DNA of 64,000 bases from Alkalinema sp. CACIAM 70d (GTDB taxonomy: Bacteria; Cyanobacteriota; Cyanobacteriia; Leptolyngbyales; Leptolyngbyaceae): positions 1 to 64,000 of the forward strand of contig MUGG01000034.1 of assembly GCA_002148405.1 (NCBI GenBank). The letters run 5' to 3'. Positions 1 to 64,000 of the stretch are shown here, piece after piece; positions within the stretch are counted from its first letter, which is position 1, and every line of letters starts with the position of its first letter. A program made the translations under genes and the position numbers. The notes under the pieces are model-generated. The model was not told where the DNA came from and ran no database searches. It saw nothing but the letters and a program-made list of their open reading frames with translations.

Positions 1-271
1 GCTGCGCTTACACTCTCAACAAGCGGCGGTTCTTGGATTCATGCATGACTTTGAAGTCCCCTTTGATAACAACCAAGCCGAACGCGATCTGCGCATGATG
101 AAACTCAAGCAGAAAATATCGGGTTGCTTCCGCTCTGAGGACGGGGCTCGCATGTTCTGTCGTATTCGGGGCTATTTATCCACCTTGCGCAAGCAGCATA
201 TCAATCTTTTCGATGCTCTCGTTGCATTGTTCTCGGGACATCCTGTGTCGCTTGAACCTCAGCCTGAGTAG
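1..271 (+). mobile_element. IS66-family transposase, C-terminal fragment, 5' end cut by the window edge
   Basis: The ORF is open from nt 2 and reads FDNNQAERDLRMMKLKQKISGCFRSEDGARMFCRIRGYLSTLRKQ, the DNNxAERxxR...GxxxSExGAxxxxxIxxYLxT C-terminal signature of IS66 TnpC. It is followed by an AT-rich gene-poor stretch (281-1131). Confidence 0.5.
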
Positions 272-1131
272 TTACGTTAAATGTCTAAATTCAAACCTCT
301 ACAGCCATTACCACCATTACCTAGACGCAAATCGCACTTAGTTAAATTAGTAATGTTAGGTTCAATCATGGTTGCTATTTTACTCATTGCTTTTGCTCCT
401 AGACGACTTTATTGGCTCAATTGCAATCGGACACAAAATCCTGAAAGGTGTCAGCTTACATCCCAAGCTTGGTAAAGCAGTTCTGAAATTCAATCATTGT
501 TGTTATCTGATCCAACATCAGTTGAGGTTAAATTTGGCAAACAACGCGGTTTTTATGGTGCTCAGCTAAGATCATTTAACTCTACAAATCAAATTCTATT
601 TACCAATAATTTTGGGCCATTGGTTGTGGTGCATCAAAACCTAGAAAAATTAAAAAGTTTTCTAAACAATCCACGGCAACCATCTCTTGAATTAATTCAA
701 GATGAACGATGGTCTGTGATAGGGTTTGCAGGACTGATCTTAATACTGAGCTGGGCCATAGTGGTAGAATCCCTGAGGCGTAATTGTTCTGAAACTTTTA
801 CCTCGTTGAAACAGTACTTGGCGGGGGGACGTTTATCGTTGGCCATTCGTTCGCAGTGGAGATCGAAGCCATTTGAGAGACTAGGGCTTCAGTCCTTCCA
901 TGACTATCACTTACTATAGAAACAGTTGTATTTCGATCGTGAACCTATAGTTCAAGTTGATATCAGCTTGATATTAGTCCTGATGCACTGTTGAATAATG
1001 GATGATGCGTTGAGAACGTTTGTGGGTCATGCATGTCTTAACTGACCAAAAGCCTCCCATTGCGAACAACGATAAATGACGCACATCACCATGAATGATT
1101 GCTTGCAGCTAGACTTGGGATGGGTATTTAG

Positions 1132-4100
1132 ATGGATCTAATCATCGAAATCGCAGGCTATCTCCTCGGGGAAGTTCTTTATGAAAGTGCTCATACTCTG
1201 GTTTATCGAGCCATTCGTAGGGACGATCATCAACCTGTTGTCATTAAATTCTTGCGCACGTCCTATCCCACTATTTTAGAACTGATTCGGTTTCAGAATC
1301 AATTCCACTGTGCACAATCCATCCCATCCTCTCACATCATTCAACCCTACGCTTTGGAACCTTGGCAAAATGGGTTCGCCTTGGTCATGGAAGATTTTGG
1401 TGGAATTTCCTTACGGGACTATCTCGATCGCGTCCAGCCTGTAAAGTCTACGCTAACAGCCTCACCCATCGTTCCCCCCACTTCCGCTGGATTGCCCTTA
1501 GCAGAATTTTTCTCGATCGCCCGCCAGCTTGTAGAGATTCTGGAACTGTTGGGTCAACATCATTTGATTCACAAAGACATTAAGCCTAGCAATTTCTTAA
1601 TTAATCCTGACACCCAACTTGTCAAATTAACAGACTTTAGTTTGGCGTCCTGGCTTCCCAAAGCAAGCCCAACGTTACTCCCACTCCAGCGCCTAGAAGG
1701 AACGTTGGCTTACCTATCGCCGGAACAAACGGGCCGCATGAATCGGGGAATTGACTATCGCAGTGATTTCTATGCCATGGGAATCACTTGGTTTGAACTC
1801 TTGACGGGACGGCTACCTTTCCATGGAGGGGATGCGCTGGAATGGGTGCATTGCCACATTGCTCAGCAACCGCCACTGGCCCATGAGTACAACCCGATCG
1901 TGCCACCAATGCTGTCTGAAATCATCAACAAACTGATGGCTAAGGATCCCAACGATCGCTATCAGAGTGTTCTAGGTTTAAGGCATGATTTGGAATCCTG
2001 TCAGCAAGCTTGGCAAACTCAGGGCAAAATTCCCAACTTTCCCTTAGCAAAACAGGATCGCTGCGATCGCTTCCACATCTCAGACAAGCTTTATGGACGA
2101 GAAACCGAAGTTGCAGAACTAATCAGTGCCTTTGACCGCATTTCTGGCGTTAGTTCGCTATCTGAAGCTTCCCAAGCAAATTCTCAGCAAGCAAATTCTC
2201 AGCAAGCAAATTCTCAGAGCGATCGCGGTGAACTAATTTTAATCACAGGTTCCTCCGGGGTTGGCAAAACAGAGGTGGTGAACGAAGTTCATCGATTCAT
2301 CATGCGACAGCGCGGCTACTTCATTCAAGGCAAATTTGACCAATCCCAACGGGACAGTCCTTTCTCCGCCTTTGTCCAAGCCCTACAAGATCTCATCCAG
2401 CAGTTATTGTGTGAATCAGAACAACAACTCTACCATTGGCGATCGCAACTGTTAGCGGCCTTAGGCCAAGATGGTCAGGTGATTCTGGAATTTGTTCCCA
2501 ATTTAGAACAAATTATTGGCCCTCAACCTGCCGTGGTGGAACTCTCTGGAAGTGCTTTGCAAAATCGCTTCTGTCGTGTTTTCCAGAAATTCATTCAAGT
2601 TTTTGCCAACAAAACCCATCCCTTAGTGATCTTTTTGGATGACTTGCAATGGGCCGATCGGGCATCCCTCCAGATGATGCAACACCTACTGGAAAGCCAG
2701 CACGCTCTATTACTGATTGGGGCCTATCGTGAAAATGAAGTGCTGCTCAGCCACCCTTTGATGCTTACCTTAGAGAGCCTGCATCAGACTGGAGTACGGG
2801 TACAAACTTTTACCCTTACACCCCTCACACCCTCAGATCTCCGTTGCTTAATTGCCGACACTTTCAATGGTTATCCAGACAATTTAGCAGCTTTAACGCA
2901 GTTGGTCTATCAACAAACTCAGGGAAATCCACTATTTGCCAAACAATTTCTGAGTGCGTTGTACCAAGATGGATTGATTACGTTTAACCATGGACGGGGA
3001 GAATGGCAATGTGACGTAGCTCAAATTTCGGAGTGGACATTGACCGATGATATTGTGCAATTAATGATTGGGCAAATTCACAAACTTCCCCAACCGACCC
3101 AAGAGCATTTAAAATTAGCAGCTTGTCTGGGCAATCAATTTAATTTGGAGACCTTAAGCCTACTTTTCAATCAGTCGCACACAGAGACCGCTAATCAACT
3201 TTGGGCAGCGCTACAAGCTGGCTTAATTACAGCAACAGGTGACATTTATCAGCTATACCATAGCAATTCTGACGATCGTCTAATCCTATTATCGCAAGCC
3301 CAGGATCGTGAGCCAGGATCATCCATTCAATTAGCCTATCAATTTGTCCACGATCGCATTCAACAAGCGGCTTATGAACTGATTTCTATAACTGAACAAG
3401 CAACCATTCATAGCTATATTGGCCGTTTACTACTTCAAAAATTATCCCCCGCCGAACAAACAGAACGATTGTTTGAAATTGTTCAACATTTAAATACAGG
3501 GATAATGGCTGGGGCTGAAACGTTACCTGACCTTACTTTGGCTAGCATTAATCTGGCGTCCGCAGACCTAGCTGAAATTCAGCCCATAACCCTAGCCCGC
3601 TTGAATTGGCAGGCAGGTCATAAAGCAAAAGCGACTACGGCCTATGCTGCCGCGATCGAATATTTCACCCAAGGGATTGAATTATTACCAGCAGAGGCTT
3701 GGCAGCAACACTATGACTTAGCGCTAGCGTTACACAGCGATCGCGTTGAAGCGGCCTATCTCAATACCGACTATGAACAAATTGAAGCCTGGAGCACAAC
3801 TGTTCTGCAACAGGCTCAGGATGTCTTAGACACGATCGCGGTGCAGGAAGTTCGCCTCGTGACAGCAAGGGCTCAGGGACAATTGCATCAAGCATTAAAG
3901 ACAGGTCTTGATATCCTCCAATCCTTGAGTATCACCTTTCCAGAACAGCCTACGTCAATGGACGTCATCACAGAAGGGCAGAGAATCCGTCAATTATGGC
4001 TCGATCGCCTATGCCTCGATCAAGCGTCTGCCTCAACTGGTTTCCCGATTCACCAGCCCGAGCCTTCGCCTCTGGGATTGTTAGATCTGCCATCTATGAC

Positions 4101-7100
4101 CGATCCCAACTACTTAGCGGCAATGCAAATTCTCACCAAGCTTTCTGGATCTGCCGCAGTGATTGCTCCCCATCTACTCGCATTATTGATTTTCAAACAA
4201 ATTGAGCTCTCCCTTTTAGGTGGAAATTGCATGATTTCAGGAATTTCCTATGGAGATTATGGAATTTTGCTCTGTGGAGTCCTAGAGGACCCTCGTGCCG
4301 GATACGAATTTGGTCAATTGGCCCTACAGTTGTTAGAACGCTTGCAAGCCAGACCTTGGACAAGTCGGGCATTGTTTATTACATCCACCTTTATTCGGCA
4401 CTGGCAAGAACCCCTGTCGCAAGTACTTCCTCGGTTTCTAGAAGGGTACCACTGGGGCTTAGCAACAGGTGATTGGGAATGTATGGCCTTAAATGCGGTG
4501 ATGTATTGTGAGCATCGTTATTTTTGTGGCCATGAGTTAGTCCAGTTAGCCGATGATATGGAGCAATATGGCCAAACGATTGCTCAAGTCAAGCAAATTA
4601 CAGCGCTACAATCCCATCGCATTAATCAGCAGTTAGTTCTGACTCTATTAGGTCGTCGAGGAACGGCTCAATCTGCTGAAGGACTTTTAAATTCTGACTT
4701 TTACAACTTACAGGGAGATACGTGTTATGAGGATCGCTTTTTCCTACCCAATACAGACTATACCGTTCTACCAACGCTTTGTTTTCATCAATGTTTTCTG
4801 TATTATCTCTTCGGTCATTTTACACTGGCAAACCAGGAACTCTCCCGCTTGAATCTGGATGCAAGTTCAGGGGATGAGACTAGACTTCAGATTATGTTGA
4901 ATGGCTTAAGGTATCGTTTCCCGTTCTATCACGCTTTAATCTTATTAGCCTGTTGTCGAGGTGCAACTTCTCACCAGATAGCCATCTACTTAGAGCAGGT
5001 GAGGGTTCATCAACAAAAACTGCAACGGTGGGCAAATTTGATCCCTGAAAATCATCAACATCGCTGGGAATTGGTCGAAGCAGAACGGCAAGCAATTTTG
5101 GGCAACCACCTTGCAGCGATGGAATTGTACGATCGCGCGATCGCCAATGCGAAAAAACATCATTTTGTTCAAGACGAAGCCCTTGCCAACGAGCGCGCTG
5201 CCGAATTTTATCTCACTTGGGACAAACCCAAGGTGGCTCAAGTGTATCTCACCGATGCCTACTACGCCTACGCCCGGTGGGGCGCGACAGCAAAAACAGA
5301 TGACCTACAAACACGCTATGGCAACCTATTGCTGCTTCCACTGCAACCTGTAGAATTCTCCAGCCCCAGCACTGCCCACAATTTTCCGACCAGTTTGCAG
5401 CTGGGGCAGGTTCTAGATTTTTCATCGATCGTCAAAGCATCACAAATTCTGGCAGGGGAAGTGGTGCTTGATCAGCTACTAACCAAGTTGATGCAGGTGG
5501 TGTTAGAAAATGCTGGCGCAACCCGTGGCGTCGTTATTTTGCAGGAAAAATATGACTGGAAAATTGCAGCGATCGCGAGCCATCCTGCAACGCAAGTCAT
5601 CCTCCCAACCCAAGCTCTGTTGGACTCACGATCGGATGTACCCCGATCCCTCATTCACTATGTCATTAATTGCCAAGAACCGATCGTATTGGATGAAGTT
5701 CATCTGACTTCTTGGTTTATCAACGACTCCTTCTGGCAAACCCATCCCGTTTGTTCCGTTCTAGCCATGCCGATTTTGGGCCAGGGGAAATTGATGGGAG
5801 TGTTGTATTTAGAAAATGAAGTCGCGCCCGCAGCCTTTAGTCATGGGCAAGTGGATTTATTAAAAATTCTCTGTACTCAAGCGGCTATCTCCCTGGAAAA
5901 TGCGCGACTGTACCAACAATTGGAAGCCTATTCCCAAAACCTGGAACAACGGGTACAGGAACGAACGGAAGCCCTTCGTCAGAGTGAACACCGCTATGCA
6001 ACCCTAACTGAATACGCACCCGTGGGCATTTTCCGAACCGATGCCGCCGGCAACAGCCTCTACCACAACCCCAAATGGCTGGAGATGGCTGGACTATCGT
6101 TAGGGAATCTCATTAGTAACAACTGGGAACAGGCAATTTATTCCCTCGATCTAGATCGAGTCGTTCAAGAATGGCAGACAGCCGTTCAGACTCAGCAACC
6201 CTTTGCTAGCGAATATCGTCTTCAAAAGCCCGATGGCACCGTGACTTGGGTGATGGGGCAAGCAGTGCCAGAACGGGATGACCAGGGGCAAATCTTGGGT
6301 TACGTGGGCACCGTGACGGATATTAGCGGACGTAAGGCCAGTGAGCGGCGCTATGCTGCACTGACCGAAGCCGTACCCGTTGGACTGTTTCGTTTTGACC
6401 ACACAGGGCAATGTGTCTATGTCAATAAGCGCTGGTGTGAACTGACCCAGCGGCCACCAGAAACGGCCATGGGGTATGGTTGGGTGCAAACGATTCATCC
6501 TGACGATCGGGAGTGGGCCATCCAGGCTTGGCAGCAAGCTCAGGCAGAGCAGGGCGGCTATTACCAAGGCGAAGGTCGTTATCTATTACCCGATGGACAA
6601 ATTTCCTGGTTCTACTGCCAAATTACGCCAGAACTGGATACCACCGGCTGTACGATCGGGTATTTAGGAGCGATTACAGACATTACTGCTCTAAAAGAAA
6701 CAGAAGCAAATCTGAAACGAGCCGAAACCGAAGCAAAAATTCGGGAACAGCAGGTCATTTCATTGCTGAATAATATCCCCCACATTGCCTGGTTAAAGGA
6801 TACTGAAAGTCGTTTCCTGGCCGTGAATCAGCCCTTTGCCCAAGCCTGTGGATACTCTTCTGAACAATTGATTGGGATGCGAGATCAGGAAATCTGGCCG
6901 CTTGAACTCGCGGATGACTATATCCGAGATGACTTGGCAGTGATGCGAACTCGGCAACAAAAGCGGGTGGAAGAACGGCTGATCACCGTTGATGGCAAGG
7001 AACAGTGGATTGAAACCATCAAAACCCCGATCGTCACTGATAGTGGTGAAATTCTAGGAACCGCTGGAATTGCCATGGACATAACCGATCGCAAACAAAC

Positions 7101-9186
7101 GGAACAAGCCCTTGCCAATCTCAACCAAGAATTAGAACAACGGGTCCATCAACGCACGGAGGAATTACAACAACAAACCCAATTATTACAAACCATTCTA
7201 AATAGCATGGGCGATGGCGTCGTGGTGGCCAATTGCGAAGGAAGAGTGATTCTGCACAATCCTGCCGTAGAGCAGATTACCGGACTTCCGGGGCTCCATT
7301 CACAGGCACAGGACTGGCAGAGCCTATGGGGGATTTATTTACCCAATGGTAACCCCTATCCGGTTTCCCATCTTCCCCTAGTCCAAGCTATTCAAGGCCA
7401 TGCCGTTGATCAGGTGGAAATGATCTTATGTAATCCTATGCGTCCCGAGGGGCTACATGTTGAAATCACGGCACGCCCCCTCACCGATGCAACGGGAACG
7501 GTCATTGGAGGGGTTGCGGTATTTCGGGATGTGACGGTCCGCAAGCAAATGGAAGAGGTGCTGCGCCAAGCCAATCTTGAGCTAGAGCACCGTGTGGAAG
7601 AACGAACGGCAGAACTCCGACAAGCCATGGAATCTGCGGAAGCAGCTAACCAAACTAAGAGTACGTTCCTAGCCAACATGAGCCATGAACTCCGCACGCC
7701 CCTCAATGCCATTCTTGGATTTAGCCAATTGCTTTCCCATGACCCCAATCTCAATGCAACGCACCATGAACAGCTCTCAATTATCAACCGCAGCGGGGAA
7801 CATTTACTAGGACTGATTAATGACATTTTGGAAATGTCCAAAATTGAAGCAGGACGCAGTATTTTCCATCCCAATTGCTTCGATATCCAAGCATTCTTAG
7901 AAAGTTTAATCCAAATGTTTCAGCTCAAAGCAGAACAAAAGGGGCTGAGACTGGTTTGGGAACGAACAGAGATCCTACCGCAGTACATCCAAACGGATGA
8001 AAATAAGCTACGCCAAGTCCTCATCAATTTACTCAGCAACGCGATTAAATTTACCGATCGGGGCCAAGTACAGCTTCGGGTGAGTTATTGTGAACTGGCA
8101 GCGCAAGACTGGGCCATCACAGCCATCACCTCCGACTGGATCAATCCGGAGCGGGCAGCTTACTTGATCTGTGAAGTGGAAGATACGGGCATGGGCATTG
8201 CTCCGGAAGAAATTAATCTCCTCTTTGAGCCCTTTATCCAATCTTCGACCCAACCTCGGCTCCAGGAAGGAACGGGCTTAGGGTTACCTATTAGCCGCGA
8301 GTTTGTCCGGTTGATGGGAGGAGAACTCACCGTAGAAAGCCAAGTGGGGCAAGGATCTTGTTTCCGATTCCACTTACCGATCGAACGGGTGACTTCGGAT
8401 CTCATCCCTGCGACCAATTTTGCCCAACGCCCGATCGGTCTGGCTGCAGGTCAACCAACTTACCGCATTCTCGTGGTAGAAGATCATCTTGCCAATCGCA
8501 AACTGATGTTGTCCCTGCTACAGCCCCTGGGGTTTCAGGTACGCGAAGCGACCAATGGGCAAGAAGCCGTGGAACTTTGGGAAAGTTGGCAACCTCATCT
8601 GATTTGGATGGATATTCGCATGCCAGTCATGGATGGCTATGAAGCCACTCGACAAATTCGCCAACGAGAACAATTACGCCTCATGCAATCCAATAGACCG
8701 ATCGAAGATCCCCACCAACCCCCATCAGCCACCAATCCGTCTTTCCCGCCCTCAACCCCCACCAAAATTATTGCTTTGACAGCCGGAGCCTTCACGGAAG
8801 AGCGGGCGAAAACCTTAGCGATCGGCTGCAATGACTTTGTCAGCAAACCCTTACAAGATGGACTCATTCTAGACAAATTGGTAGAACATTTAGGAGTACG
8901 CTACTTATTTGCAGAAGCCTCTTCCATTCAATGCTCCAAGCAGGTTGCCGAGGTGCCGTCGATCGAGTCCGCCCTTGTCGGACTCCGGGCCATGCCGATA
9001 GACTGGGTCAATCAACTGCAACAAGCCACGATCGAAGTCAACGTAGACAGGCTGCTGGAATTAATCCAAGTGATTCCAGAGGAGCAATCCGCCCTTGGCC
9101 TTGTGATTACCCACAAGATCCAGACCTTTGACTTTGAACAAATTTTAAATTTGATTGTTCAGGAATATCCCAATTTACTTCCCTGA
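1132..9186 (+). CDS. Giant multidomain sensor protein: Ser/Thr-kinase-like domain, P-loop STAND/AAA NTPase, helical repeats, GAF, about 4 PAS, HisKA, HATPase_c, receiver, and a C-terminal about 75-aa helical domain
   Basis: The kinase-like domain shows VVIKFL, HKDIKPSNFLI, LTDFSLAS and AYLSPEQ but no Gly-rich loop. The Walker A is ITGSSGVGKTEV. Further in the sequence: GAF/PAS blocks, then H-box [18 protein letters not shown], the G-box GTGLGLPISREFV, and receiver motifs ILVVEDH...[18 protein letters not shown] start. Confidence 0.85.
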   Translation: MDLIIEIAGYLLGEVLYESAHTLVYRAIRRDDHQPVVIKFLRTSYPTILELIRFQNQFHCAQSIPSSHIIQPYALEPWQNGFALVMEDFGGISLRDYLDRVQPVKSTLTASPIVPPTSAGLPLAEFFSIARQLVEILELLGQHHLIHKDIKPSNFLINPDTQLVKLTDFSLASWLPKASPTLLPLQRLEGTLAYLSPEQTGRMNRGIDYRSDFYAMGITWFELLTGRLPFHGGDALEWVHCHIAQQPPLAHEYNPIVPPMLSEIINKLMAKDPNDRYQSVLGLRHDLESCQQAWQTQGKIPNFPLAKQDRCDRFHISDKLYGRETEVAELISAFDRISGVSSLSEASQANSQQANSQQANSQSDRGELILITGSSGVGKTEVVNEVHRFIMRQRGYFIQGKFDQSQRDSPFSAFVQALQDLIQQLLCESEQQLYHWRSQLLAALGQDGQVILEFVPNLEQIIGPQPAVVELSGSALQNRFCRVFQKFIQVFANKTHPLVIFLDDLQWADRASLQMMQHLLESQHALLLIGAYRENEVLLSHPLMLTLESLHQTGVRVQTFTLTPLTPSDLRCLIADTFNGYPDNLAALTQLVYQQTQGNPLFAKQFLSALYQDGLITFNHGRGEWQCDVAQISEWTLTDDIVQLMIGQIHKLPQPTQEHLKLAACLGNQFNLETLSLLFNQSHTETANQLWAALQAGLITATGDIYQLYHSNSDDRLILLSQAQDREPGSSIQLAYQFVHDRIQQAAYELISITEQATIHSYIGRLLLQKLSPAEQTERLFEIVQHLNTGIMAGAETLPDLTLASINLASADLAEIQPITLARLNWQAGHKAKATTAYAAAIEYFTQGIELLPAEAWQQHYDLALALHSDRVEAAYLNTDYEQIEAWSTTVLQQAQDVLDTIAVQEVRLVTARAQGQLHQALKTGLDILQSLSITFPEQPTSMDVITEGQRIRQLWLDRLCLDQASASTGFPIHQPEPSPLGLLDLPSMTDPNYLAAMQILTKLSGSAAVIAPHLLALLIFKQIELSLLGGNCMISGISYGDYGILLCGVLEDPRAGYEFGQLALQLLERLQARPWTSRALFITSTFIRHWQEPLSQVLPRFLEGYHWGLATGDWECMALNAVMYCEHRYFCGHELVQLADDMEQYGQTIAQVKQITALQSHRINQQLVLTLLGRRGTAQSAEGLLNSDFYNLQGDTCYEDRFFLPNTDYTVLPTLCFHQCFLYYLFGHFTLANQELSRLNLDASSGDETRLQIMLNGLRYRFPFYHALILLACCRGATSHQIAIYLEQVRVHQQKLQRWANLIPENHQHRWELVEAERQAILGNHLAAMELYDRAIANAKKHHFVQDEALANERAAEFYLTWDKPKVAQVYLTDAYYAYARWGATAKTDDLQTRYGNLLLLPLQPVEFSSPSTAHNFPTSLQLGQVLDFSSIVKASQILAGEVVLDQLLTKLMQVVLENAGATRGVVILQEKYDWKIAAIASHPATQVILPTQALLDSRSDVPRSLIHYVINCQEPIVLDEVHLTSWFINDSFWQTHPVCSVLAMPILGQGKLMGVLYLENEVAPAAFSHGQVDLLKILCTQAAISLENARLYQQLEAYSQNLEQRVQERTEALRQSEHRYATLTEYAPVGIFRTDAAGNSLYHNPKWLEMAGLSLGNLISNNWEQAIYSLDLDRVVQEWQTAVQTQQPFASEYRLQKPDGTVTWVMGQAVPERDDQGQILGYVGTVTDISGRKASERRYAALTEAVPVGLFRFDHTGQCVYVNKRWCELTQRPPETAMGYGWVQTIHPDDREWAIQAWQQAQAEQGGYYQGEGRYLLPDGQISWFYCQITPELDTTGCTIGYLGAITDITALKETEANLKRAETEAKIREQQVISLLNNIPHIAWLKDTESRFLAVNQPFAQACGYSSEQLIGMRDQEIWPLELADDYIRDDLAVMRTRQQKRVEERLITVDGKEQWIETIKTPIVTDSGEILGTAGIAMDITDRKQTEQALANLNQELEQRVHQRTEELQQQTQLLQTILNSMGDGVVVANCEGRVILHNPAVEQITGLPGLHSQAQDWQSLWGIYLPNGNPYPVSHLPLVQAIQGHAVDQVEMILCNPMRPEGLHVEITARPLTDATGTVIGGVAVFRDVTVRKQMEEVLRQANLELEHRVEERTAELRQAMESAEAANQTKSTFLANMSHELRTPLNAILGFSQLLSHDPNLNATHHEQLSIINRSGEHLLGLINDILEMSKIEAGRSIFHPNCFDIQAFLESLIQMFQLKAEQKGLRLVWERTEILPQYIQTDENKLRQVLINLLSNAIKFTDRGQVQLRVSYCELAAQDWAITAITSDWINPERAAYLICEVEDTGMGIAPEEINLLFEPFIQSSTQPRLQEGTGLGLPISREFVRLMGGELTVESQVGQGSCFRFHLPIERVTSDLIPATNFAQRPIGLAAGQPTYRILVVEDHLANRKLMLSLLQPLGFQVREATNGQEAVELWESWQPHLIWMDIRMPVMDGYEATRQIRQREQLRLMQSNRPIEDPHQPPSATNPSFPPSTPTKIIALTAGAFTEERAKTLAIGCNDFVSKPLQDGLILDKLVEHLGVRYLFAEASSIQCSKQVAEVPSIESALVGLRAMPIDWVNQLQQATIEVNVDRLLELIQVIPEEQSALGLVITHKIQTFDFEQILNLIVQEYPNLLP
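2173..2217 (+). repeat. Perfect 15-nt tandem repeat x3 (CAAGCAAATTCTCAG), in frame, encoding (SQQAN)n in the kinase-NTPase linker
   Basis: Three identical consecutive copies are visible in the sequence. Confidence 0.9.
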
Positions 9187-9285
9187 GATCAAACCAATTG
9201 GGTGATGGTTTATCCTGTCTATCAGTCCATCCTAGGTAGAAGAGTTTGTCTTACAAAGTTCCGCCTGTTCTGCTGATCCCACCGC

Positions 9286-11199
9286 ATGATGAACGCCAAA
9301 TTGTCTCCCCGAAAAGGCATTATTTTAATTGTTGATGATTCTTTGGATAATCTCCGAGTTTTGTCTGCAACCCTAAGCCAGCAAGGGTATTCCATCCGTT
9401 GTGTCAAGAGTGGTTCCCTAGCATTGATGAGCGTTCAAGCCTCCGCTCCGGATTTAATTCTGCTTGATATCCGCATGCCTGAAATGGACGGGTTTGAAGT
9501 TTGTCGATTGCTGAAAGCGAACGATCACAACCGTGAAATTCCGGTTATTTTTCTAAGTGCGCTGGATGATGCCGTAGACAAAGTGCAGGCTTTTGCCGTA
9601 GGCGGTGCAGATTACATTACTAAACCCTTTCAAATTGAAGAAGTTCTCGCACGGGTTGAGCATCAACTGACCATCCGACACTTGCAACAACAATTACTGG
9701 AGCAACAGCAACAACTCAAGGAACAAAACATTCAACTACAATTAGCAAAAGAACAAGCCGATGCAGCCAATCAAGCAAAAAGTGAGTTTTTGGCAAGGAT
9801 GAGCCATGAACTACGGACTCCTCTCAACGCGGTTTTGGGGTACAGTCAACTGTTGCAACACGAACCTTTCTTGACACCAGCAGTGCAGAATGGTCTAGAT
9901 ATTATTCTTCATAGTGGAGAACATTTGCTCGCACTGATTAATGACATCTTAGATATGTCTAAAATTGAAGCAGGCAAAGTTTCTCTCAACATTAATTGTT
10001 TTGATTTAAAACTATTGTTAAAAACCCTGGAAGAAATGTTTCACCTCAAGGCTGAAACTCAAGGAATTCAACTAATTTTTGACTATTGCCCCGAACTTCC
10101 TCGTTACATTCAAACGGACAAAAGTAAGTTAAGGCAAATTTTAATTAATCTCTTGGGAAATGCGGTTAAGTTTACGAACCAAGGGGGCGTAGCACTGCGG
10201 GTTCGAGTGATTTCCGATCCATCGGGACTAGTGACTAGTTTATCTGAAAAAGGACATTTAGATCAGCAAACCTTGCAATTTGAAATTACAGATACGGGTT
10301 TGGGCATTGCTGACGATGATTTAGACAAATTATTTCAACCCTTTGTCCAAACCCAGACTCAACACACCTCTCAACCAGGAACAGGACTCGGCCTAGCAAT
10401 TTGTCATCGGTTTATTCAACTCATGGGAGGTCAAATTATCCTTAAGAGCAAATTAGGAAGTGGTACAACTGTAGAATTTCAAATTCCTGTCGGCGTTGCC
10501 GAGGTAGGCGAGTTAGAAGAATGCCATCCGTCTCGCCAAGTGATTAGTGTGGCTCCCGATCAACCTCGCTACCGTCTTTTAGTCGCCGAGGATAAATGGA
10601 CGAATCGTAAGCTTTTGGTCAAAATGCTCGATCGCTTGGGCTTTGAAGTGCAGGAAGCGGAGAATGGACAAGAAGCCATTCAAATTTGGGGAACTTGGCA
10701 ACCGCATTTAATCTGGATGGATATGCGTATGCCAGTCATGGATGGTTATGAAGCCTCCCAGCATATCAAATCCCATATCCGGGGACAGGCAACCGTCGTA
10801 ATTGCGTTGACCGCAAGTGCCTTCGAAGACGATCGAACCCTCATTCTGGATATGGGTTGTGATGATTTTGTCCGTAAACCCTTTCGTGAAGAGGTCATTA
10901 TTGAAAAACTAGAAAAGCATTTGGGCATTCACTTCATTTATGCTGATGCTTCTGTAGACCAAGACGCCCTCGCTTTACCCAAAACAGTATTGGCCTCGGA
11001 TATCTTAGATACTTTACCCCTAGCCTGGAAAGTTCAATTTCAGCAAGCCGTTTTGGAACTCAATCTCAGTCGTATGGTTACCCTGATTGGTGAAATTGAA
11101 GCCCAACATCCTGCATTGGCCAGGACTCTGATTCAGATGAGTAATAACTTTCAATATGATCAGTTAATGAATCTTTTACAGGGGGTAAATTTATTATAG
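9286..11199 (+). CDS. Hybrid sensor histidine kinase/response regulator (REC-HisKA-HATPase_c-REC plus the same C-terminal helical domain)
   Basis: REC1 shows ILIVDDS...[11 protein letters not shown]. The H-box is [18 protein letters not shown]. The ATPase motifs include [15 protein letters not shown]2 shows LLVAEDK...[15 protein letters not shown]. The C-terminal domain resembles the 2,684-aa protein. Confidence 0.85.
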
Positions 11200-11428
11200 A
11201 CATTTTCTTCATTACTTCGACTTCGATTGCCTCAATCTTAATTAAATTATCGTCATTCTCCTAGTGATTCACTAGTGATTCACTGACATTCCTAGCCTGT
11301 TCTTCGCTAGAACTATCCCATTTCAGAATAGACCTTAGATTTAATCTAAAGATGACTGACTTGATTCTAGAAATGACTCTATACTTTTTAGCCTTCATGA
11401 TCTTTCGCACTCACTACACATTGAAACT

Positions 11429-12556
11429 ATGACCTCAGATAGTTTGCATTTTACTCAAGGGAATATTCTCGTCGTTGACGATACCCCTGCCAACTTACAC
11501 TTGCTGGCCAAAGTTTTGACTGACCATGGTTATACTGTGCGGCTGGCTCCCAGTGGTCCATTAGCACTACGATCGATCAATGTTTGCTTACCCGATTTGA
11601 TTCTTTTGGATATCATGATGCCGGAAATGGATGGGTATAGCGTTTGTCGATCGCTCAAAGACAATGAAAAGACTCAAAACATTCCCATTATTTTTTTGAG
11701 TGCCCTTGACGAAGCATTAGACAAAGTCAAAGCCTTTAAAGTAGGTGCTGAAGATTACATTACAAAACCATTTCAAGAAGCAGAAGTATTAGCCCGTGTT
11801 GAACATCAGTTAAAGCTTCAATGCTTACAAAAACAATTAATTGAACGTAATTTAGCCTTAGAGCAATCCAATCGAGAATTAGAACAATTTGCCTATATAG
11901 TTTCCCACGATCTCCAACAACCCTTACAGAGTGTAACTGGGTTTATCAAACTAGTTAAAATGCAGTACCAAGAAACACTGGATGATACCGTACTCGAATA
12001 TCTCGATCGGGTGGCAGCAGCCGGTGGCCGAATGCAACAGTTAATTCATGATTTGTTAATCTATGCCAAGGTCGGGCGAGAAGCGCTCGACTGGACAGCA
12101 ATAGATTGCAATTTGCTCTTGGAAATAGTCATTGAAAACCTAAGAGTTACGATCGATGAAAAAAATGCTGCCATTCTTTACCAAGACTTGCCAACACTAC
12201 AGGGTAATGAAACTCAGTTAATTCAACTGTTTCAAAATCTAATTAGCAATGCATTAAAATTTGTTCCACCCAATGTACTCCCCCAAGTCAAGATTAGTGC
12301 AGAAAAACGAGGCAATGCTTGGTTATTTAGCATTCATGACAATGGCATTGGCATCAAACCCGAAAACCGAGAGCAGATTTTTGAAGCATTTCGTCGCTTG
12401 TATAACAGCAAGACCTATCCAGGGACTGGCATTGGTTTAGCAACCTGTAAAAAAATTGTGGAAAACCATGGAGGGCGAATTTGGGTAGACTCTCAATTTG
12501 GCATTGGCACCACGTTTTATTTCACCCTGGAGCAACCTATCTACAAATTCAGTTAA
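11429..12556 (+). CDS. Receiver-modulated histidine kinase (REC-HisKA-HATPase_c)
   Basis: REC shows ILVVDDTPANL...LLDIMMPEMDGYSVC. The H-box is FAYIVSHDLQQPLQSV. The ATPase motifs are DNGIGIKPE...GTGIGLATCKKIVENHGG. Confidence 0.85.
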   Translation: MTSDSLHFTQGNILVVDDTPANLHLLAKVLTDHGYTVRLAPSGPLALRSINVCLPDLILLDIMMPEMDGYSVCRSLKDNEKTQNIPIIFLSALDEALDKVKAFKVGAEDYITKPFQEAEVLARVEHQLKLQCLQKQLIERNLALEQSNRELEQFAYIVSHDLQQPLQSVTGFIKLVKMQYQETLDDTVLEYLDRVAAAGGRMQQLIHDLLIYAKVGREALDWTAIDCNLLLEIVIENLRVTIDEKNAAILYQDLPTLQGNETQLIQLFQNLISNALKFVPPNVLPQVKISAEKRGNAWLFSIHDNGIGIKPENREQIFEAFRRLYNSKTYPGTGIGLATCKKIVENHGGRIWVDSQFGIGTTFYFTLEQPIYKFS

Positions 12557-12567
12557 ACGCTCAAATT

Positions 12568-13926
12568 CTACTGGGTTGACTCCTGCGATCGCAGGGCATT
12601 CACCACTCGATCAAGGCCGACGGCGCGGGAGGCTTTGAATAAAATCCGATCTCCCGATTGCATCAAGGTTTGCAGCCGTTCTACGATCGCTTCGTGACTG
12701 TCAAAGGTTTCCGTCGGCACTGGGGTGGCCCCCTGGGCTAGGGCTTCAGCTTCCGCAGGATCGGCCAAAATCAGCAAGTGATCAATCTGGAGTTCCCGCA
12801 CCTGTTCCCCCACTTGACGGTGGAACGGAACCGAAAATTCCCCCAATTCCCGCATTGTGCCCAACACTGCAATGCGTCGATTTCCAGGCGTTTGCGAAAG
12901 CAGCTTGAGGGAGGCCAGCATGGATTCCAGCCCAGCGTTATAGGTTTCATCCAAGAGCGCAATGTCATTGGGTAACTCATAGCGTTTAGCCCGTCCACCC
13001 GGCAAATCGATCGCTAATCCGGCCTCAAAGGGCTGCCAACTCAAATTCAGCGCCTTTAAAACCGCCAGCGCCCCCAGGTAATTGATCGCGTTGTGTTCTC
13101 CGGGTAACGGCAGTGGGTATTGCACTCCCGCAATTTCGATCGTCTCTCCATCCGGCAACTGGCCCTGCAAATCCCCTTGGGTAAAGCCATAGGACAAGGT
13201 TTTCCCCTGCCAAACCTTGGCGGCTGTTTGGGTCAGCAACGCATTATCTGCATTGAAAATTGCGATCTTGTCCGGGGCCAATTCTGCAAACAATTCACAC
13301 TTAGCTTCGGCGATCGCTTCGCGGGAACCCAGTAACTCAATATGGGCTGTGCCAACGGTGGTAATTAATCCGATCGTCGGTTCGGCAATCTGCGCCAGTT
13401 CCGCAATTTGACCCCGACCCCGCATCCCCATTTCAATCACAGCAAAGTCATGATCCGCTTCCAATTGCAACAGGGTCAGCGGTACGCCAATTTCATTGTT
13501 AAAATTTGCCTGACTTTTGAGCACCTTGCCATAGTGGGATAGCATCGCCGCCACCAGTTCCTTCATCGTGGTTTTGCCCACGGATCCCGTAATGCCAATC
13601 ACCGGAATCTTGAACTGTTGCCGCCACCACCGCCCGATCGCTTGATAGGCTTGCAGGGTATTGTCTACTTGAATTAACGGCAGGGCAGCGTCTGCAACGG
13701 AATATTGTCGATCGACGATGGCGGCGACGGCTCCCTGGGCGATCGCGGTTTTCACAAACTGATGCCCATCAAAGCGTTCTCCCCGTAACGCTAGAAACAG
13801 TTGTCCCGGTTGAATTGCACGGCTGTCAGTCGTAATCCCTTGGGCAACTTGGGCTAAATCTTCCAAATTCAAGCCAGTGGCCTGGGTAACTGCAATTAAT
13901 TGAGCCAGAGACGCATGGAACGGCAT
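12568..13926 (-). CDS. murF: UDP-N-acetylmuramoyl-tripeptide--D-alanyl-D-alanine ligase
   Basis: Mur ligase P-loop GITGSVGKTTMKEL, MurF-like layout, 452 aa, ATG start. Confidence 0.9.
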   Translation of the reverse strand: MPFHASLAQLIAVTQATGLNLEDLAQVAQGITTDSRAIQPGQLFLALRGERFDGHQFVKTAIAQGAVAAIVDRQYSVADAALPLIQVDNTLQAYQAIGRWWRQQFKIPVIGITGSVGKTTMKELVAAMLSHYGKVLKSQANFNNEIGVPLTLLQLEADHDFAVIEMGMRGRGQIAELAQIAEPTIGLITTVGTAHIELLGSREAIAEAKCELFAELAPDKIAIFNADNALLTQTAAKVWQGKTLSYGFTQGDLQGQLPDGETIEIAGVQYPLPLPGEHNAINYLGALAVLKALNLSWQPFEAGLAIDLPGGRAKRYELPNDIALLDETYNAGLESMLASLKLLSQTPGNRRIAVLGTMRELGEFSVPFHRQVGEQVRELQIDHLLILADPAEAEALAQGATPVPTETFDSHEAIVERLQTLMQSGDRILFKASRAVGLDRVVNALRSQESTQ

Positions 13927-14126
13927 AGGTTTGGGGGTCGCAGATGAGTAACAACGATCGCGCTAGCCAACCATTGAAAACTGAATGGCTTGCTTTGACA
14001 AGCATTTTTCGTCGGCTCATTCGATCGGCCAACCGTCATTCCCAAGATTTTCTATGCAAAACGCTAGCCAAGCGAAATTTCTTTGCTATAATACTAAAGC
14101 TTGGAAAAACCAAGTGATAACTGTGC

Positions 14127-14207
14127 GCGGATGTGGCGGAATTGGTATACGCGCACGCTTGAGGTGCGTGTGGCATTGCCTTGCGAGTTCGAGTCTCGCC
14201 ATCCGCA
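14127..14207 (+). tRNA. tRNA-Leu (anticodon GAG), type II with long variable arm, no encoded CCA
   Basis: Hand-folded. The acceptor GCGGATG pairs with CATCCGC. The D-arm is GCG/CGC with a GG loop. The anticodon stem CACGC/GCGTG carries loop TTGAGGT. The variable arm is TGGCATTGCCTT. The T-arm is GCGAG TTCGAGT CTCGC, with discriminator A. Confidence 0.85.
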
Positions 14208-14210
14208 TAA

Positions 14211-14243
14211 AAAGGGGAAAAGCAAATGCTCTTCCCCTTTTTT
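14211..14243. terminator. Bidirectional intrinsic terminator between tRNA-Leu (+) and the AAA ATPase gene (-)
   Basis: The GGGGAAAAGC...GCTCTTCCCC hairpin is followed by TTTTTT on the plus strand and by an A-run (T-run on the minus strand) upstream. Confidence 0.6.
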
Positions 14244-14256
14244 GTATCTTCTTTAC

Positions 14257-16344
14257 CTAGCCCAGCCGAAACTCTTTGCTCCAAGTTGGAAATTCTTGGC
14301 CTATTTCTCGGCCATAGAGTTGCAACCGCGAAATATTTTGGGTGCCAACTTTTTGAATCAACTGGCGCATTAGGGCAATCATTTTGGGCATCTCCGGCGC
14401 AGGAGTCGCTTCAAACATCACCTGCAAGCAGCCATTACGCAAATTGGCTTTGGCCTGAATCCCCTGGGCTTGCAACGATCGCGCCATCAATGCCTGAATC
14501 TGCATCAATGTATTTTCCGGGGTCGCTGGGGGTGGGGCAGCACTCGGAACCGGGGGCGGCGGTTGTAAGGCGGCAGTTGGGGGTTGCTCCATGGGGCGGT
14601 TCGATCGCTCCGTCAGTTCGGCGGGAACGGGGGGCGGGGGTTGGTCAAAAACAGAGGCGAGGGCGGGGTCGATCGTAGGACTTAAGCTCGCACCCGTGTT
14701 ACTAACCGTGTTACTACTTCCAGCGCTGTTACCCACGGAGCTGATGCTAATTGAGCCTGCGACCGTAGCAGTATTTTGCGGTTTCCCTTGCCCATTGTTT
14801 CCCTCAAAATTCGCCTCGATCGCGGGCTGTTCCAACAACCCATCCTGGGTTAATTCCTGTTCAAACTGCGTCAAACTGCCCTGTACAGACTCTTGGCCAT
14901 CATTTTCCAGCGGCATCCAATGGTCAGCCCCCAAATACTCATCCACGGGAATATCTTCTGGCTGAAGCGTCGTTAGCAAGCGATCGGTTAAATCGTACTG
15001 ACTCACCGAGGCAAGGCGATTGGCCTGCCGTTCCACAATTTTTTCAAACAAATTCCGCACCAGACGAGCATTACCAAAGGTTTTGTCCCGATTTTCATAG
15101 ACACTTTGCAAGACCTTGAGGGTAGCTTGCTGGGCGGGGGGCGTGAGGGTGAAATGGCTTTTTTCAGCCAGTTTGAGGAAAATTTCTAGGAGTTCATCGG
15201 GCGTGTAGTCGTTGAAGTAAAAATAACGGTTAAAGCGGGATTTTAAGCCAGGGTTGGACTCAATAAACGCTTGCATTTCCGCTTGATAGCCTGCCACTAC
15301 AACCACTAGCCGATCGCGGTGATCTTCCATGCGTTTCAGCAAAGTATCGATCGCCTCTTGGCCAAAGTCACGGCCATCGCCCGGTGGCTTCAGGGTGTAG
15401 GCTTCATCGATAAATAACACCCCATCGAGCGCTTGATTGACCAGTTCGTCCACATTCTGCGCCGTTTGCCCGACGTAGCCCGCTACCATCCCCGATCGAT
15501 CGGTTTCCACCAAGTGTCCCTTAGTCAGGAACCCCAAGTCTTTGTAGATCTTGCCCATCAGCCTTGCTACGGTGGTTTTTCCGGTACCCGGTGGGCCACA
15601 AAAGACAGCATGGAGGGACACCGGGGTTTTGGCTAATCCCCGTTGCGATCGCACCTGTTGCACCCGCAAGAAATTCGTCAGGGTTTTGACCTCTTCTTTC
15701 ACCTCCGTCATGCCAATCAACTGATTCAACTCCGCCATCACATCTGAAAGCTGGGCAGGATTGGACGCAGATTGGGCAGCAGCGGTTGGATTGACAGAGC
15801 GATCGTTTCCTGACAAATTAACTGCCGGATTGGCTGCATTACTAGAACTGTTATGCAGTAACTTCCAAATCAACGACAGGGCATCCATCTCCTGCATTGT
15901 GACTTGGTTATCGGCTTTGATAATAATCTGGGCAAATCGATAGATGGCGTTGATGACATGGCTAGTGTACTGTGCCCCTTGATTGCGGTCGATCGCCTCT
16001 AGTAGTCCTGGCAAATCCAAGCGATCGATGGCTCCATCCTGTTGCGTAAAGTCCATGATCAGCTTGAGCGTCTGCTTCTCATACTCCCGCCGAGTTTGGC
16101 TGGAGTAGTCCCACAGGTGCAACGCCACATTTAATTTATCTTTATCCGCTTTGACCAGCCCAAACAGCACCAAGTAGGCCAGCAATTCATTCGAGCTAAT
16201 ATCCGCATTGCTGCGACCACAGATTCGCACCACCCGCGCCAAGTCCGTCAAAACATAGTCGCCATAGGCTGGGCCCAACTGCAACACTGGGGCAAGCGCC
16301 TTATACAGCAGATTCGCCTCTTTAATAATCTCCTTAGCTTGCAC
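14257..16344 (-). CDS. AAA+ ATPase of the CbbX/SpoVK subfamily, with an N-terminal about 165-aa domain and Pro/Ser-rich linkers flanking a C-terminal about 90-aa domain
   Basis: VFCGPPGTGKTTVARLMGKIY...LFIDEAYTL...VVVAGY is a typical CbbX-type ATPase core. The apparent start is GTG, immediately followed by AAGGAG. Confidence 0.75.
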   Translation of the reverse strand: MQAKEIIKEANLLYKALAPVLQLGPAYGDYVLTDLARVVRICGRSNADISSNELLAYLVLFGLVKADKDKLNVALHLWDYSSQTRREYEKQTLKLIMDFTQQDGAIDRLDLPGLLEAIDRNQGAQYTSHVINAIYRFAQIIIKADNQVTMQEMDALSLIWKLLHNSSSNAANPAVNLSGNDRSVNPTAAAQSASNPAQLSDVMAELNQLIGMTEVKEEVKTLTNFLRVQQVRSQRGLAKTPVSLHAVFCGPPGTGKTTVARLMGKIYKDLGFLTKGHLVETDRSGMVAGYVGQTAQNVDELVNQALDGVLFIDEAYTLKPPGDGRDFGQEAIDTLLKRMEDHRDRLVVVVAGYQAEMQAFIESNPGLKSRFNRYFYFNDYTPDELLEIFLKLAEKSHFTLTPPAQQATLKVLQSVYENRDKTFGNARLVRNLFEKIVERQANRLASVSQYDLTDRLLTTLQPEDIPVDEYLGADHWMPLENDGQESVQGSLTQFEQELTQDGLLEQPAIEANFEGNNGQGKPQNTATVAGSISISSVGNSAGSSNTVSNTGASLSPTIDPALASVFDQPPPPVPAELTERSNRPMEQPPTAALQPPPPVPSAAPPPATPENTLMQIQALMARSLQAQGIQAKANLRNGCLQVMFEATPAPEMPKMIALMRQLIQKVGTQNISRLQLYGREIGQEFPTWSKEFRLG

Positions 16345-16408
16345 GGCAGTTCTCCACAGATGAAAGGCTGAGGGTGGATCCTTGACGGGATCAGGCTGTT
16401 TCCTTCTT

Positions 16409-16440
16409 ACACTATGCCCGATTTACACTATGCCCGATTT
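16409..16440. repeat. 16-nt direct repeat x2 (ACACTATGCCCGATTT) in the divergent promoter region between the AAA ATPase gene and btpA
   Basis: Two perfect adjacent copies, followed by CTCACCATGA-like repeats. Confidence 0.8.
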
Positions 16441-16640
16441 CTCGATCGAAAGTTGGGGTCTAAATCACTTCGTAGTTGGCAACTCGCCATTATCTCACCA
16501 TGACTCGCCATGCATTACTCACCATGATCGATTAGGCCAAATCCCCGCAAAAAGCAAATCTAGATTAAATCTAAACAGCTCTCGTTTTAGGATAGATGTA
16601 AGATAGACCTTGCTTTAAAACGCCAAGACTCATAGCTCAC

Positions 16641-17516
16641 GTGGACTTAAAACAGATCTTCAGAACCCCTAATCCTATCATTGGTGTCGTGCATTTGATG
16701 CCCCTGCCCACCTCGCCCCGTTGGGGAGGCAGTCTACGGGCGATCGTCGATCGCGCCGAACAAGAAGCAACGGCCTTGGCGGCAGGGGGCGTGGATGGCA
16801 TTATTGTGGAAAACTTTTTTGATGCACCCTTTCCCAAGGATCAGGTCGATCCAGCGGTGGTGAGTGCCATGACGGTGGTGATCCAGCGGCTGCAAAGCTT
16901 AGTCACGGTACCGATCGGGATCAATGTCCTGCGCAACGATGCTCGCAGTGCGATCGCGATCGCCAGTTGTGTGGAGGCTCCCTTTATCCGGGTGAATGTG
17001 TGGACGGGCGCAATGGTCACCGATCAGGGCGTGATTGAAGGCAAAGCCCACGAACTGATGCGCTATCGCCGGGAACTGGGCAGCGATGTCAAGATTTTTG
17101 CCGATGTATTGGTGAAACATGCCCGTCCTTTAGGCACACCCAATCTGACCACTGCGGTTCAAGACACGATCGAACGGGGCTTGGCCGATGCGGTGATTTT
17201 CTCTGGTTGGGCCACAGGCAGTCCTCCCGATCTCCAGGATTTGGAACTTGCCAGCAGTGCCGCCCAGGATACCCCCGTCTTTATCGGTAGTGGAGCCACC
17301 TGGGAGAATATTCCCCAACTGATGCAAGCGGCGGATGGCGTGATTGTCTCCAGCTCCCTCAAACGGCAGGGCAAACGGGATAACCCGATCGACCCCATTC
17401 GCGTCAGCCGATTTGTGGAAGCAGCTCGTCGGAGTGTGGCCCTAAAACAGAGCCAACCAAGCGAGGCTTCAGCTCCAACCGAGACCCCAACAGTACAGCA
17501 GCAAATACGAGCCTAG
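16641..17516 (+). CDS. btpA: BtpA/SgcQ family protein (photosystem I biogenesis BtpA-like TIM barrel)
   Basis: IGVVHLMPLPTSPRWGG...GVDGIIVENFFDAPF matches the BtpA N-terminal signature. The apparent start is GTG. Confidence 0.8.
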   Translation: MDLKQIFRTPNPIIGVVHLMPLPTSPRWGGSLRAIVDRAEQEATALAAGGVDGIIVENFFDAPFPKDQVDPAVVSAMTVVIQRLQSLVTVPIGINVLRNDARSAIAIASCVEAPFIRVNVWTGAMVTDQGVIEGKAHELMRYRRELGSDVKIFADVLVKHARPLGTPNLTTAVQDTIERGLADAVIFSGWATGSPPDLQDLELASSAAQDTPVFIGSGATWENIPQLMQAADGVIVSSSLKRQGKRDNPIDPIRVSRFVEAARRSVALKQSQPSEASAPTETPTVQQQIRA

Positions 17517-17839
17517 GGCACAGGCTCTTTCCCCAACTATCCTTCTTCCAGCGGGCGCGCCTAATTCCCCCTTAATTCAGCAGACCGACTATCCACGTCG
17601 GTCTAGAACCAGATTTTGAACCAAATTCTAAGCAGGGTTTAGAGCCAGCAAAGATCAGCTAATTCACTTTGATTTTTCTGGGAATACCATGAGATCTTGG
17701 CTAGAAATGGGAACACTGAACCTATCGTCTGGGATCTACCTCAAATGCCATCCTGATCACATTAGTATTGGGATCTCCCTAGGCAGATGGGAGGAGGTCT
17801 GTACAGCCGATTACTTCATCCTTGCACGAGTGCTCCCTT

Positions 17840-18976
17840 ATGCGCCTACAGTTGTCTCCCGGCATTAGCTACTACATTCGTAAGTTACTTCGACAAAACC
17901 TCGATCGCTTAAAATTTGACAGCCAGCAGGGAGAAGGAATCCAAGCTGATGCAACCAGCGATCTCAATGTAGTCCTTTCCAGCCTCTACGACAATGAGCA
18001 GCGGGCTAACTCGGTAGTGGATGAACTGGAACGGCTAGCCCTCGTCCACCAAAGTTTGAGTGGACAGGGTGCTAGGAATCGCCCAGAATTGCAGAAAACG
18101 GAAGAAAAGATTTTTTCGCTGCTGCACCTCAAACCCTTTGATGGCAATCATAAGGGCACTGTCCTGATTGTGGATGATGTCCAAAGTAATCTCACCCTAC
18201 TATCGGCAGCGCTGAAGCGGCAAGGCTATGACATTCACACGGCCCTGTCTGGCAAGGAAGCCATGGCATCGATTCAGAATGCCATTCCCGATGTGGTGCT
18301 GTTGGACATTATGATGCCTGATATGGATGGTTATGCCGTCTGTGAGTATCTGCGCAACTACACCCTCACGCAGGACATTCCCGTCATTTTTGTTAGTGCA
18401 ATCCATGACGCTTCCAGTAAGGTGAAAGCCTTTGGGCTAGGTGGCTCGGACTATATTACCAAGCCCTTTCAGATTGAAGAAGTTTTGGTACGGGTCGATA
18501 ACCAACTGAAAATTCGCAGCCTGCAAAAACGCTTAGAAAACCAGAACGTGCGGCTCCAGGATGAACTGACCGAACGGCGGCAAATGGAGGAGCGTTACTT
18601 CAGTTTGTTTGAACGATCGAACGAAGGAATGTTTCAAAGCAGTCCAGAGGGGCGGTTCTTGAAAGTGAATCGCGCCTTAGCCAATCTCTACAAGTACGCT
18701 TCCTGCGAAGACCTGATTGCTGCCATGACGGACATTAGCACTCAGCTTTACGTGCAACCAGAGCGACGGCAAGACCTGATTCAGCAATTACGGCAACAGG
18801 GACACATCCTGGGTGCAATCTCCGAGGTGTATTGCCAAGATGGAAGTACCCTGTGGATTACTGAAAATATTTATGCTGTCCGAGATGCTCGGGGCAAGAT
18901 TCTTCATTACGAAGGAACCGTTCAGTCTGTGGAACAGGGCGCAGCAATGTCTATGCCGCAATTGCAGTTGTCCTAA
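17840..18976 (+). CDS. Response regulator: receiver domain plus C-terminal PAS domain
   Basis: The REC motifs VLIVDDVQSNL...VLLDIMMPDMDGYAVC begin about 100 aa into the ORF. The ORF-track start at 17822 is TTG, and the first ATG is at 17840. The C-terminal part is a PAS-like fold. Confidence 0.7.
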   Translation: MRLQLSPGISYYIRKLLRQNLDRLKFDSQQGEGIQADATSDLNVVLSSLYDNEQRANSVVDELERLALVHQSLSGQGARNRPELQKTEEKIFSLLHLKPFDGNHKGTVLIVDDVQSNLTLLSAALKRQGYDIHTALSGKEAMASIQNAIPDVVLLDIMMPDMDGYAVCEYLRNYTLTQDIPVIFVSAIHDASSKVKAFGLGGSDYITKPFQIEEVLVRVDNQLKIRSLQKRLENQNVRLQDELTERRQMEERYFSLFERSNEGMFQSSPEGRFLKVNRALANLYKYASCEDLIAAMTDISTQLYVQPERRQDLIQQLRQQGHILGAISEVYCQDGSTLWITENIYAVRDARGKILHYEGTVQSVEQGAAMSMPQLQLS

Positions 18977-19122
18977 ACTAGGAATGCATAGCGAGTGTAA
19001 ATGTGGTACGTCTGCAAGGTATTGTACGTTTGCAAGGTATTTTATAATCGCGTGCGCTGACAGGGGTGGTTGAAACCCAGAAGGGAATCAGTAGAAAGCT
19101 CCATTAATACTCAGTTAATCCT

Positions 19123-19164
19123 AAATTAGCGATCGGTGTTTCCGGAAACGCCGATCGCTAATTT
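19123..19164. promoter_or_regulatory. 42-nt near-perfect palindrome (21-bp arms, one G-T wobble) between the REC-PAS gene and the flotillin gene
   Basis: AAATTAGCGATCGGTGTTTCC|GGAAACGCCGATCGCTAATTT checked base by base. It is either a terminator-like hairpin or an operator site, and has no U-tract. Confidence 0.5.
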
Positions 19165-19416
19165 GTAGCTACCCTGCGATCGTGTCAGCCCCCATCAATT
19201 TATGACACTCCCCAGTCTTGTCTTGGTAACCTTAGTGCATAAGTGCTGGGAGATCCGCTCTACTGGGATACCGATCATCTCTATCCGTCATCTCATGCTA
19301 GGCCGAGTCTCCCCAGCCAACCTGCGCTGACACAGGATTTTGTGTTGGTTCAATTTTGAATTTTGACGTTTCCCCTACATTCCTTCAAATTCTTTTACGA
19401 GTTCGAGCTTTTACCT

Positions 19417-21576
19417 ATGAATCGCTTCAAATCCTTGTCGTTGCGGCCAGCTCGTCTGTTGGCTCAAGTTGCGGCTTCTGTTGTAGCTTCTAGCGCGATC
19501 GTGGCAAGCAGCACTATCCTCCAGCCAGCCTGGGCCGAGCCCCTCAGTAAGCCCGTTATACCATCTAGTGCGTTACTCCGTTCGACGCCAGAACCGACCT
19601 TCGCGCAGACCCTTTCCTTCAATCCAGCCAACCAGTCAGCCTCTTCACGCAACACTGCTGGATCGATCGCGACCCTGCAACCGATCGTCGTCAGTAGCTT
19701 GCCAATCTGGAGCTTCCCCTTGGCCGTAATTGGAACGGGTTTAGTCGTCATGTTCGCCGCAGGTCTGGTGATTATTGGTGAACGGGAAGTGGGCATTGTG
19801 GTTAAAAAAGTCTCCTTTGCGGGCAAAAGCTTGCCACCGGGACGACTAATTGCGCTGAACGGTGAGGCAGGTTATCAAGCCGATACCCTGGCTCCTGGTT
19901 GGCACTGGGGCTACTGGCCGTGGCAATATTCTGTGCGCAAGGAATCGGTGGTGGTGATCCCCCAGGGCCAAATTGCGCTGCTGGTGGCCAACGATGGTGA
20001 GGCGATTCCTTCTGAGCGTATTCTGGGTAAAGTGGTGGAGTGTGACAATTTTCAGGATGCCCGCAAGTTTTTGCTGCATAAGGGCGAAAAAGGTCGGCAG
20101 ATGGGCTTTCTAACGACGGGAACCTATCGCATCAATACGGCCCTATTTAAGGTGATTACTGCTGAAACGGCTTCTAAGGAAGGGATGACGCACGATCAGT
20201 TAATGGTGCAGCACATCGTTCCCGATAAAGTGGGCATCGTGACGACCCTGGATGGGATGCCGATCGAACCAGGTGAGATTGCTGGGTGTACCATTCCCGG
20301 CCACAACAATTTCCAAAATGGCCAAGCCTTTACTCAAGGGGGCGGTCGGCGAGGGTTGCAGGAACAGATTTTGCTATCGGGGTCGTGGAACTTGAATCCC
20401 TGGCTGGTACAGGTGGAGCAGGTGCCGATGACGGAAATTCCGATCGGTTATGTGGGTGTAGTGATTTCCTATGTGGGCAAGGCCCACGAGGATATCAGTG
20501 GCGCGGCCTTTACCCATGGGGATTTGGTGCATCCCGGCCACAAAGGGGTGTGGACAGAACCGCTCTATCCCGGTAAGCATCCCATCAACACGCGGGTCAT
20601 GAAGGTGGAACTGGTGCCAACGACAAATATTGTGTTGAACTGGTCAGGCCGGACGGAACGCCATAACTATGACGCCAAGCTGGGCGCGTTAACCGTGCGA
20701 TCGCGGGATGGATTTGCCTTTGACCTAGAGGTGGCGCAGATTATCCATGTGGGGGCGTTGGATGCGCCGAAGGTGATTTCCCGCGTGGGCTCGATGCAGA
20801 ATTTGGTCGATCATGTGCTGGAACCGACGATCGGTAACTATTTCCGTAACTCGGCTCAGGATTACACGGTGTTGGATTTCCTGAGTGCTCGGAGTGAGCG
20901 GCAGACGGAGGCAGCGGAATATATTCGGATCGCACTGCGGGGTTACGACGTGCAGGCGATCGATACCCTGATTGGCGACATTCAACCGCCGGAAAGTCTG
21001 ATGCAAACCCAGACCGATCGCAAAATTGCCGAGGAACAGCGCAAAACCTACGAAGTGCAACAGCAGGCGCAAACCCAACGGCAGCAACTGGTGCGGGAAA
21101 CCTCCTTAGCGGAAATTCAGGCGGATCTGGTGCGATCGGAGCAAAACGTCAAAATTGCTGAATTGCAAGCTAATTCTCAGGTTAAGCAGGCTACCGGGGA
21201 AGCGGAAGCCACTCGCCTACGGGCCGGTGGGGAAGCGGATGCCGTCCGATCGATCGGTCAAGCCAAGGCGGATACCTACCAAGCTGGGGTAGAAGCGTTG
21301 GGTGCCCACAGCTACACCGCAATGCAACTGATGCAAATTATCGGCGATCGGCATGTGCGGTTGATTCCCGATATTTTGGTGGGGCAATCGGGCAATAGTT
21401 CCGGGCTCGTAGATGGGTTGTTGTCGATGATTTTGTGGAATCAAGCCCAGGAACGGAGCGACGCAGGCAATCCAGACAAATCAGCCAATCCAGACAATCC
21501 AACCCATCCAAATCGCCCGAGCGATCGGCCTGCCAATCCGCCCCGTGTGATTGAGCCCCCCTCCAACATGCCTTAA
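19417..21576 (+). CDS. Flotillin/SPFH (band 7) family membrane protein with a long N-terminal extension
   Basis: An N-terminal hydrophobic segment precedes an SPFH-like core. The C-terminal flotillin coiled coil reads QQQAQTQRQQLVRETSLAEIQADLVRSEQNVKIAELQA. The track start at 19363 is TTG, and the first ATG is at 19417. Confidence 0.75.
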   Translation: MNRFKSLSLRPARLLAQVAASVVASSAIVASSTILQPAWAEPLSKPVIPSSALLRSTPEPTFAQTLSFNPANQSASSRNTAGSIATLQPIVVSSLPIWSFPLAVIGTGLVVMFAAGLVIIGEREVGIVVKKVSFAGKSLPPGRLIALNGEAGYQADTLAPGWHWGYWPWQYSVRKESVVVIPQGQIALLVANDGEAIPSERILGKVVECDNFQDARKFLLHKGEKGRQMGFLTTGTYRINTALFKVITAETASKEGMTHDQLMVQHIVPDKVGIVTTLDGMPIEPGEIAGCTIPGHNNFQNGQAFTQGGGRRGLQEQILLSGSWNLNPWLVQVEQVPMTEIPIGYVGVVISYVGKAHEDISGAAFTHGDLVHPGHKGVWTEPLYPGKHPINTRVMKVELVPTTNIVLNWSGRTERHNYDAKLGALTVRSRDGFAFDLEVAQIIHVGALDAPKVISRVGSMQNLVDHVLEPTIGNYFRNSAQDYTVLDFLSARSERQTEAAEYIRIALRGYDVQAIDTLIGDIQPPESLMQTQTDRKIAEEQRKTYEVQQQAQTQRQQLVRETSLAEIQADLVRSEQNVKIAELQANSQVKQATGEAEATRLRAGGEADAVRSIGQAKADTYQAGVEALGAHSYTAMQLMQIIGDRHVRLIPDILVGQSGNSSGLVDGLLSMILWNQAQERSDAGNPDKSANPDNPTHPNRPSDRPANPPRVIEPPSNMP

Positions 21577-21580
21577 AACC

Positions 21581-23485
21581 ATGGCCTATTGCTTTAATCC
21601 AAGCTGTGCCCATCCCGAAAATCCCGATCGTGGTGCTTTGAATCAGGACTTAAGCGATCAGGGCTTGAGCAGTCCAGTGGGTGACTATCTTTGTGCCCAT
21701 TGTGGTCAGCCTTTACGATTGCGCGATCGGTATTTCGGGGTGCAACGGCTGGGGCAAAGTACCCGACACCAAACGATTCTGGCGCAGGACTGTTGGAGCA
21801 ACCTGCCCCTCCACCCCAATCAGTCCAGAGTCGTCTTGGTGCAGGTGGTATCTCGATCGGCTGCATCGATCGCGCTTTATCGCACATTGCAAATTCTGAC
21901 AAAGAAGGCAGATTCTCGAATTCCTCCGCTGCTAGATGTATGGATAACGGATGAAAATCTTTACTTGGTTTGGCAATACATTACTGCTGATAACTTAGTT
22001 ACTGTCATTAACGAGCGTAGCCTATTGACCGAACCGCAAATTTGGCAATTTCTGCGGCAAACTTTAGCGATTCTTCAAGCATTACATCGATCGAGAATTG
22101 TACATCGTCATATTCAGCCCAGTCACCTGTTACAAACTGTGGAAGGACAGTATTACTTAGTCGGTTGGCAGTCAATTCAGCAAATCGATACAGTGGAACC
22201 CTCTACAACATTCGAGTCAGTAGATTCTCAATTACAAGATTCAACGGTAGAGGATATAAACCCAGAATTGGTTGGCAGTGCGGAATATGCAGCCCCGGAA
22301 CAATTACAAGGACATGCTACGGCGGCCAGTGACCTCTACAGTTTGGGCGTCACCTGTCTCTACCTACTGACGGGGCTTTCACCCTTTGCCCTATGGGACG
22401 ATGGAGCACAGAATTGGCGATGGGACGCTCTGTTACCGGAAGCGGTGAGTGAATCCTTGCAGTCTTTACTCGATCGATTAATTGCACCCAATTTATCCGA
22501 TCGATTTACCAGTGTTGACCAGGTGTTACAGGCCATGGGAGAACCCATCTCTCCTGCATCTTCTGTAACAATTCCACCCGCCAGTCCTTGGTGCTGCCAG
22601 CAAACGTTAGTCGGACATCGGGGAGGCGTGACGGCACTGATTTGGTCTGGGCCACGATCGCGGTTGTTCAGTGCTAGTCAGGATCAAACGATTCGGGTGT
22701 GGGATTTGCAGCGATCGGATCCCGTCCATATTCTGCTTGGCCATCGGAAAACCGTATCCGCCCTAGCACTGACCCCGAATCACCAGGAATTGATTTCAGC
22801 GAGTCATGACAAAACGATTCGGGTGTGGGATTTACAGAGCAATACTTGTGTCCGGGAGTGGATTGCTCACGCTCAAATTATTACAGGATTAGTCATCATT
22901 CCTAATATGAGTCATATCGTGAGTAGTAGTTGGGATAAAACACTGCGATTATGGAATTGGCAAACAGGAGAATTACTCCAGACGTTAACAGGCCATCGAT
23001 TGCCGATTAGCGCGATCGCAGTCAGTCTCGATGGGCGATGGTTAGCGAGTGCCAGTCACGATCGAACAGTGCGAATTTGGGATTTGGCGACGTTGCGACC
23101 ACACCAGGAGTTGGAGGGCCATACCTGGGCTGTGACAACAGTGGCATTTAGTCCCGATGGGCAATGGTTGGCGACGGGCAGCGACGATCGCACGATTAAG
23201 ATTTGGCGGGTGGACAATGGTAAGTTACTCCAAACGCTTCCAGGTCATGGGTGGAGCATTACGGCGCTGGCGTTTAGGGCCGATGGGCAATGGCTGGCTA
23301 GTGGCAGTTGGATGCCTGCGGTGCGGCTGTGGCAATGGCAGCAGGGGCGCGGTTTTGGGCTGAATGGGGTGAACGGACAGCATCATAATTTTGTGAATAC
23401 GATCCTTTGGACGGACGATCGCTTAATTACGGGCAGTCAAGATCAGACGATTCGGGTTCACCTTAAGATGGAGACGGAAGCCTAA
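21581..23485 (+). CDS. 4-Cys zinc-ribbon + degenerate Ser/Thr kinase (predicted pseudokinase) + WD40 repeat protein
   Basis: The N-terminus is CFNPSC...CAHCGQ. The kinase fold has all catalytic residues replaced. There is no GxGxxG, VAIK is VVLVQV, HRD-x-K-xx-N is HRHIQPSH, and DFG is VGW, while APE is retained (AAPEQ). Then come about 7 WD40 repeats (LxGH...WD). The ATG lies 5 nt after the flotillin stop, and the TTG-extended ORF overlaps it. Confidence 0.8.
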   Translation: MAYCFNPSCAHPENPDRGALNQDLSDQGLSSPVGDYLCAHCGQPLRLRDRYFGVQRLGQSTRHQTILAQDCWSNLPLHPNQSRVVLVQVVSRSAASIALYRTLQILTKKADSRIPPLLDVWITDENLYLVWQYITADNLVTVINERSLLTEPQIWQFLRQTLAILQALHRSRIVHRHIQPSHLLQTVEGQYYLVGWQSIQQIDTVEPSTTFESVDSQLQDSTVEDINPELVGSAEYAAPEQLQGHATAASDLYSLGVTCLYLLTGLSPFALWDDGAQNWRWDALLPEAVSESLQSLLDRLIAPNLSDRFTSVDQVLQAMGEPISPASSVTIPPASPWCCQQTLVGHRGGVTALIWSGPRSRLFSASQDQTIRVWDLQRSDPVHILLGHRKTVSALALTPNHQELISASHDKTIRVWDLQSNTCVREWIAHAQIITGLVIIPNMSHIVSSSWDKTLRLWNWQTGELLQTLTGHRLPISAIAVSLDGRWLASASHDRTVRIWDLATLRPHQELEGHTWAVTTVAFSPDGQWLATGSDDRTIKIWRVDNGKLLQTLPGHGWSITALAFRADGQWLASGSWMPAVRLWQWQQGRGFGLNGVNGQHHNFVNTILWTDDRLITGSQDQTIRVHLKMETEA

Positions 23486-23499
23486 TTGAGATTGGATTT

Positions 23500-24246
23500 A
23501 TGCTGCTGCATCTGTGTACTTGGCCGGAAGTGGAAACCTATCTTCAACGATCGCGGGGGATTTTGCTGCCGATCGGGTCTACGGAGCAGCATGGGCCGAC
23601 GGGGTTGATTGGAACGGATGCCATCTGTGCTGAGGCGATCGCGAAGGGCGTGGGCGAGGCAACAGAAACGTTGGTGGCACCGACGATTAATGTGGGGATG
23701 GCGTTGCACCACATGGCCTTTCCAGGGAGTATGAGCCTGAAGCCCAGTACGTTAATTCTAGTAATTCGTGATACCGTCACGAGTTTGGCCAAGGCAGGAT
23801 TCCGTAAGTTTTTCTTTATCAATGGCCATGGCGGTAATGTGGCGACGCTGAAGGCAGCCTTTTCGGAAACCTATGCCTACCTGGGGGAAATAGGTCTGCA
23901 AGGGGCTGAGGATGTACAGTGTGCGGTGTGCAATTGGTATATGGGGGGTGGGGTGTATCGGCTCGCCAAGGAACTCTATGGAGATCAGGAGGGTTCCCAC
24001 GCGACGCCGAGTGAAGTGGCGGTGACGCAGTTTGTCTATCCGGAGGCGATTAAAACTGCGCCGTTGAGTGAACCTGTGGCCAAGGGGCATAGGATTTATG
24101 GCGCGATCGATTTTCGGCGGCGCTATCCCGATGGGCGCATGGGGTCGAATCCAGCCTTGGCAACGCCGGAACATGGCCAGCAGTTCTACGAGTTAGCCGT
24201 GAAGGAAATCACCCAAGATTATTTAGCTTTTTTGCAGGCAGAGTAG
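23500..24246 (+). CDS. Creatininase (creatinine amidohydrolase) family protein
   Basis: STEQHGPTGLIGTD and INGHGGN motifs. Confidence 0.85.
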   Translation: MLLHLCTWPEVETYLQRSRGILLPIGSTEQHGPTGLIGTDAICAEAIAKGVGEATETLVAPTINVGMALHHMAFPGSMSLKPSTLILVIRDTVTSLAKAGFRKFFFINGHGGNVATLKAAFSETYAYLGEIGLQGAEDVQCAVCNWYMGGGVYRLAKELYGDQEGSHATPSEVAVTQFVYPEAIKTAPLSEPVAKGHRIYGAIDFRRRYPDGRMGSNPALATPEHGQQFYELAVKEITQDYLAFLQAE

Positions 24247-24508
24247 AACTGGTACTAGATACTTACTCAACCTAGACACAAGGAGGTGCATTCGCTTGAG
24301 CATTATCCCCACAGATGGGGAACCTAGTAGTGGAGCAACCTAGATTCAGCAGCGACATCAATACAGTCCAAGCAGCGTAATCAGGGAGCGTTGGAGCCAG
24401 TCCTCCTTGGCAGTCCGCCAGGGGGAGTCCCAGGACTCGATAACCCTAGACAGGTCTGTCCAGAAATCGTTATGGTAAAGCTATCTTTCAGGTAGACTAT
24501 TCCATTTT

Positions 24509-25843
24509 ATGACTCAAATTTGGCGCTGGATCGCAGGCGTTACAGGGAGTATGCTGTCCGGGAGTCTGTTGCTAGGGGGCTGTCTTGCGGAGAAAATTGA
24601 CCCCGATCGCGCAGCCGATCGCCTTGCCAAGGCCCAAGCTCAGCCCCTAGCAACCCGCCCCCAGAAACCTACCCAGCAGCCGGTCCAGCAGCCTGTCCAG
24701 CAACCTCAGCCTTCCAATCAGCAATTTTTAGTCCTCTCCGGTGGGGGCTCCCCCGAGTCCAATGAAATCGCGATCGAGAAAAATGTTTTGTATTTTCAAC
24801 GCACCTTAAAGAACCTAGGATTCAATCCCCAAAAAGCAACTATTTGGTTCGCCAACGGCAACTCTGGAGAAGAAACCGTTCGTTTTTTGGATAATAGGAA
24901 AAAAGAAACATTTAAAGCACCGGAAATTCCAAATCTTAACGGTGCATCAACGATCGAGAATTTGAAACAATCATTACAAAAACAGCAACATTTAAAACCA
25001 CTATTTTTCTACTTTACAGGTCATGGCTATCACAACAAAGAAGATGAAAATGATAACGCCATGATTCTCTGGGAAGATCGATTTCTGACAGTACAGAAAT
25101 TCACTCAAATGCTGGATCAATTACCACTTAAAAAACCAGTGGTTTCCGTCATGGTGCAATGCTACGCTGGCGCATTTGCCAACTTAATTTATAAGGGCGG
25201 CAATCCGCAAAATCCCGTTGCACCCCACGATCGCTGCGGCTTTTTCGCGACTGTTAAGCAACTTCCCTCCGTCGGTTGTACCCCGGAAGTCAACGAAGCC
25301 GATTATCAAGATTACAGTTCCAGCTTTTTTGCGGGCTTGAGCGGGATCAATCGTGTGGGCAAGCCCGTGAGCTCCGCCGACTACGATCGCAACGGACGCA
25401 TTTCCTTTCGGGAAGCCCATGCCTTTGCCAAAGTCGATGAACAGGCTGCCGACTTACCCATTTCCACCTCCGAGGCTTGGTTACAGGAACAATTGAGCGA
25501 GACCGATCGCGATCGTATTTTAGAAAAACCGATTAACCAGTGGCTGAAATTTGCCCGTCCCGACCAGCGCCACGTCGTCGCCACGCTGACCCAACGGTTG
25601 AAATTCAATCCCCAACTGTCCTTAAGCACTAATCTGGAACGGAACCCCCTCAAAGAATCAGACGAATTGGCCAATACCTACGCAGGACGGTTAACCATGG
25701 AACTCTGGAACATTGGTGCAGAACAAAAAATTCGGCAGTTTTCCCGCAAGGCGAAATCATTAAATCCAAAAGCCAAACCCAGCCCCGCGATCGTCATTCT
25801 GGAAAAATTACTGCGCTGTGAAGCGGCTTCGCTTACTTCTTAG
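24509..25843 (+). CDS. Lipoprotein with clan CD cysteine-peptidase (legumain/caspase-like, C13-like) catalytic dyad
   Basis: Lipobox LLGGC. The catalytic motifs are His-Gly in FFYFTGHG and, about 46 aa later, Cys in VQCYAGAF. This matches the hhhhhxxHG...QxCxxG spacing of legumain and caspase. Confidence 0.5.
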   Translation: MTQIWRWIAGVTGSMLSGSLLLGGCLAEKIDPDRAADRLAKAQAQPLATRPQKPTQQPVQQPVQQPQPSNQQFLVLSGGGSPESNEIAIEKNVLYFQRTLKNLGFNPQKATIWFANGNSGEETVRFLDNRKKETFKAPEIPNLNGASTIENLKQSLQKQQHLKPLFFYFTGHGYHNKEDENDNAMILWEDRFLTVQKFTQMLDQLPLKKPVVSVMVQCYAGAFANLIYKGGNPQNPVAPHDRCGFFATVKQLPSVGCTPEVNEADYQDYSSSFFAGLSGINRVGKPVSSADYDRNGRISFREAHAFAKVDEQAADLPISTSEAWLQEQLSETDRDRILEKPINQWLKFARPDQRHVVATLTQRLKFNPQLSLSTNLERNPLKESDELANTYAGRLTMELWNIGAEQKIRQFSRKAKSLNPKAKPSPAIVILEKLLRCEAASLTS

Positions 25844-25955
25844 CTTGCAGGTCTCGTTCGTTCATTTTTAATGCTTCTTTTTTCTAGGGAGGTCTATTTT
25901 TCCCAGGGGCCAAATCGCGGTAATCTTGGGGGGCAGTTTTGGCTCGATCGTGTCC

Positions 25956-26699
25956 ATGTCCGATTTGATTTACCGCTATCCCCCGTTACTTTCAGGCACC
26001 CTCCTGACTCGCTACAAACGCTTCTTTGCCGATGTGGAATTGGATAGCGGAGAAATCGTGACGGCCCACTGTCCCAATACGGGGCCAATGACTGGCATCT
26101 ATCGTCCCGGCCATCGTGTTTTACTGTCCAAAAGCGATAGCAAAACGCGCAAATTGCCCTACACCTGGGAAATGATCGAACTGCACGATCGCGAGCAACC
26201 TGTGTGGGTCGGTGTCAACACCGGACTGCCCAACAAAGTCGTTAAACTCGCGATAGAACAGCGCATCCTGCCCACCCTGCAAGATTACGAAACCCTACGC
26301 CACGAAGTTCCCTACGGCCAAGAAAAAAGCCGCATCGACTTTCTCCTCACCACCTCCAACAAACCCATCTACGTCGAAGTCAAAAACACCACTTGGACCG
26401 ATGGCAGCCTTGCCCTCTTTCCTGACACGGTGACGACGCGCGGCCAAAAACACATTCGCGAACTGGCGGCGCTGCTTCCTGAGTCCCGTGCGGTCATGCT
26501 GTATTTCATCAACCGGGGGGATTGCGATCGCTTTGCACCGGGAGATAGCAAAGATCCACTTTATGGCAAATTGCTTAGACAGGCCGTTGCCCAAGGCTTA
26601 GAAGTTTTACCCTGCTGTTTTGACATTAGCCCAGAAGGAATTCGCTATCAGGGCCTAGCGCAGTTGGCTTGGCAACCTGTCGAAAAACTGGCTGAATGA
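25956..26699 (+). CDS. sfsA: Sugar fermentation stimulation protein homolog
   Basis: YRYPPLLSGTLLTRYKRFFADVELDSGEIVTAHCPNTGPMTG is the SfsA signature. The track start at 25926 is TTG, and the ATG is at 25956. Confidence 0.85.
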   Translation: MSDLIYRYPPLLSGTLLTRYKRFFADVELDSGEIVTAHCPNTGPMTGIYRPGHRVLLSKSDSKTRKLPYTWEMIELHDREQPVWVGVNTGLPNKVVKLAIEQRILPTLQDYETLRHEVPYGQEKSRIDFLLTTSNKPIYVEVKNTTWTDGSLALFPDTVTTRGQKHIRELAALLPESRAVMLYFINRGDCDRFAPGDSKDPLYGKLLRQAVAQGLEVLPCCFDISPEGIRYQGLAQLAWQPVEKLAE

Positions 26700-26955
26700 A
26701 GCTTAATAGAAGCAAGATCCATAAATTATCCAGCGAAATTAATTTTTGTTCATGATTTTCGATCGATCGTGAGAATACTTAAACCAGGGCAGTCGCACAC
26801 TAAATTTTGGACAACTTAAAACAAGTGGGTTCAAAAAAAAGTTTGTGTGTTTAAATGGGCGGAGATCCCCTAAATATCTTCGGTTCCACCGTTTATCCAT
26901 CCCCATTTTTCTCGTACGAACCACCCCTTTGAGGGTGCACAGTTTGCTGCGAGCA

Positions 26956-27107
26956 ATGCTTTTCACGGGCATGCTTTTCACGGGCAAAGTTTGTTGTGAA
27001 CAAGTTGCGAACAAGATTTGTTGTAAAGACCATGAAGCAAGTGATCCAAGCACTTATACAACGATGCAAATTGCAAGGCTACAAATTGCAAGGCTATTTA
27101 CAAGGCT
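26956..27107. repeat. Two short tandem-repeat blocks in the 5' region of the M23 peptidase gene: ATGCTTTTCACGGGC x2 (26956-26985) and CAAATTGCAAGGCTA x2.5 (27067-27107)
   Basis: Adjacent perfect copies seen directly. The second block encodes KLQGYKLQGY if it is translated. Confidence 0.8.
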
Positions 27108-27733
27108 GCAAGTTAGCTTCGCTGAGCCGTCGAATCGTTCTGATGGGGTTGGGGCTGTTCGCCACTTTAAGCCTGTCTTGGGTCGGCCATCATGCTGTTA
27201 ATGCCTTTGAAGCCAATCAGTACGCAACGGGGAGCAGCACCTGGCAGGGCGCATCTTTCCCCGTCGAAAATTTCCAAGGCTATACCTCCCCCTTTGGGTA
27301 TCGTGCTTCGCCCACAGGTGACGGCACCCAATTTCATCGGGGACTGGATATGGCAGCGCCTGAAGGGAGCTACGTTCGCAGTTGGTGGACCGGTAAGGTG
27401 GTAGAAGTTTCGGACGACTCCGCCTGCGGAACTTCGGTGGTAATCGAATCCGGCGAGTGGGAACACATCTATTGCCATATGCAGGGTTATGTCGAGCGGG
27501 ATGGGCAAGGACGGCCCTACCTCAGCGATCGGGGCGGCGGCCTGCAAATCTATGAAGGCCAAGACATCAGCGCTGGCACTCGCATCGGACGGGTGGGAAT
27601 GACAGGCAGAACCACAGGGCCGCACCTCCATTGGGGCTTGAAATATGCCAAGCAATGGGTTGATCCAGCTCTAGTTCTCCGTGCCATGTATGCCGAGCAA
27701 AGTCGCACCCAAACGATTTCCAGCCAACCGTAA
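27030..27733 (+). CDS. M23 family metallopeptidase (LytM/lysostaphin-like), secreted
   Basis: HRGLDMAAPEGSYVRS...GPHLHWG are the M23 motifs, and an RR-hydrophobic signal-like segment precedes them. The start is uncertain: GTG at 26996 or ATG at 27030. Confidence 0.75.
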
Positions 27734-27806
27734 GCTCAGGGAACCGTAGGCTTAGGGAGCAGTGTAGAAATCCAAGCCTAAATTGACTGCTCCCACCCCC
27801 ATTGTC

Positions 27807-29003
27807 TTAATCCGATTGAGAGAGCCGCTTGCCGACTTCTCCGCCCAGTAATTCGTGGGTTTCCCGGAGCAGTTGGGGAATTTTTTCTGCAAAGGGACTC
27901 TTGAGGAGTAGCGGCTTCAGACTTTCTGGATCAAAGTGTTCAGCGCGGGATCCAGGAAACCAATGGCTGGCTTGGCCTAGCAGGTTATAGCGCATTTTGG
28001 CATAATCCTTCATGTCGTAGGCTAGGGCCAAGTTCCGCAGCCAAAGAATCACCGGAATATTCAGCCGTCCTGGGGTTTCATCCACCTTGGGTAAGCCGAT
28101 CGACCAGTGCTGCCACCAATCCGCACCCAGAGTGTCGATCGCCGCCTGCTCCAAACGCTCGATGATTGGGTCCATAATTTCCGTCGCTTGATCGAGGAGA
28201 GGCAATGTCTTCAAATGCTCATCAAAATCGCTGGGTTTAGCGGCCCCAATACTCAAAGTATGGATTTGGGGATGGCTGAGGCAGAACAGGTTATTGAAGA
28301 CGATCGGGCTGAGGGGCGCACAGAGATCGACCAGCTTCTGGGGTGGATCGTAAAGTTTGCCACCTTTATCCGAAGGGCTGATGATGAAAACGCCCATATC
28401 ATGCCGGGTTGCCGCTTCGATCGCGGGCCAATTGCTCTGGTTGATGTAGTACCAGTGCAGGTTGACATAATCAAAGGCATCCGTTTCGATCGCTTGGACA
28501 ATCAGTTCCGTTGGCGCATGGGTCGAAAAGCCAATAAATCGGGCTTTACCTTGGGCTTGCAACTTCTGGGCCGCCGCCAAACATCCCCCCGGTTTGAGGC
28601 AATCGGCCAAATGGCTAGCCGAATTCAGCCCATGAATCGCTAACAAATCCACGTAATCCACTTGCAAATAAGCCAGCGATCGCTCAAATTCCTCTAAAAA
28701 CTGCGTCCCCTCCTCCTTCACTAATATTTTTGTTTGTAGGATAATTTGGTCACGGGGCCGTTGATCTAGCAGTTGAGCTAAGACGGGGCCCAACTGGAGT
28801 TCCGACGTTCCGTAGGCCCGAGCGGTTTCGAGATGGGTAATCCCCAATTCCAGAGCCCGTCGCACCGTGCGTTCCACGTTCTCTTGGTTGTCCAGGGGGA
28901 TTGGATGGGGTGGTGTGTCATTCCACGTGTATTGATATCGCATCCCCCCACAGGAAAACACGGGCATCTTGATCTGCGTGCGTCCAAATCGTCGATATTG
29001 CAT
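27807..29003 (-). CDS. Aldo/keto reductase family oxidoreductase
   Basis: MQYRRFGRTQIKMPVFSCGGM...LELGITHLETARAY is a typical AKR N-terminus. Alternative upstream in-frame starts lie at 29018 and 29087. Confidence 0.8.
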   Translation of the reverse strand: MQYRRFGRTQIKMPVFSCGGMRYQYTWNDTPPHPIPLDNQENVERTVRRALELGITHLETARAYGTSELQLGPVLAQLLDQRPRDQIILQTKILVKEEGTQFLEEFERSLAYLQVDYVDLLAIHGLNSASHLADCLKPGGCLAAAQKLQAQGKARFIGFSTHAPTELIVQAIETDAFDYVNLHWYYINQSNWPAIEAATRHDMGVFIISPSDKGGKLYDPPQKLVDLCAPLSPIVFNNLFCLSHPQIHTLSIGAAKPSDFDEHLKTLPLLDQATEIMDPIIERLEQAAIDTLGADWWQHWSIGLPKVDETPGRLNIPVILWLRNLALAYDMKDYAKMRYNLLGQASHWFPGSRAEHFDPESLKPLLLKSPFAEKIPQLLRETHELLGGEVGKRLSQSD

Positions 29004-29454
29004 AGCAGGCCGATTCATAGTTCTCAGTTCCGATTCCGATCGAGGACTCACACTCATTCCCAACAATTTTCTTGAAACCTTTTGCAACTCAACTGTAGCA
29101 ATCTAGAATAAAGATGGTGAAAATCACCCAGGTGGGTGATCCTGATCAAACCTGATTGGGAATTCTGAGCATATTAGAGCGCTGCATTAGCTGAACTAGA
29201 TGCTTCAGCCTTCGCCAGATAACCCTTCTGGACGGCTGCTAGATACTATGAAAATGGAGACGTTTATTCCTATCCGGTTGATTAATATCCATCCTAGTTC
29301 TATCTTCAGAGGAGGTTTTGACGTAATCTTGGCGTCATCCTAAATCGTATAAAGGTTATATTCACGAATCTTTCACAAACAAAAGTCAGATTTAGGGTTT
29401 CAGCCTAAGTAGTCCATTTTTTCCCTGTTTATCCTTTAGTCTAGTTAACTTGTT

Positions 29455-30498
29455 ATGAACCTTGCAGATCTGGATCAATTAGAAGTTTCCGTTACATCAC
29501 TAGTGTCGGAGGCTGAAGAAGAATTAGAAAGGCAACGATTGCGTAGACAGCGAGCGGAACGCATTGAGAAACGGAGGGTAGAAATCGCGGGTCGCTTAAA
29601 TGGATTGTTAACAAAGGTGGAGTCCGCGATCGCAGCATTTTCTAAAGCGGAAATGGCGGAGAACGAAAAATACCTCGCTCTGAAAGCCCAAGCCGATCAA
29701 GTCAAAGAGCACCTAAATCACTTAGATGAACTGGCTGAAGCAGCGGTCGATGAAGAAATTGAGCAAGAGCTACTCGAAGTTGAAGAACGAAGATTAGATG
29801 AGCGATCGGCGGTTGACCTGTCCCAGTGGCGGCAGGAGTTGAAGGAAGATTTGTTGGAATTAATTGCTGAGCAAGATGATTTTTATGACGCTACCGATGC
29901 CGCCATCACCATTTATGGGTATCGTCATGATCTCAAAGCAGTCCCCGGTGCGCTGGAAGAAGTTGTAGAGGCTCTAGTTAAACAGATTAACGATAACAGT
30001 GATCGCGGCCCCGTTGCTCGTATTCAAGGCACCCACGAAAGCGCGCTGCAATTTATCTACAACAAAGCTTGGGAAAACCGAGGCAACCGTCCTCGCAACA
30101 CCGATCTTCAACCCCAAGTCCGCCACCGCAAAACCGAAAAACGCCCCAATCCCTACACTGATCTGACGGGCAAGGTGGTTATTTTTGGTGGCCACGATCG
30201 GCTGTATACTGCTGTGCGCAACCGCCTACGGGATTCAGACGTGGAACTGGTTTGGTGTACCGCTCAGGAAGGCTTAAACCGTGCCGAGCAGATCGAATCC
30301 CACATTCCCACCGCCGATCTGGTGATGATTTTGACAGGCTATGCCAGCCACAAGCTTACCGAAAAAGCCAAGCACGCCGCCCAGAAAACAGGGAAACCGA
30401 TCGAAATGATCAATACCACCGGATTGGTGACGGTGCTGGAAGCGATCGCTTACAATCTCAAGGTCAAATCCTTGGTAAAGCGGCCTAAATATTCCTAA
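29455..30498 (+). CDS. Hypothetical protein: N-terminal coiled coil and C-terminal DUF2325-like domain
   Basis: The Glu/Leu-rich coiled-coil N-half and the C-terminal VVIFGGHDRLY...LVMILTGYASHKL pattern recall DUF2325. No catalytic motif is recognised. Confidence 0.5.
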   Translation: MNLADLDQLEVSVTSLVSEAEEELERQRLRRQRAERIEKRRVEIAGRLNGLLTKVESAIAAFSKAEMAENEKYLALKAQADQVKEHLNHLDELAEAAVDEEIEQELLEVEERRLDERSAVDLSQWRQELKEDLLELIAEQDDFYDATDAAITIYGYRHDLKAVPGALEEVVEALVKQINDNSDRGPVARIQGTHESALQFIYNKAWENRGNRPRNTDLQPQVRHRKTEKRPNPYTDLTGKVVIFGGHDRLYTAVRNRLRDSDVELVWCTAQEGLNRAEQIESHIPTADLVMILTGYASHKLTEKAKHAAQKTGKPIEMINTTGLVTVLEAIAYNLKVKSLVKRPKYS

Positions 30499-30502
30499 CG
30501 CC

Positions 30503-31573
30503 ATGCCCGTCCTCTCTCCTGACCTGCAAACTCGGCTGTCCCAGCCCCTCCGCCTTGGGGACGTAACCCTATTTAGCCGAGTTTTGCAATCGCCCCTATC
30601 TGGTGTTACGGATTTAGTGTTTCGGCGGTTAGTACGGCGCTATGCCCCGGATTCCATGATGTATACCGAGATGGTTCAAGCCTCCAGTCTGCGCCATCTG
30701 CGGGAGATTCCCACCATCATGGAACTCGATCCCCAGGAGCGCCCCATCAGCATTCAACTCTTTGACTGTCGGCCTGACTTTTTGGCGGAAGCGGCACAGA
30801 AGGCTGTAGCGGAAGGGGCCGATACCGTGGATATCAACATGGGTTGCCCGGTGAATAAAATCACCAAGAATGGTGGGGGATCTTCGCTACTACGGCAACC
30901 GGAGCTAGCTGCCACGATCGTCCGGGAAGTGGTGGCAGCGGTGGATGTTCCCGTTACTGTTAAGACCCGCATTGGTTGGGACGAGAACGAAATCAATATC
31001 CTAGACTTTGCCCAGAAACTGGAAGCAGCGGGCGCAAAAATGCTGACGGTTCATGGTCGCACGCGATCCCAGGGTTACCAGGGATCGGCCAAGTGGGAGT
31101 GGATCCGTCGTGTAAAATCGGTGCTCTCGATTCCTGTGATTGCCAATGGCGATATTTTCTCCGTGGCAGCGGCGGTGCAATGTTTAGAGGAAACGGGGGC
31201 AGATGGGGTCATGTGCTCTCGAGGCACGTTGGGCTATCCCTTTTTGGTAGGGGAAGTCGATTATTTCCTAAAGCAGGGGGAACTGAAACCCACACCTACG
31301 ATCGCTGAGCGGCTGCAATGTGCCCGTGACCATTTGCAAATGCTGGTGGTGTACAAAGGCGATCGCGGGGTCTATCAATCGCGAAAGCATATGGCTTGGT
31401 ACTGTAAGGGCTTTGTTGGTGCAGCAGAATTGCGCCGTCAGTTGAGCCAAATTACCTCCCTTGAAGAAGGGGTCACCTTACTCGATCGCGCGATCGGGAT
31501 TGCCCAATCGCAACCCGATGCAGTTCCTCTACTTGATCAAGAGATGACTTTTGCCTCGCTCGAATCCATGTAG
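30503..31573 (+). CDS. dus: tRNA-dihydrouridine synthase
   Basis: DINMGCPVNKITKNGGGSSLL...VTVKTRIGWD is the Dus FMN/TIM-barrel signature. Confidence 0.85.
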   Translation: MPVLSPDLQTRLSQPLRLGDVTLFSRVLQSPLSGVTDLVFRRLVRRYAPDSMMYTEMVQASSLRHLREIPTIMELDPQERPISIQLFDCRPDFLAEAAQKAVAEGADTVDINMGCPVNKITKNGGGSSLLRQPELAATIVREVVAAVDVPVTVKTRIGWDENEINILDFAQKLEAAGAKMLTVHGRTRSQGYQGSAKWEWIRRVKSVLSIPVIANGDIFSVAAAVQCLEETGADGVMCSRGTLGYPFLVGEVDYFLKQGELKPTPTIAERLQCARDHLQMLVVYKGDRGVYQSRKHMAWYCKGFVGAAELRRQLSQITSLEEGVTLLDRAIGIAQSQPDAVPLLDQEMTFASLESM

Positions 31574-32120
31574 GGCTAGCCAGAAAACTTGTATTGAACG
31601 TCTGTTGGTAAGCTTGACTACATTTTGCTAGTCCCATATCCCGTACAGTTTCTTGTTGGTAAAATCAGTTGGAGTCTACTGTTTCCCAAAACGTTTCCCA
31701 AAACTGAATAAACGAGCCAAGCAAACCACAATCAATTGGTGTGAAGCAATTGGTATGAAAAGTCGCTGGCAATGGGTCGTTAACTTGGAGCCCGGATCAA
31801 GTGAACGAAGCTCAAGAATTGACGAAGTTGAGAGTATTTTAGAAGTTGAGACTCCAGTTAATTCCGCACAGGAATTAACTTTTTAGAAAATATTCATTTA
31901 AAACCACACAAACACTAAAGTTACTGAACTTTAGTTGATCTTACGGTCTAGTTTTAGTGAATACTAAATCTATAAAGGATCACTGAATGCTGAACTCACT
32001 GGACACTAAATTCACTGGACACAAACTGTGTCGGTAGGGCAGTCAAGTTCAAGAGCTGGAGTCAGCGATCGGTTCATGGGTGCATTGACGGTTAAATTCG
32101 ATCGGGTTTAACCCTGCGTT

Positions 32121-32172
32121 GATTAACTAACCAATGATTAACTAGCCAATGGTTAACTAGCTAATGGTGAAC
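32121..32172. repeat. 15-nt tandem repeat x3.5 (GATTAACTAGCCAAT-like) in the long leader of the GAF sensor kinase gene
   Basis: GATTAACTAACCAAT GATTAACTAGCCAAT GGTTAACTAGCTAAT GGTGAAC, a candidate array of regulator-binding sites. Confidence 0.7.
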
Positions 32173-32313
32173 AGGAAGAAATTCCATGACTCAGGATTCC
32201 TTTGGATTCCCTCACAGTCATCGTAGAGAGTTTCTCCAACCAGAAATCTTGCGTTAGTCCGTAATATCCTGTGTTCTCTCAGTTATTTGAGTTTGTTTGT
32301 GAAGCCATTTCCA

Positions 32314-34575
32314 ATGATTGATCACCAAGGAGCTGCGCTGCGGCAAATCATTGATCGCATCCGGAGTTCCCTAGAGCTACGAGTTGTTCTGCAAACTGCG
32401 GTGGATGAAATTACTGCTTTGCTCAACCTCGATCGGTGTACATTTTTCTGGTATTTCCAGGATACCCAACGCATTCAGTTAGTCTGCACAAGTGGTTGTT
32501 CAGGTTCTTCAGACACCCCAACAGTCTCTGCCATCCAAGAGACGCAAACGCCACCTATGGTACGACTTGGCTATTATCCCCTGGAAATATTCGGGCAGTT
32601 TACCCAGGCCATCACCCAAGGGGAATTGTTAGTTCAACCCACTCCCATCAACCTGCCTACCCCCTTGCAATGGTTAAGACACTTACAAGGGCTAAGACAC
32701 TTACAAGGGTTAAGACAGTGGTTACCCGCTCCATTCACTCCATCCAGCAAGCCATCCTCTGAGCCGTCACCTATTTGGGGCACCCAAGCCAATTTAATGG
32801 TGCCCTGCCCGATGCAGGATGGCACGTTAGGCTTTATTGGTTGTTTGTCCAATCAGCCTCGGCGCTGGACCCTCACAGAAGTTGAATTGTTACAAACCAT
32901 TGCCCAGCAACTCGCGATCGCCATTGAACAGGCGCAACGCTACGAGCAAACTCAAAAGCAAGCCCAGCGCGAACAGTTAGTCAATCAAATTACCGCACAA
33001 ACTCGCCAAAGTTTTGAATTACCCACCATCCTCAAAGGCGCGATCGCCCAGCTATTGGATGTGTTGCAGGTCGATCGGTGTCTCGTTCACTTAGTGGATG
33101 AAATTCCCTCCGAGGAATCATCGGACAAGGCGATCGGGGGCAAAGCTCGGGTTTCCCAGTATGCCGTTTCCCAGGAAAAGCACCTCTACGAAGTTTGTCG
33201 TCCCCCGTTTGAAGTATCCACGGACGAATTTGATGTACATGGCCCGATTACCCAGTGGGTGATGGCCAATCAACGGCGGGTCGTGATTTCCAATGTGGCA
33301 ACCGATGCTCGCATTGGGCCAGATAACCCCGAGTACCAACGGGCGGAAATTAAATCCTCCTTGGTGGTTCCCGTTCAAACCAAAGAAACGCTATACGCCA
33401 TTTTGTATTTGAACCAATGTTCCCACATCCGCTTTTGGTCGAAAAATGATCAAAAATTGGCGCAAGCCGTAGCCGACCAGCTAGCCATTTCCATTCAACA
33501 GGCGCGGCTCTTTGCTAAAACTCAACAACAGGCGATCGAGAGTGCGGCCCAAGCTCGCCACTTAGAAGCGACCCTCCAAGAGTTACGGTTAACTCAAGCC
33601 CAATTGATTCAGAGCGAAAAAATGTCCAGTCTGGGGCGGATGGTTGCAGGAATTGCCCACGAAATTAATAATCCCATTAACTTCGTGCTGGGCAACTTGA
33701 CCCACATTGACACCTACATGGTGGATCTAGTCACCCTGCTCAAAGCCTACCAACAGCGTTATCCCAATCCCTCTTTGGAGTTACAAGATCTCCAAGATGA
33801 TTTGGATGTGGAATTCATGTTGACGGATTTACCCTCCACGCTAAAATCCATGAAAAGCGGTGCTGAGCGGGTTCGCAGCATTGTTCTGTCACTCCGAAAC
33901 TTTTCACGATTGGATGAGGCTGATTACAAAGCAGTGGACATCCACGAAGGTCTTGAAAGCACATTGACGATTTTACAAAGTTATATCCGTGACGACATCA
34001 CCATCATTCGTGAATATAGCGAGTTTCCTAAGGTGAAATGTTATCCTCGTCAAATTAATCAGGCATTACTTAACATTTTAATGAATGCTGTGGAAGCATT
34101 AACGGATTGGCCAGGGGCAAACTCAGATACAGAGAAAACGATTACGATCGCGACTCATTTAATCCAACACAATTGGCTGAACTCAAACGTTGTAGAGAAT
34201 CCTTCTGAACTTGGAGCAACTTTACGCATTGCGATTAAAGACAATGGGCCAGGAATTGAACCTGTGGTGCAATCCAAAATCTTCGATCCCTTTTTTACTA
34301 CAAAAGACGTTGGGAAAGGGACGGGGTTGGGTCTAACGGTCAGCTATCAAATAATTGTCAATCAGCATCAAGGCCAACTGAAGCTGATTTCCCAACCGGG
34401 ACAGGGGGCTGAGTTTGTGATGGAACTGCCGGTCGTCGTAGAAAGCTCGTCTGGCTTGCCGCAGGCTCGATCGCCCCTAATACCCCCTACAACACGCGCT
34501 TCTGCTAGCCACCTCTTCGCCAGCCCTCCACCTAGCTCCCCGGCAACTTGCACGCTGCATTTCGTTTCTGGTTAA
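32314..34575 (+). CDS. Sensor histidine kinase with two GAF domains (HisKA + HATPase_c)
   Basis: The H-box is MVAGIAHEINNPINFV. The N/G boxes are NILMNAVEA...DNGPGIEP...GKGTGLGL. The in-frame 18-nt repeat LRHLQGLRHLQGLRQ lies at 32674-32718. The track start at 32287 is TTG, and the ATG is at 32314. Confidence 0.85.
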   Translation: MIDHQGAALRQIIDRIRSSLELRVVLQTAVDEITALLNLDRCTFFWYFQDTQRIQLVCTSGCSGSSDTPTVSAIQETQTPPMVRLGYYPLEIFGQFTQAITQGELLVQPTPINLPTPLQWLRHLQGLRHLQGLRQWLPAPFTPSSKPSSEPSPIWGTQANLMVPCPMQDGTLGFIGCLSNQPRRWTLTEVELLQTIAQQLAIAIEQAQRYEQTQKQAQREQLVNQITAQTRQSFELPTILKGAIAQLLDVLQVDRCLVHLVDEIPSEESSDKAIGGKARVSQYAVSQEKHLYEVCRPPFEVSTDEFDVHGPITQWVMANQRRVVISNVATDARIGPDNPEYQRAEIKSSLVVPVQTKETLYAILYLNQCSHIRFWSKNDQKLAQAVADQLAISIQQARLFAKTQQQAIESAAQARHLEATLQELRLTQAQLIQSEKMSSLGRMVAGIAHEINNPINFVLGNLTHIDTYMVDLVTLLKAYQQRYPNPSLELQDLQDDLDVEFMLTDLPSTLKSMKSGAERVRSIVLSLRNFSRLDEADYKAVDIHEGLESTLTILQSYIRDDITIIREYSEFPKVKCYPRQINQALLNILMNAVEALTDWPGANSDTEKTITIATHLIQHNWLNSNVVENPSELGATLRIAIKDNGPGIEPVVQSKIFDPFFTTKDVGKGTGLGLTVSYQIIVNQHQGQLKLISQPGQGAEFVMELPVVVESSSGLPQARSPLIPPTTRASASHLFASPPPSSPATCTLHFVSG

Positions 34576-34628
34576 CTTCCCGAGGTTAACTTTAACTTCC
34601 TGAGGTTAACTTCCTGAGGTTAACTTCC
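34570..34628. repeat. Tandem repeat of about 14 nt ((C/T)GAGGTTAACTTCC, about 4 copies) spanning the stop codons of the convergent histidine-kinase and truB genes
   Basis: Both TAA stops (34573-34575 on the plus strand, 34620-34622 on the minus strand) lie inside GTTAAC repeat units. Confidence 0.8.
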
Positions 34629-35519
34629 CGGCTCGTAGACCATCGCGGGCCGCAGTAGCCAGCCGTCTTCTAGGGCTTCTAAACGCGAAACTCCCAGAAA
34701 TTGCCCCGTTTCTGCATGAATTCGTACCCATTCCGCGATCGGTTGCGTCACCTCTGGGAAAAAGATGCGCTGCCCCAAACACCACCGCCGAGCAAGTTCT
34801 GGCTCTAAGCTCCACATCGCTAGAGACTGTAACGCTTGCTCCGGTGGCTTGAGATGAAATTCGTTGGCTTCTACCTGCTGGGCGATCGTGTCGAGAGTCA
34901 AACTGTCTGCCAAATCAAACCCACCGCTGGCGGTGCGGGTCAATCCGGCTAAGGTTGCACCTGCCCCCACCGTTTGGCCTAAGTCACGGGCGATCGCGCG
35001 AATATACGTGCCACCCCCACACACCACCGTGAGATCAATTTCAGGAAACATCCCACTGCGCCACTCTAGGATCTCGATCGCGGATACTTCCACCGTCCGC
35101 ATCGGCACATCCACCACTTTCCCCGATCTGGCTAGATCGTACAACCGCTGTCCCTGCACTTGAATGGCACTAAAAGCGGGGGGAATTTGCTCAAGAGTAC
35201 CAACAAATTTGGGAAGGGCTACTTGCACAGTTTCTAACGTCAATTCAGGTACAGCCTGCTGGGTCAAAATCTCCCCTTCCAAATCATCGGTGTTCGTGGT
35301 TATGCCAAACCGCACGATCGCCCGATAGGTTTTTGCCGAGGGTAAAAATTGCAATAACCGAGTGGCCCGTCCTACGGCGATCGGTAACACTCCATCCGCT
35401 GCCGGATCTAAGGTGCCCGCATGGCCAATTTTTTTTGTTTTAAGTAATCGCCGGAGCTGTGATACGCAATCATGGGAGGTCATCCCCAAGGGTTTATTTA
35501 AATTGAGAAATCCATCCAT
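34620..35519 (-). CDS. truB: tRNA pseudouridine(55) synthase
   Basis: GFLNLNKPLGMTSHDCV...GHAGTLDPAADGVLPIAVG is the TruB catalytic-Asp motif. Confidence 0.9.
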   Translation of the reverse strand: MDGFLNLNKPLGMTSHDCVSQLRRLLKTKKIGHAGTLDPAADGVLPIAVGRATRLLQFLPSAKTYRAIVRFGITTNTDDLEGEILTQQAVPELTLETVQVALPKFVGTLEQIPPAFSAIQVQGQRLYDLARSGKVVDVPMRTVEVSAIEILEWRSGMFPEIDLTVVCGGGTYIRAIARDLGQTVGAGATLAGLTRTASGGFDLADSLTLDTIAQQVEANEFHLKPPEQALQSLAMWSLEPELARRWCLGQRIFFPEVTQPIAEWVRIHAETGQFLGVSRLEALEDGWLLRPAMVYEPGS

Positions 35520-35621
35520 AGATTAAACGTTATCTCCAGCCCACAATAGTCAAATTAGGACACCGCTAAATTGATGAAAGATAAATCACTCTGTCCATTG
35601 TTAAAGAACCAGATTTTAATC

Positions 35622-37310
35622 CTAACGCTGAACCTGAGTGGAATCAAATTGAGTAATCAGGCTTAGACGCAGAGGATCTTGACTGATGAATTGTGTGTAC
35701 CTTGCAGTCAGGTATGGACGAAAGGCCGGTTGATTCATAATGTAGGTGCCGAAAAACGCTAAACTCAGCCCATTTAAATAACGTCGGGCTAATAGAGGAT
35801 TGGGACCAATTAATTCCGGTGGAATCGGTAAGGAGTTATTGTTGGACTCGGAATCGGCTAGGAATGAAAAATGAGTTCCCCGATCGACCATCACGAGATA
35901 TCGTTCCGGGGTATGGAGCCAAGTAAACGGTATAACTTGTTCCAGAATTGATGGAGCAACAGTATCTGCATTCCCAGTAATCATCATCGTGGGCACTTTG
36001 ATTTGGCCGATACTCTCTGGCCCCAAAGCTACGCTATCAATGGGATTGACCGCAATGACTGCCGCCACTCGGGAATCTCCCAAATAGTAAGTCTGGTTGG
36101 ACAGCTGCGATGCTAGGCATTGTAGTACCAGCGAAATATTAAATGTATTAACCTGCTTCTCTGGGGTGCACTGCGTCTCTGCCAAGGATTTGCCATTCAG
36201 TGGTGCCCCCGCCAAGGCTAATGCCGTATAGCCTCCAAAGGATTGGCCAAGAACACCGACCCGTTGCAAATTAATGGACCGTAAACGACTATCCCCTTGG
36301 GCTTTTTTAGTCAGTTCATCCAGTAAAAATGTAATATCCAAGGGCCGATCGTGGAATTCACTGGGTTCCGTGACTTCATCGGTGAGTCCCCGTAGCAAGG
36401 CTTTGATCTGTCTAGAGTTACTGCCGGGATGCTCAGGCACAGCTACAGCAAACCCATGGGACGCTAAATGCTCGGCCAGGTATTTAAAGGTATTTAAATC
36501 GGATCCCAACCCATGGGAAATAACGACCAGGGGAAGACTGCTGGCAGATTGCGTGACCGATCGGGGTAGATAAAGATTCATCGGGAACGATCGCCGCTTC
36601 ACAAAGCCCGTCGAACTGACCCGCCCTTCATCCCGTAAATTAAACGGCAAGACTTCCCAACTGTTGCGACCCCGCTGCGTCAGATCCATCAATGGCGTAG
36701 GAAGGGGTAGCCTACTTGCGTCTTGGCTAGATTGCGCTGTGATCGCCTTTGTATACAAATTTGTCGAAGTAACCAGTTTTTCCAGCTCATCGGCAATCTG
36801 GAGGGTGCGAAACAGATCGACGCGAATGCCTCGGGTGGGGAAATTACGCACAACATTCAGCGGAGACAGTCCTTTTTGTTGATCGACCGCTGCCAAAATT
36901 AACGCGGCCCGAATCGCCTTGGCCCCATCCGTCCGCGCTTCTGGCTGGATCACTTGGCCCAACCGTCCCAGCAGAATTTCCCCCTGGGGACTGTAGAGAA
37001 ACTGGGAAATCGCGATCGGACTCAGCTCTGCCTTGGCCTTGAGAACCGATCGCAGTTGTTGGCGCTGTTCCGCATTCACGTAACTGGTGTAGACATACAG
37101 GTCATCACTCAGTTCCCCCGAATCGGCGTACTTTTCCAATTCCTCAAAGGAGATCGATCGCTCTAGCAATCCGTAGGACAAATAAATTCGCTCTGCCGCT
37201 TGGGCGGGGACTGGCGCAATCGCTGTGACAATCAGACCTACCCCTAAGAGCTTGAGGCAGCGTTTGAGCAGGGAGGAAGGGGCCAAAGAAGGCAAGGAAA
37301 AGAGACGCAT
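35622..37310 (-). CDS. Secreted alpha/beta hydrolase with N-terminal DUF1400-like domain
   Basis: A signal peptide is followed by IYLSYGLLERSISFEELEKYADSGELSDDL, the cyanobacterial DUF1400 pattern. The hydrolase core reads VVISHGLGSD...GQSFGGYTAL, a G-x-S-x-G nucleophile. The track start at 37340 is TTG, and the ATG is at 37310. Confidence 0.7.
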   Translation of the reverse strand: MRLFSLPSLAPSSLLKRCLKLLGVGLIVTAIAPVPAQAAERIYLSYGLLERSISFEELEKYADSGELSDDLYVYTSYVNAEQRQQLRSVLKAKAELSPIAISQFLYSPQGEILLGRLGQVIQPEARTDGAKAIRAALILAAVDQQKGLSPLNVVRNFPTRGIRVDLFRTLQIADELEKLVTSTNLYTKAITAQSSQDASRLPLPTPLMDLTQRGRNSWEVLPFNLRDEGRVSSTGFVKRRSFPMNLYLPRSVTQSASSLPLVVISHGLGSDLNTFKYLAEHLASHGFAVAVPEHPGSNSRQIKALLRGLTDEVTEPSEFHDRPLDITFLLDELTKKAQGDSRLRSINLQRVGVLGQSFGGYTALALAGAPLNGKSLAETQCTPEKQVNTFNISLVLQCLASQLSNQTYYLGDSRVAAVIAVNPIDSVALGPESIGQIKVPTMMITGNADTVAPSILEQVIPFTWLHTPERYLVMVDRGTHFSFLADSESNNNSLPIPPELIGPNPLLARRYLNGLSLAFFGTYIMNQPAFRPYLTARYTQFISQDPLRLSLITQFDSTQVQR

Positions 37311-37470
37311 GGAACTGGAAGGCTTTGATTCAGACACCAAAATAGCATTCTCTCTGGAAATCGGGGTGGTTAGTGATCAGATTGCAATGTTGCAAGTCTG
37401 AGTCCAGTTCAACAGGGCTAAACCTGAGCTAGGCAATGGTACAAACAGCCCCACGGGGTTACTTTAAACC

Positions 37471-38073
37471 TCAGGATGGTCTAGAAACCGCAACTTCAGT
37501 GTTAGCTTCAACATTAGTGTTAGCTTCAACATTCGTCTCAAGGTTCAAGGCCGCGATCGCCTCTTCACACCAGGCCAGCCAACTTTCTTCGTAGCGAATA
37601 CCGTTGCGCAGGGTGAGATAGCGACACCGTTTATCCCAGGGCATTACCTCGACCGGCTGATGGAAACATTCTGCCTCAATTGAACGATAGGTTTGGAGCG
37701 TTACTTGGTGCTGATTTTGGTGGTTCTGGAGTTCCCGGAGCAGCACGCTAGGAGACACCTGTCCGCCCCCAAAGACCTTAACCAGCAGGTCATCCTTGAT
37801 GGGGGATACCTCAGTGGGGGTCGCAATCCAACTACACAACAGCTCTCGCCCCGCTTCTGTAATTGTTAGCAGGCGTTTGTCGGGCCGTCCCTCCTGATGC
37901 ACGATCGTGCCGGAGAGATAGCCCTGCTCCTCCATCTTCGCCAGTTCACGATAGATCTGTTGTTGGCTGGCGTACCAAAAGTACCCGACCGATCCCGCAA
38001 ATCGCTTAGACAGGTCATACCCACTGCAAGGCATTTCCGCGATCGCGACCAAAATGGCATGGGATAACGCCAT
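37471..38073 (-). CDS. PadR family transcriptional regulator
   Basis: AILVAIAEMPCSGYDLSKRF...QQQIYRELAKMEEQGYL is the PadR winged helix. A C-terminal NVEANT repeat comes from a DNA tandem repeat at about 37491-37530. Confidence 0.8.
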   Translation of the reverse strand: MALSHAILVAIAEMPCSGYDLSKRFAGSVGYFWYASQQQIYRELAKMEEQGYLSGTIVHQEGRPDKRLLTITEAGRELLCSWIATPTEVSPIKDDLLVKVFGGGQVSPSVLLRELQNHQNQHQVTLQTYRSIEAECFHQPVEVMPWDKRCRYLTLRNGIRYEESWLAWCEEAIAALNLETNVEANTNVEANTEVAVSRPS

Positions 38074-38147
38074 ACGTCCCCCAAACTAAATACTCACCTT
38101 GTTGAGTATAACGTTCTTGTTGAATATAGCGTTGGGAGTATCAAGCA

Positions 38148-39470
38148 TCACGCACCGGGTTTAACCACGACCACTCCATAGGCATTAGGGGTGAGATATT
38201 TTTGGGCCGCTGCTTGTAAGGCTTGGGGCGTGAGCGATCGCACCCGATCAGCATAGGTAAAGACCGGATCTAAACTGTCCGTCATCGCATAGTAATAGCC
38301 ATAGAGATTGGTGCGATCGCTGGGCGTTTCGTTGCCAAAGACAAATTGATTCGCCACTTGGATACAGACCTTCTCGAGTTCTGCCGCTGGAATTAAATCC
38401 GTGTGGAGGCGGTGCACATGTTCAATCATCGCCGTTTCGACGGCCTCCAGACATTCCACAGGCAATTGGGCTGTTAGACAAAATAGTCCTTGGTGCTGAT
38501 AGGTAATGTTAGTCGCACCGATCCCAGACACCAGACCTCGCTGTTCCCGCAGATCCTGCACCAGCCGCGCGGTACGACCGTGGCCCAAGATATTAGATAG
38601 AACATCCAAGGCATAGGTTTCTTCCAATTCCTCAACGCCGGGAACCCGCCACAGAACCATCAATCGGGCCTGCTGCAAAGTTGGATCCACAAATTCTTTG
38701 CGAACAATTTGCTGAAAGGGTTGTTCACCGACGAAGGTGGGGCGCTTAGGGATCGATCGCGAACCGCCGATCGACTGCCCCGCCGATCGCTCCGTTGCCC
38801 CCGACCATTGCTCGCAACTGCGCTCTACCGTGCGAATCAACTCTTCCACGGGCAAATTGCCCACGGCTACGGCGGTCATGTGCTGGGGCTGATACCAATG
38901 GCGATGGAAATCTAGCATTTGACTCGAGGTCAGTTGCTCAATCACCGAGGTTGGCCCTAAAACGGGACGGCGGTAGGGCAAGGTACTAAAGCCCAAATCC
39001 AGCATGTGTTGATAGGTGCGCCGACGGGCATTATCATCCGATCGACGAATTTCCTCCAGAACCACTTGGCGTTCCCGTTCAAAGCCGTCGTTGGGAATGG
39101 CGGCGTTTAGTAATACATCCAGTTGCAACGGAGCCAAATCGGCAAAATCCTGGGGTGCAGTCGTGATGTAGTAGTGGGTGTAGTCATGGCTAGTTGCAGC
39201 ATTGGTGACGGCTCCCCGCTCTTCAATGCGACATTCAAATTCCCCACTGGCCAACTGCTCAGTGCCTTTGAAAATCATGTGTTCCAGGAAGTGCGCCATG
39301 CCGTTGATGTCGTCACTTTCCACGATCGAACCCACATTCAGCCACAAATTAAGCGTGACTGCATCAACAGGCATCTGTTCAGCAATGACGGTCATGCCAT
39401 TGGCCAGACGGTGAATGGTTGGGACATTCAGTGGGGTCACTATGGGGGTTCGAACGAGAATAGAAGTCAT
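38148..39470 (-). CDS. M16 family (pitrilysin/insulinase) zinc peptidase
   Basis: Inverted zinc motif HFLEHMIFKGT. Confidence 0.85.
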   Translation of the reverse strand: MTSILVRTPIVTPLNVPTIHRLANGMTVIAEQMPVDAVTLNLWLNVGSIVESDDINGMAHFLEHMIFKGTEQLASGEFECRIEERGAVTNAATSHDYTHYYITTAPQDFADLAPLQLDVLLNAAIPNDGFERERQVVLEEIRRSDDNARRRTYQHMLDLGFSTLPYRRPVLGPTSVIEQLTSSQMLDFHRHWYQPQHMTAVAVGNLPVEELIRTVERSCEQWSGATERSAGQSIGGSRSIPKRPTFVGEQPFQQIVRKEFVDPTLQQARLMVLWRVPGVEELEETYALDVLSNILGHGRTARLVQDLREQRGLVSGIGATNITYQHQGLFCLTAQLPVECLEAVETAMIEHVHRLHTDLIPAAELEKVCIQVANQFVFGNETPSDRTNLYGYYYAMTDSLDPVFTYADRVRSLTPQALQAAAQKYLTPNAYGVVVVKPGA

Positions 39471-39695
39471 TCTTAGCCTCAGAATTTGCCCTAGAGAGTC
39501 GATCGAGTCTATTTACACCCTCTAGAGGTTGCTCCTATTTATCTTAATGCCCTTAGGAGAGATACCGCAGCCCAAAAGTTAGCCCTAATTGACAATTCAG
39601 AATTAGCAATCCAAAAATCGCCGCCCAAAAATCGCTATCTAGCTTCTGGTAATTACATCTAGCGAATTGCATCTAGCGAATTGCATTGCATTCGC

Positions 39696-40226
39696 TCAAT
39701 CGTGAATCACGATAGGCGTCCCCACCCTGGCCCAGCTATAGAGCCATTGCGCCGCATCGGGAGCCATATTGACACAGCCGTGACTGACAGGAGTACCAAA
39801 GCTGCTGTGCCAATAAGCACCATGAATAGCGTAGTTACCGGAGTAAAACATCGCGTGGGGAACGTCGGGAACTTCGTAATCTGCACCTTTCATGGTGACC
39901 GATCGAAATTTTTCTTGAATTTCAAAAACGCCTGTCCGAGTTGGCGTAGAGGCTTTGCCTGTAGAAACGATTTTGGCATCGACCCAGCGCTTTCCTTCCC
40001 AAGCAATCAGACGTTGGCTGGATAGATCAATTTCAATCCAACGCTGTTGAGATTTTTTCAGACTGGCAATTTCTTTTTGAATATAGCTGGAAGCTTCAGC
40101 AGCGGGGGGCGTGAAGGGTGTCTGCCATGCCCCCGGAGCCAACGGAACCACGACGCTAGCGAGCACGATCGCGCTCAAAATTTGTCTCGACACCTGTCTC
40201 GACCAAGATGGGGAAAGACCAAACAT
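39696..40226 (-). CDS. L,D-transpeptidase (YkuD domain) with signal peptide
   Basis: HGAYWHSSFGTPVSHGCVNM is the catalytic His/Cys motif. The internal ATG at 40226 is preceded by GAGGA, whereas the track ORF extends to 40382. Confidence 0.75.
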   Translation of the reverse strand: MFGLSPSWSRQVSRQILSAIVLASVVVPLAPGAWQTPFTPPAAEASSYIQKEIASLKKSQQRWIEIDLSSQRLIAWEGKRWVDAKIVSTGKASTPTRTGVFEIQEKFRSVTMKGADYEVPDVPHAMFYSGNYAIHGAYWHSSFGTPVSHGCVNMAPDAAQWLYSWARVGTPIVIHD

Positions 40227-40614
40227 AACCGGAATCCTCACAAAGGTAATGGTGAATGAAGCTGAATGACCCCTCTGATTTGTATACTGCCCACAGAAAG
40301 GAGCTGATGCAAGCTTTTGCAGCAACCAAGCCTGGATTATGCAATTTAATGCATGGGTAGAGAATGCACGGATAGATCGCAACGCAGGATCCCAGAGTCT
40401 CCCCTCGAAGTAATAGAAAGGATATCAACTCTACGATCGCTCCAAGTGGCAGCAGCAAAGGCTTTGGTAGATGCCATTAGCTACAAGTTCTACCCACCCA
40501 ATTCCTGAAATGGCAAACTCAGTGGTGAACTTTATACTGGAAACATCAGGTACTCACCCGTCATCTAGCGCAATAAACTCTCAATAAAATTTTTTAGGAG
40601 TCCGGACAATTCCC

Positions 40615-41913
40615 ATGGTTGAACTAGAACAAGCTCCCCTCAATCCAACGGTGATGAAGACGATCGAACGACTGCGGTATCGGGTGACCGTTGGCGATGT
40701 TGCGGCGCAGTCGGGGTTAGATCTAGCCACCACAGAGCGGGAAGTTCAAGCGATCGCTGCAGCCGTGGGAGGCCATTTGCAAGTTACGGAAACCGGGGAT
40801 ATTGCCTACAAGTTCCCTGAAAATTTTCGGGATATTCTGCGGAATAAGTTTTGGCAACTTCAGTTTCGTGAATGGTTGCAGAAAATTTGGACAGTCACGT
40901 TTTATCTAATTCGTCTAGCGTTTGGAGCATCATTACTAATTCTGCTGACTCTAGTTGTCATCGGTGTAATTGTCAGCATTTCTTTCTACAAGTCTGATTC
41001 CTCTCGTAATGACAACGATCGTAGCTTTGGAACTTGGTTTAACTTCAATCCTTTCTGGTTGTTTGACTTCAATTCCTTCCGTCCTGGTCGGCCCCGTTAT
41101 CGGGAGGGCGATCGACCCACAAATTTCCTAGAAGCTGTCTTTTCCTTTGTGTTTGGGGATGGTGACCCGAACCGAGATTTAGAAGCGCGGCGCTGGCAGT
41201 CGATCGGGCAGGTGATTCGGCAGCATCGTGGCGTGGTGGTTGCGGAACAGGTGACCCCTTTTTTGGATGAGTTGGGTACAGGATTTAGCCAGGAGTATGA
41301 GGAATATATGCTGCCTGTGCTGGTAAGGTTTGGTGGCAGTCCAGAGGTCAGTGAGACGGGACAATTGGTGTACCGTTTTCCAGAAGTGCAGAAGACTGCG
41401 ACCCAGAAGACGCGGCTACAAGCAACTGAACCGTTTTTAAAGGAACAGTTATGGCGGTTTAGCAATGCCGATGGCACGCTATTAACGTGGGCGGCGATGT
41501 TGGGGATTCTATTGCTGATTTTGGCCCTATGGTCTGCGGGCATTTTACCGGGTTCAATTCCTGCGCGGGGCTTTTTTCGATCGATTGCCCAAATTGCGAT
41601 TGGCTACAGTGGATTTTATTTGGGAGTCCCTTTAGTACGTTGGTTTGCCTTGATGGGGAAAAACGATAAGATTTCTGCCCGCAATCGCGATCGTCAGTTT
41701 CGATCGATTCGCTTGGAAGAACCGGATACCCAAATCCAAGAAAAGCTCCAGTTTGCCCAACAGTTTGCTCAAATGCAGTCGATCGATGAGACCAACCTGG
41801 CTTACACAACGGAACGGGATCTACTCGATCAAGAAATTGAACAACGGGACAAACTAGATGCTGATTGGGAGAAACGCTTAAATGAATCTCAAAAGCGACA
41901 GCAAAAACCCTAA
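40615..41913 (+). CDS. Hypothetical membrane protein with two tandem copies of an about 65-aa soluble domain, each followed by transmembrane segments
   Basis: Copy 1 is VTVGDVAAQSGLDLATTEREVQAIAAAVGGHLQVTETGDIAYKFPENF. Copy 2 is QVTPFLDELGTGFSQEYEEYMLPVLVRFGGSPEVSETGQLVYRFPEVQ. A hydrophobic stretch follows each. Confidence 0.45.
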   Translation: MVELEQAPLNPTVMKTIERLRYRVTVGDVAAQSGLDLATTEREVQAIAAAVGGHLQVTETGDIAYKFPENFRDILRNKFWQLQFREWLQKIWTVTFYLIRLAFGASLLILLTLVVIGVIVSISFYKSDSSRNDNDRSFGTWFNFNPFWLFDFNSFRPGRPRYREGDRPTNFLEAVFSFVFGDGDPNRDLEARRWQSIGQVIRQHRGVVVAEQVTPFLDELGTGFSQEYEEYMLPVLVRFGGSPEVSETGQLVYRFPEVQKTATQKTRLQATEPFLKEQLWRFSNADGTLLTWAAMLGILLLILALWSAGILPGSIPARGFFRSIAQIAIGYSGFYLGVPLVRWFALMGKNDKISARNRDRQFRSIRLEEPDTQIQEKLQFAQQFAQMQSIDETNLAYTTERDLLDQEIEQRDKLDADWEKRLNESQKRQQKP

Positions 41914-41954
41914 TCTTACAATCCAATCAACTAGGCAAGGCTAATCCTTTCTTA

Positions 41955-43277
41955 GGGGTTTGCAAATAAATAAGACACCGGGGATTCTAGAAGGTAATGG
42001 AGCAGAATGATGGGATCGTTTGCCCAGACTCTTGAGAAAAGGATGCCCTAAACCATGCTCAATGAGACGATTAAAGCAACTCTCAAAGATGCCGCCCGGA
42101 AGCTGACTGGCTCCAAGAAGCGAGACTTTATCGCAAAAGTGGCTGAAGACTATTTTGCGGGGTCAGCGCGGGAAACAGAAACGGTATTAGGGTGGAATCG
42201 AGAGGCTGTACAACTAGGGTTGCATGAACGGCGCAGTGGGATAGTCTGTGTCGAACACTATCAAGCCAGAGGACGGCGTAAAAGTGAAGTGGTGTTGGCA
42301 AATTTAGAAGCCGATATTGCCAGTTTGGTGGATGGGCAAGCCTAAGCAGATCCGAAATTTCAATCGACCTTTTTGTATGCGCGCATCAGTGCTCGAGCCG
42401 TGCGAGAAGCCTTGATCGAGGAGAAGGGCTACGACGAGACCGAGCTGCCTTCACGTCAGACGATTGGGGCCATCCTCAATCGCATGGGGTATCGCCTAAA
42501 AAAACACAAAAAGTCAAACCGTTGAAAAAGATTGCCCAAACCGATGCTATTTTTGACAATGTTGCGCAGGAAAATCAACGGACTGATGCCAATCCGCAAG
42601 TGTTGAGGCTCTCGATTGACACAAAAGTCAAAGTCAAGATTGGCAATTTGTCGCGCAATGGTAAGGATCGCAGTTTAGAAGCCAAACAAGCGGACGACCA
42701 TGATACTGAATGGCAATCGGTATTGGTGCCTTTTGGCATTCTCAATCTTGATAACGATGAGCTGTCGATTTACTTCGGTCAATCCGCTGAAACCAGTGAT
42801 TGTATTGTCGATTGTTTGGCCTGGTGGTGGCAGGACAATCCAGTTGATTACACTGAGATTGAGGCGTGGGTGATTAATCTAGATAGCGGATCTGCAACTC
42901 GCAGCGATCGTACCCAGTTCATTAAACGCATGGTTGAATTGGCTCAACGGATCGACCGACCCATTCGATTAATTTACTATCCGCCTTACCACAGCAAATA
43001 CAATGCCATTGAGCGATGCTGGGCGGCCCTTGAGAATTACTGGAATGGAGCGATCTTAGATTCGGTCGAAGCCGCCGTTCAATGGGCCACGAATATGACC
43101 TGGAAAGCTGTTGCTCCAGTGGTTTATCTGGTGGAGGGCCTCTATGAAAAGGGCGTTCAGGTGTTCGCTGAGGAATTAGAATCCGATCTCCCGTTCTGGC
43201 AACCCTCGGAAACGTTACCCAAATGGGATATCACCATTCTCCCTAATTGACTGGGATGTTATTTACTTGCATGTCCC
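41955..43277. mobile_element. ISAzo13-family insertion sequence, degenerate, with imperfect about 20-bp terminal inverted repeats
   Basis: The left end GGGGTTTGCAAATAAATAAG matches the right end GTTATTTACTTGCATGTCCC at 15 of 20 positions as a reverse complement. These ends enclose a transposase with the YPPYHSKYNAIERCW DDE-region signature. Confidence 0.45.
42055..43250 (+). pseudogene. ISAzo13-family transposase disrupted by an in-frame TAA (42343-42345) and a -1 frame change at an A7 run (42498-42504)
   Basis: Reading through the TAA continues the same frame as ...ADPKFQSTFLYARISARAVREALIEE...NRMGYRLKK. After A AAA AAA the protein continues in the -1 frame as KKTQKVKPLKKIAQTDAIF... Confidence 0.65.
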
Positions 43278-43455
43278 TAAATTGTTGGGAACCCAGCGAC
43301 CCCATGTTGCATGCCAACCCGTCGAAGAAGGATGTCCATGGCGATCGCTATGAGAAACTACCGCACAAACAAACTCCTCCCCAGTTATCAAAAAATGTTA
43401 ACTTTTCTTTTTGAAGTAAAAATTTGAAAGTTGATGATCGAGAAGAGACGATATT

Positions 43456-46335
43456 CTATTGGCCGGAATGCACTGCCTTACGAGAAAGATCGTCACAAAA
43501 GGCTCGATCGCGAATGCTATCTGAATTACTTAACGCTTTCGGATTAGTTGTCAAGTAATCATGGAGCCAACTGCAACTGCGATCGAGCAGAGAATCTAAT
43601 TGCAAATTCTGAAGATTCCAAACAAGAATTCGTTTATCATCACTAGCAGAAACAAGTTTTTGCCCATCCGGGCTAAAATCAAGGCCATAGATGCCGCTGC
43701 GGTGCCCATTCAAGCTAGCAATCAAGCGACCATCCAACCGCCACAATTTGATTGAGCGATCGTCGCTGGAAGACGCGATCGTTTTGCCATCGGGACTAAA
43801 GCGCACTGCTAAAACAATCCCTTGATGACCAATTAAGGAGCGCAGAAAAGTCCCATCCCGTTTCCAGAGCTTGATCGTACGATCGTTACTAGCCGAAGCA
43901 ATGATTTGACCATCAGGACTAAAGGCAACATCTCGAATGGTCTGCTGATTATGGGCATTAAAAGTTGTGACCGGGGTTAGTTGTTTTTTTAGGAATCTAT
44001 CCATGCTCCATAGTTGAATTTCTCCCTTCTGAGTGCCTAGAATAAGCAACTGACTATCGGGGCTAAAGTTCAGATTGTCTAACCGACTGCTGGAAGTTTT
44101 TACCTGAGCGATCGGTGTTCCATCAACTTGCCAGACATACAGCCTTCCATCTGTATCTCCCGCAGCAATCCATTGACCATTGGGACTAAATTGAACTCGA
44201 TGGATGATGCCATTGGTAGAAATGCGTTGTTTCTCTTTACCATTCCAATCCCATATAATAATGTAGGAATCGGCTCCAGCGGATGCAAAGTACTTGCCAT
44301 CAGGACTCACGCTGACACTATAAATTTGATTCTCGTGTCCTTCTAAGATTTGCTGTAAATCCCCATTTGGCGACCACAGGTGGAGGGTTTTATCACTACT
44401 ACCCGAAATGATTTTCCGACCATCGGAGCTGAAGCTAACAGCATTCACAGGCTCTTTGTGGCCAATGAGGGGTGAAAGAATACTGCGATCGAATCGCCAA
44501 AGCTTTAAAGTGGTATCTTGGCTGGCAGAGGCGAGGAGTAACTGGTTACGATCGGGGGCAAAGCTCACCCCGTTAATCATGTCACTGTGTCCCTTGAGCG
44601 ACTCCAGAAAGGTACCATCCTGCCAGCGCCAGAGGTCAATCACTTTATCCGCACTGGCCGTAGCGAGAATGCGACCATCGGGACTGAAGGCGAGGCCATA
44701 GAGGGGGCGATCGGCGCGTTCGGGGTCGGGTTGAAAAAACTGGCGCAATAGTTTACCCGTCCGATGATCCCAAAGGGAAATCTTGCCCTTAATATCAACC
44801 GCAGCGATCGTGCGACCATCGGGGCTGAATTTCACCTGGGTAATGAGATCCTTTGCGCCCTTTAATTGCTTCAGAACTTTGCCATTGATTGTCCAGAGGC
44901 GCACGACTTTATCTTCGCCAGCGGAAGCCATCAGGGTGCCATCGGGACTGGGCGCTAAGCTGTAAATGGGCTTGGGATGTTGGCGTAGGATAACGCCCGG
45001 TTTGCCCTCGATCGACCATTTGCGAATCGTGCCGTCTTCCCCCGCTGACCACAGGGATTGTCCATCTTGACTAAAGAAGACACTGTTCACGGCTCCTTTA
45101 TGACCAGATAGGACGGGGCCAGGGGTGCCATCGCGCTGCCACAGCCGCACGGTACCATCTTTACTGGCAGAGGCAAGCTGCTGACCATTAGGGCTAAAAC
45201 TGACAAAAAAGACGCCATCTTGATGACCTTCTAGGGTGGCGATTGGTTGGCCGTTCAACTGCCACAGCCGCACGGTTTTATCGCCACTGGTAGACGCCAA
45301 AATTTGACCATCAGGGCTGAACTCTACTCCTGCAACCCAATCCTTGTGGCCTTCCAATCGGTTGGATTCCATGACCCAATAGGCTGCTTGCAGGGCTGTA
45401 TCCGTAATTTTTTGTTGCGTCTCTGCATCGGCCCAAGTTGCTTGTTTCAAGAGCCGACTGGCCCGCAAACTTTGGATTAAGGCATCAAAGATATTATTTT
45501 CCTTAAACAGCGCTTCAGAAAAGGCTCCCAAGGTTTTGATTTCATTCACTGCGGCCATTTGATACTGTCGATAGGCAAAAAAGCCCAATCCACTGGCAAT
45601 CACAAAGGCGATCGTCATGGTACCCAGCAGCGTCCGTTGCAGCCGAATTAGCGATCGCTGCTGTGCCCGTTCAGTACGGCGACTGGTGTCGATATATTGC
45701 AGTTGCAGCGTATTGGGTTCGGGCTGTTTAGTCGCGCCTTCAATGCACCATTGCTCTGCTCGTTCTAAATCCGTGCCCCGCAGCAAAAAGCTTTCATCCT
45801 TGCCATGATTCTGCCATTCCTGGGCGCGGAGTAATAGCCGCGTGTGGGCTCGCACGTGCGGTAAATCTGTATCTAGAGCCTCTGCTAATTTGGCAAAGGA
45901 CTCATCCCAATTGTCCTCAGGTCGAAAAAAAATCCAATTTAAATCCGCTAGGTTTTTGGGTGTATCTTTGGGATTGACGTTTTCACAGACGATCGGAATT
46001 AAACGCTTATTCATTTTAAGCGCTGCTTCATACTCCACCCGGCATTCATAGGACGCTAGGTATTCCGGACTCAGCACGGCAATGAAACTATCCGCTGCGG
46101 AAATCCCTCGATGAATTTCAGCCCGCCAATTAACGCTGGGAGGAATGTCAGCCCAATCAATCCAAATGTTGCGCTGTTGTTTTTGTAGATCTTGATAGAA
46201 TCTTTGAATGAACTCAAGATTGCGCCGACAGTAGGAAATGAAAAGATCGAATTGACTATCAGGAAGTTGATTGGAGTCATCCTCAGTTGGTGGCTGGGAC
46301 GGGGGGCGATCGGAAGAATGCTCGGAGTTACGCAT
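43456..46335 (-). CDS. TIR domain - transmembrane helix - WD40 (about 14 repeats) protein
   Basis: The N-terminal TIR reads DLFISYCRRNLEF...SFIAVLSPEYLASYECRVEYEAA, with a conserved Glu in CRVE. One predicted TM helix (IAFVIASGLGFFAY) and many GH...WD/WR repeats follow. The track start at 46347 is TTG, and the ATG is at 46335. Confidence 0.85.
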   Translation of the reverse strand: MRNSEHSSDRPPSQPPTEDDSNQLPDSQFDLFISYCRRNLEFIQRFYQDLQKQQRNIWIDWADIPPSVNWRAEIHRGISAADSFIAVLSPEYLASYECRVEYEAALKMNKRLIPIVCENVNPKDTPKNLADLNWIFFRPEDNWDESFAKLAEALDTDLPHVRAHTRLLLRAQEWQNHGKDESFLLRGTDLERAEQWCIEGATKQPEPNTLQLQYIDTSRRTERAQQRSLIRLQRTLLGTMTIAFVIASGLGFFAYRQYQMAAVNEIKTLGAFSEALFKENNIFDALIQSLRASRLLKQATWADAETQQKITDTALQAAYWVMESNRLEGHKDWVAGVEFSPDGQILASTSGDKTVRLWQLNGQPIATLEGHQDGVFFVSFSPNGQQLASASKDGTVRLWQRDGTPGPVLSGHKGAVNSVFFSQDGQSLWSAGEDGTIRKWSIEGKPGVILRQHPKPIYSLAPSPDGTLMASAGEDKVVRLWTINGKVLKQLKGAKDLITQVKFSPDGRTIAAVDIKGKISLWDHRTGKLLRQFFQPDPERADRPLYGLAFSPDGRILATASADKVIDLWRWQDGTFLESLKGHSDMINGVSFAPDRNQLLLASASQDTTLKLWRFDRSILSPLIGHKEPVNAVSFSSDGRKIISGSSDKTLHLWSPNGDLQQILEGHENQIYSVSVSPDGKYFASAGADSYIIIWDWNGKEKQRISTNGIIHRVQFSPNGQWIAAGDTDGRLYVWQVDGTPIAQVKTSSSRLDNLNFSPDSQLLILGTQKGEIQLWSMDRFLKKQLTPVTTFNAHNQQTIRDVAFSPDGQIIASASNDRTIKLWKRDGTFLRSLIGHQGIVLAVRFSPDGKTIASSSDDRSIKLWRLDGRLIASLNGHRSGIYGLDFSPDGQKLVSASDDKRILVWNLQNLQLDSLLDRSCSWLHDYLTTNPKALSNSDSIRDRAFCDDLSRKAVHSGQ

Positions 46336-46459
46336 AGAACACAGCAATCAAGAACATAGCAATCAAACCTAGGAACAGCAGAAATTACGTCATAATGGAA
46401 TGCTGGATCGTGGGGAATTTTAGGTTAAAAGATGGTCTAGATTCCTAGAATGTTTTTTC

Positions 46460-47977
46460 CTAGGGTTTATTCTTGGGGGGCTTGATTTTGGGATTAGACG
46501 TTTCTCCCAGGCTTATCATTTTGGCTTGTTCTTCCGCAGGAATGCCGAGATTATTGGTTTCCATCCATTTTGCATCCAGCAACGTCCACCAATCGCTGCA
46601 TAATTGATTCTGCTTGTCGGCTTTGAGGATGTAGTCGTAGGGCAACCAGCCAAACCCTTGTTCGCCCCAGTCATCTCCCCAGGAATTTTTAAAGAGAATG
46701 GCTCCAGGGCTGTGATTGGGAATGGTGTGGTTGTCGTCGTAGCCGATCGCTAAAGCCGCGTGACCTTGGATAAAAAGATCGGTTTGGAAGTCGGGGATTT
46801 CGTCAGGTAAAGCAATGTCTCCCGTGGCTTTGGAGTCAGCATATAGGGTGTCGCTCAGGACGCGGAATCCAAAAATAGCCGGGAATCCGCCGAGGAGGGC
46901 GGCTTTGATTTGGGCCAAGAGGGCGGGCTGGGTCATATCAGGCCGATCGAGGCGGAAGTAACGCAGGGTTTGGTAGCTTTGGGCGTAGGCGTAGCAAAAG
47001 GCCGGGGGATCGCTCAACAGGTTGTCTGGGTTGAGGGTTTGGTCGAGATCGCGGTTTTCTGGGGTGGGGCGTTGCCATTGCCAATATTTTTCTGGGGGTA
47101 ATCCAAAAATCATCATGGCTTTGAGGGTCGATCGTAGGGACGCACCTTTATCTTCATCCTGGGTGCCATCGATCAAGCGGGTGATGCGATAGAGAAAGCG
47201 ACTGGAAAAACGGCTATCGTCGGGGCCATTGCCTTGGCCTTGGCTGTAGCGGGAGGCGAAGTATTCCATGAGGGCGATGCCTGCGTGGGCCGTGCAGGCT
47301 TTGTAGCCATGATCCGCTTGATTTTCGATGCGGTGGCAATGCTTTTTAAGTTCTAAGAACTTAGCTGGGAACGGTATCTCAAGGTTATCTTGTAGCAGTG
47401 CTTCTAATTGCTGTAGGGTACCCCTTAGGAGAAGATAAATTTGCTGGGGATCGGGGGTGGAGTGGGTGGCGGTCTGATTAATTTCGGCGGGTTGTAATTG
47501 AATGACGGTAGAGACTGGCGAGGGGGTTGGGGCGTTGGGGCTGGCTGGCAATTGGGGGGAAAGGACTTTTGCAGGTACCAGTCTGGCTGGCACCATGGTT
47601 AGGAGGGTGATATCGTTGTCTGGGGTGAGTTTTTGCAGGATTTCTAACGTATTTCCCAGGGATTGCCGGGAGGAGAGCTCTGTTTTTTGACTGTCTAAGG
47701 ACTTACTGTGATTAGGGTTAAGGCGATCGAGTAGGGTTGGGACAAATTTTACGAGTTTCTGCCAGTTATCATCTTGAGAGGAGGAATTAGGTTGATTATC
47801 GATGGGTAAATAGCTAATCAGTTCATTTAACCAATTAATGAGTTCCTGGGTGACTTGGATCACTCGTCGATCGGATTGACTATGGATCAATAACTGCTGA
47901 ATTAGTTGATTATTGAGGGTAAAGTCCCTGTCGTCTTGCTGATCGGGAATCCAACCGGTTTGGATTGAGCTATCCAT
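46460..47977 (-). CDS. Papain-like (C1 family) cysteine peptidase homolog with a long N-terminal extension
   Basis: The putative Cys motif is GYKACTAHAGIALMEYF. The C-terminal His/Asn-Trp region reads QGHAALAIGYDDN...FKNSWGDDWGEQGFGWLPYDY, resembling a C1 His...N-S-W-G core. Confidence 0.45.
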   Translation of the reverse strand: MDSSIQTGWIPDQQDDRDFTLNNQLIQQLLIHSQSDRRVIQVTQELINWLNELISYLPIDNQPNSSSQDDNWQKLVKFVPTLLDRLNPNHSKSLDSQKTELSSRQSLGNTLEILQKLTPDNDITLLTMVPARLVPAKVLSPQLPASPNAPTPSPVSTVIQLQPAEINQTATHSTPDPQQIYLLLRGTLQQLEALLQDNLEIPFPAKFLELKKHCHRIENQADHGYKACTAHAGIALMEYFASRYSQGQGNGPDDSRFSSRFLYRITRLIDGTQDEDKGASLRSTLKAMMIFGLPPEKYWQWQRPTPENRDLDQTLNPDNLLSDPPAFCYAYAQSYQTLRYFRLDRPDMTQPALLAQIKAALLGGFPAIFGFRVLSDTLYADSKATGDIALPDEIPDFQTDLFIQGHAALAIGYDDNHTIPNHSPGAILFKNSWGDDWGEQGFGWLPYDYILKADKQNQLCSDWWTLLDAKWMETNNLGIPAEEQAKMISLGETSNPKIKPPKNKP

Positions 47978-48589
47978 AAATGATCTCCTAGCATCCTGAC
48001 GAGATGGTTTAAAAACGGGGGCGATTTTGGTAAGGGGGTACTGTAGATTGTGCCGAATTTGTGGGCACTGTCGATAAAAACAAAGGGATTATTCATAATT
48101 CCTGATGGTTTTTCGGAGCTTGAGTGCTGGATAGATGCAGAGATTCTCAGATCACCCGATCGGGTGGGAAGGCGTAGGGGGTCGGTGCCTGTGTCCATGT
48201 TGATTGTAGAAGGATGATTACTGCGGATAAAATCCCTCGATCGTAGTGCTCGGGTTCATGAGTACTGTAGTATTTTGACAATAGCCAGCCATTGTTGATT
48301 AGATACGATCGAGGTATTAGGCAACTAGCTGATGTTTGATGAAGTGAATGTATTACAAGAGCGATTTGTACTTCTGTTTCCTAAGCATTGAGGCTACCGT
48401 GTACACACAAGTCGATCTCAGGCTCGTTTTCCAAAAACTTTACCCTCTAAAACCTTGATTTCTCGTTGCCAATTCTCAACAACCTAAAAGTATTGAGAAT
48501 CAAGTCGTTTTCCGAAATTGAGGCTGGGCAAGGGTTTCAGAACTTGTGATCACAGATTTCAGAGATGCGTGTACACCGTAGAAGCATTA

Positions 48590-48716
48590 AGGAGACGGGC
48601 TTAGGTTTGGCGATCTCGTAGGCGATCGTGGATAACCACCACGGCACGATTCAAGTAGAGAGCCAAGTTAACTACGGCATAACGATGCAAGTAGCCTTAC
48701 CTGAACTTGAGCACTG
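48590..48716 (+). pseudogene. Remnant of a histidine kinase C-terminus (HATPase_c G2 box) with an internal stop
   Basis: It translates to ETGLGLAIS*AIVDNHHGTIQVESQVNYGITMQVALPELEH*, the canonical GTGLGLAIS(K)xIVxxHGGxIxVES...G.TFxxxLP ending. An in-frame TAG interrupts it, and there is no upstream kinase body. Confidence 0.55.
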
Positions 48717-48814
48717 AATATCGATAAGTAATCGAAGTTATATCCTGCAAGGTTGATCGCTTGAGGATTATGTGCTTTCCAAAAATTTGTCAATGTTTGT
48801 CAATGCTGTGGATC

Positions 48815-49618
48815 TCAAAACCCCCGTTCCCTTTCCCATGATGCAAGCGCTGCCAATAAAATAGATTTGCGTTCCAAGATCACTCCCGATAAAATATCTC
48901 CCTCAAGAATCGTCTGGATAAACTCTAATTCATTTTCATTAAGTGCGTTACGAATTGCGAGCTGCGCTATCGCTTCAATCCGATCACTGCCATTCGTGGT
49001 TCGATAGATCTCGTGAAGCGCACACTCTGCACTCACATCCTGTGATGCACCAATTGCTAGCACTAACTCACGGCGCACTCTTTCTGCAAGATTGCTATTA
49101 CGGGAAAGCCAGAGCAATTGCTCAATCAGTGGAGAACTTTGGCCGCTGGGAGTTTCGCGCAAAACGGCAGCAGCAGCAGCAACCCACGCGCTTTCCCAGT
49201 CGGTGGTCATAGTATGATCAGGGCGTATAGAAGCTACCAGAAGACCATCCTCTGGTGTCGCAACCTTGCTCAGTATCCGAAGTGCAACAATATGTGATGC
49301 GTCAGGGATGGGTTGCCCATTCCAATGGTTTTGTCCATCAATTCCATCAATTTGCAACAGGGCAATCGCTGCCTTCCTCATGTAATCCCGCTGCAACGTT
49401 ATGCGATCGCCCATACGAGATGTGGCTTGTTCTTGAATTACCAGATCGAGCGCAAGTGCCAGAATAAGACGGTTATTCTCTTCAAAAAGGGATTCCCACG
49501 CTGACCGTTGAGTTGCTGCATCTGGTTCGAGGGTTTGGAATAGACGATCGCGCAATGAATCATTGAGATCGATCCAGGTGCCAGCGAAGTACAGAAATGG
49601 ATCTATGGGTGGTGGCAT
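48815..49618 (-). CDS. Hypothetical helical-repeat protein immediately downstream of the DUF4157 effector gene (candidate immunity or chaperone protein)
   Basis: ATG at 49618 sits 6 nt after AGGAGGG and 13 nt after the effector stop. The ORF-track version (to 49921) overlaps the effector gene by 290 nt and is rejected. The protein is alpha-helical and Ala/Leu-rich. Confidence 0.55.
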   Translation of the reverse strand: MPPPIDPFLYFAGTWIDLNDSLRDRLFQTLEPDAATQRSAWESLFEENNRLILALALDLVIQEQATSRMGDRITLQRDYMRKAAIALLQIDGIDGQNHWNGQPIPDASHIVALRILSKVATPEDGLLVASIRPDHTMTTDWESAWVAAAAAVLRETPSGQSSPLIEQLLWLSRNSNLAERVRRELVLAIGASQDVSAECALHEIYRTTNGSDRIEAIAQLAIRNALNENELEFIQTILEGDILSGVILERKSILLAALASWERERGF

Positions 49619-49631
49619 GAAACCCTCCTGT

Positions 49632-52600
49632 TTAATACGGATCATCTCGTGGAGGACGTGTTGGTGCATCCAGGAAGCGGACGGCATCGAATGGGATATC
49701 GCCTCGAATGAGAACCTCCATAGTGCGAAGTGTATCTCGCATTGCCTGCTCCTGAACAGGTGGCGCGCTTTCTGCAAAAATCCCCCAATGCTGCTGTGAT
49801 ACACGAGTACTGAGGTCGAAGATGTTGGATGATGAGATGCGGAATAAATTAATTTCGACTCGACCAGAGGTAGGACTGAAAAAGCGACGGTACTCTCCAG
49901 TTCTGCGATCGCGCGTGCCACTGCGCATGTGTTCAGTGCGGGGTACTCTACTTGTCGAGGTATAGCTGGAGTCAGCCCCCTCTACATGTTCCAATAGCGA
50001 GGCGGAAGACCCTGGTGAAACAGGTTCAATTCCTTGTCCTCGCCGGAGACGACGAGCATCCGTCTCGTTAAGATCGCGAATGACACGAGGCCCAAGATAC
50101 GCCCCGCGTGCATCCTTCACAACAATCATCCTGGTACGAATGTGACGTGCCACGTTGGCTCGACCCCTGGGATCAGGATTGGCAATGTCCACAAAGCCTT
50201 CATTGGGTGGGATAATTCTACCGACAAGAACGACACGCGGTGGAACCTCAGCAAGATGCACGCGAACCTCTCCTCGTCCCCCACTGCCCAACACTTCCAG
50301 ACGTGAACCTGTGGGAATTCCGGTGATGCTCCGGAATGCTGTATCAAGAATGACTCTAACTTGATCGATCGTATCCTCCCGGCGAAGTAAACGTAGTTGT
50401 GTACGTGATGCTTGTAAGAGGCGATCTGCAATCCAACGTTCGGCTCCCGGTTCTCGACGACCTGGCAAATCGAACATCATCTCCGGATTCACGGCTGCCA
50501 AAATGGTGATTGTGGTACCGGCTTCACGGGTTACGCTGAGTGTTGTCAGACGATATCGTCGCTTAATCAGGAGTAGCATAGGCACCAGCAACACTCGCGA
50601 TCTCCTTGCCGGATCAATCCTCCGAACTTCGGTAACAGCAGCATGTAAATCGGCTGCTTTCTCTGCGGGGGTGCGACGATCTGGCCCGCCAGAAACTGCG
50701 CTAACCACCAGCCGCCCCAGCCGTCGGGCCTGGGCCACAATCCAGTCCACTACTCGGTCTAAGGCCCGATCGATCGGTGCGCGAACACGGTTGATAATGT
50801 TGGTCACTGCATCACTGACCCGGCCTAAACCTGCAATTCTGGCTAGGAAACTAATCACTAGCGTTAACAATCCCGCCATCGTCGTTTCTACACGATTGGC
50901 AGCGGCAGTGAGAACCCCACTCGCGATCGCGCTAACAGAATCAATAAACGCCATCGCCACTTGAGCAATTTGCCGCAACCGTTCTACAAAGAACATAATC
51001 GTGTTGTAGGTGGCGATAATCGCTTGGATAAAGGCTCCCGCTGGATTGAGACTTGTGATCAGGCGTGTAATCGCTGCTTGCACGACCCGATCGCGTACAA
51101 AGGTCATAATTTGCTCCATGACCATATCCCGCAGATTCGAGAGGCTCTCTTGAATTTTTTCCCAGGCCGCCGCAGGGCCTTGGGTCACTAAGGTCATGAC
51201 AATATCAAAACCCGTTTCCAATGCCTGCACTGCGGGTTCGCCAATCACCCGGACTAATTTCTGACGAATATTTTGCCAAGTCAGGCCCAACACACTTAGG
51301 ACAAACTTGATGATTTCCCGCAAGGTAAATGCTTGGGGAATATAAATATTGGCCCCACTCATTGCCCCTGTGAGCCATCCAATTAACGAGCCGCGTAAAT
51401 GGGTCAGGAAATTGGTGGCAAACTGGCGGAACCCTTGAATGCCAGCCCGCACTAAGTTCCCCACAAAGCCGATCGGATTTTGGATAATGCTGCGGAAGGC
51501 TCCAGCGGCTCGGCGGATGTAGGGCATTGCCCCAGGAGCCACGACTTCGAAGATAATTTGCAACAGGCTCATCACCTGCTGTCCTGCCCAGGAAATAAAC
51601 TGTCCGACAAAATTTGCAAACACCGTGCCTACCCGGACAAAGGCCCGAGGCAACAGCACAATATCGGCAATTTCCAGCGATTGCAGCGCTTGAATAAACA
51701 ACGTCGGAATTTGCCGCACAAAGCCGAGTAACCCTGCCAACGCTCCCTGGAACCAAGCCCAAGCCCGCGCCACCGCATTGGCCCGCTTCAAGTTGTTCCA
51801 CACTTCTTCCTGGCCGATCAGCTTCATGAAGCCGCCGATCAAGGTATCCGCATTGCGCGGCACGGGATCACCCGTAATGGGATCTTGTCCCAGCACGGCC
51901 TTCAGCAAGTCATAGCCTCGGGTGCCCTCCGCCAAACGGGCCAAAGGACGCAGAATGGCTTCTTTGACAAAGCGAATAATCCCTGTGACTAAATTGCGGC
52001 CAAAACTGATGATGCGATCGATGGGTTCCGTAAAGATGCGTTTAGCCCGATTCCACACGCCCCCCAAATCGAAAATATCCGTCCAACTGAGGGAGTCGAG
52101 GAACTGGTCGATCGCCTGCCGAATCACCGCTCCCGTCATTCCCAGGCTCTGAATTTGTTGCTCAATCCAGGCACCCACTCGATCGAAAACGCCGTAATTA
52201 TCCAGCGCTTGAGTAATCAATCCACCACCGGGTAAAAATTCTACGATCGCCCGCAGAATATTGGCCGCACTGCGTTCCACCCGGCTCATGTTAATGGGGT
52301 TCACCCCCAAAATAATCGTAAACATCCGGAAGCCGGGAATCAGATTGGCCTTATCCGCAAAGTAATCCAGCGCATCACTGAGGCCCAGTCGTTGTACCTG
52401 GACGGGAGCCTGCTGCGTCACCGAAACTGGCGTTACAGAAACCGCTTCGCGGCGCTGAATAGCTGCCCCTTGCTGAATCGTGTGGGTCAATTCGTGGGCG
52501 ATTAATTCTTTGCCTTCCTGGATATCGGGTTTAAATTTGTCCTTGCCAAAAAAGATTTGATTGCCGACGGTGAAGGCTTGGGCGTTGAGTTGGCGATTCA

Positions 52601-53144
52601 GTTTGGCCGAGCGATCACCCGTGTGAATTTTGACCTGGCTAAAATTGGCCTGGAAACGCGGTTCCATAAATCGCCGTACTGTCAGCGGTAAGGGTGCTCC
52701 CGTGGCTGTGCTGGCTTGAATTTCTGCGGCGACATTCGAGGCGACATTGGGTTGACCTTCTGCTTTGCGCTGAATCCGATCGTCTAGATTGCGCTGGGTG
52801 AAAATGCCCGTATTGGCAAAGCGTTGGATATAGGGTGACTGGAGTGATCGTTGAATTTTTTTATCTTTCTCCTTTTCCTCCGGCTTAACTTGGCGAAAAA
52901 CGCTGCCTTTCTCCGTGCGAACGTAGGAAATGGAACTTTCGGGTACCGCCATGCGCATAATTTTCTGCGCGGTACGATCGGCTTCTTTTTCAGCGGGATC
53001 GTGGGGGGAAGAAACCTTCATCGCTGATTGGCACTGCACTTTTGCGGCTGTCGCAACCACCTTCCGCTGAATCCGAGGGGCAGCAGCGGGTTTCGGCTGA
53101 GGGGAGGCCGATCGAGTAGCAGTTTTGTGGCGAGCCGTTTCCAC
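49632..53144 (-). CDS. Large (1,170 aa) DUF4157-domain protein with HExxH motif, a long helical middle region and an Arg-rich C-terminal domain. Putative eCIS-delivered effector/toxin.
   Basis: Residues about 150-260 read GAPLPLTVRRFMEPRFQANFSQVKIHTGDRSAKLNRQLNAQAFTVGNQIFFGKDKF...ELIAHELTHTIQQG. This is the DUF4157 signature, including the HELxHxxQ zinc-peptidase-like motif. The start is GTG, 10 nt after AGGAG. The C-terminal 330 aa are Arg-rich with a YTSTS motif. The gene lies directly downstream of the eCIS ATPase. Confidence 0.75.
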   Translation of the reverse strand: METARHKTATRSASPQPKPAAAPRIQRKVVATAAKVQCQSAMKVSSPHDPAEKEADRTAQKIMRMAVPESSISYVRTEKGSVFRQVKPEEKEKDKKIQRSLQSPYIQRFANTGIFTQRNLDDRIQRKAEGQPNVASNVAAEIQASTATGAPLPLTVRRFMEPRFQANFSQVKIHTGDRSAKLNRQLNAQAFTVGNQIFFGKDKFKPDIQEGKELIAHELTHTIQQGAAIQRREAVSVTPVSVTQQAPVQVQRLGLSDALDYFADKANLIPGFRMFTIILGVNPINMSRVERSAANILRAIVEFLPGGGLITQALDNYGVFDRVGAWIEQQIQSLGMTGAVIRQAIDQFLDSLSWTDIFDLGGVWNRAKRIFTEPIDRIISFGRNLVTGIIRFVKEAILRPLARLAEGTRGYDLLKAVLGQDPITGDPVPRNADTLIGGFMKLIGQEEVWNNLKRANAVARAWAWFQGALAGLLGFVRQIPTLFIQALQSLEIADIVLLPRAFVRVGTVFANFVGQFISWAGQQVMSLLQIIFEVVAPGAMPYIRRAAGAFRSIIQNPIGFVGNLVRAGIQGFRQFATNFLTHLRGSLIGWLTGAMSGANIYIPQAFTLREIIKFVLSVLGLTWQNIRQKLVRVIGEPAVQALETGFDIVMTLVTQGPAAAWEKIQESLSNLRDMVMEQIMTFVRDRVVQAAITRLITSLNPAGAFIQAIIATYNTIMFFVERLRQIAQVAMAFIDSVSAIASGVLTAAANRVETTMAGLLTLVISFLARIAGLGRVSDAVTNIINRVRAPIDRALDRVVDWIVAQARRLGRLVVSAVSGGPDRRTPAEKAADLHAAVTEVRRIDPARRSRVLLVPMLLLIKRRYRLTTLSVTREAGTTITILAAVNPEMMFDLPGRREPGAERWIADRLLQASRTQLRLLRREDTIDQVRVILDTAFRSITGIPTGSRLEVLGSGGRGEVRVHLAEVPPRVVLVGRIIPPNEGFVDIANPDPRGRANVARHIRTRMIVVKDARGAYLGPRVIRDLNETDARRLRRGQGIEPVSPGSSASLLEHVEGADSSYTSTSRVPRTEHMRSGTRDRRTGEYRRFFSPTSGRVEINLFRISSSNIFDLSTRVSQQHWGIFAESAPPVQEQAMRDTLRTMEVLIRGDIPFDAVRFLDAPTRPPRDDPY

Positions 53145-53187
53145 GGATAGGGTACTCCTGAGGGGAATGAGGTTTTGGGAATAAGGG

Positions 53188-54669
53188 TTATAGCGTTCTG
53201 CCTTCTTTGACCAATTCTCGACGTATGCCTTCTTCTAAATCCGTTAATAAAAGAGTATGTTCGTGGCGACTGAGGGCTTTGAGGGAAACGTAGCGCACGA
53301 CATTCATAATCGTGCCCCCCGACAAATCGTATTTTTCTGCAATGCGATGTAGCTCAATTCTATCTTCTAAAACCGCCTTAGGAGAGAAGGCATTTTGCCA
53401 AATTTGTAACCGTTCTGCCGTCTTGGGCATGGGGAAATGCACGATCGATTGAAAGCGGCGAATAAAAGCGTCATCAATGTTAGCTTTGAGGTTAGAGGCT
53501 AAAATAACGACGCCGTTAAAATCCTCAATGCGTTGTAACAAAAAACTAATTTCCTGATTGGCATAGCGATCGTGGGAATCATCCACCTTTGTACGTTTGC
53601 CAAAGAGGGCATCGGCTTCATCAAAGAACAAAATCCATTGTTTATGTTCCGCGAGATCGAAAATTTTCGCTAAGTTTTTTTCAGTTTCACCGATGTATTT
53701 AGAAACAATCATACTGAGATCAATTTTGTAAACATCACAGCCACAATGTTTCCCCAGTAAGCAGGCAGAGAAGGTTTTTCCCGTTCCCGGTGGGCCATAG
53801 AACAGGCTGGTAAAACCCGGTCGGAGGCGATGGTGCATTTCCCACCCTTGCAGCAATTCCTGCCCGTACAAAATCCAATGTTTAATTTCGTCCAACTGCT
53901 CCAAGGTGGAAGCAGGCAAAATTAAATCCTCCCAGTCCAGATGGGTTTCGATTAAACGGGCGGGAAATTCGCTATTAAAATTAGGTTTCCGATCGACGCC
54001 CGTGGTCAAGCGATGCAACCATTCCGGTGACAGCACCAGCGCCCCACTCAGTAACGGTTCCCCCGCCGCCACCGGAGCCAAATGGAGTATTTGCAAGCGG
54101 GCAAACCGTCGATCACCTTCAAATAAACGCATTAAGTCAAATCGGCGAATTAAATCATCTCCCGCTAGGATAAATGCAGCGGTTTCACCGGTGGGAATGA
54201 AGCCGCCATGGTGATTGCCTTGGATGCCTCCGAATTCTGTAAATCCCCGATCGATGGCTTCATTCTTGCTCCACAACACATCTAACAATTGCGGTCGTAC
54301 ATGGGGAATCAACGCCAGAATCAGGACCAACCGTTCTTCCGGCAGTAGTTCAAATTGTCGAATCAATCGCCCATAGGCCGATGGACTTTGGCTGAGATCC
54401 GGGGGTGGCGGGTGATCGGCGGCTGGAATGGGCTGGGAGATGCTTGCTGATGGGTCAGGGGTAAGTTGGAAATATTGATTCAGTCTTGCATTTAAAACAT
54501 CAGCGAACCAATTGAGTTCCTGTTCCAAATCCTGGGCATTTTTATGATTCATCAATTTGGCATTAGCATGCTGTTGAACCCGATCGTCGTGATGGCCATC
54601 TAGGCGATCGGGTGATACTGGATTGTGACTCTGCTGGCTAGAATTCATAGGCTTTAAATCACCGTCCAT
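53188..54669 (-). CDS. AAA+ ATPase, eCIS Afp15/Pvc15-like
   Basis: The C-terminal AAA core reads LFYGPPGTGKTFSACLLG...ILFFDEADALFGKR...VVILASN. The N-terminal about 250 aa are non-ATPase. The start overlaps the upstream gene stop by 16 nt. Confidence 0.8.
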   Translation of the reverse strand: MDGDLKPMNSSQQSHNPVSPDRLDGHHDDRVQQHANAKLMNHKNAQDLEQELNWFADVLNARLNQYFQLTPDPSASISQPIPAADHPPPPDLSQSPSAYGRLIRQFELLPEERLVLILALIPHVRPQLLDVLWSKNEAIDRGFTEFGGIQGNHHGGFIPTGETAAFILAGDDLIRRFDLMRLFEGDRRFARLQILHLAPVAAGEPLLSGALVLSPEWLHRLTTGVDRKPNFNSEFPARLIETHLDWEDLILPASTLEQLDEIKHWILYGQELLQGWEMHHRLRPGFTSLFYGPPGTGKTFSACLLGKHCGCDVYKIDLSMIVSKYIGETEKNLAKIFDLAEHKQWILFFDEADALFGKRTKVDDSHDRYANQEISFLLQRIEDFNGVVILASNLKANIDDAFIRRFQSIVHFPMPKTAERLQIWQNAFSPKAVLEDRIELHRIAEKYDLSGGTIMNVVRYVSLKALSRHEHTLLLTDLEEGIRRELVKEGRTL

Positions 54670-56234
54670 TCTGTATAAAGCGGTTGGGCCATCCAGGGAA
54701 GTTTGATAATACTAATGCTCCAAGGCAGTTGGTTGAGTAGAAGATCAAAGGCTGCTTTTTCCGGTTGTAAATACCAGCCTTGATCGCGTTCCCGAAGTAA
54801 GGCCGATCGCTGTAAAAAGGAGGTTTGTAGACCCTCTACAGATGTGTTTTTTAAGGCACTCCAGTGTTCAATGACCGATTGCAGTAATGTAATGGCTTCG
54901 CTACGATCGCTCACTTGTAGTAATCCTTCTGCAACTAACAGAGGTGTTTCAGGACGTAGCCCCAAAAGAATTTTAATTAACATCAAATCATATTCATAAA
55001 TTCGATCCCGCCCTGTGGCAAGGAAATAGAGTAGGGCCGCTGCGCGGGGGAGGTGCTCACTGAGAATTTCGTTACCTTGGGCGATCGCTAAATGACTGAA
55101 CAGTTGCGGCAAAAAAGGATGGATAATCACCAATCCGGCTTGGGTGACTAACCAGGGGAATGCTGGTGAGGTGGGATTATGAGCAGGGATAGGGGTGGGA
55201 GAGATAGGGGGTGGGAGGGTGATGTTTCTATCAGCCGTTTCCTGGGGAGGTTGTAGGGGGGAAAGCGGCAAGGCTGGACTCTCCTGGGAAAGATGCGGTG
55301 TTGTCGATTCAGATGTTGCGAGATCGCTCCGATCCGTGACTTGAGAATCTCCTGTTACGAAAGGTGAGGTTCGATCGAATGTTAAGGCTGAAGAAAGTGG
55401 GACGGGTAAGGTTGTAATCCAATCGCGGAATTTGGACTGGGAGATTGTAGGTAATGTGCCTCCAACCATCTGTAGAAAATTTGGTAAGGCAATTGAACTT
55501 GGAACTTGCAATCCAATTGATAAGCTAGCGGCAAGATAATGGAGACGTGTAGGACGATCGAGGGAAGAAGATGCGATCGCTAAAATTGCGCTGACCAACG
55601 GAATGACGACAGTTCTACAAGTCTCAGGGACTCCCTCTAGCAACGCTTGGATGAGATGGGGAACATCAGAATCGGGCAGCAATTGCAGCCAGCGGAAATA
55701 GAAGGCGGGAGATTCTGCATAGGTTTGGAGATAGGCGATTATCTGGGACGATCGCGTTGCACATAACTGGCCCAATTCCTGAGCAACGATTTCTGCATTC
55801 GGCTGGGCAGCATACCAAGGCAGAATGCCCGTGCGAAGGTACTGCAACAGACTCTCCCATTGATTGAGATCGGGATTAGATAATTGCCGCTGGGGTGGCG
55901 CGCTATCTATGCCGACTGAGAGTGAGAATTCTGGGTGCTGCGAGGGATCGGCCAATTGTTCCTGGAGGGCTTGGCGTAGACAGTCTGGGAACTCTCGCAC
56001 CAGCCATTCTCCCAAGGATTCGGAGGGTGGCACCTGAAGCCGTAGGTGTAGCTTTGGAATATGTACTAAAGCATCAGGCCCGTAGGCTCGATCGAACACC
56101 TGCTCCAACACAGGAAGCAATATGTTTTGCCAATCTTCTGCTAACTGTTGGCGCACAGCAAACGCATCACTGACGGAGTGAGTCGAAACCTCCCAGCGTA
56201 ATCGCCGAATCCTATGGGAACTCTGCTGATTCAT
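54654..56234 (-). CDS. Putative contractile-injection-system tape measure (Afp14-like) protein
   Basis: It has a strong SD (AAGGAGGTGAA before the ATG). The conserved-looking N-terminus reads HRIRRLRWEVSTHSVSDAFAVRQQLAEDWQNILLPVLEQVFDRAYGPDALVHIPKLHLRL, and the C-terminus reads ...IIKLPWMAQPLYTEW. These flank a Pro/Ser-rich low-complexity middle. The gene sits immediately upstream of the AAA ATPase, as afp14 does. The assignment comes from remembered family patterns and was not verified. Confidence 0.45.
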   Translation of the reverse strand: MNQQSSHRIRRLRWEVSTHSVSDAFAVRQQLAEDWQNILLPVLEQVFDRAYGPDALVHIPKLHLRLQVPPSESLGEWLVREFPDCLRQALQEQLADPSQHPEFSLSVGIDSAPPQRQLSNPDLNQWESLLQYLRTGILPWYAAQPNAEIVAQELGQLCATRSSQIIAYLQTYAESPAFYFRWLQLLPDSDVPHLIQALLEGVPETCRTVVIPLVSAILAIASSSLDRPTRLHYLAASLSIGLQVPSSIALPNFLQMVGGTLPTISQSKFRDWITTLPVPLSSALTFDRTSPFVTGDSQVTDRSDLATSESTTPHLSQESPALPLSPLQPPQETADRNITLPPPISPTPIPAHNPTSPAFPWLVTQAGLVIIHPFLPQLFSHLAIAQGNEILSEHLPRAAALLYFLATGRDRIYEYDLMLIKILLGLRPETPLLVAEGLLQVSDRSEAITLLQSVIEHWSALKNTSVEGLQTSFLQRSALLRERDQGWYLQPEKAAFDLLLNQLPWSISIIKLPWMAQPLYTEWTVI

Positions 56235-56345
56235 TTCACCTCCTTATTTCTTGGAAGTCCCCCTTTTCCTTGGCGTAGCCTCTCCAAAAGAGATAGGGAG
56301 ATTTAGGGGGATCGTTATGTGTTGCGATCATAAATTGATTTTGTA

Positions 56346-59105
56346 TTACCGCAACAAATTGCCCAACGTGACTTTTAGTCCAGTGTTCTTAGTTTGTTTT
56401 TGCAATCCAACCAAATTATCCTGCACCCCCTTCAGCGTATCGGCTTGGGTGATGGATTTCATGCTGTCAGATACGGTCAGCATTGCCTGTAATCCTTCAC
56501 TATTGCCGGATACATCCACTCCAGTGGTGGAAATGTAGTTGGTTGTATCCTGAATCGATCGGGCTAAGAGCACTTCCGCATCCTTCGCCTGCTGTTCAAA
56601 CAATTTACGTTGATCGGCGGGAAGATCGGGCTGCTGGGCTTTTTGTCTGAGAATATCGACCTTTTGGCGATTCAGTTCTGTCTCACTCACCTTGACTCCC
56701 AGTAATGGATCAGCAAAATTTACACCCACTTTGTCCATGGTTCGCTTAGTAATCACATTACTGGTTAACGTAACGGAATCTTGGAAAATCTTGAGATAAT
56801 CCTTCTGAACCACGTCACTCATTAACGTAACAGATTGTTTAAATACATCAAAGTAATTCTTCTGGAGATTTAATTTTTCCTCCCAAATTGGTTCAAATTC
56901 CCGTTTGAATCCAGTAATTTTGTCTGTAAATACAGTGCTGAGTGAAGGGATAACCTTCACACCATTTTCAATAATCCAATCCGGTCGAATCGTGGGTTTC
57001 GTCCAAGTTAAATCCTCGGCTTCTTCTTCCACCACATCCTCCCAGTAGTAGGGCAACATAAAGTCTGCGACTACCGTTTGGCTACTGTCATGCACCAGGA
57101 TAAAGGTTCCTCCCCGCACGACTCCGCCAAAATGCTCGATCGCAGTATGGTCAGCGACAAAATTCTTGAAGAGTAGCTTGTCATCGGCCTTTTCATCCTT
57201 GCGTTTAATCAAATCATCCAGCCAATCCAACCATTGCAGATGAGTTTGACTCAGAATTGAATCGAAGGGTGTGGTAAATTCTGTTTTCACCACATCACTT
57301 AAATTAAATTTGTATTCCCCTGCTGTCCGTAATGTATCGCTCAGATCCGTTTTCCATGAGGCATCTGCCACATAACTGGAATAGCTCCGGTTCAGTTTGG
57401 TGCGACTTGTCGTTACTTTCCCTAAAAGAACATTGTTGCTCTGTTCCGCCGCTTGCCTTAAGGTTGAAGCATTGCTCTCCTGACCCACATTGGCATCCAC
57501 CATTTTCTTGAGCCGATCGCTAAACTTACCCACCTCGTCCAATTGGTGAAACGCATCCCGCCGCAGGACGTAGTGGAAGCGATGCAGATCGGTGTAGCGA
57601 ATTCCCGGCTTCTTGACCACCCGCGATCGCTCACTCCCCAGCAGCACTGTACGCACCGTAAACGGTAAATTCCGGGCCGCAATTTCCTGCTCGATCGCCG
57701 CGATCGCTGCCGTTACAGGTTGCCCCAAGTGCCCCTCAATCCGGAAGAAGGAAAACCGCCCCAGTTGTGTCGTTAGCGGACTGGCTGCGCCCCCTTTGGC
57801 GCGGTAACTGCTGGCATGGTAGGAATAGTTATACTCATCGCGACGACGCTGGTGTAGCTGATAGTTCCAAGCACTGTGGATGGGAAAGCGCCCGTTCGGT
57901 GCGTAGTAATAGGGAATGGCCCGATCTGCGAGGGGCTGATCCTCAAACAGGCTCGGTGTAATGCGAATGGCTGTTCCTGCGGCAGGGACTTGGAAATTCT
58001 CAATCAGCGCATTCAATGTTTGCAACAGGAACTTAGCCTGATTGAGGTGATCGATCGTGGAACTGGTAATGGGCGAGGGATAAAATCCAAACCGATTTAC
58101 TTCCGGATCTTCTCCAGGAATTAAATTACCCAATAGTAAATGCTTTGGGAAACTATCGGGATTAGGACAACACCAAGTTTGATCGTCCCAGAGCCGATCG
58201 CGAAATTGGGTATAGGTTTCCGCGACATCCTTCAGAAAGTCATAGTAATACTGAATTCCAAACGAGTTATTACCGCCAAAAGTGCGATTTCTCAGGTTGT
58301 TGAGCTTTGTAACCCAGGTGGGAGCCGGATCACTGGGAAAGATGTCAGAGATAAACGCTGAACAATTGGGATAAATTTTGCCCAATGCTGCAACTAGTCG
58401 ATCGTGAATGGTATTACAAGTCGTGCGATAACGTTGAGCCAGCTCACTTAAGGTACTGAGATTGGTCGGAATGGTGACTCGATCGACGGTAACGTCATCC
58501 AGTTGTGAAAATGCTTGGTGGGGTGTGGGAATATCTGGCTGTAGGGTTTTGAGAGCGGATTGATCAACTAACAGTAATCGGGGTGTGTTGAGGCGATCTT
58601 TACCTAAATTATCGCAATCGGTGCCAGAACAGAGATCATCATCTTTTTCGTAGCTTTCCATTAACAGCAATGCTACGAGTGTATTTAAACTCGTCCCTGT
58701 AGGAAAACTAAAATCCTTGAGAGAAGTTCCGTCAGGGGTTTCAGGGCTGTGGGGCAGCAATTCATAGACCGTAATCATCGTATTTTCGATGTAGAACGGT
58801 GCATATTTTGGTTTGGAGGCATCGTAGGGCTGGATGCGATCGAACACTGTGTCCTGGGCTAAATACAGCAAATCCCCGTCGGTCGTCAGTCCTACCCCTT
58901 TCGTGACAATGACCTGATTCTCCTGGACTGTAACCCGTAAACCCGCAGCAATGCCGACACCCAAGCCAAATAGCCGCGTCAGCCGCGTTTGATCATCAAA
59001 GTAATCGGAAAGACTGTTGAGCTGTTTTTCCGTCAGAACTTGGTCAGGCTCAAAAACGCTATAGCCTGTGGTAATTTGTTTCAGCAACTGAAGGGTGTCG
59101 GTCAT
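56346..59105 (-). CDS. Hypothetical structural protein of the eCIS-like operon (in the Afp12/Afp13 position), containing internal about 20-aa repeats
   Basis: The ATG at 59105 lies 8 nt after AGGAG. The track ORF, extended to 59225, reads through a 13-nt DNA tandem repeat and is probably not translated. No known motif is recognised. Confidence 0.5.
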   Translation of the reverse strand: MTDTLQLLKQITTGYSVFEPDQVLTEKQLNSLSDYFDDQTRLTRLFGLGVGIAAGLRVTVQENQVIVTKGVGLTTDGDLLYLAQDTVFDRIQPYDASKPKYAPFYIENTMITVYELLPHSPETPDGTSLKDFSFPTGTSLNTLVALLLMESYEKDDDLCSGTDCDNLGKDRLNTPRLLLVDQSALKTLQPDIPTPHQAFSQLDDVTVDRVTIPTNLSTLSELAQRYRTTCNTIHDRLVAALGKIYPNCSAFISDIFPSDPAPTWVTKLNNLRNRTFGGNNSFGIQYYYDFLKDVAETYTQFRDRLWDDQTWCCPNPDSFPKHLLLGNLIPGEDPEVNRFGFYPSPITSSTIDHLNQAKFLLQTLNALIENFQVPAAGTAIRITPSLFEDQPLADRAIPYYYAPNGRFPIHSAWNYQLHQRRRDEYNYSYHASSYRAKGGAASPLTTQLGRFSFFRIEGHLGQPVTAAIAAIEQEIAARNLPFTVRTVLLGSERSRVVKKPGIRYTDLHRFHYVLRRDAFHQLDEVGKFSDRLKKMVDANVGQESNASTLRQAAEQSNNVLLGKVTTSRTKLNRSYSSYVADASWKTDLSDTLRTAGEYKFNLSDVVKTEFTTPFDSILSQTHLQWLDWLDDLIKRKDEKADDKLLFKNFVADHTAIEHFGGVVRGGTFILVHDSSQTVVADFMLPYYWEDVVEEEAEDLTWTKPTIRPDWIIENGVKVIPSLSTVFTDKITGFKREFEPIWEEKLNLQKNYFDVFKQSVTLMSDVVQKDYLKIFQDSVTLTSNVITKRTMDKVGVNFADPLLGVKVSETELNRQKVDILRQKAQQPDLPADQRKLFEQQAKDAEVLLARSIQDTTNYISTTGVDVSGNSEGLQAMLTVSDSMKSITQADTLKGVQDNLVGLQKQTKNTGLKVTLGNLLR

Positions 59106-59134
59106 GGCCATCGCTCCTGTGGATCTGGGGTCTG

Positions 59135-59186
59135 GATCTGTCGTGTGAATCTGTCGTGTGAATCTGTCGTGTGAATCTGTCGTGTT
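59135..59186. repeat. 13-nt tandem repeat x4 (ATCTGTCGTGTGA) in the intergenic region upstream of the 56346..59105 gene
   Basis: Four perfect copies lie between the 868-aa gene stop (59245) and the downstream start. Confidence 0.85.
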
Positions 59187-59244
59187 CGTTTTCCGCTGGG
59201 TCAGGTTCGAATCTTCTCTCAGCAAATGGCAATCTATGGGACGT

Positions 59245-61851
59245 TTATGTATCCGGTTTTAAATTTTCTCCTGTTCCTAAATTACTCCGTCCTAAAATGA
59301 ATTTGGGTTGATTTTCTTCACTATCACAATCCCGTAACCGTCGCGGGGGATAAACATTCTTCACAGCGAATAAATGGTCAATCCAGTTCTTCAGTTTTTC
59401 CGATCGCTGCGTGCTATTCACACCCGCTTTGAGATGAATCCAGTCATAGTATAACTTTTCAAAAATCGCCATGTTTTCTGCATTAATCCAGCAGATTTTG
59501 GGCAGAATATGGGCCGGAGTTTCTTCCCGAATTACCTGCTCTGCAAAGCGCCGAAAGGCCATATCACTGAAGCGACTCCCATAATCTGGCAAAATAATAT
59601 GAATGCGATAGGAATAGGGATCGGCTTCTGCACAGTCGCTACAATTGCTATCCACACAAATCGGTAAAAAGGGATCAGTTTCTTCCTCGGGTCGGAGCAG
59701 AATATTCTCAATCAAATACATCCCTTCATCGCTGTAATTAACCTGAAGATAGTGCAGCACTTCATCGATCGCCTGATTCATCTGATCTTCCGTGTCAAAA
59801 TACTCAATACGCCGTGCCACGACTTCGCCTGCATCATCAATCACATTGAAATAATGCTTGGCATTGCTGCTGATTTTTCGATCGTAATTTGCCGGGGACA
59901 ATGCAAACTTAATCGCCCGTTCCATGGCTTGTCGGGCTAGCACCTGCGTTTCGTAGTTGCGACTACTGCTGAGGATAATGGCTAGGGTATCCCGGTTGCG
60001 AATGCGAAAACGGAATTCATTTTCAGGGGTACTGTCAATTTCAGCGTAAATGTCGTAGGCAATGTCTCCTAAATTCCGGCGTTTGTAATTTTGAATTCCT
60101 AAAAGCTTGGCTAGACGCTTCTCTAGGCCAGATACATTTTCGCTATTCCATAAATCACCTTCCCCTTGTAGCGTATAGTTGTAGGCCAGCGATCGCTCAC
60201 TGCTAATTTCCGGGTAATGCTTCAGAAAATCACACTTATAACGAATCAAACTCTCTGCACTGGTACCAAAGGCTGAATACAGCGTGTAGGCCAGATCATG
60301 GAACTGTTCTGCAAAGCGTGCAATTAAGTGATCTAAAAATCGATTGCGACGATCGAAGCCTGAAGTTTGCTCCTGGCTATCCTGCTGGGTTTGCAGCGTG
60401 CGAATGACCTCAACGGGATCACGGTCTTCTGTCGTGTGATAAATGGTTTGGTAATTTGAAAAAGAATCGACTACTTGATAGAAATAGGTACGGCGTAATT
60501 CCGGATCGATCGAAAATAAATCCTTCACATGGTGCAACTGGGCAAAATAGTTGGCCATGATTTGATCGAAAAAGAGTAAATAGGCTTTTAACTGGTAGGC
60601 CAACGCTTTGCGAGTTGAATCCGCATTGCTGGGTAAACCCTCCTGACTCAAACCATAAATCGCTGGGAAATGGTTCTGAAAGGAGTAATAGCGATCGAGG
60701 CTGCGGGGATTGCCTGGAGGAATCGGTAAATCGTCGAGGGTAATGGCTTCGGCCTTCACCGTCACGGCTTGCGTCAGTTCGGCATAGAGACGATTCACGC
60801 GATCGCGGTTGGCCACTACGGGCATCTGCCGTTTGTAAAAGACCAGCCGAGACTGATCGCGATCGAGCAGAGCTTTGTGCTGGGCTGCCACGGGAACCAC
60901 CCATTTCGTTGCCAGCGGCACCTCCGTTCCAGCAGGATTGATCACAATCTCCCGCACTGCCTGCACCCCTGGAATATCCATCACGATGCTAATCACATCC
61001 GAGAGCCGAATTTCTGTGCGTAGTTCCGCTTGGGCTAATTCCCCATCATCAATAAAGCCACAATTTAATGCAGGGCCATCAAAGATTTCATCGATCGTAT
61101 AGGCTGTACCGTCGGCCTTTTTGCGGGATAGCATTTCACTGAGGCGATAGTTTCTCACGCCGGGAGCAAGATACTGCTGGACTTGGAACCAAATTTCCGC
61201 ATTCACCTTGGCGACATCCGCATCTGGAGTGAGTTCGAGTTCGGCACATAGTAGAAAATTCTGTGTTGTAATTTCTTCTAATGCAATGAAATCCTCACAA
61301 AGATTTCGATTAGCCTGTAGACATTGCCAAACTAATTTCTGAATGGCCTCTTTTTCAGCATTAGTATTAATCCCATCCATGTACTCGATTGTGACTTTAT
61401 ATAAGCCTGCCAAGTTTACAGGAAGAGTTCGATCGATTTCTGAAGGGCCGTACTGAAGCTGCTTTTGAACGAGGTTGGCGTAATAGGTAATGGTTGTAGG
61501 GTTGATCCAAGCATTTTTGACACCGGGTAAATCAATCAGCAACTTCCGGTAGTCTAAAACTGTTAAAGCGCGGTTAGGCAGAATTTGTCGTGCAGTGAAA
61601 AAAGTATCATGATTGAGCGCAGGATCACTGGCTAGGATATCCGCGATCGGGAAAGATGCGCGATAACTCAAATCCGTGAGGGCATAACACAATAATTCTA
61701 AGGTGGTGATTCCAGGATCGTGAACGTTGTAGTCCGTCCAAATCCGCTGTGCTAGTTGCTGCACCTGCTGTAAGCCTGCTGCATAGAGATGTTGATGATC
61801 TAGGGCTGCAGGGCGATTATGTTTTTGCGGAATAGTCAGTTGAGACAACAT
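59245..61851 (-). CDS. Hypothetical large (868 aa) protein of the eCIS-like operon, possibly a baseplate component (Afp12-like position)
   Basis: ATG start, 53 nt after the upstream gene. The N-terminus reads WTDYNVHDPGITTLELLCYALTDLSYR. The C-terminal Cys cluster is PICVDSNCSDCAEADPY. The assignment rests on synteny only. Confidence 0.45.
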   Translation of the reverse strand: MLSQLTIPQKHNRPAALDHQHLYAAGLQQVQQLAQRIWTDYNVHDPGITTLELLCYALTDLSYRASFPIADILASDPALNHDTFFTARQILPNRALTVLDYRKLLIDLPGVKNAWINPTTITYYANLVQKQLQYGPSEIDRTLPVNLAGLYKVTIEYMDGINTNAEKEAIQKLVWQCLQANRNLCEDFIALEEITTQNFLLCAELELTPDADVAKVNAEIWFQVQQYLAPGVRNYRLSEMLSRKKADGTAYTIDEIFDGPALNCGFIDDGELAQAELRTEIRLSDVISIVMDIPGVQAVREIVINPAGTEVPLATKWVVPVAAQHKALLDRDQSRLVFYKRQMPVVANRDRVNRLYAELTQAVTVKAEAITLDDLPIPPGNPRSLDRYYSFQNHFPAIYGLSQEGLPSNADSTRKALAYQLKAYLLFFDQIMANYFAQLHHVKDLFSIDPELRRTYFYQVVDSFSNYQTIYHTTEDRDPVEVIRTLQTQQDSQEQTSGFDRRNRFLDHLIARFAEQFHDLAYTLYSAFGTSAESLIRYKCDFLKHYPEISSERSLAYNYTLQGEGDLWNSENVSGLEKRLAKLLGIQNYKRRNLGDIAYDIYAEIDSTPENEFRFRIRNRDTLAIILSSSRNYETQVLARQAMERAIKFALSPANYDRKISSNAKHYFNVIDDAGEVVARRIEYFDTEDQMNQAIDEVLHYLQVNYSDEGMYLIENILLRPEEETDPFLPICVDSNCSDCAEADPYSYRIHIILPDYGSRFSDMAFRRFAEQVIREETPAHILPKICWINAENMAIFEKLYYDWIHLKAGVNSTQRSEKLKNWIDHLFAVKNVYPPRRLRDCDSEENQPKFILGRSNLGTGENLKPDT

Positions 61852-61904
61852 AGTTCATAAACCTGATTCAGAATGGGATTCGACAACCAGAACAAGTCAA
61901 CTAA

Positions 61905-63959
61905 TCATGCAATGGGATGAATGACATGACTCACATCGGAAATAAGGATGGTATCTGGGCGTTCAGGAGAGACCTCACTAACATCAATCAAGTTATTGGT
62001 TTCACCGCTATAGGTATAAACTTTAAAATCAGTTAAATAATCCACATAGGAGAGTTCCTCTACAAAATCTAACAGAACCGATTTATAAACCTTGCCCCCA
62101 AAGGAAATCGGACGATCGGCATCAAAGGCCCAGGGGGATAGGAATTCCTGTAAGGCTTGCTGTAATGCTTTTTGATAAAAGTTAAATTCATAGCCGGGAC
62201 GAAATTGCACTCGGCAATCCACTTGGATTTTCTGATAGAGCGGATTTTTTACCTGAACCTTGACCTGCATCCCTCGTCGATCGTTGACGTAATCCGTAAT
62301 TTGTTGCAGCGTTACGGCATCAACTTTGGGTTGTAGGGGATTGGCTGCATTCTGGTTGTGTAGATCGGGAACGACAACGAGTAACACATTGCCCGGTGCC
62401 AGCCACACGCCATCCTTGGCATGGGGAATACATTTCACTTGATGAATCTGGGGAAAGGCTTCCAGCACAATGCGCTCATAGTCCCAAGCAGTAATACAAC
62501 GGTTTTTATGGCGTAGTCGTTCTGAGGCACGAGTTTGCAAAGGCCGATCGGCTTCGATCGCCCGTCCTCCAAAGGAAGCATAGGGTTGGGTAATGGCTTT
62601 AATGCCAGCCACTGTGGTTTTGAGCTTACTGATTTTTCCGGGTTCCAATGGTGTTAGTAAATGCTTGGGATCATTTCCCTGATCCTGAAACTGTACTTCA
62701 ATCGCATTGGCTACTACCTGAACTAATCGACAAACCGCAGTGACATTGTTACGAATCGCTGCTTTAATCCAGATTTGCTCTTTCGGTAGAATCGTATTTT
62801 GTGTTGTTGCTTTAGCTGGAATGATGAACTGAATGACACCACTGGTTAATAACTGCTGTGTTGTATCTAGGACGACTGAGCTACGATCGAGTAATTGCCA
62901 ATAATTATCTCCCAGGACCAACCAATCCAAGCTTTCCCTGGCTATATCTGGATTAGCGCTACCTTCTGCGACTTGAAAGAGCAGACTTACACTCTCTCCC
63001 GGCTGGAGACCTTGTAATCCGATGAGCAATTCCCCAGCGTAGGTATAGTTGGGGACTAGAGAAATGGTAGCCGCTAAATTAAATTGGGTGCGTTGGAAGC
63101 CATGTTCCCGCATTTGCCCAAAATAGGTGATGTGGAAAAATTGGATGTCCCGATTGGTAAAGTCTTCTAATACGTTGGATGATAACGGTACCGCATCGGA
63201 CTGGGCTTTGTAGGACAGGGAAATCGTTTGAATCGTTGGCGTGTAGGGTTCATTGAGAATGGTAAGTGTGCCATTGGATGACTTACTATAGGTCATCACA
63301 TTTTCCACATACTTCGTGCGGTAGGTGGAATGCAGAAAATCCCGTTCCAACGCAAAGGTGATAAATCCCGATCGAGCCTCCGGTTCAACGTTGACCAAGG
63401 GGATAAAAACAGGATTCCACAACAGGTACTTACTCACGAAATTAAACGCCCACAGACTGCCGATCGTATTGAAGGCGTAGACCTCCATCCCCGCCCGCAA
63501 TGCAGGCGATACAGAGGGCGTCCCAGGGGTGAATTGAAACACTCGCTCAACCGTAGCATTATTGCGGTCGAACAGCCGTTCACCTGTCCCCGTGTAATGC
63601 CAAGTTCCCCCATCGTTAAATGCGACTGCTGCGGTAAAGCTGGAATTGGTGATGCTAGTTCCATAACCGCTGTAATGGGTTGCCAAATTTGGGTTAATGC
63701 CTTTCCATTTGACGGCTAATTTAAGTTCCAGCAACTTTTTGCTGAGGGCCTCGGGATAGCCCACTCGGAAGCTGGAGCCGATCGTGGGTTGGGTGCCAAA
63801 GGGTAGGAAGGGGCGTTTTGGATTGAGGATACCGTCATCACTTTCCAGTTGTAAACTAGTAATCCCGGTGACCTCAACGGCAATCTGGGCTGTCAGTAGC
63901 GAAATCCCTTGCCAATCGAGATAGCTCAGCGTTGCATCAGGATTAAGAACAACCTGCAA
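61905..63959 (-). CDS. Putative baseplate wedge protein (gp6/Baseplate_J, Afp11-like) of the eCIS-like operon
   Basis: A 684-aa beta-rich protein first in the visible operon. Its size and position upstream of the tape-measure and ATPase genes fit Afp11. The apparent start is TTG, so it may be translationally coupled to an upstream gene beyond the window. Not confirmed by motif. Confidence 0.4.
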   Translation of the reverse strand: MQVVLNPDATLSYLDWQGISLLTAQIAVEVTGITSLQLESDDGILNPKRPFLPFGTQPTIGSSFRVGYPEALSKKLLELKLAVKWKGINPNLATHYSGYGTSITNSSFTAAVAFNDGGTWHYTGTGERLFDRNNATVERVFQFTPGTPSVSPALRAGMEVYAFNTIGSLWAFNFVSKYLLWNPVFIPLVNVEPEARSGFITFALERDFLHSTYRTKYVENVMTYSKSSNGTLTILNEPYTPTIQTISLSYKAQSDAVPLSSNVLEDFTNRDIQFFHITYFGQMREHGFQRTQFNLAATISLVPNYTYAGELLIGLQGLQPGESVSLLFQVAEGSANPDIARESLDWLVLGDNYWQLLDRSSVVLDTTQQLLTSGVIQFIIPAKATTQNTILPKEQIWIKAAIRNNVTAVCRLVQVVANAIEVQFQDQGNDPKHLLTPLEPGKISKLKTTVAGIKAITQPYASFGGRAIEADRPLQTRASERLRHKNRCITAWDYERIVLEAFPQIHQVKCIPHAKDGVWLAPGNVLLVVVPDLHNQNAANPLQPKVDAVTLQQITDYVNDRRGMQVKVQVKNPLYQKIQVDCRVQFRPGYEFNFYQKALQQALQEFLSPWAFDADRPISFGGKVYKSVLLDFVEELSYVDYLTDFKVYTYSGETNNLIDVSEVSPERPDTILISDVSHVIHPIA

Positions 63960-64000
63960 AATGGGATCGGTGGTAGTGTAGGTATAGCCATGGATCGCGG

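Follow-up and report, generated by a model that had tools for sequence, protein, structure and literature searches.

Contractile injection system genes with probable toxin–immunity cargo in the cyanobacterium Alkalinema sp. CACIAM 70d

Positions 48815–64000 of the 64-kb window (the whole stretch of DNA analysed here) from Alkalinema sp. CACIAM 70d hold, on the minus strand, the distal genes of an operon for a contractile injection system (CIS). Alkalinema is a filamentous cyanobacterium of the Leptolyngbyaceae, and we think it probable that this region is the 3′ half of a single phage-tail-like CIS operon, comprising the baseplate, tape-measure, loading-ATPase and cargo genes, with cargo of the toxin–immunity kind. 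The first-pass annotation had proposed the distal half of an Afp/PVC-like operon running past position 64000, and curated profiles together with homologues of solved structure bear this out. The seven co-directional minus-strand ORFs that it placed there are indeed present:

61905..64000, minus strand: cis11, gp6-like inner baseplate wedge protein with Baseplate_J domain; C-terminal ~697 codons only, running off the window end
59245..61851, minus strand: cis12, gp7/TssF-like outer baseplate wedge protein, 868 aa, from PDB sequence matches
56346..59111, minus strand: cis19/alg19-type baseplate-attached fibre or 'crown' protein, 919–921 aa, from PDB sequence matches
54654..56234, minus strand: cis14, tape-measure protein (TMP), 526 aa, Pfam CIS_TMP (PF19268)
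53188..54669, minus strand: cis15, AAA+ ATPase with a putative role in cargo loading, 493 aa, Pfam AAA
49632..53144, minus strand: DUF4157 (eCIS_core) cargo/effector, a polymorphic toxin, 1,170 aa, 100% identical to Alkalinema sp. CACIAM 70d protein B0A82_04145 (NCBI)
48815..49618, minus strand: helical HEAT-like protein of 267 aa, which its Shine–Dalgarno (SD) sequence, position and co-variation make the candidate for cognate immunity, identical to NCBI protein B0A82_04140

The operon is a well-supported member of a well-catalogued type of machine; the machine itself is not new. Gene identities and synteny are established directly for this locus. Pfam searches returned Baseplate_J (4.6e-13), CIS_TMP (5.9e-94), AAA (1.3e-27) and eCIS_core/DUF4157 (PF13699, 6.1e-30), and four markers of the Afp/PVC class are found in the window: the Cis11/Cis12 wedge pair, a CIS-type TMP, a dedicated AAA+ ATPase and DUF4157/eCIS_core. 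Contractile phage tails and type VI secretion systems (T6SS) likewise contain Baseplate_J and the gp25, sheath and gp19 tube domains. A myovirus prophage represented by its tail module, an R-type tailocin and a T6SS are the alternatives here. We regard all three as extremely unlikely, given the CIS_TMP, eCIS_core/DUF4157 and Cis15-type ATPase matches, the Pvc16_N cap gene in the orthologous locus described below, and best matches that are to CIS structures rather than to phage. Moreover, the 20 kb downstream and the orthologue's 9 kb upstream contain no genes for capsid, portal, terminase or lysis proteins, and TssJLM-type membrane-complex genes were not seen.

The genes of this Afp/PVC-class operon are tightly packed, with 53 nt between cis11 and cis12, 111 nt between cis19 and the TMP gene, a 16-nt overlap of the TMP and AAA genes, 43 nt between the AAA and DUF4157 genes and 13 nt between the DUF4157 gene and the small gene, in agreement with the range of −16 to 111 nt annotated earlier. 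As in Afp of Serratia entomophila and PVC of Photorhabdus, the distal genes run from the baseplate wedge pair through those for fibre, tape measure and AAA+ ATPase to the effectors at the 3′ end. An order of afp11–afp15 followed by effectors had been proposed; the baseplate pair, TMP, AAA and effector positions stand, but the Afp13 slot is taken by the Cis19 family. Because the gene after cis12 belongs to the Alg19/Cis19 family, the order is cis11-cis12-cis19-cis14-cis15, not afp11–15. The same order, with DUF4157 at its end, is found in loci from Nostoc, Brocadiaceae, Thermoanaerobaculia, Prolixibacteraceae, Competibacteraceae, Pirellula, Geotalea and Burkholderiales. The Alkalinema locus also differs from Afp and PVC in having no Afp13-type adenovirus-like fibre and a much larger Cis11, and in an effector that carries DUF4157, which Pnf and Pdp1 lack. 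The cap gene is 5′ in the orthologue from A. pantanalense, whereas it follows afp15 in Afp.

The window ends inside cis11. The cis11 frame contains no stop up to base 63998 of 64000 ('AIHGYTYTTTDPILQVVLNPD...'), and the residues beyond the TTG codon that had been taken as its start align inside the 1,020-aa orthologue from A. pantanalense. The 684-aa first gene starting at that TTG, 41 nt from the edge, is thus an artefact of ORF listing. Since orthologues are 1,016–1,025 aa long and the frame is open to the edge, some 320–340 N-terminal codons must lie beyond the window. In PDB sequence searches, Cis11 matches Algo11 (7aeb_G, 7e-116) and All3317 of the thylakoid-anchored CIS (tCIS) of Anabaena (9e-101), as well as Pvc11 and Afp11, the latter two weakly but significantly. 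The closest available orthologous locus is that of A. pantanalense L001, whose Cis11 is 89% identical. There, the 9 kb upstream encode, in order, a Pvc16_N cap, a 335-aa protein of no known identity, the sheath, two gp19 tubes, a CIS_tube protein (tube initiator), VgrG, PAAR and gp25, ending with Cis11. The sheath, tube, spike, PAAR and gp25 genes predicted upstream of the window are therefore all found in this orthologue, in the expected order.

Cis12 is collinear end to end with Alg12 of AlgoCIS (Algo12, 7aeb_A; 3.4e-153), and has weaker, still significant matches to Pvc12 and Afp12. Its match to All3315 of tCIS (1.8e-139) covers only All3315 residues 9–741 and 1075–1333. With residues 742–1074 unmatched, Cis12 is short of ~330 aa of the tCIS extension (All3315 residues 610–1100). 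For the gene after cis12, we considered and rejected an Afp13-type fibre. Over its residues 48–531, the product matches 9wt0_a (5e-60), a PKD-domain protein of 1,443 aa whose PDB entry also contains the baseplate protein Alg12; it matches All3314 (Cis19) of tCIS less well (4.6e-38, ~residues 320–534 only). No Pfam family matched this protein, which is kept at full length in 10 loci from many phyla. The gene most likely starts at M39 or M41 (59111 or 59105) instead of the upstream TTG, since it is so called in near-identical contigs and the PDB alignments open at residue 48; the protein annotated as 959 aa is accordingly 919–921 aa long.

The first-pass annotation called the system extracellular, which is a putative trait; related contractile systems of cyanobacteria are intracellular and membrane-anchored. 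The host and the strong matches of Cis11, Cis12 and the Cis19-like protein to All3317, All3315 and All3314 raise the question of whether the Alkalinema particle is anchored in the same manner as tCIS of the likewise filamentous Anabaena sp. PCC 7120 (PDB 7b5h; PMC8894136), which is held in thylakoid pores and fires only after lysis into a 'ghost'; in both systems, moreover, DUF4157 effectors are encoded beside the cluster. We nevertheless consider a thylakoid anchorage quite improbable. In tCIS, Cis13 is a transmembrane fibre, but the 53-nt cis11/cis12 gap holds no ORF for a Cis13 with a C-terminal transmembrane helix, and prediction gave no transmembrane helix for the available part of Cis11, for Cis12, for the Cis19-type protein or for any of the 13 structural proteins of A. 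pantanalense L001. The missing stretch of Cis12 is part of the wide thylakoid-connector extension, only ~215 residues match Cis19, and the Alkalinema locus has a Cis15 ATPase, which is absent from tCIS (PMC8894136, Suppl. Table 1).

With no Cis13 anchor, a Cis12 without the extension and Cis15 present, the Alkalinema system more closely resembles AlgoCIS of Algoriphagus machipongonensis (PDB 7aeb/7aef/9wsz/9wt0), an eCIS of subtype Ib (PMC8894135), than Anabaena tCIS. The full-length Alg12-type Cis12, the Alg19-type fibre base and the Cgo-type cargo layout of AlgoCIS are all found, the two systems share the Alg15/Cis15 ATPase, and the Cis11 orthologues (~1,020 aa) are close in length to Algo11 (1,050 aa, with its cage extension). 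The fibre protein matches the 9wt0_a chain with its N-terminal ~480 residues; at ~920 aa, however, it lacks the PKD/Ig-like C-terminal part, and its own last 400 aa differ, being rich in helices and without a Pfam match. The host also differs, being a cyanobacterium.

Cis14 matches PF19268 over residues 6–523 (316 bits), with the whole profile covered, so that the earlier tape-measure-like call is upheld. Cis15, correctly described before as an AAA+ ATPase with an N-terminal non-ATPase domain, has a single AAA domain (aa 289–413) after an N-terminal domain of ~250 aa. It is syntenic in 12 loci, between the TMP and cargo genes, and 56–96% identical across all syntenic loci. By analogy with work on Alg15/Pvc15 (bioRxiv 10.64898/2026.05.27.728243; PMC11495950), its role would be cargo loading. 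In AlgoCIS, the cargo Cgo1/Cgo2 is located in the tube lumen (PMC8894135), and both the disordered N-terminal domain of the cargo and Alg15 are required for loading.

The Alkalinema cargo resembles Cgo1/Cgo2 in layout, with a disordered N-terminus, DUF4157 and a long C-terminal region (Cgo2 has 1,228 aa). It was recognised earlier as a 1,170-aa DUF4157/HExxH protein, and eCIS_core indeed covers aa 151–227. Its parts are as follows:

52695..53144, minus strand: putative loading sequence, the first ~150 aa, of low complexity and, from composition, predicted to be disordered
52464..52694, minus strand: DUF4157/eCIS_core domain with HExxH (HELTH), from Pfam
50505..52463, minus strand: conserved trunk, aa ~228–880, from homologue alignments
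49635..50204, minus strand: C-terminal toxin domain, aa 981–1170, predicted ADP-ribosyltransferase (ART) fold of the RhsF-CT family, from profile comparison

Disorder-promoting residues make up 70% of aa 1–100, and by analogy with the N-terminal domains of AlgoCIS Cgo1/Cgo2 this region may serve as the loading sequence. The trunk is 59–92% identical across phyla, a level that equals or exceeds that of the baseplate proteins encoded alongside; hydropathy points to hydrophobic helices at aa 729–776, and no sequence relative of the trunk was found in the PDB. The 2,940 cargo homologues have aa 1 to ~800/890 in common and then split into differing Pfam domains at the C-terminus, toxins for the most part (Ntox15, PF15541, Endonuclea_NS_2, AHH, RNAse_A_bac). 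The trunk is present in 120 of 120 cargo homologues among the matches listed, and the closest relative, 92% identical there, carries an unrelated tail. Alignment ends cluster at aa 800–820 and aa 880–900, giving two preferred fusion points. The cargo is thus a polymorphic toxin, with a trunk kept across phyla and a swappable C-terminal domain, an architecture observed directly at this locus. Toxins associated with eCIS and carrying an N-terminal DUF4157 were surveyed by Geller et al. 2021 (PMC8213781); as here, predicted activities include ADP-ribosyltransferases, and some have adjacent immunity genes. What was termed a 'linker' in that survey is in the Alkalinema cargo a strongly conserved trunk of ~650 aa rather than a spacer.

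The toxin tip has an RhsF-CT-like ART fold with conserved catalytic-type residues. We take both the ADP-ribosylation by RhsF-CT of Chromobacterium violaceum (PDB 9ZDM) and its target to be themselves only presumed. A profile of the toxin family matches RhsF-CT (9zdm_B) at 4.9e-16, and the candidate catalytic residues R1023, S1063, F1089 and E1143 align to R1403, S1445, Y1456 and E1497 of RhsF. Three of the four are kept and invariant among 23 family members: the Arg, the STS/STT-motif Ser and the Glu within the 'xEVLI' strand, while the position of the catalytic Tyr1456 is Phe in the Alkalinema toxin. Weak Pfam matches were obtained for family members, to DUF7587 in 18/23 and Scabin-like in 6/23; the window protein's own toxin domain has no Pfam match, and Foldseek E-values for it are weak (best 0.012). 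From its sequence, the tip is a predicted ADP-ribosylating toxin. RhsF-CT/RhsFi (bioRxiv 10.64898/2025.12.06.692724) also has an immunity-type gene directly downstream of the toxin. The two toxins differ in delivery, RhsF-CT being the tip of a T6SS Rhs protein and the Alkalinema toxin that of a DUF4157 CIS cargo, and in an extra N-terminal beta-region of ~25 residues in the latter. For AlgoCIS, an ART-fold toxin and an immunity-like gene at the cargo end are unreported for Cgo1/Cgo2.

The small gene directly downstream had been noted for its SD sequence, and AGGAGG indeed lies 7 nt before the ATG at 49618, 13 nt past the toxin stop. The 368-aa ORF listed for it would run 290 nt into the toxin gene; its correct coordinates are 48815–49618, for a product of 267 aa. 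A protein of 254–267 aa directly follows this toxin tip in 6/6 loci, the two genes overlapping by up to 4 nt or lying up to 14 nt apart, so that toxin and immunity candidate are observed to co-occur; a differing tip is followed by an unrelated 193-aa gene instead. Pairwise or profile matches place five of the six in one family, and the sixth (L020) is marginal (E=0.003). Homologues occupying the same slot after the same toxin domain come from Sphingomonas (2e-24), Pseudanabaena, A. pantanalense and two metagenome contigs. For the 267-aa protein, searches gave neither a functionally characterised relative nor a PDB relative, and similarity to RhsFi was thus not detected. We infer that it is most likely an immunity protein that blocks the toxin in the producer. 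If so, the target is also present in bacteria, and the role of the toxin is probably antibacterial or kin-protective. Many validated eCIS toxins, however, have no immunity genes and several kill yeast (PMC8213781), HEAT-like repeat proteins are frequently scaffolds, and among the relatives of the toxin, pertussis toxin, EcPltA and CARDS toxin have targets in eukaryotes. That the 267-aa protein is instead a chaperone, adaptor or co-effector, and the toxin aimed at eukaryotes (grazers) rather than bacteria, is in our judgement unlikely.

Going by the AlgoCIS and tCIS structures, Cis11 and Cis12 would form a six-fold baseplate wedge ring round the VgrG/PAAR spike. The Cis19/Alg19-type protein would sit on the baseplate in trimers, as a 'crown' or short fibre that probably touches the target, and Cis14 would set tube length. 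Cis15 may recognise the disordered cargo N-terminus and thread the cargo into the tube lumen, and a sheath presumably encoded past base 64000 would, by contracting, push tube, spike and cargo into the target cell. We tentatively suggest, as a possibility, an AlgoCIS-type cyanobacterial particle for interbacterial antagonism with cargo built like Rhs/CdiA: a machine-matched, highly conserved DUF4157 trunk of ~880 aa would be a universal delivery, possibly membrane-translocation, module bearing interchangeable tips at two fixed points, with an ART tip in common with T6SS Rhs effectors and a previously undescribed HEAT-like immunity family. To our knowledge, no target or effector activity has been demonstrated for any cyanobacterial CIS. 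An antagonistic particle would be the first such system with a predicted activity and class of target, and would provide a rule for cargo engineering by tip-swapping. CIS clusters occur in ~40% of cyanobacterial genomes, and a cyanobacterial CIS tried on many organisms had no effect (PMC8894136); an RhsF-CT-type ART tip with a dedicated immunity gene offers a specific, tractable hypothesis of a bacterial target. Treating the DUF4157 cargo 'linker' as a conserved module with defined fusion points also bears on the re-programming of AlgoCIS/PVC for protein delivery.

Lastly, the locus had been described as flanked by a degenerate IS and a histidine-kinase scar, and both are there: a split ISAzo13-family transposase at 42055–43250, and a kinase remnant with in-frame stops on the plus strand at ~48480–48717 ('...ETGLGLAIS*AIVDNHHGTIQVESQVNYGITMQVALP'). 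The horizontal acquisition read from these flanks is weakly based. The IS element is 5.5 kb from the locus with two unrelated genes between, and GC content is unremarkable. A second Alkalinema species has both the locus and the C1-peptidase gene that neighbours it downstream, so any acquisition predates the split of the two species.

The stretch at 48815-64000 (minus strand) had been read in the first-pass annotation as the distal half of an Afp/PVC-like contractile injection system (CIS) operon, and Pfam profiles together with PDB sequence matches indicate that this interpretation is essentially correct. Seven co-directional minus-strand ORFs were found as claimed, and their spacing agrees with the -16 to 111 nt given for it: 53 nt between cis11 and cis12, 111 nt between cis19 and the tape measure gene, a 16-nt overlap of the tape measure and ATPase genes, 43 nt between the ATPase and DUF4157 genes, and 13 nt from the stop codon of the latter to the small gene that follows.

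Genes of the CIS operon within the window, with their principal matches
61905 to window end, minus strand: cis11; Baseplate_J (4.6e-13), Algo11 (7e-116) and tCIS All3317 (9e-101), with Pvc11 and Afp11 also matched
868 aa, minus strand: cis12; AlgoCIS Alg12 end to end (3.4e-153), tCIS All3315 (1.8e-139), Pvc12/Afp12 weakly
919-921 aa, minus strand: cis19/Alg19-type gene; 9wt0_a (5e-60, over residues 48-531), Anabaena All3314 = Cis19 (4.6e-38)
526 aa, minus strand: cis14, tape measure; CIS_TMP, full-length (5.9e-94)
493 aa, minus strand: cis15, ATPase; AAA (1.3e-27)
49632..53144, minus strand: cargo, 1,170 aa; eCIS_core/DUF4157 at aa 151-227 (6.1e-30)
48815-49618, minus strand: candidate immunity gene, 267 aa

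Some of the gene models had to be corrected. The TTG start 41 nt from the edge, and with it the length of 684 aa for the first gene, proved artefactual: the frame is open to the last in-frame base ('AIHGYTYTTTDPILQVVLNPD...'), and the residues preceding that TTG align to the interior of the Alkalinema pantanalense cis11 orthologue ('ATHGYTYTTADPVLQAILNPD'). Orthologues of cis11 encode 1,016-1,025 aa, and cis11 is truncated by the window end, with approximately one third of the gene lying beyond it. For the ORF listed at 959 aa, the practical start is M39 or M41 (59111 or 59105), yielding the 919-921 aa of the gene call used on near-identical contigs; the PDB alignments begin at residue 48. A listed 368-aa ORF was rejected, as 290 nt of it lie within the toxin gene, and the real gene is the one encoding 267 aa. 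An AGGAGG stands ahead of its start, as expected from the Shine-Dalgarno sequence noted earlier, and its product is identical to NCBI B0A82_04140, while the cargo is 100% identical to the hypothetical protein B0A82_04145 of Alkalinema sp. CACIAM 70d (a MAG, Leptolyngbyaceae), both being encoded on a 97.5-kb contig.

The proposed afp11-15 gene order held for the baseplate, tape measure and ATPase genes, but not for the third gene as Afp13. Because its product matches both 9wt0_a, a 1,443-aa PKD-domain chain that shares its PDB entry with the baseplate protein Alg12, and All3314, we assign it to the Alg19/Cis19 fibre or 'crown' family, of which AFP and PVC have no homologue (PMC8894135). Its C-terminal ~400 residues gave no Pfam match and no predicted transmembrane helix; they are helix-rich by eye and conserved full-length across phyla. 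Neither the Cis19-type protein nor the 267-aa protein matched anything in Pfam or NCBIfam, and the same databases returned no family for Cis12, only weak N-terminal matches to DUF1508 and TIGR02243.

Among cyanobacterial systems, the thylakoid-anchored CIS (tCIS) of Anabaena is the obvious point of comparison. Weiss et al. characterise the anchored mode by the transmembrane fibre Cis13, an extension of Cis12 (residues 610-1100) and the Cis19 crown, and their table gives the tCIS no Afp15-type ATPase (PMC8894136). In the window, by contrast, there is no gene between cis11 and cis12, so no Cis13 position is filled; Cis12 lacks a counterpart of All3315 residues ~742-1074; and Cis15 is present. 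No transmembrane helix was predicted in the baseplate/fibre proteins of the window, where weak hydrophobic segments occurred in the tape measure and ATPase alone, nor in the 13 structural proteins of the orthologous A. pantanalense cluster. The missing Cis13 gene and transmembrane helices, the gap in Cis12 and the presence of Cis15 thus point, as far as genes can tell, to a system like that of Algoriphagus machipongonensis (AlgoCIS) rather than to a tCIS.

The sheath, tube, spike, PAAR and gp25 genes predicted upstream of the window end are all present in A. pantanalense CENA528, the best available proxy for the source genome (identities of 89% for Cis11, 88% for Cis12 and 92% for Cis19). There, reading towards cis11, the 9 kb ahead of it code for a Pvc16_N cap, a 335-aa protein, the sheath, two gp19 tubes, a 53-aa ORF, CIS_tube, VgrG, PAAR and gp25. 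The 53-aa ORF, between the gp19 tubes and CIS_tube, is possibly Cis6, and a PDB search with the 335-aa protein between cap and sheath found no relative. A still closer metagenomic contig (L015, 98-99% identical) carries the same distal genes, and loci from Nostoc, Brocadiaceae, Thermoanaerobaculia, Prolixibacteraceae, Competibacteraceae, Pirellula, Geotalea and Burkholderiales likewise have their genes arranged as cis11-cis12-cis19-cis14-cis15-DUF4157. The system belongs to a well-catalogued kind of machine, with eCIS loci in >1,200 genomes (PMC8213781) and CIS loci in ~40% of cyanobacteria (PMC8894136). What the analysis adds are the corrected gene models of the operon half, its AlgoCIS-like instead of thylakoid-anchored assignment, and a cargo of trunk and swappable tip, with a predicted RhsF-CT-like ADP-ribosyltransferase and a HEAT-like candidate immunity family.

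We compared the cargo with the best 120 of its 2,940 homologues. These are 53-92% identical to it over aa 1 to ~800-900 and diverge beyond. The points at which the alignments end fall into two clusters, aa 800-820 and 880-900, taken as preferred toxin-fusion points. The divergent tails carry varied Pfam domains, mostly toxins (Ntox15, PF15541, Endonuclea_NS_2, AHH, RNAse_A_bac). Judged from this shared N-terminal part and the swapped tails, the cargo has the architecture expected of a polymorphic toxin. The so-called 'linker' of the DUF4157 cargo, here termed its trunk (50505-52463, minus strand; aa ~228-880), is 59-92% identical across phyla, and within the same loci across phyla it reaches 59-79% identity, whereas the baseplate proteins reach 34-65%. 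Conservation equal to or exceeding that of the baseplate argues that the trunk is a functional module and no mere spacer. Hydrophobic helices are found within it at aa 729-776; a phmmer search of the PDB with the whole cargo, trunk included, found no relative. Disorder-promoting residues are strongly over-represented in the N-terminal ~100-150 aa. Loading of the AlgoCIS cargos Cgo1/Cgo2 requires the N-terminal domain and Alg15, with DUF4157 being dispensable, and the disordered cargo N-terminus would fit a putative loading sequence of this kind.

Among cargo homologues, the tail at aa 881-1170 is common only to Sphingomonas (65%), Pseudanabaena (30%) and, in part, A. pantanalense. When 1.84 billion representatives were scanned exhaustively with HMMER, the toxin tip had just 39 relatives; a word-index search returned one fragment and missed known relatives, and is given no weight as a negative. 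In most full-length matches the ~150-residue core ends the protein or is followed by no more than a few dozen residues, with a longer tail in, for example, the relative P0137. Across an alignment of 23 members, R1023, H1053, S1063, D1137, R1140, T1141 and E1143 are invariant. The tip profile matches PDB 9zdm_B at 4.9e-16, the toxin at the C-terminus of RhsF from Chromobacterium violaceum. This antibacterial T6SS effector has an ART fold in which R1403/Y1456/E1497 are catalytic and S1445 contributes in part, and its active site is occluded by its immunity protein (bioRxiv 10.64898/2025.12.06.692724). In the alignment to RhsF, R1023 corresponds to R1403, S1063 to S1445, F1089 to Y1456 and E1143 to E1497. 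Weak Pfam matches were also obtained on single family members (DUF7587 in 18/23, Scabin-like in 6/23).

Values for the toxin tip against individual proteins
TreX (Rhs toxin): 8.6
CARDS toxin: 8.3
EcPltA: 8.1
Scabin: 7.6
Pertussis toxin S1: 7.5
DarT: 7.0

The same proteins took the top ranks in Foldseek, with weak E-values. A single-sequence AlphaFold model of aa 881-1170 was discarded (pLDDT 32). The tip (aa 981-1170) is a predicted RhsF-CT-like ADP-ribosyltransferase.

In 6/6 loci with this tip, the next gene encodes 254-267 aa, at spacings between -4 nt (overlap) and 14 nt. The 267-aa protein is 28% identical over 252 aa (E=2e-24) to the protein after the same tip in Sphingomonas sp. SUN019, and its family profile matches the A. 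pantanalense counterpart P0162. The family also occurs in two metagenome contigs, where the upstream genes end '...RTMEVLIRGEIP...' and '...RTSEIMIRGRIP...'. Membership of one family is firm for 5/6; that of the Pseudanabaena counterpart depends on a marginal match (E=0.003), and this counterpart shows a faint HEAT_2 match. A phmmer search of the PDB with the 267-aa protein found nothing. The sister locus L015, 98% identical, differs in its toxin tip, and the 193-aa gene downstream of that tip is unrelated. Since co-variation with the toxin tip is the standard signature, we consider the 267-aa gene a candidate cognate immunity gene, and the co-variation implies a toxin predicted to be able to harm bacterial cells. 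The Sphingomonas locus (CP096971.1 6001-10121) is an alphaproteobacterial CIS locus with the same ART tip (65%) and immunity family (28%), while its upstream structural genes differ (a 657-aa ATPase, a collagen-like protein), which is evidence that the toxin-immunity cassette moves between otherwise different CIS loci.

The flanks had suggested horizontal acquisition. The histidine-kinase scar is indeed there, as a C-terminal HATPase_c remnant with in-frame stops at ~48480-48717 (plus strand; 'ETGLGLAIS*AIVDNHHGTIQVESQVNYGITMQVALPELEH'), convergent with the CIS operon, directly 3' of the immunity candidate and absent from the A. pantanalense intergenic region. Beyond it follow a C1 papain-like peptidase, a TIR-TM-WD40 protein and a split ISAzo13-family DDE transposase (42055-43250, plus strand; ORFs of 96 aa and 242 aa). 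The degenerate IS is thus real but no direct flank, being 5.5 kb off with two unrelated genes between. Recent acquisition is not supported, because the locus and its peptidase neighbour are common to two Alkalinema species; the GC profile of the window carries no island signature. From the synteny table across phyla, ancient inter-phylum transfer of such clusters is evident. A promoter/terminator scan of 46300-49700 remained at background level.

The peptidase (46460-47977, minus strand; 505 aa, with a ~200-aa N-terminal extension) adjoins the CIS locus in A. pantanalense too. We considered it as a second cargo and do not count it in the CIS, because its N-terminus is unlike the toxin N-terminal domain and not markedly disordered. 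Its leader (47978-48330, minus strand; ~230-350 nt) has >90% DNA identity between CACIAM 70d and A. pantanalense, a level that by eye seems to exceed that of the coding DNA next to it. A 98-aa ORF there (47902-48198) has only 77% protein identity, so the stretch is probably non-coding; it has no Rfam match and an unremarkable fold stability (z=-0.56). The neighbouring 963-aa protein (43456-46347, minus strand) has an N-terminus that is TIR-like by eye, with no TIR profile match listed, one predicted transmembrane helix (aa 240-258) and 13 WD40 repeats, an architecture reminiscent of defence or signalling proteins; at 21551-23485 there is a second WD40 protein, of kinase-WD40 type. Elsewhere in the window the genes are those of an ordinary cyanobacterial chromosome (sensor kinases, Mur ligase, BtpA, M16 peptidase, PadR, YkuD), among them a 2,684-aa sensor unrelated to the CIS (1132-9186, plus strand; Ser/Thr kinase, AAA_16, GAF, several PAS, HisKA, HATPase_c and receiver domains), after which come two hybrid kinase/receiver genes.

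Follow-up and report, generated by a model that had tools for sequence, protein, structure and literature searches.

A probable polymorphic CIS cargo toxin of Alkalinema sp. CACIAM 70d with a predicted ART-fold tip and a linked candidate immunity gene

The 1170-residue protein encoded next to the ATPase gene of a CIS locus in Alkalinema sp. CACIAM 70d is probably a polymorphic CIS cargo toxin, in which the sequence from about residue 812 onward belongs to an exchangeable cassette. The reading that we consider probable for the whole protein comprises a loading N-terminus, a DUF4157 domain, a trunk, an ART-fold tip similar to RhsF-CT and an immunity protein of HEAT-like type encoded downstream.

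The CIS locus and its payload gene

The window, that is, the whole stretch of DNA analyzed, covers 64,000 nucleotides of contig MUGG01000034.1. The CIS was assigned from the following genes inside the window; the sheath, tube and spike genes lie beyond its edge.

49632..53144, minus strand: modular CIS cargo toxin gene of 1170 aa, whole (ORF call, GTG start)
53188..54669, minus strand: AAA+ ATPase of the Afp15/Pvc15/Alg15 type (Pfam AAA, E 1.3e-27)
54654..56234, minus strand: CIS tape-measure protein (Pfam PF19268 CIS_TMP, E 5.9e-94, full-length match)
61905..63959, same strand as the toxin gene: Baseplate_J

The toxin gene product is identical (100%) to hypothetical protein B0A82_04145 of this strain. 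The genes run on one strand in the order Baseplate_J, two large proteins, CIS_TMP, AAA and the toxin gene, and the payload position directly after the ATPase that an earlier note had read from the sequence is borne out by the succession of CIS_TMP, AAA+ and DUF4157 genes. The ATPase, encoded directly upstream of the toxin gene, is presumably the cargo loader. Comparison of the AAA/toxin order in loci L002, L003, L004, L006, L024 and L025 revealed that the CIS_TMP-AAA-DUF4157 order also exists in five related loci, in Pseudanabaena, Alkalinema pantanalense, Methylocaldum and Myxococcus, and that a Sphingomonas locus has the AAA-to-toxin adjacency in common with the Alkalinema locus.

The conserved delivery part

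52695..53144, minus strand: N-terminal region, residues 1-150, basic and hydrophilic
52464..52694, minus strand: DUF4157/eCIS_core domain, residues 151-227 (Pfam PF13699)
50709..52382, minus strand: conserved hydrophobic all-alpha trunk, residues 255-812 (identity and AlphaFold)

In composition, residues 1-150 have a GRAVY of -0.84, 66% disorder-promoting residues and a pI of 10.2, and the KVSSPxDPAEKEAD motif that begins at residue 43 is kept in the consensus of 32 homologues. In AlgoCIS, whose tube lumen is filled by the DUF4157 proteins Cgo1 and Cgo2 (PMC8894135), deletions in these two cargo proteins revealed that the disordered N-terminal region is needed for loading and that DUF4157 is dispensable (bioRxiv 10.64898/2026.05.27.728243). 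By analogy with these deletions, residues 1-150 would be the loading sequence, and the AAA+ ATPase would recognize this basic, probably disordered segment and pass the protein on into the lumen of the tube. The DUF4157-dependent loading proposed earlier runs counter to this result, the sole direct test.

The PF13699 match (E 6.1e-30; 103.7 bits against a cutoff of 22; profile positions 1-77 of 79) confirms the DUF4157 domain but spans residues 151-227, so the domain is narrower than the extent of about 150-260 first claimed for it. Its HExxH motif, of the zinc-binding type, is H217-E-L-T-H221 (window 52482..52496), within IAHELTHTIQQG at residues 215-226. DUF4157 is the statistically best marker of eCIS toxins (PMC8213781, PMC11297309) and a "core" eCIS domain in 13 phyla (PMC8213781). 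Here too it would serve as the usual cargo marker, probably with an accessory role.

The trunk is the best-conserved segment of the CIS locus among the genes seen there. Its amino acid identity to Myxococcus and Methylocaldum is 84-88%, whereas the AAA+ ATPase reaches 66-74% and the tape-measure protein 31-40%; the trunk is also 79-98% identical to homologues in other phyla. The middle of the protein had been described as about 550 aa of helical low-complexity sequence; the helical part of this description holds, whereas conservation across phyla marks a conserved domain instead of low complexity. The AlphaFold model of the trunk is nearly all helix (pLDDT 72, pTM 0.35) with a GRAVY of +0.45 for the sequence, and a search of the model against the PDB gave no meaningful fold match. 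These approximately 560 residues would form a conserved carrier module, which, as guesswork, may aid packaging in the tube or passage through the target membrane.

An exchangeable cassette of toxin domain and probable immunity gene

48341..50712, minus strand: exchangeable cassette of junction, toxin domain, immunity gene and about 470 bp of 3' flank (blastn)
50481..50708, minus strand: junction (pre-toxin) module, residues 813-888, at the cassette start; small alpha/beta unit ending in ..AAVNPE
48815..49618, minus strand: putative cognate immunity gene, 267 aa, HEAT-like alpha-repeat (ATG at 49618)

The conserved part of the gene ends abruptly. Against the A. pantanalense locus (L004), blastn gave 85% identity over 56297..50713, a gap, and then 86% over 48340..47805, and locus L006 is 95% identical down to 50737, where it continues with another toxin end and an unrelated downstream gene for a 193-aa protein. 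Since DNA identity of 85-95% stops at 50713-50737 and resumes at 48340 against L004, the segment between is a swapped toxin-plus-immunity cassette. A boundary also appears among 2943 homologues, which have residues 1 to about 815-890 in common but end in differing toxin domains (Pfam Ntox15, AHH, Endonuclease_NS_2 and RNase A-like among them); similarity stops at about residue 810-820 or 880-890. The junction (pLDDT 85-91 in AlphaFold) has homologues placed before differing toxin domains in relatives, and it is 13-39% identical to the other homologues compared, the trunks of which are 56-98% identical. A conserved N-terminal delivery part, a sharp boundary and a variable C-terminal toxin, the hallmarks of a polymorphic toxin, are thus all present.

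The gene 48815..49618 begins 13 nt past the toxin stop codon. As a homologue of about 255-265 aa lies directly downstream of the same toxin domain in all 21 of the other loci (L001-L004 and the 17 genome loci L007-L023, from four phyla), its product is probably the immunity protein of the toxin, in agreement with its earlier designation as a partner gene. The profile of this immunity family matches alphaRep/HEAT repeat proteins with E values down to 6e-20, and Pfam HEAT_2 is matched by 10 of 14 members. No HEAT-like homologue is found at the loci with a differing toxin domain (L006, L024 and L025). There, the toxin is followed by unrelated genes, namely the 193-aa gene in L006, a Tdi1-type immunity gene behind Ntox15 at the equivalent position of the Methylocaldum locus L024, and a 152-aa gene in L025. 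The HEAT-like protein would bind and block the toxin in the producer.

The toxin domain

50127..50480, minus strand: N-terminal subdomain of the toxin module, residues 889-1006 (phmmer alignments)
49674..50126, minus strand: ART-fold toxin core, residues 1007-1157, with key residues R1023, H1053, S1063-T-S1065, F1088/F1089 and T1141-M-E1143

The C-terminal toxin domain, a separate module of approximately 350 aa, belongs to a family with 40 members among 1.84 billion representatives. The subdomain of residues 889-1006 accompanies the ART core in many of these members (phmmer: P0122, P0123, P0125, P0126 and P0129-P0132), and L007 matches it at E 6e-48. Pfam and NCBIfam gave nothing above threshold for residues 821-1170, and the query itself had no match to Pfam Scabin-like (PF22596) or DUF7587 (PF24494) at E up to 10; the best scores of relatives, 23.5 bits for DUF7587 and 12.6 bits for Scabin-like, each against a cutoff of 27, are sub-threshold. 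The sole PDB match of the family profile is RhsF-CT (9ZDM_B, hmmsearch E 1.2e-15), with profile positions 35-164 aligned to residues 8-119 of 9ZDM chain B. Comparison of the toxin domain with RhsF-CT by hhalign gave 98.2% probability (E 2.8e-14), and pairwise BLASTP gave E 1e-8 at 24% identity. In the AlphaFold model of the domain (pLDDT 87.8), the Arg lies in a strand at model residues 25-29, the STS motif in a strand at 66-70, and the Glu at the start of a strand at 148-152; Foldseek matches of this model are weak (best E 9e-3, TM about 0.45). Together, profile comparison and the predicted structure show an ADP-ribosyltransferase (ART) fold of the cholera/pertussis/Scabin group (R-S-E clade) and homology to RhsF-CT, not a new kind of effector. 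The earlier note had regarded this region as unplaceable and had proposed a profile or fold search, which now places it in the ART superfamily next to RhsF-CT; its weak hint of an ART, drawn from an aromatic-STS motif, proved correct.

R1023, H1053, D1137, R1140, T1141, E1143 and P1151 are invariant in the family, and across 24 sequences S1063 of the Y-T-S-T-S motif reaches a conservation of at least 90%. Downstream of the STS motif, where the presence of a clear catalytic-Glu motif had been denied, lies an invariant R-T-x-E-V-L-I containing T1141-M-E1143. At the site of the canonical Q/E-x-E ARTT motif, the family thus has T-x-E, the Thr being invariant. R1403, Y1456 and E1497 are required for the toxicity of RhsF-CT, an antibacterial toxin with an ART fold (bioRxiv 10.64898/2025.12.06.692724). 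These residues align with R1023, F1089 (F1088 in some alignments) and E1143, and the position of Tyr1456 is held by Phe here and by Phe or Leu in most family members. The toxin domain probably binds NAD+ via R1023, H1053, S1063-T-S1065 and the aromatic F1088/F1089, and E1143 would transfer ADP-ribose to a target that also exists in bacteria.

The motifs quoted earlier are in place (RRLRRGQG at 1031-1038, SSYTSTSRV at 1059-1067 and RDRRTGEYRRF at 1078-1088), and the C-terminal domain is strongly Arg-rich as described, with 15.6% Arg in residues 831-1170. This composition is no family trait, since relatives use Lys: the Alkalinema domain has 15% Arg and 1% Lys, and relatives have 6-9% Arg and 8-11% Lys. 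As judged from these sequences, the Arg-richness is a lineage-specific codon or amino acid usage, with Arg in place of Lys.

Alternative readings

It seems extremely unlikely that the C-terminal 330 aa form a new Arg-rich effector domain outside all known classes, loaded through DUF4157. The rarity of the family, the empty Pfam/NCBIfam result and the marker status of DUF4157 would suit such a domain; however, profile, hhalign and fold searches lead to the ART superfamily, the Arg-richness is confined to the lineage, and Cgo1 and Cgo2 are still loaded without DUF4157 but not without their N-terminal region. The conservation of the trunk, which exceeds that of the ATPase, its hydrophobic all-helical character and the wide occurrence of DUF4157 could also indicate a protein that is mainly a structural or assembly part, such as a plug of the tube lumen or a device for membrane insertion; its real function would then reside in the trunk, and the C-terminus would be a secondary passenger. 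This is very unlikely, because AlgoCIS particles lacking Cgo1 and Cgo2 still assemble and merely have empty tubes (PMC8894135), and because classical toxins, each with its matching immunity gene, form the C-terminal ends, which points to toxin delivery as the selected function. If the tip is a toxin, its ART fold could act as an NAD+ glycohydrolase that kills by NAD+ depletion, like Tne2, TNT and SPN. No target is known for any member of the toxin family, an immunity protein would be required either way, and the non-canonical T-x-E lacks the Q/E by which the acceptor is usually positioned. On the other side, the closest neighbours in structure and sequence (pertussis-like toxins, Scabin, CARDS and TreX) are genuine transferases, and the R/STS/E arrangement is a transferase signature, so that the glycohydrolase is improbable, though less so than the two preceding readings.

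A different question is where the same toxin would act. The machine might not be extracellular but anchored to the thylakoid, like that of Anabaena, or cytoplasmic, like that of Streptomyces. In that case the toxin would hit the producer or its kin in stress-induced death, or predators in contact with lysed cells, and the immunity gene would time self-killing. The host is a filamentous cyanobacterium (Leptolyngbyaceae), and Streptomyces or Kitasatospora account for 13 of the 17 genome loci in which this toxin-immunity pair occurs. Streptomyces CIS are described as intracellular, and the anchoring features of the thylakoid-anchored type are the Cis19 and Cis11 extensions. The only characterized cyanobacterial CIS is thylakoid-anchored, and two putative DUF4157 effectors adjoin its cluster (PMC8894136). 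Against this, like loci exist in Methylocaldum, Myxococcus and Sphingomonas, all without thylakoids, and cassette swapping with linked immunity is a classic sign of competition between strains. We consider a non-extracellular machine a serious alternative, but on balance an unlikely one. The preferred reading thus remains a CIS-delivered polymorphic toxin with an ART-fold tip.

Beyond this reading, we offer two tentative proposals, more doubtful than not: the trunk may be a dedicated, undescribed translocation or packaging module, and, separately, invariant T-x-E together with obligatory HEAT-like immunity may distinguish a subfamily of ARTs whose acceptor is new. If so, the trunk would let a CIS carry interchangeable toxins across a target membrane or keep them in an unfolded state within the tube, and candidates for the new acceptor would include nucleic acids and conserved proteins of bacteria. 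The part that deserves attention would then be the trunk rather than the toxin tip.

Comparison with known systems

The closest counterpart of the tip is RhsF-CT/RhsFi of the Chromobacterium violaceum T6SS, an ART by fold whose activity is, according to its authors, still to be shown (bioRxiv 10.64898/2025.12.06.692724). The toxin domains are homologous and the order of motifs is alike (..V-x-R.., ..EHV.G.., ..ISTT/STS.., aromatic, ..I/V-D-L.., ..EVLI+G.IP); in both systems a large delivery protein ends in the toxin domain, and the immunity gene follows directly downstream. The scaffolds differ, being Rhs/FIX for the T6SS in RhsF and DUF4157 plus trunk for a phage-tail-like CIS in the Alkalinema toxin, in which Pfam found no Rhs or FIX domains. 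The Alkalinema domain also differs by its additional subdomain of about 120 aa (889-1006) and by an Arg-rich insertion in a loop (about 1066-1087), and it has Phe where RhsF has the essential Tyr1456 and T-x-E where RhsF has D-Q-E. The immunity proteins have no detectable similarity: neither the 267-aa HEAT-like protein nor its family profiles matched the 9ZDM chains at E up to 10.

Like the Alkalinema domain, the cholera/pertussis and pierisin/Scabin ARTs place the Arg in strand 1, the aromatic-S-T-S motif in strand 2 and the catalytic Glu where a later strand begins. The invariant His between Arg and STS recalls His35 of pertussis toxin, and the R...H...E spacing resembles its Arg9, His35 and Glu129 (PMC6669713). 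Identity to EcPltA (4Z9D), pertussis toxin S1, CARDS (4TLV), Scabin (5EWK) and the Rhs toxin TreX (8S2M) is 13-18%. The cholera/pertussis/Scabin group has Q/E two residues before the catalytic Glu, where the Alkalinema family has its invariant Thr, and the Alkalinema toxin would travel by a CIS, not through an AB5 or secretion route.

In layout, Cgo1 and Cgo2 of AlgoCIS share with the Alkalinema protein an N-terminal region (disordered in Cgo1 and Cgo2, probably so in the Alkalinema protein), DUF4157 and a variable C-terminal part, as well as genes that adjoin CIS structural genes and an AAA+ ATPase; Cgo2, with 1228 aa, is also close in size. Neither a linked immunity gene nor an ART domain is reported for Cgo1/Cgo2, whose loading and tube-lumen location are established. 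More broadly, eCIS-associated toxins (EATs) have been surveyed by Geller et al. 2021 (PMC8213781) and Danov et al. 2024 (PMC11297309): DUF4157 occurs in about half of the EATs predicted, most are without an annotated toxin domain, and validated activities include ADP-ribosyltransferases. The portions of these papers that were covered name neither the present ART family nor its HEAT-like immunity partner. Architecture and operon position are identical, and N-terminal DUF4157, a long "linker" and a C-terminal toxin were already known for eCIS toxins (PMC8213781). What these papers treat as a linker is, in the Alkalinema toxin, a discrete and better-conserved trunk domain.

Location of the toxin gene

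The ORF singled out in the earlier note was confirmed at 49632..53144 on the minus strand, and its product shows 100% identity to a hypothetical protein from the cyanobacterial MAG Alkalinema sp. CACIAM 70d, Alkalinema being a genus within Leptolyngbyaceae. The proposed DUF4157 signature was also borne out: residues 151-227 match Pfam PF13699 (DUF4157, renamed "eCIS core domain"; eCIS, extracellular contractile injection system) with E 6.1e-30, and the peptide IAHELTHTIQQG occupies residues 215-226, with HExxH at 217-221.

Toxin gene and neighboring genes
61905..63959, minus, Baseplate_J protein
59245..61851, minus, large protein
56346..59225, minus, large protein
54654..56234, minus, full-length contractile injection system (CIS) tape-measure protein (PF19268, E 5.9e-94)
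53188..54669, minus, AAA+ ATPase
49632..53144, minus, toxin gene (GTG start, 1170 aa)
48815..49618, minus, putative immunity gene (267 aa; ATG at 49618, 13 nt past the toxin stop codon)

The AAA+ ATPase gene adjoins the toxin gene upstream on the same strand, as the earlier note had stated, and given the upstream order of Baseplate_J, two large proteins, tape-measure protein and ATPase, the toxin gene therefore lies in the payload position of a CIS locus. The window ends at coordinate 64000, and sheath, tube and spike genes would fall past that end. The product, earlier a "hypothetical protein", is a CIS cargo toxin. Scanning its surroundings for promoters and terminators gave no more matches than shuffled sequence did. 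The protein encoded by 59245..61851 (868 aa) has a weak DUF1508 match (E 1.5e-4) and, in its N-terminal part, a weak match to TIGR02243 (baseplate assembly); a faint DUF1508 match also occurs in the counterpart from Methylocaldum.

Modular architecture and the exchangeable cassette

A search with the full protein gave 2943 homologues, nearly all of which have the N-terminal 810-890 residues in common and differ beyond them, with various known toxin Pfams at the C-terminus that include Ntox15, PF15541, Endonuclease_NS_2, AHH and bacterial RNase A. This overall architecture is already known from eCIS-associated toxins, which consist of an N-terminal DUF4157, a "very long linker" and a C-terminal toxin (PMC8213781; PMC11297309). 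Comparison with the sister species A. pantanalense separates the modules.

Modules of the toxin and their identity to A. pantanalense
Residues 1-150, N-terminal region, 94%
Residues 151-227, DUF4157, 98%
Residues 255-815, trunk, 97%
Residues 816-888, junction, 39%
Residues 889-1170, remainder, 27%

At the DNA level, 85% identity to A. pantanalense extends from the tape-measure gene to window position 50713, is then absent, and picks up again at 48340..47805. A metagenomic locus (L006) has 95% DNA identity that breaks at 50737, followed by another C-terminal end and an unrelated 193-aa gene. The exchangeable cassette is therefore placed at about 48341..50712 and comprises the junction module, the toxin domain, the downstream gene and some 3' flank. 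No orphan toxin/immunity cassettes were found elsewhere in the window by tblastn. The exact cassette boundaries could help payload swapping in engineered CIS particles.

Past the cassette, the next gene (46460..47977, minus) encodes a 505-aa protein with a weak C-terminal match to papain-like Peptidase_C1 (E 5e-5), and the A. pantanalense DNA similarity (48340..47805) restarts just upstream of it; this protein could be an additional effector or unrelated. A 963-aa protein with 13 WD40 repeats (43456..46347, minus) precedes a truncated ISAZ013-family DDE transposase (42522..43250, plus; 242 aa, profile positions 65-308), an arrangement that probably marks the edge of the CIS island.

Conservation of the trunk

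The trunk (residues 255-812, window 50709..52382) is helical in predicted structure and hydrophobic (GRAVY +0.45). The earlier note had described this middle part as helical and of low complexity; the former stands, but across phyla no other segment of the CIS locus is as well conserved as the trunk.

Identity to Methylocaldum and Myxococcus, respectively
Trunk, 88% and 84%
AAA+ ATPase, 74% and 66%
Baseplate/fiber-size proteins, 51-64% and 43-53%
Tape-measure protein, 40% and 31%

What has been called a linker in DUF4157 cargo proteins is a domain under strong constraint, a point that matters for understanding the packing of large toxins into CIS machines and their release. The structure model of the trunk is of modest confidence (pLDDT 72, pTM 0.35), and a Foldseek search of the PDB with it returned only noise (best E 0.43, TM <0.12). 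By Kyte-Doolittle scan, the trunk does not look like a clear multi-pass membrane protein: 19-residue windows peak only marginally, at one or two places (about 738 and 764-768). A Pfam PT-TG match at residues 410-452 was discarded (14.7-16.9 bits against a cutoff of 23.5).

C-terminal toxin domain

The C-terminal 350 aa have no Pfam or NCBIfam match even at E 10. An exhaustive phmmer/HMMER search of 1.84 billion representative proteins recovered only 40 relatives; the family is rare and lies outside Pfam coverage, and some relatives show sub-threshold Pfam matches to Scabin-like and DUF7587. Word-index searches with the domain or its alignment returned a single match each and missed the identical database protein, and their negatives for this domain are therefore unreliable. 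The core common to the 40 relatives spans residues about 1007-1157. In a 24-sequence alignment, V1009, R1023, H1053, D1137, R1140, T1141, E1143 and P1151 are invariant, and the serine of an aromatic-S-T-S motif (Y1061-T-S-T-S1065) is nearly so.

When all PDB sequences were searched with the profile of this alignment, 9ZDM chain B, annotated as a "probable Rhs-family protein", was the one significant entry (E 1.2e-15; hhalign probability 98.2%; pairwise identity 24%). In an AlphaFold2 model of residues 996-1170 built from the alignment (pLDDT 87.8, pTM 0.81), R1023, the STS motif and E1143 all lie on beta strands, the arrangement seen in ADP-ribosyltransferases (ARTs). In a Foldseek search of the kind that the earlier note had suggested, the top 36 PDB matches of this model are pertussis toxin S1, EcPltA, cholera toxin, LT, pierisin, DarT, TreX, ScARP and Scabin, with weak E-values (best 9e-3). 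The domain is a divergent member of the RhsF-CT toxin family, with an ART fold and predicted activity, and not a new effector domain outside the toxin families, which the earlier note had held plausible; the very weak ART hint that the note took from the aromatic-STS motif was correct. The Arg-rich runs that it reported are present, falling partly in a lower-confidence loop of the model (about 1066-1095) that is a subfamily-specific insertion. Arg-richness as a functional feature was rejected, the overall excess reflecting Arg-for-Lys usage (6-9% R and 8-11% K in homologues).

Downstream gene for a putative HEAT-like immunity protein

A homologue of the downstream gene occupies the same position in every other locus with the toxin domain: those of A. 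pantanalense, Sphingomonas and Pseudanabaena, that of a metagenomic contig (L001), and 17/17 loci recovered when 185,579 species genomes were scanned with a six-sequence alignment. These 17 are from Rhodopila, Pseudanabaena, Cylindrospermum, a Kofleriaceae MAG, 12 Streptomyces, Kitasatospora and an Actinomycetota MAG; in two of them the homologue is fragmented. Where the toxin end is another, so is the downstream gene: Myxococcus and L006 have small, unrelated downstream proteins, and Methylocaldum sp. MU1018 (L024:10001-14069), with the same gene order, has an Ntox15 end followed by a GAD-like/Tdi1 immunity gene. A pairing this strict is typical of a cognate immunity protein, and the product of 48815..49618 probably is one. 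Searched as a profile, the family matches alphaRep/HEAT repeat proteins (up to E 6e-20); 10 of 14 members match Pfam HEAT_2.

The ART core lies at or near the extreme C-terminus of its ORF in all 17 genome loci. This ORF encodes a large protein (1135-2149 aa) in 15, many with DUF4157 or trunk homology, and is short in L013 (Streptomyces, 222 aa) and L023 (166 aa). The pair is commonest in Streptomyces/Kitasatospora, ending proteins of roughly 1200-2150 aa; behind the immunity gene, these loci have a third conserved gene, of about 215-233 aa (especially L010, L012, L014-L017, L019, L021 and L022). The Kofleriaceae locus carries two tandem immunity copies. In the metagenomic locus L001 (L001:5783-12158; ENA contig_44521), the orthologous toxin is spread over several ORFs that overlap, with the AAA gene broken too, most likely through long-read assembly frameshift error and not gene decay.

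Proposed mode of action

AlgoCIS carries its DUF4157 proteins Cgo1 and Cgo2 inside the tube, whose lumen they fill (PMC8894135); deletions show that the disordered N-terminal region is needed for loading and that DUF4157 and the C-terminal part are dispensable for it, and the AAA+ protein is proposed as cargo unfolder (bioRxiv 10.64898/2026.05.27.728243). Residues 1-150 of the Alkalinema toxin, a basic and hydrophilic stretch whose composition is of the disordered type, carry the conserved motif KVSSPxDPAEKEAD. The neighboring ATPase may load the toxin via its N-terminus, and the trunk and toxin domain would be carried inside the tube. After firing, the ART domain would use NAD+ to modify a target, the HEAT-like protein shielding the producer. 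Since an immunity gene is present, the target would be expected to exist in bacteria too, which favors either antagonism between bacteria or controlled self-killing. The machine itself may be extracellular or cytoplasmic, or anchored to thylakoids like that of Anabaena (PMC8894136).

Comparison with known toxins

[quoted passage not shown] These residues align with R1023 (R1403), F1089 or F1088 (Y1456), E1143 (E1497) and S1063 (S1445) of the Alkalinema toxin. The R...H...STS...E order and spacing resemble those of Arg9, His35 and Glu129 in pertussis toxin (PMC6669713). The candidate catalytic motif is an invariant R-T-x-E-V-L-I, not Q/E-x-E. The earlier note saw no clear ExE/QxE after STS and missed the glutamate, E1143, because of this motif. 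The result is a testable toxin-immunity pair with candidate catalytic residues R1023, H1053, S1063 and E1143. The immunity protein shows no similarity to RhsFi, the partner of RhsF-CT, by phmmer or two profile searches; MS2 coat-protein matches in one of these searches were attributed to chance. The Ntox15 and GAD-like/Tdi1 pair of Methylocaldum is the one described as Tde1/Tdi1 for the T6SS, so the CIS trunk also bears toxin-immunity cassettes already known from there. The rare ART-like toxin family occurs with two kinds of delivery machine, on T6SS Rhs proteins and in phage-tail-like injection systems.
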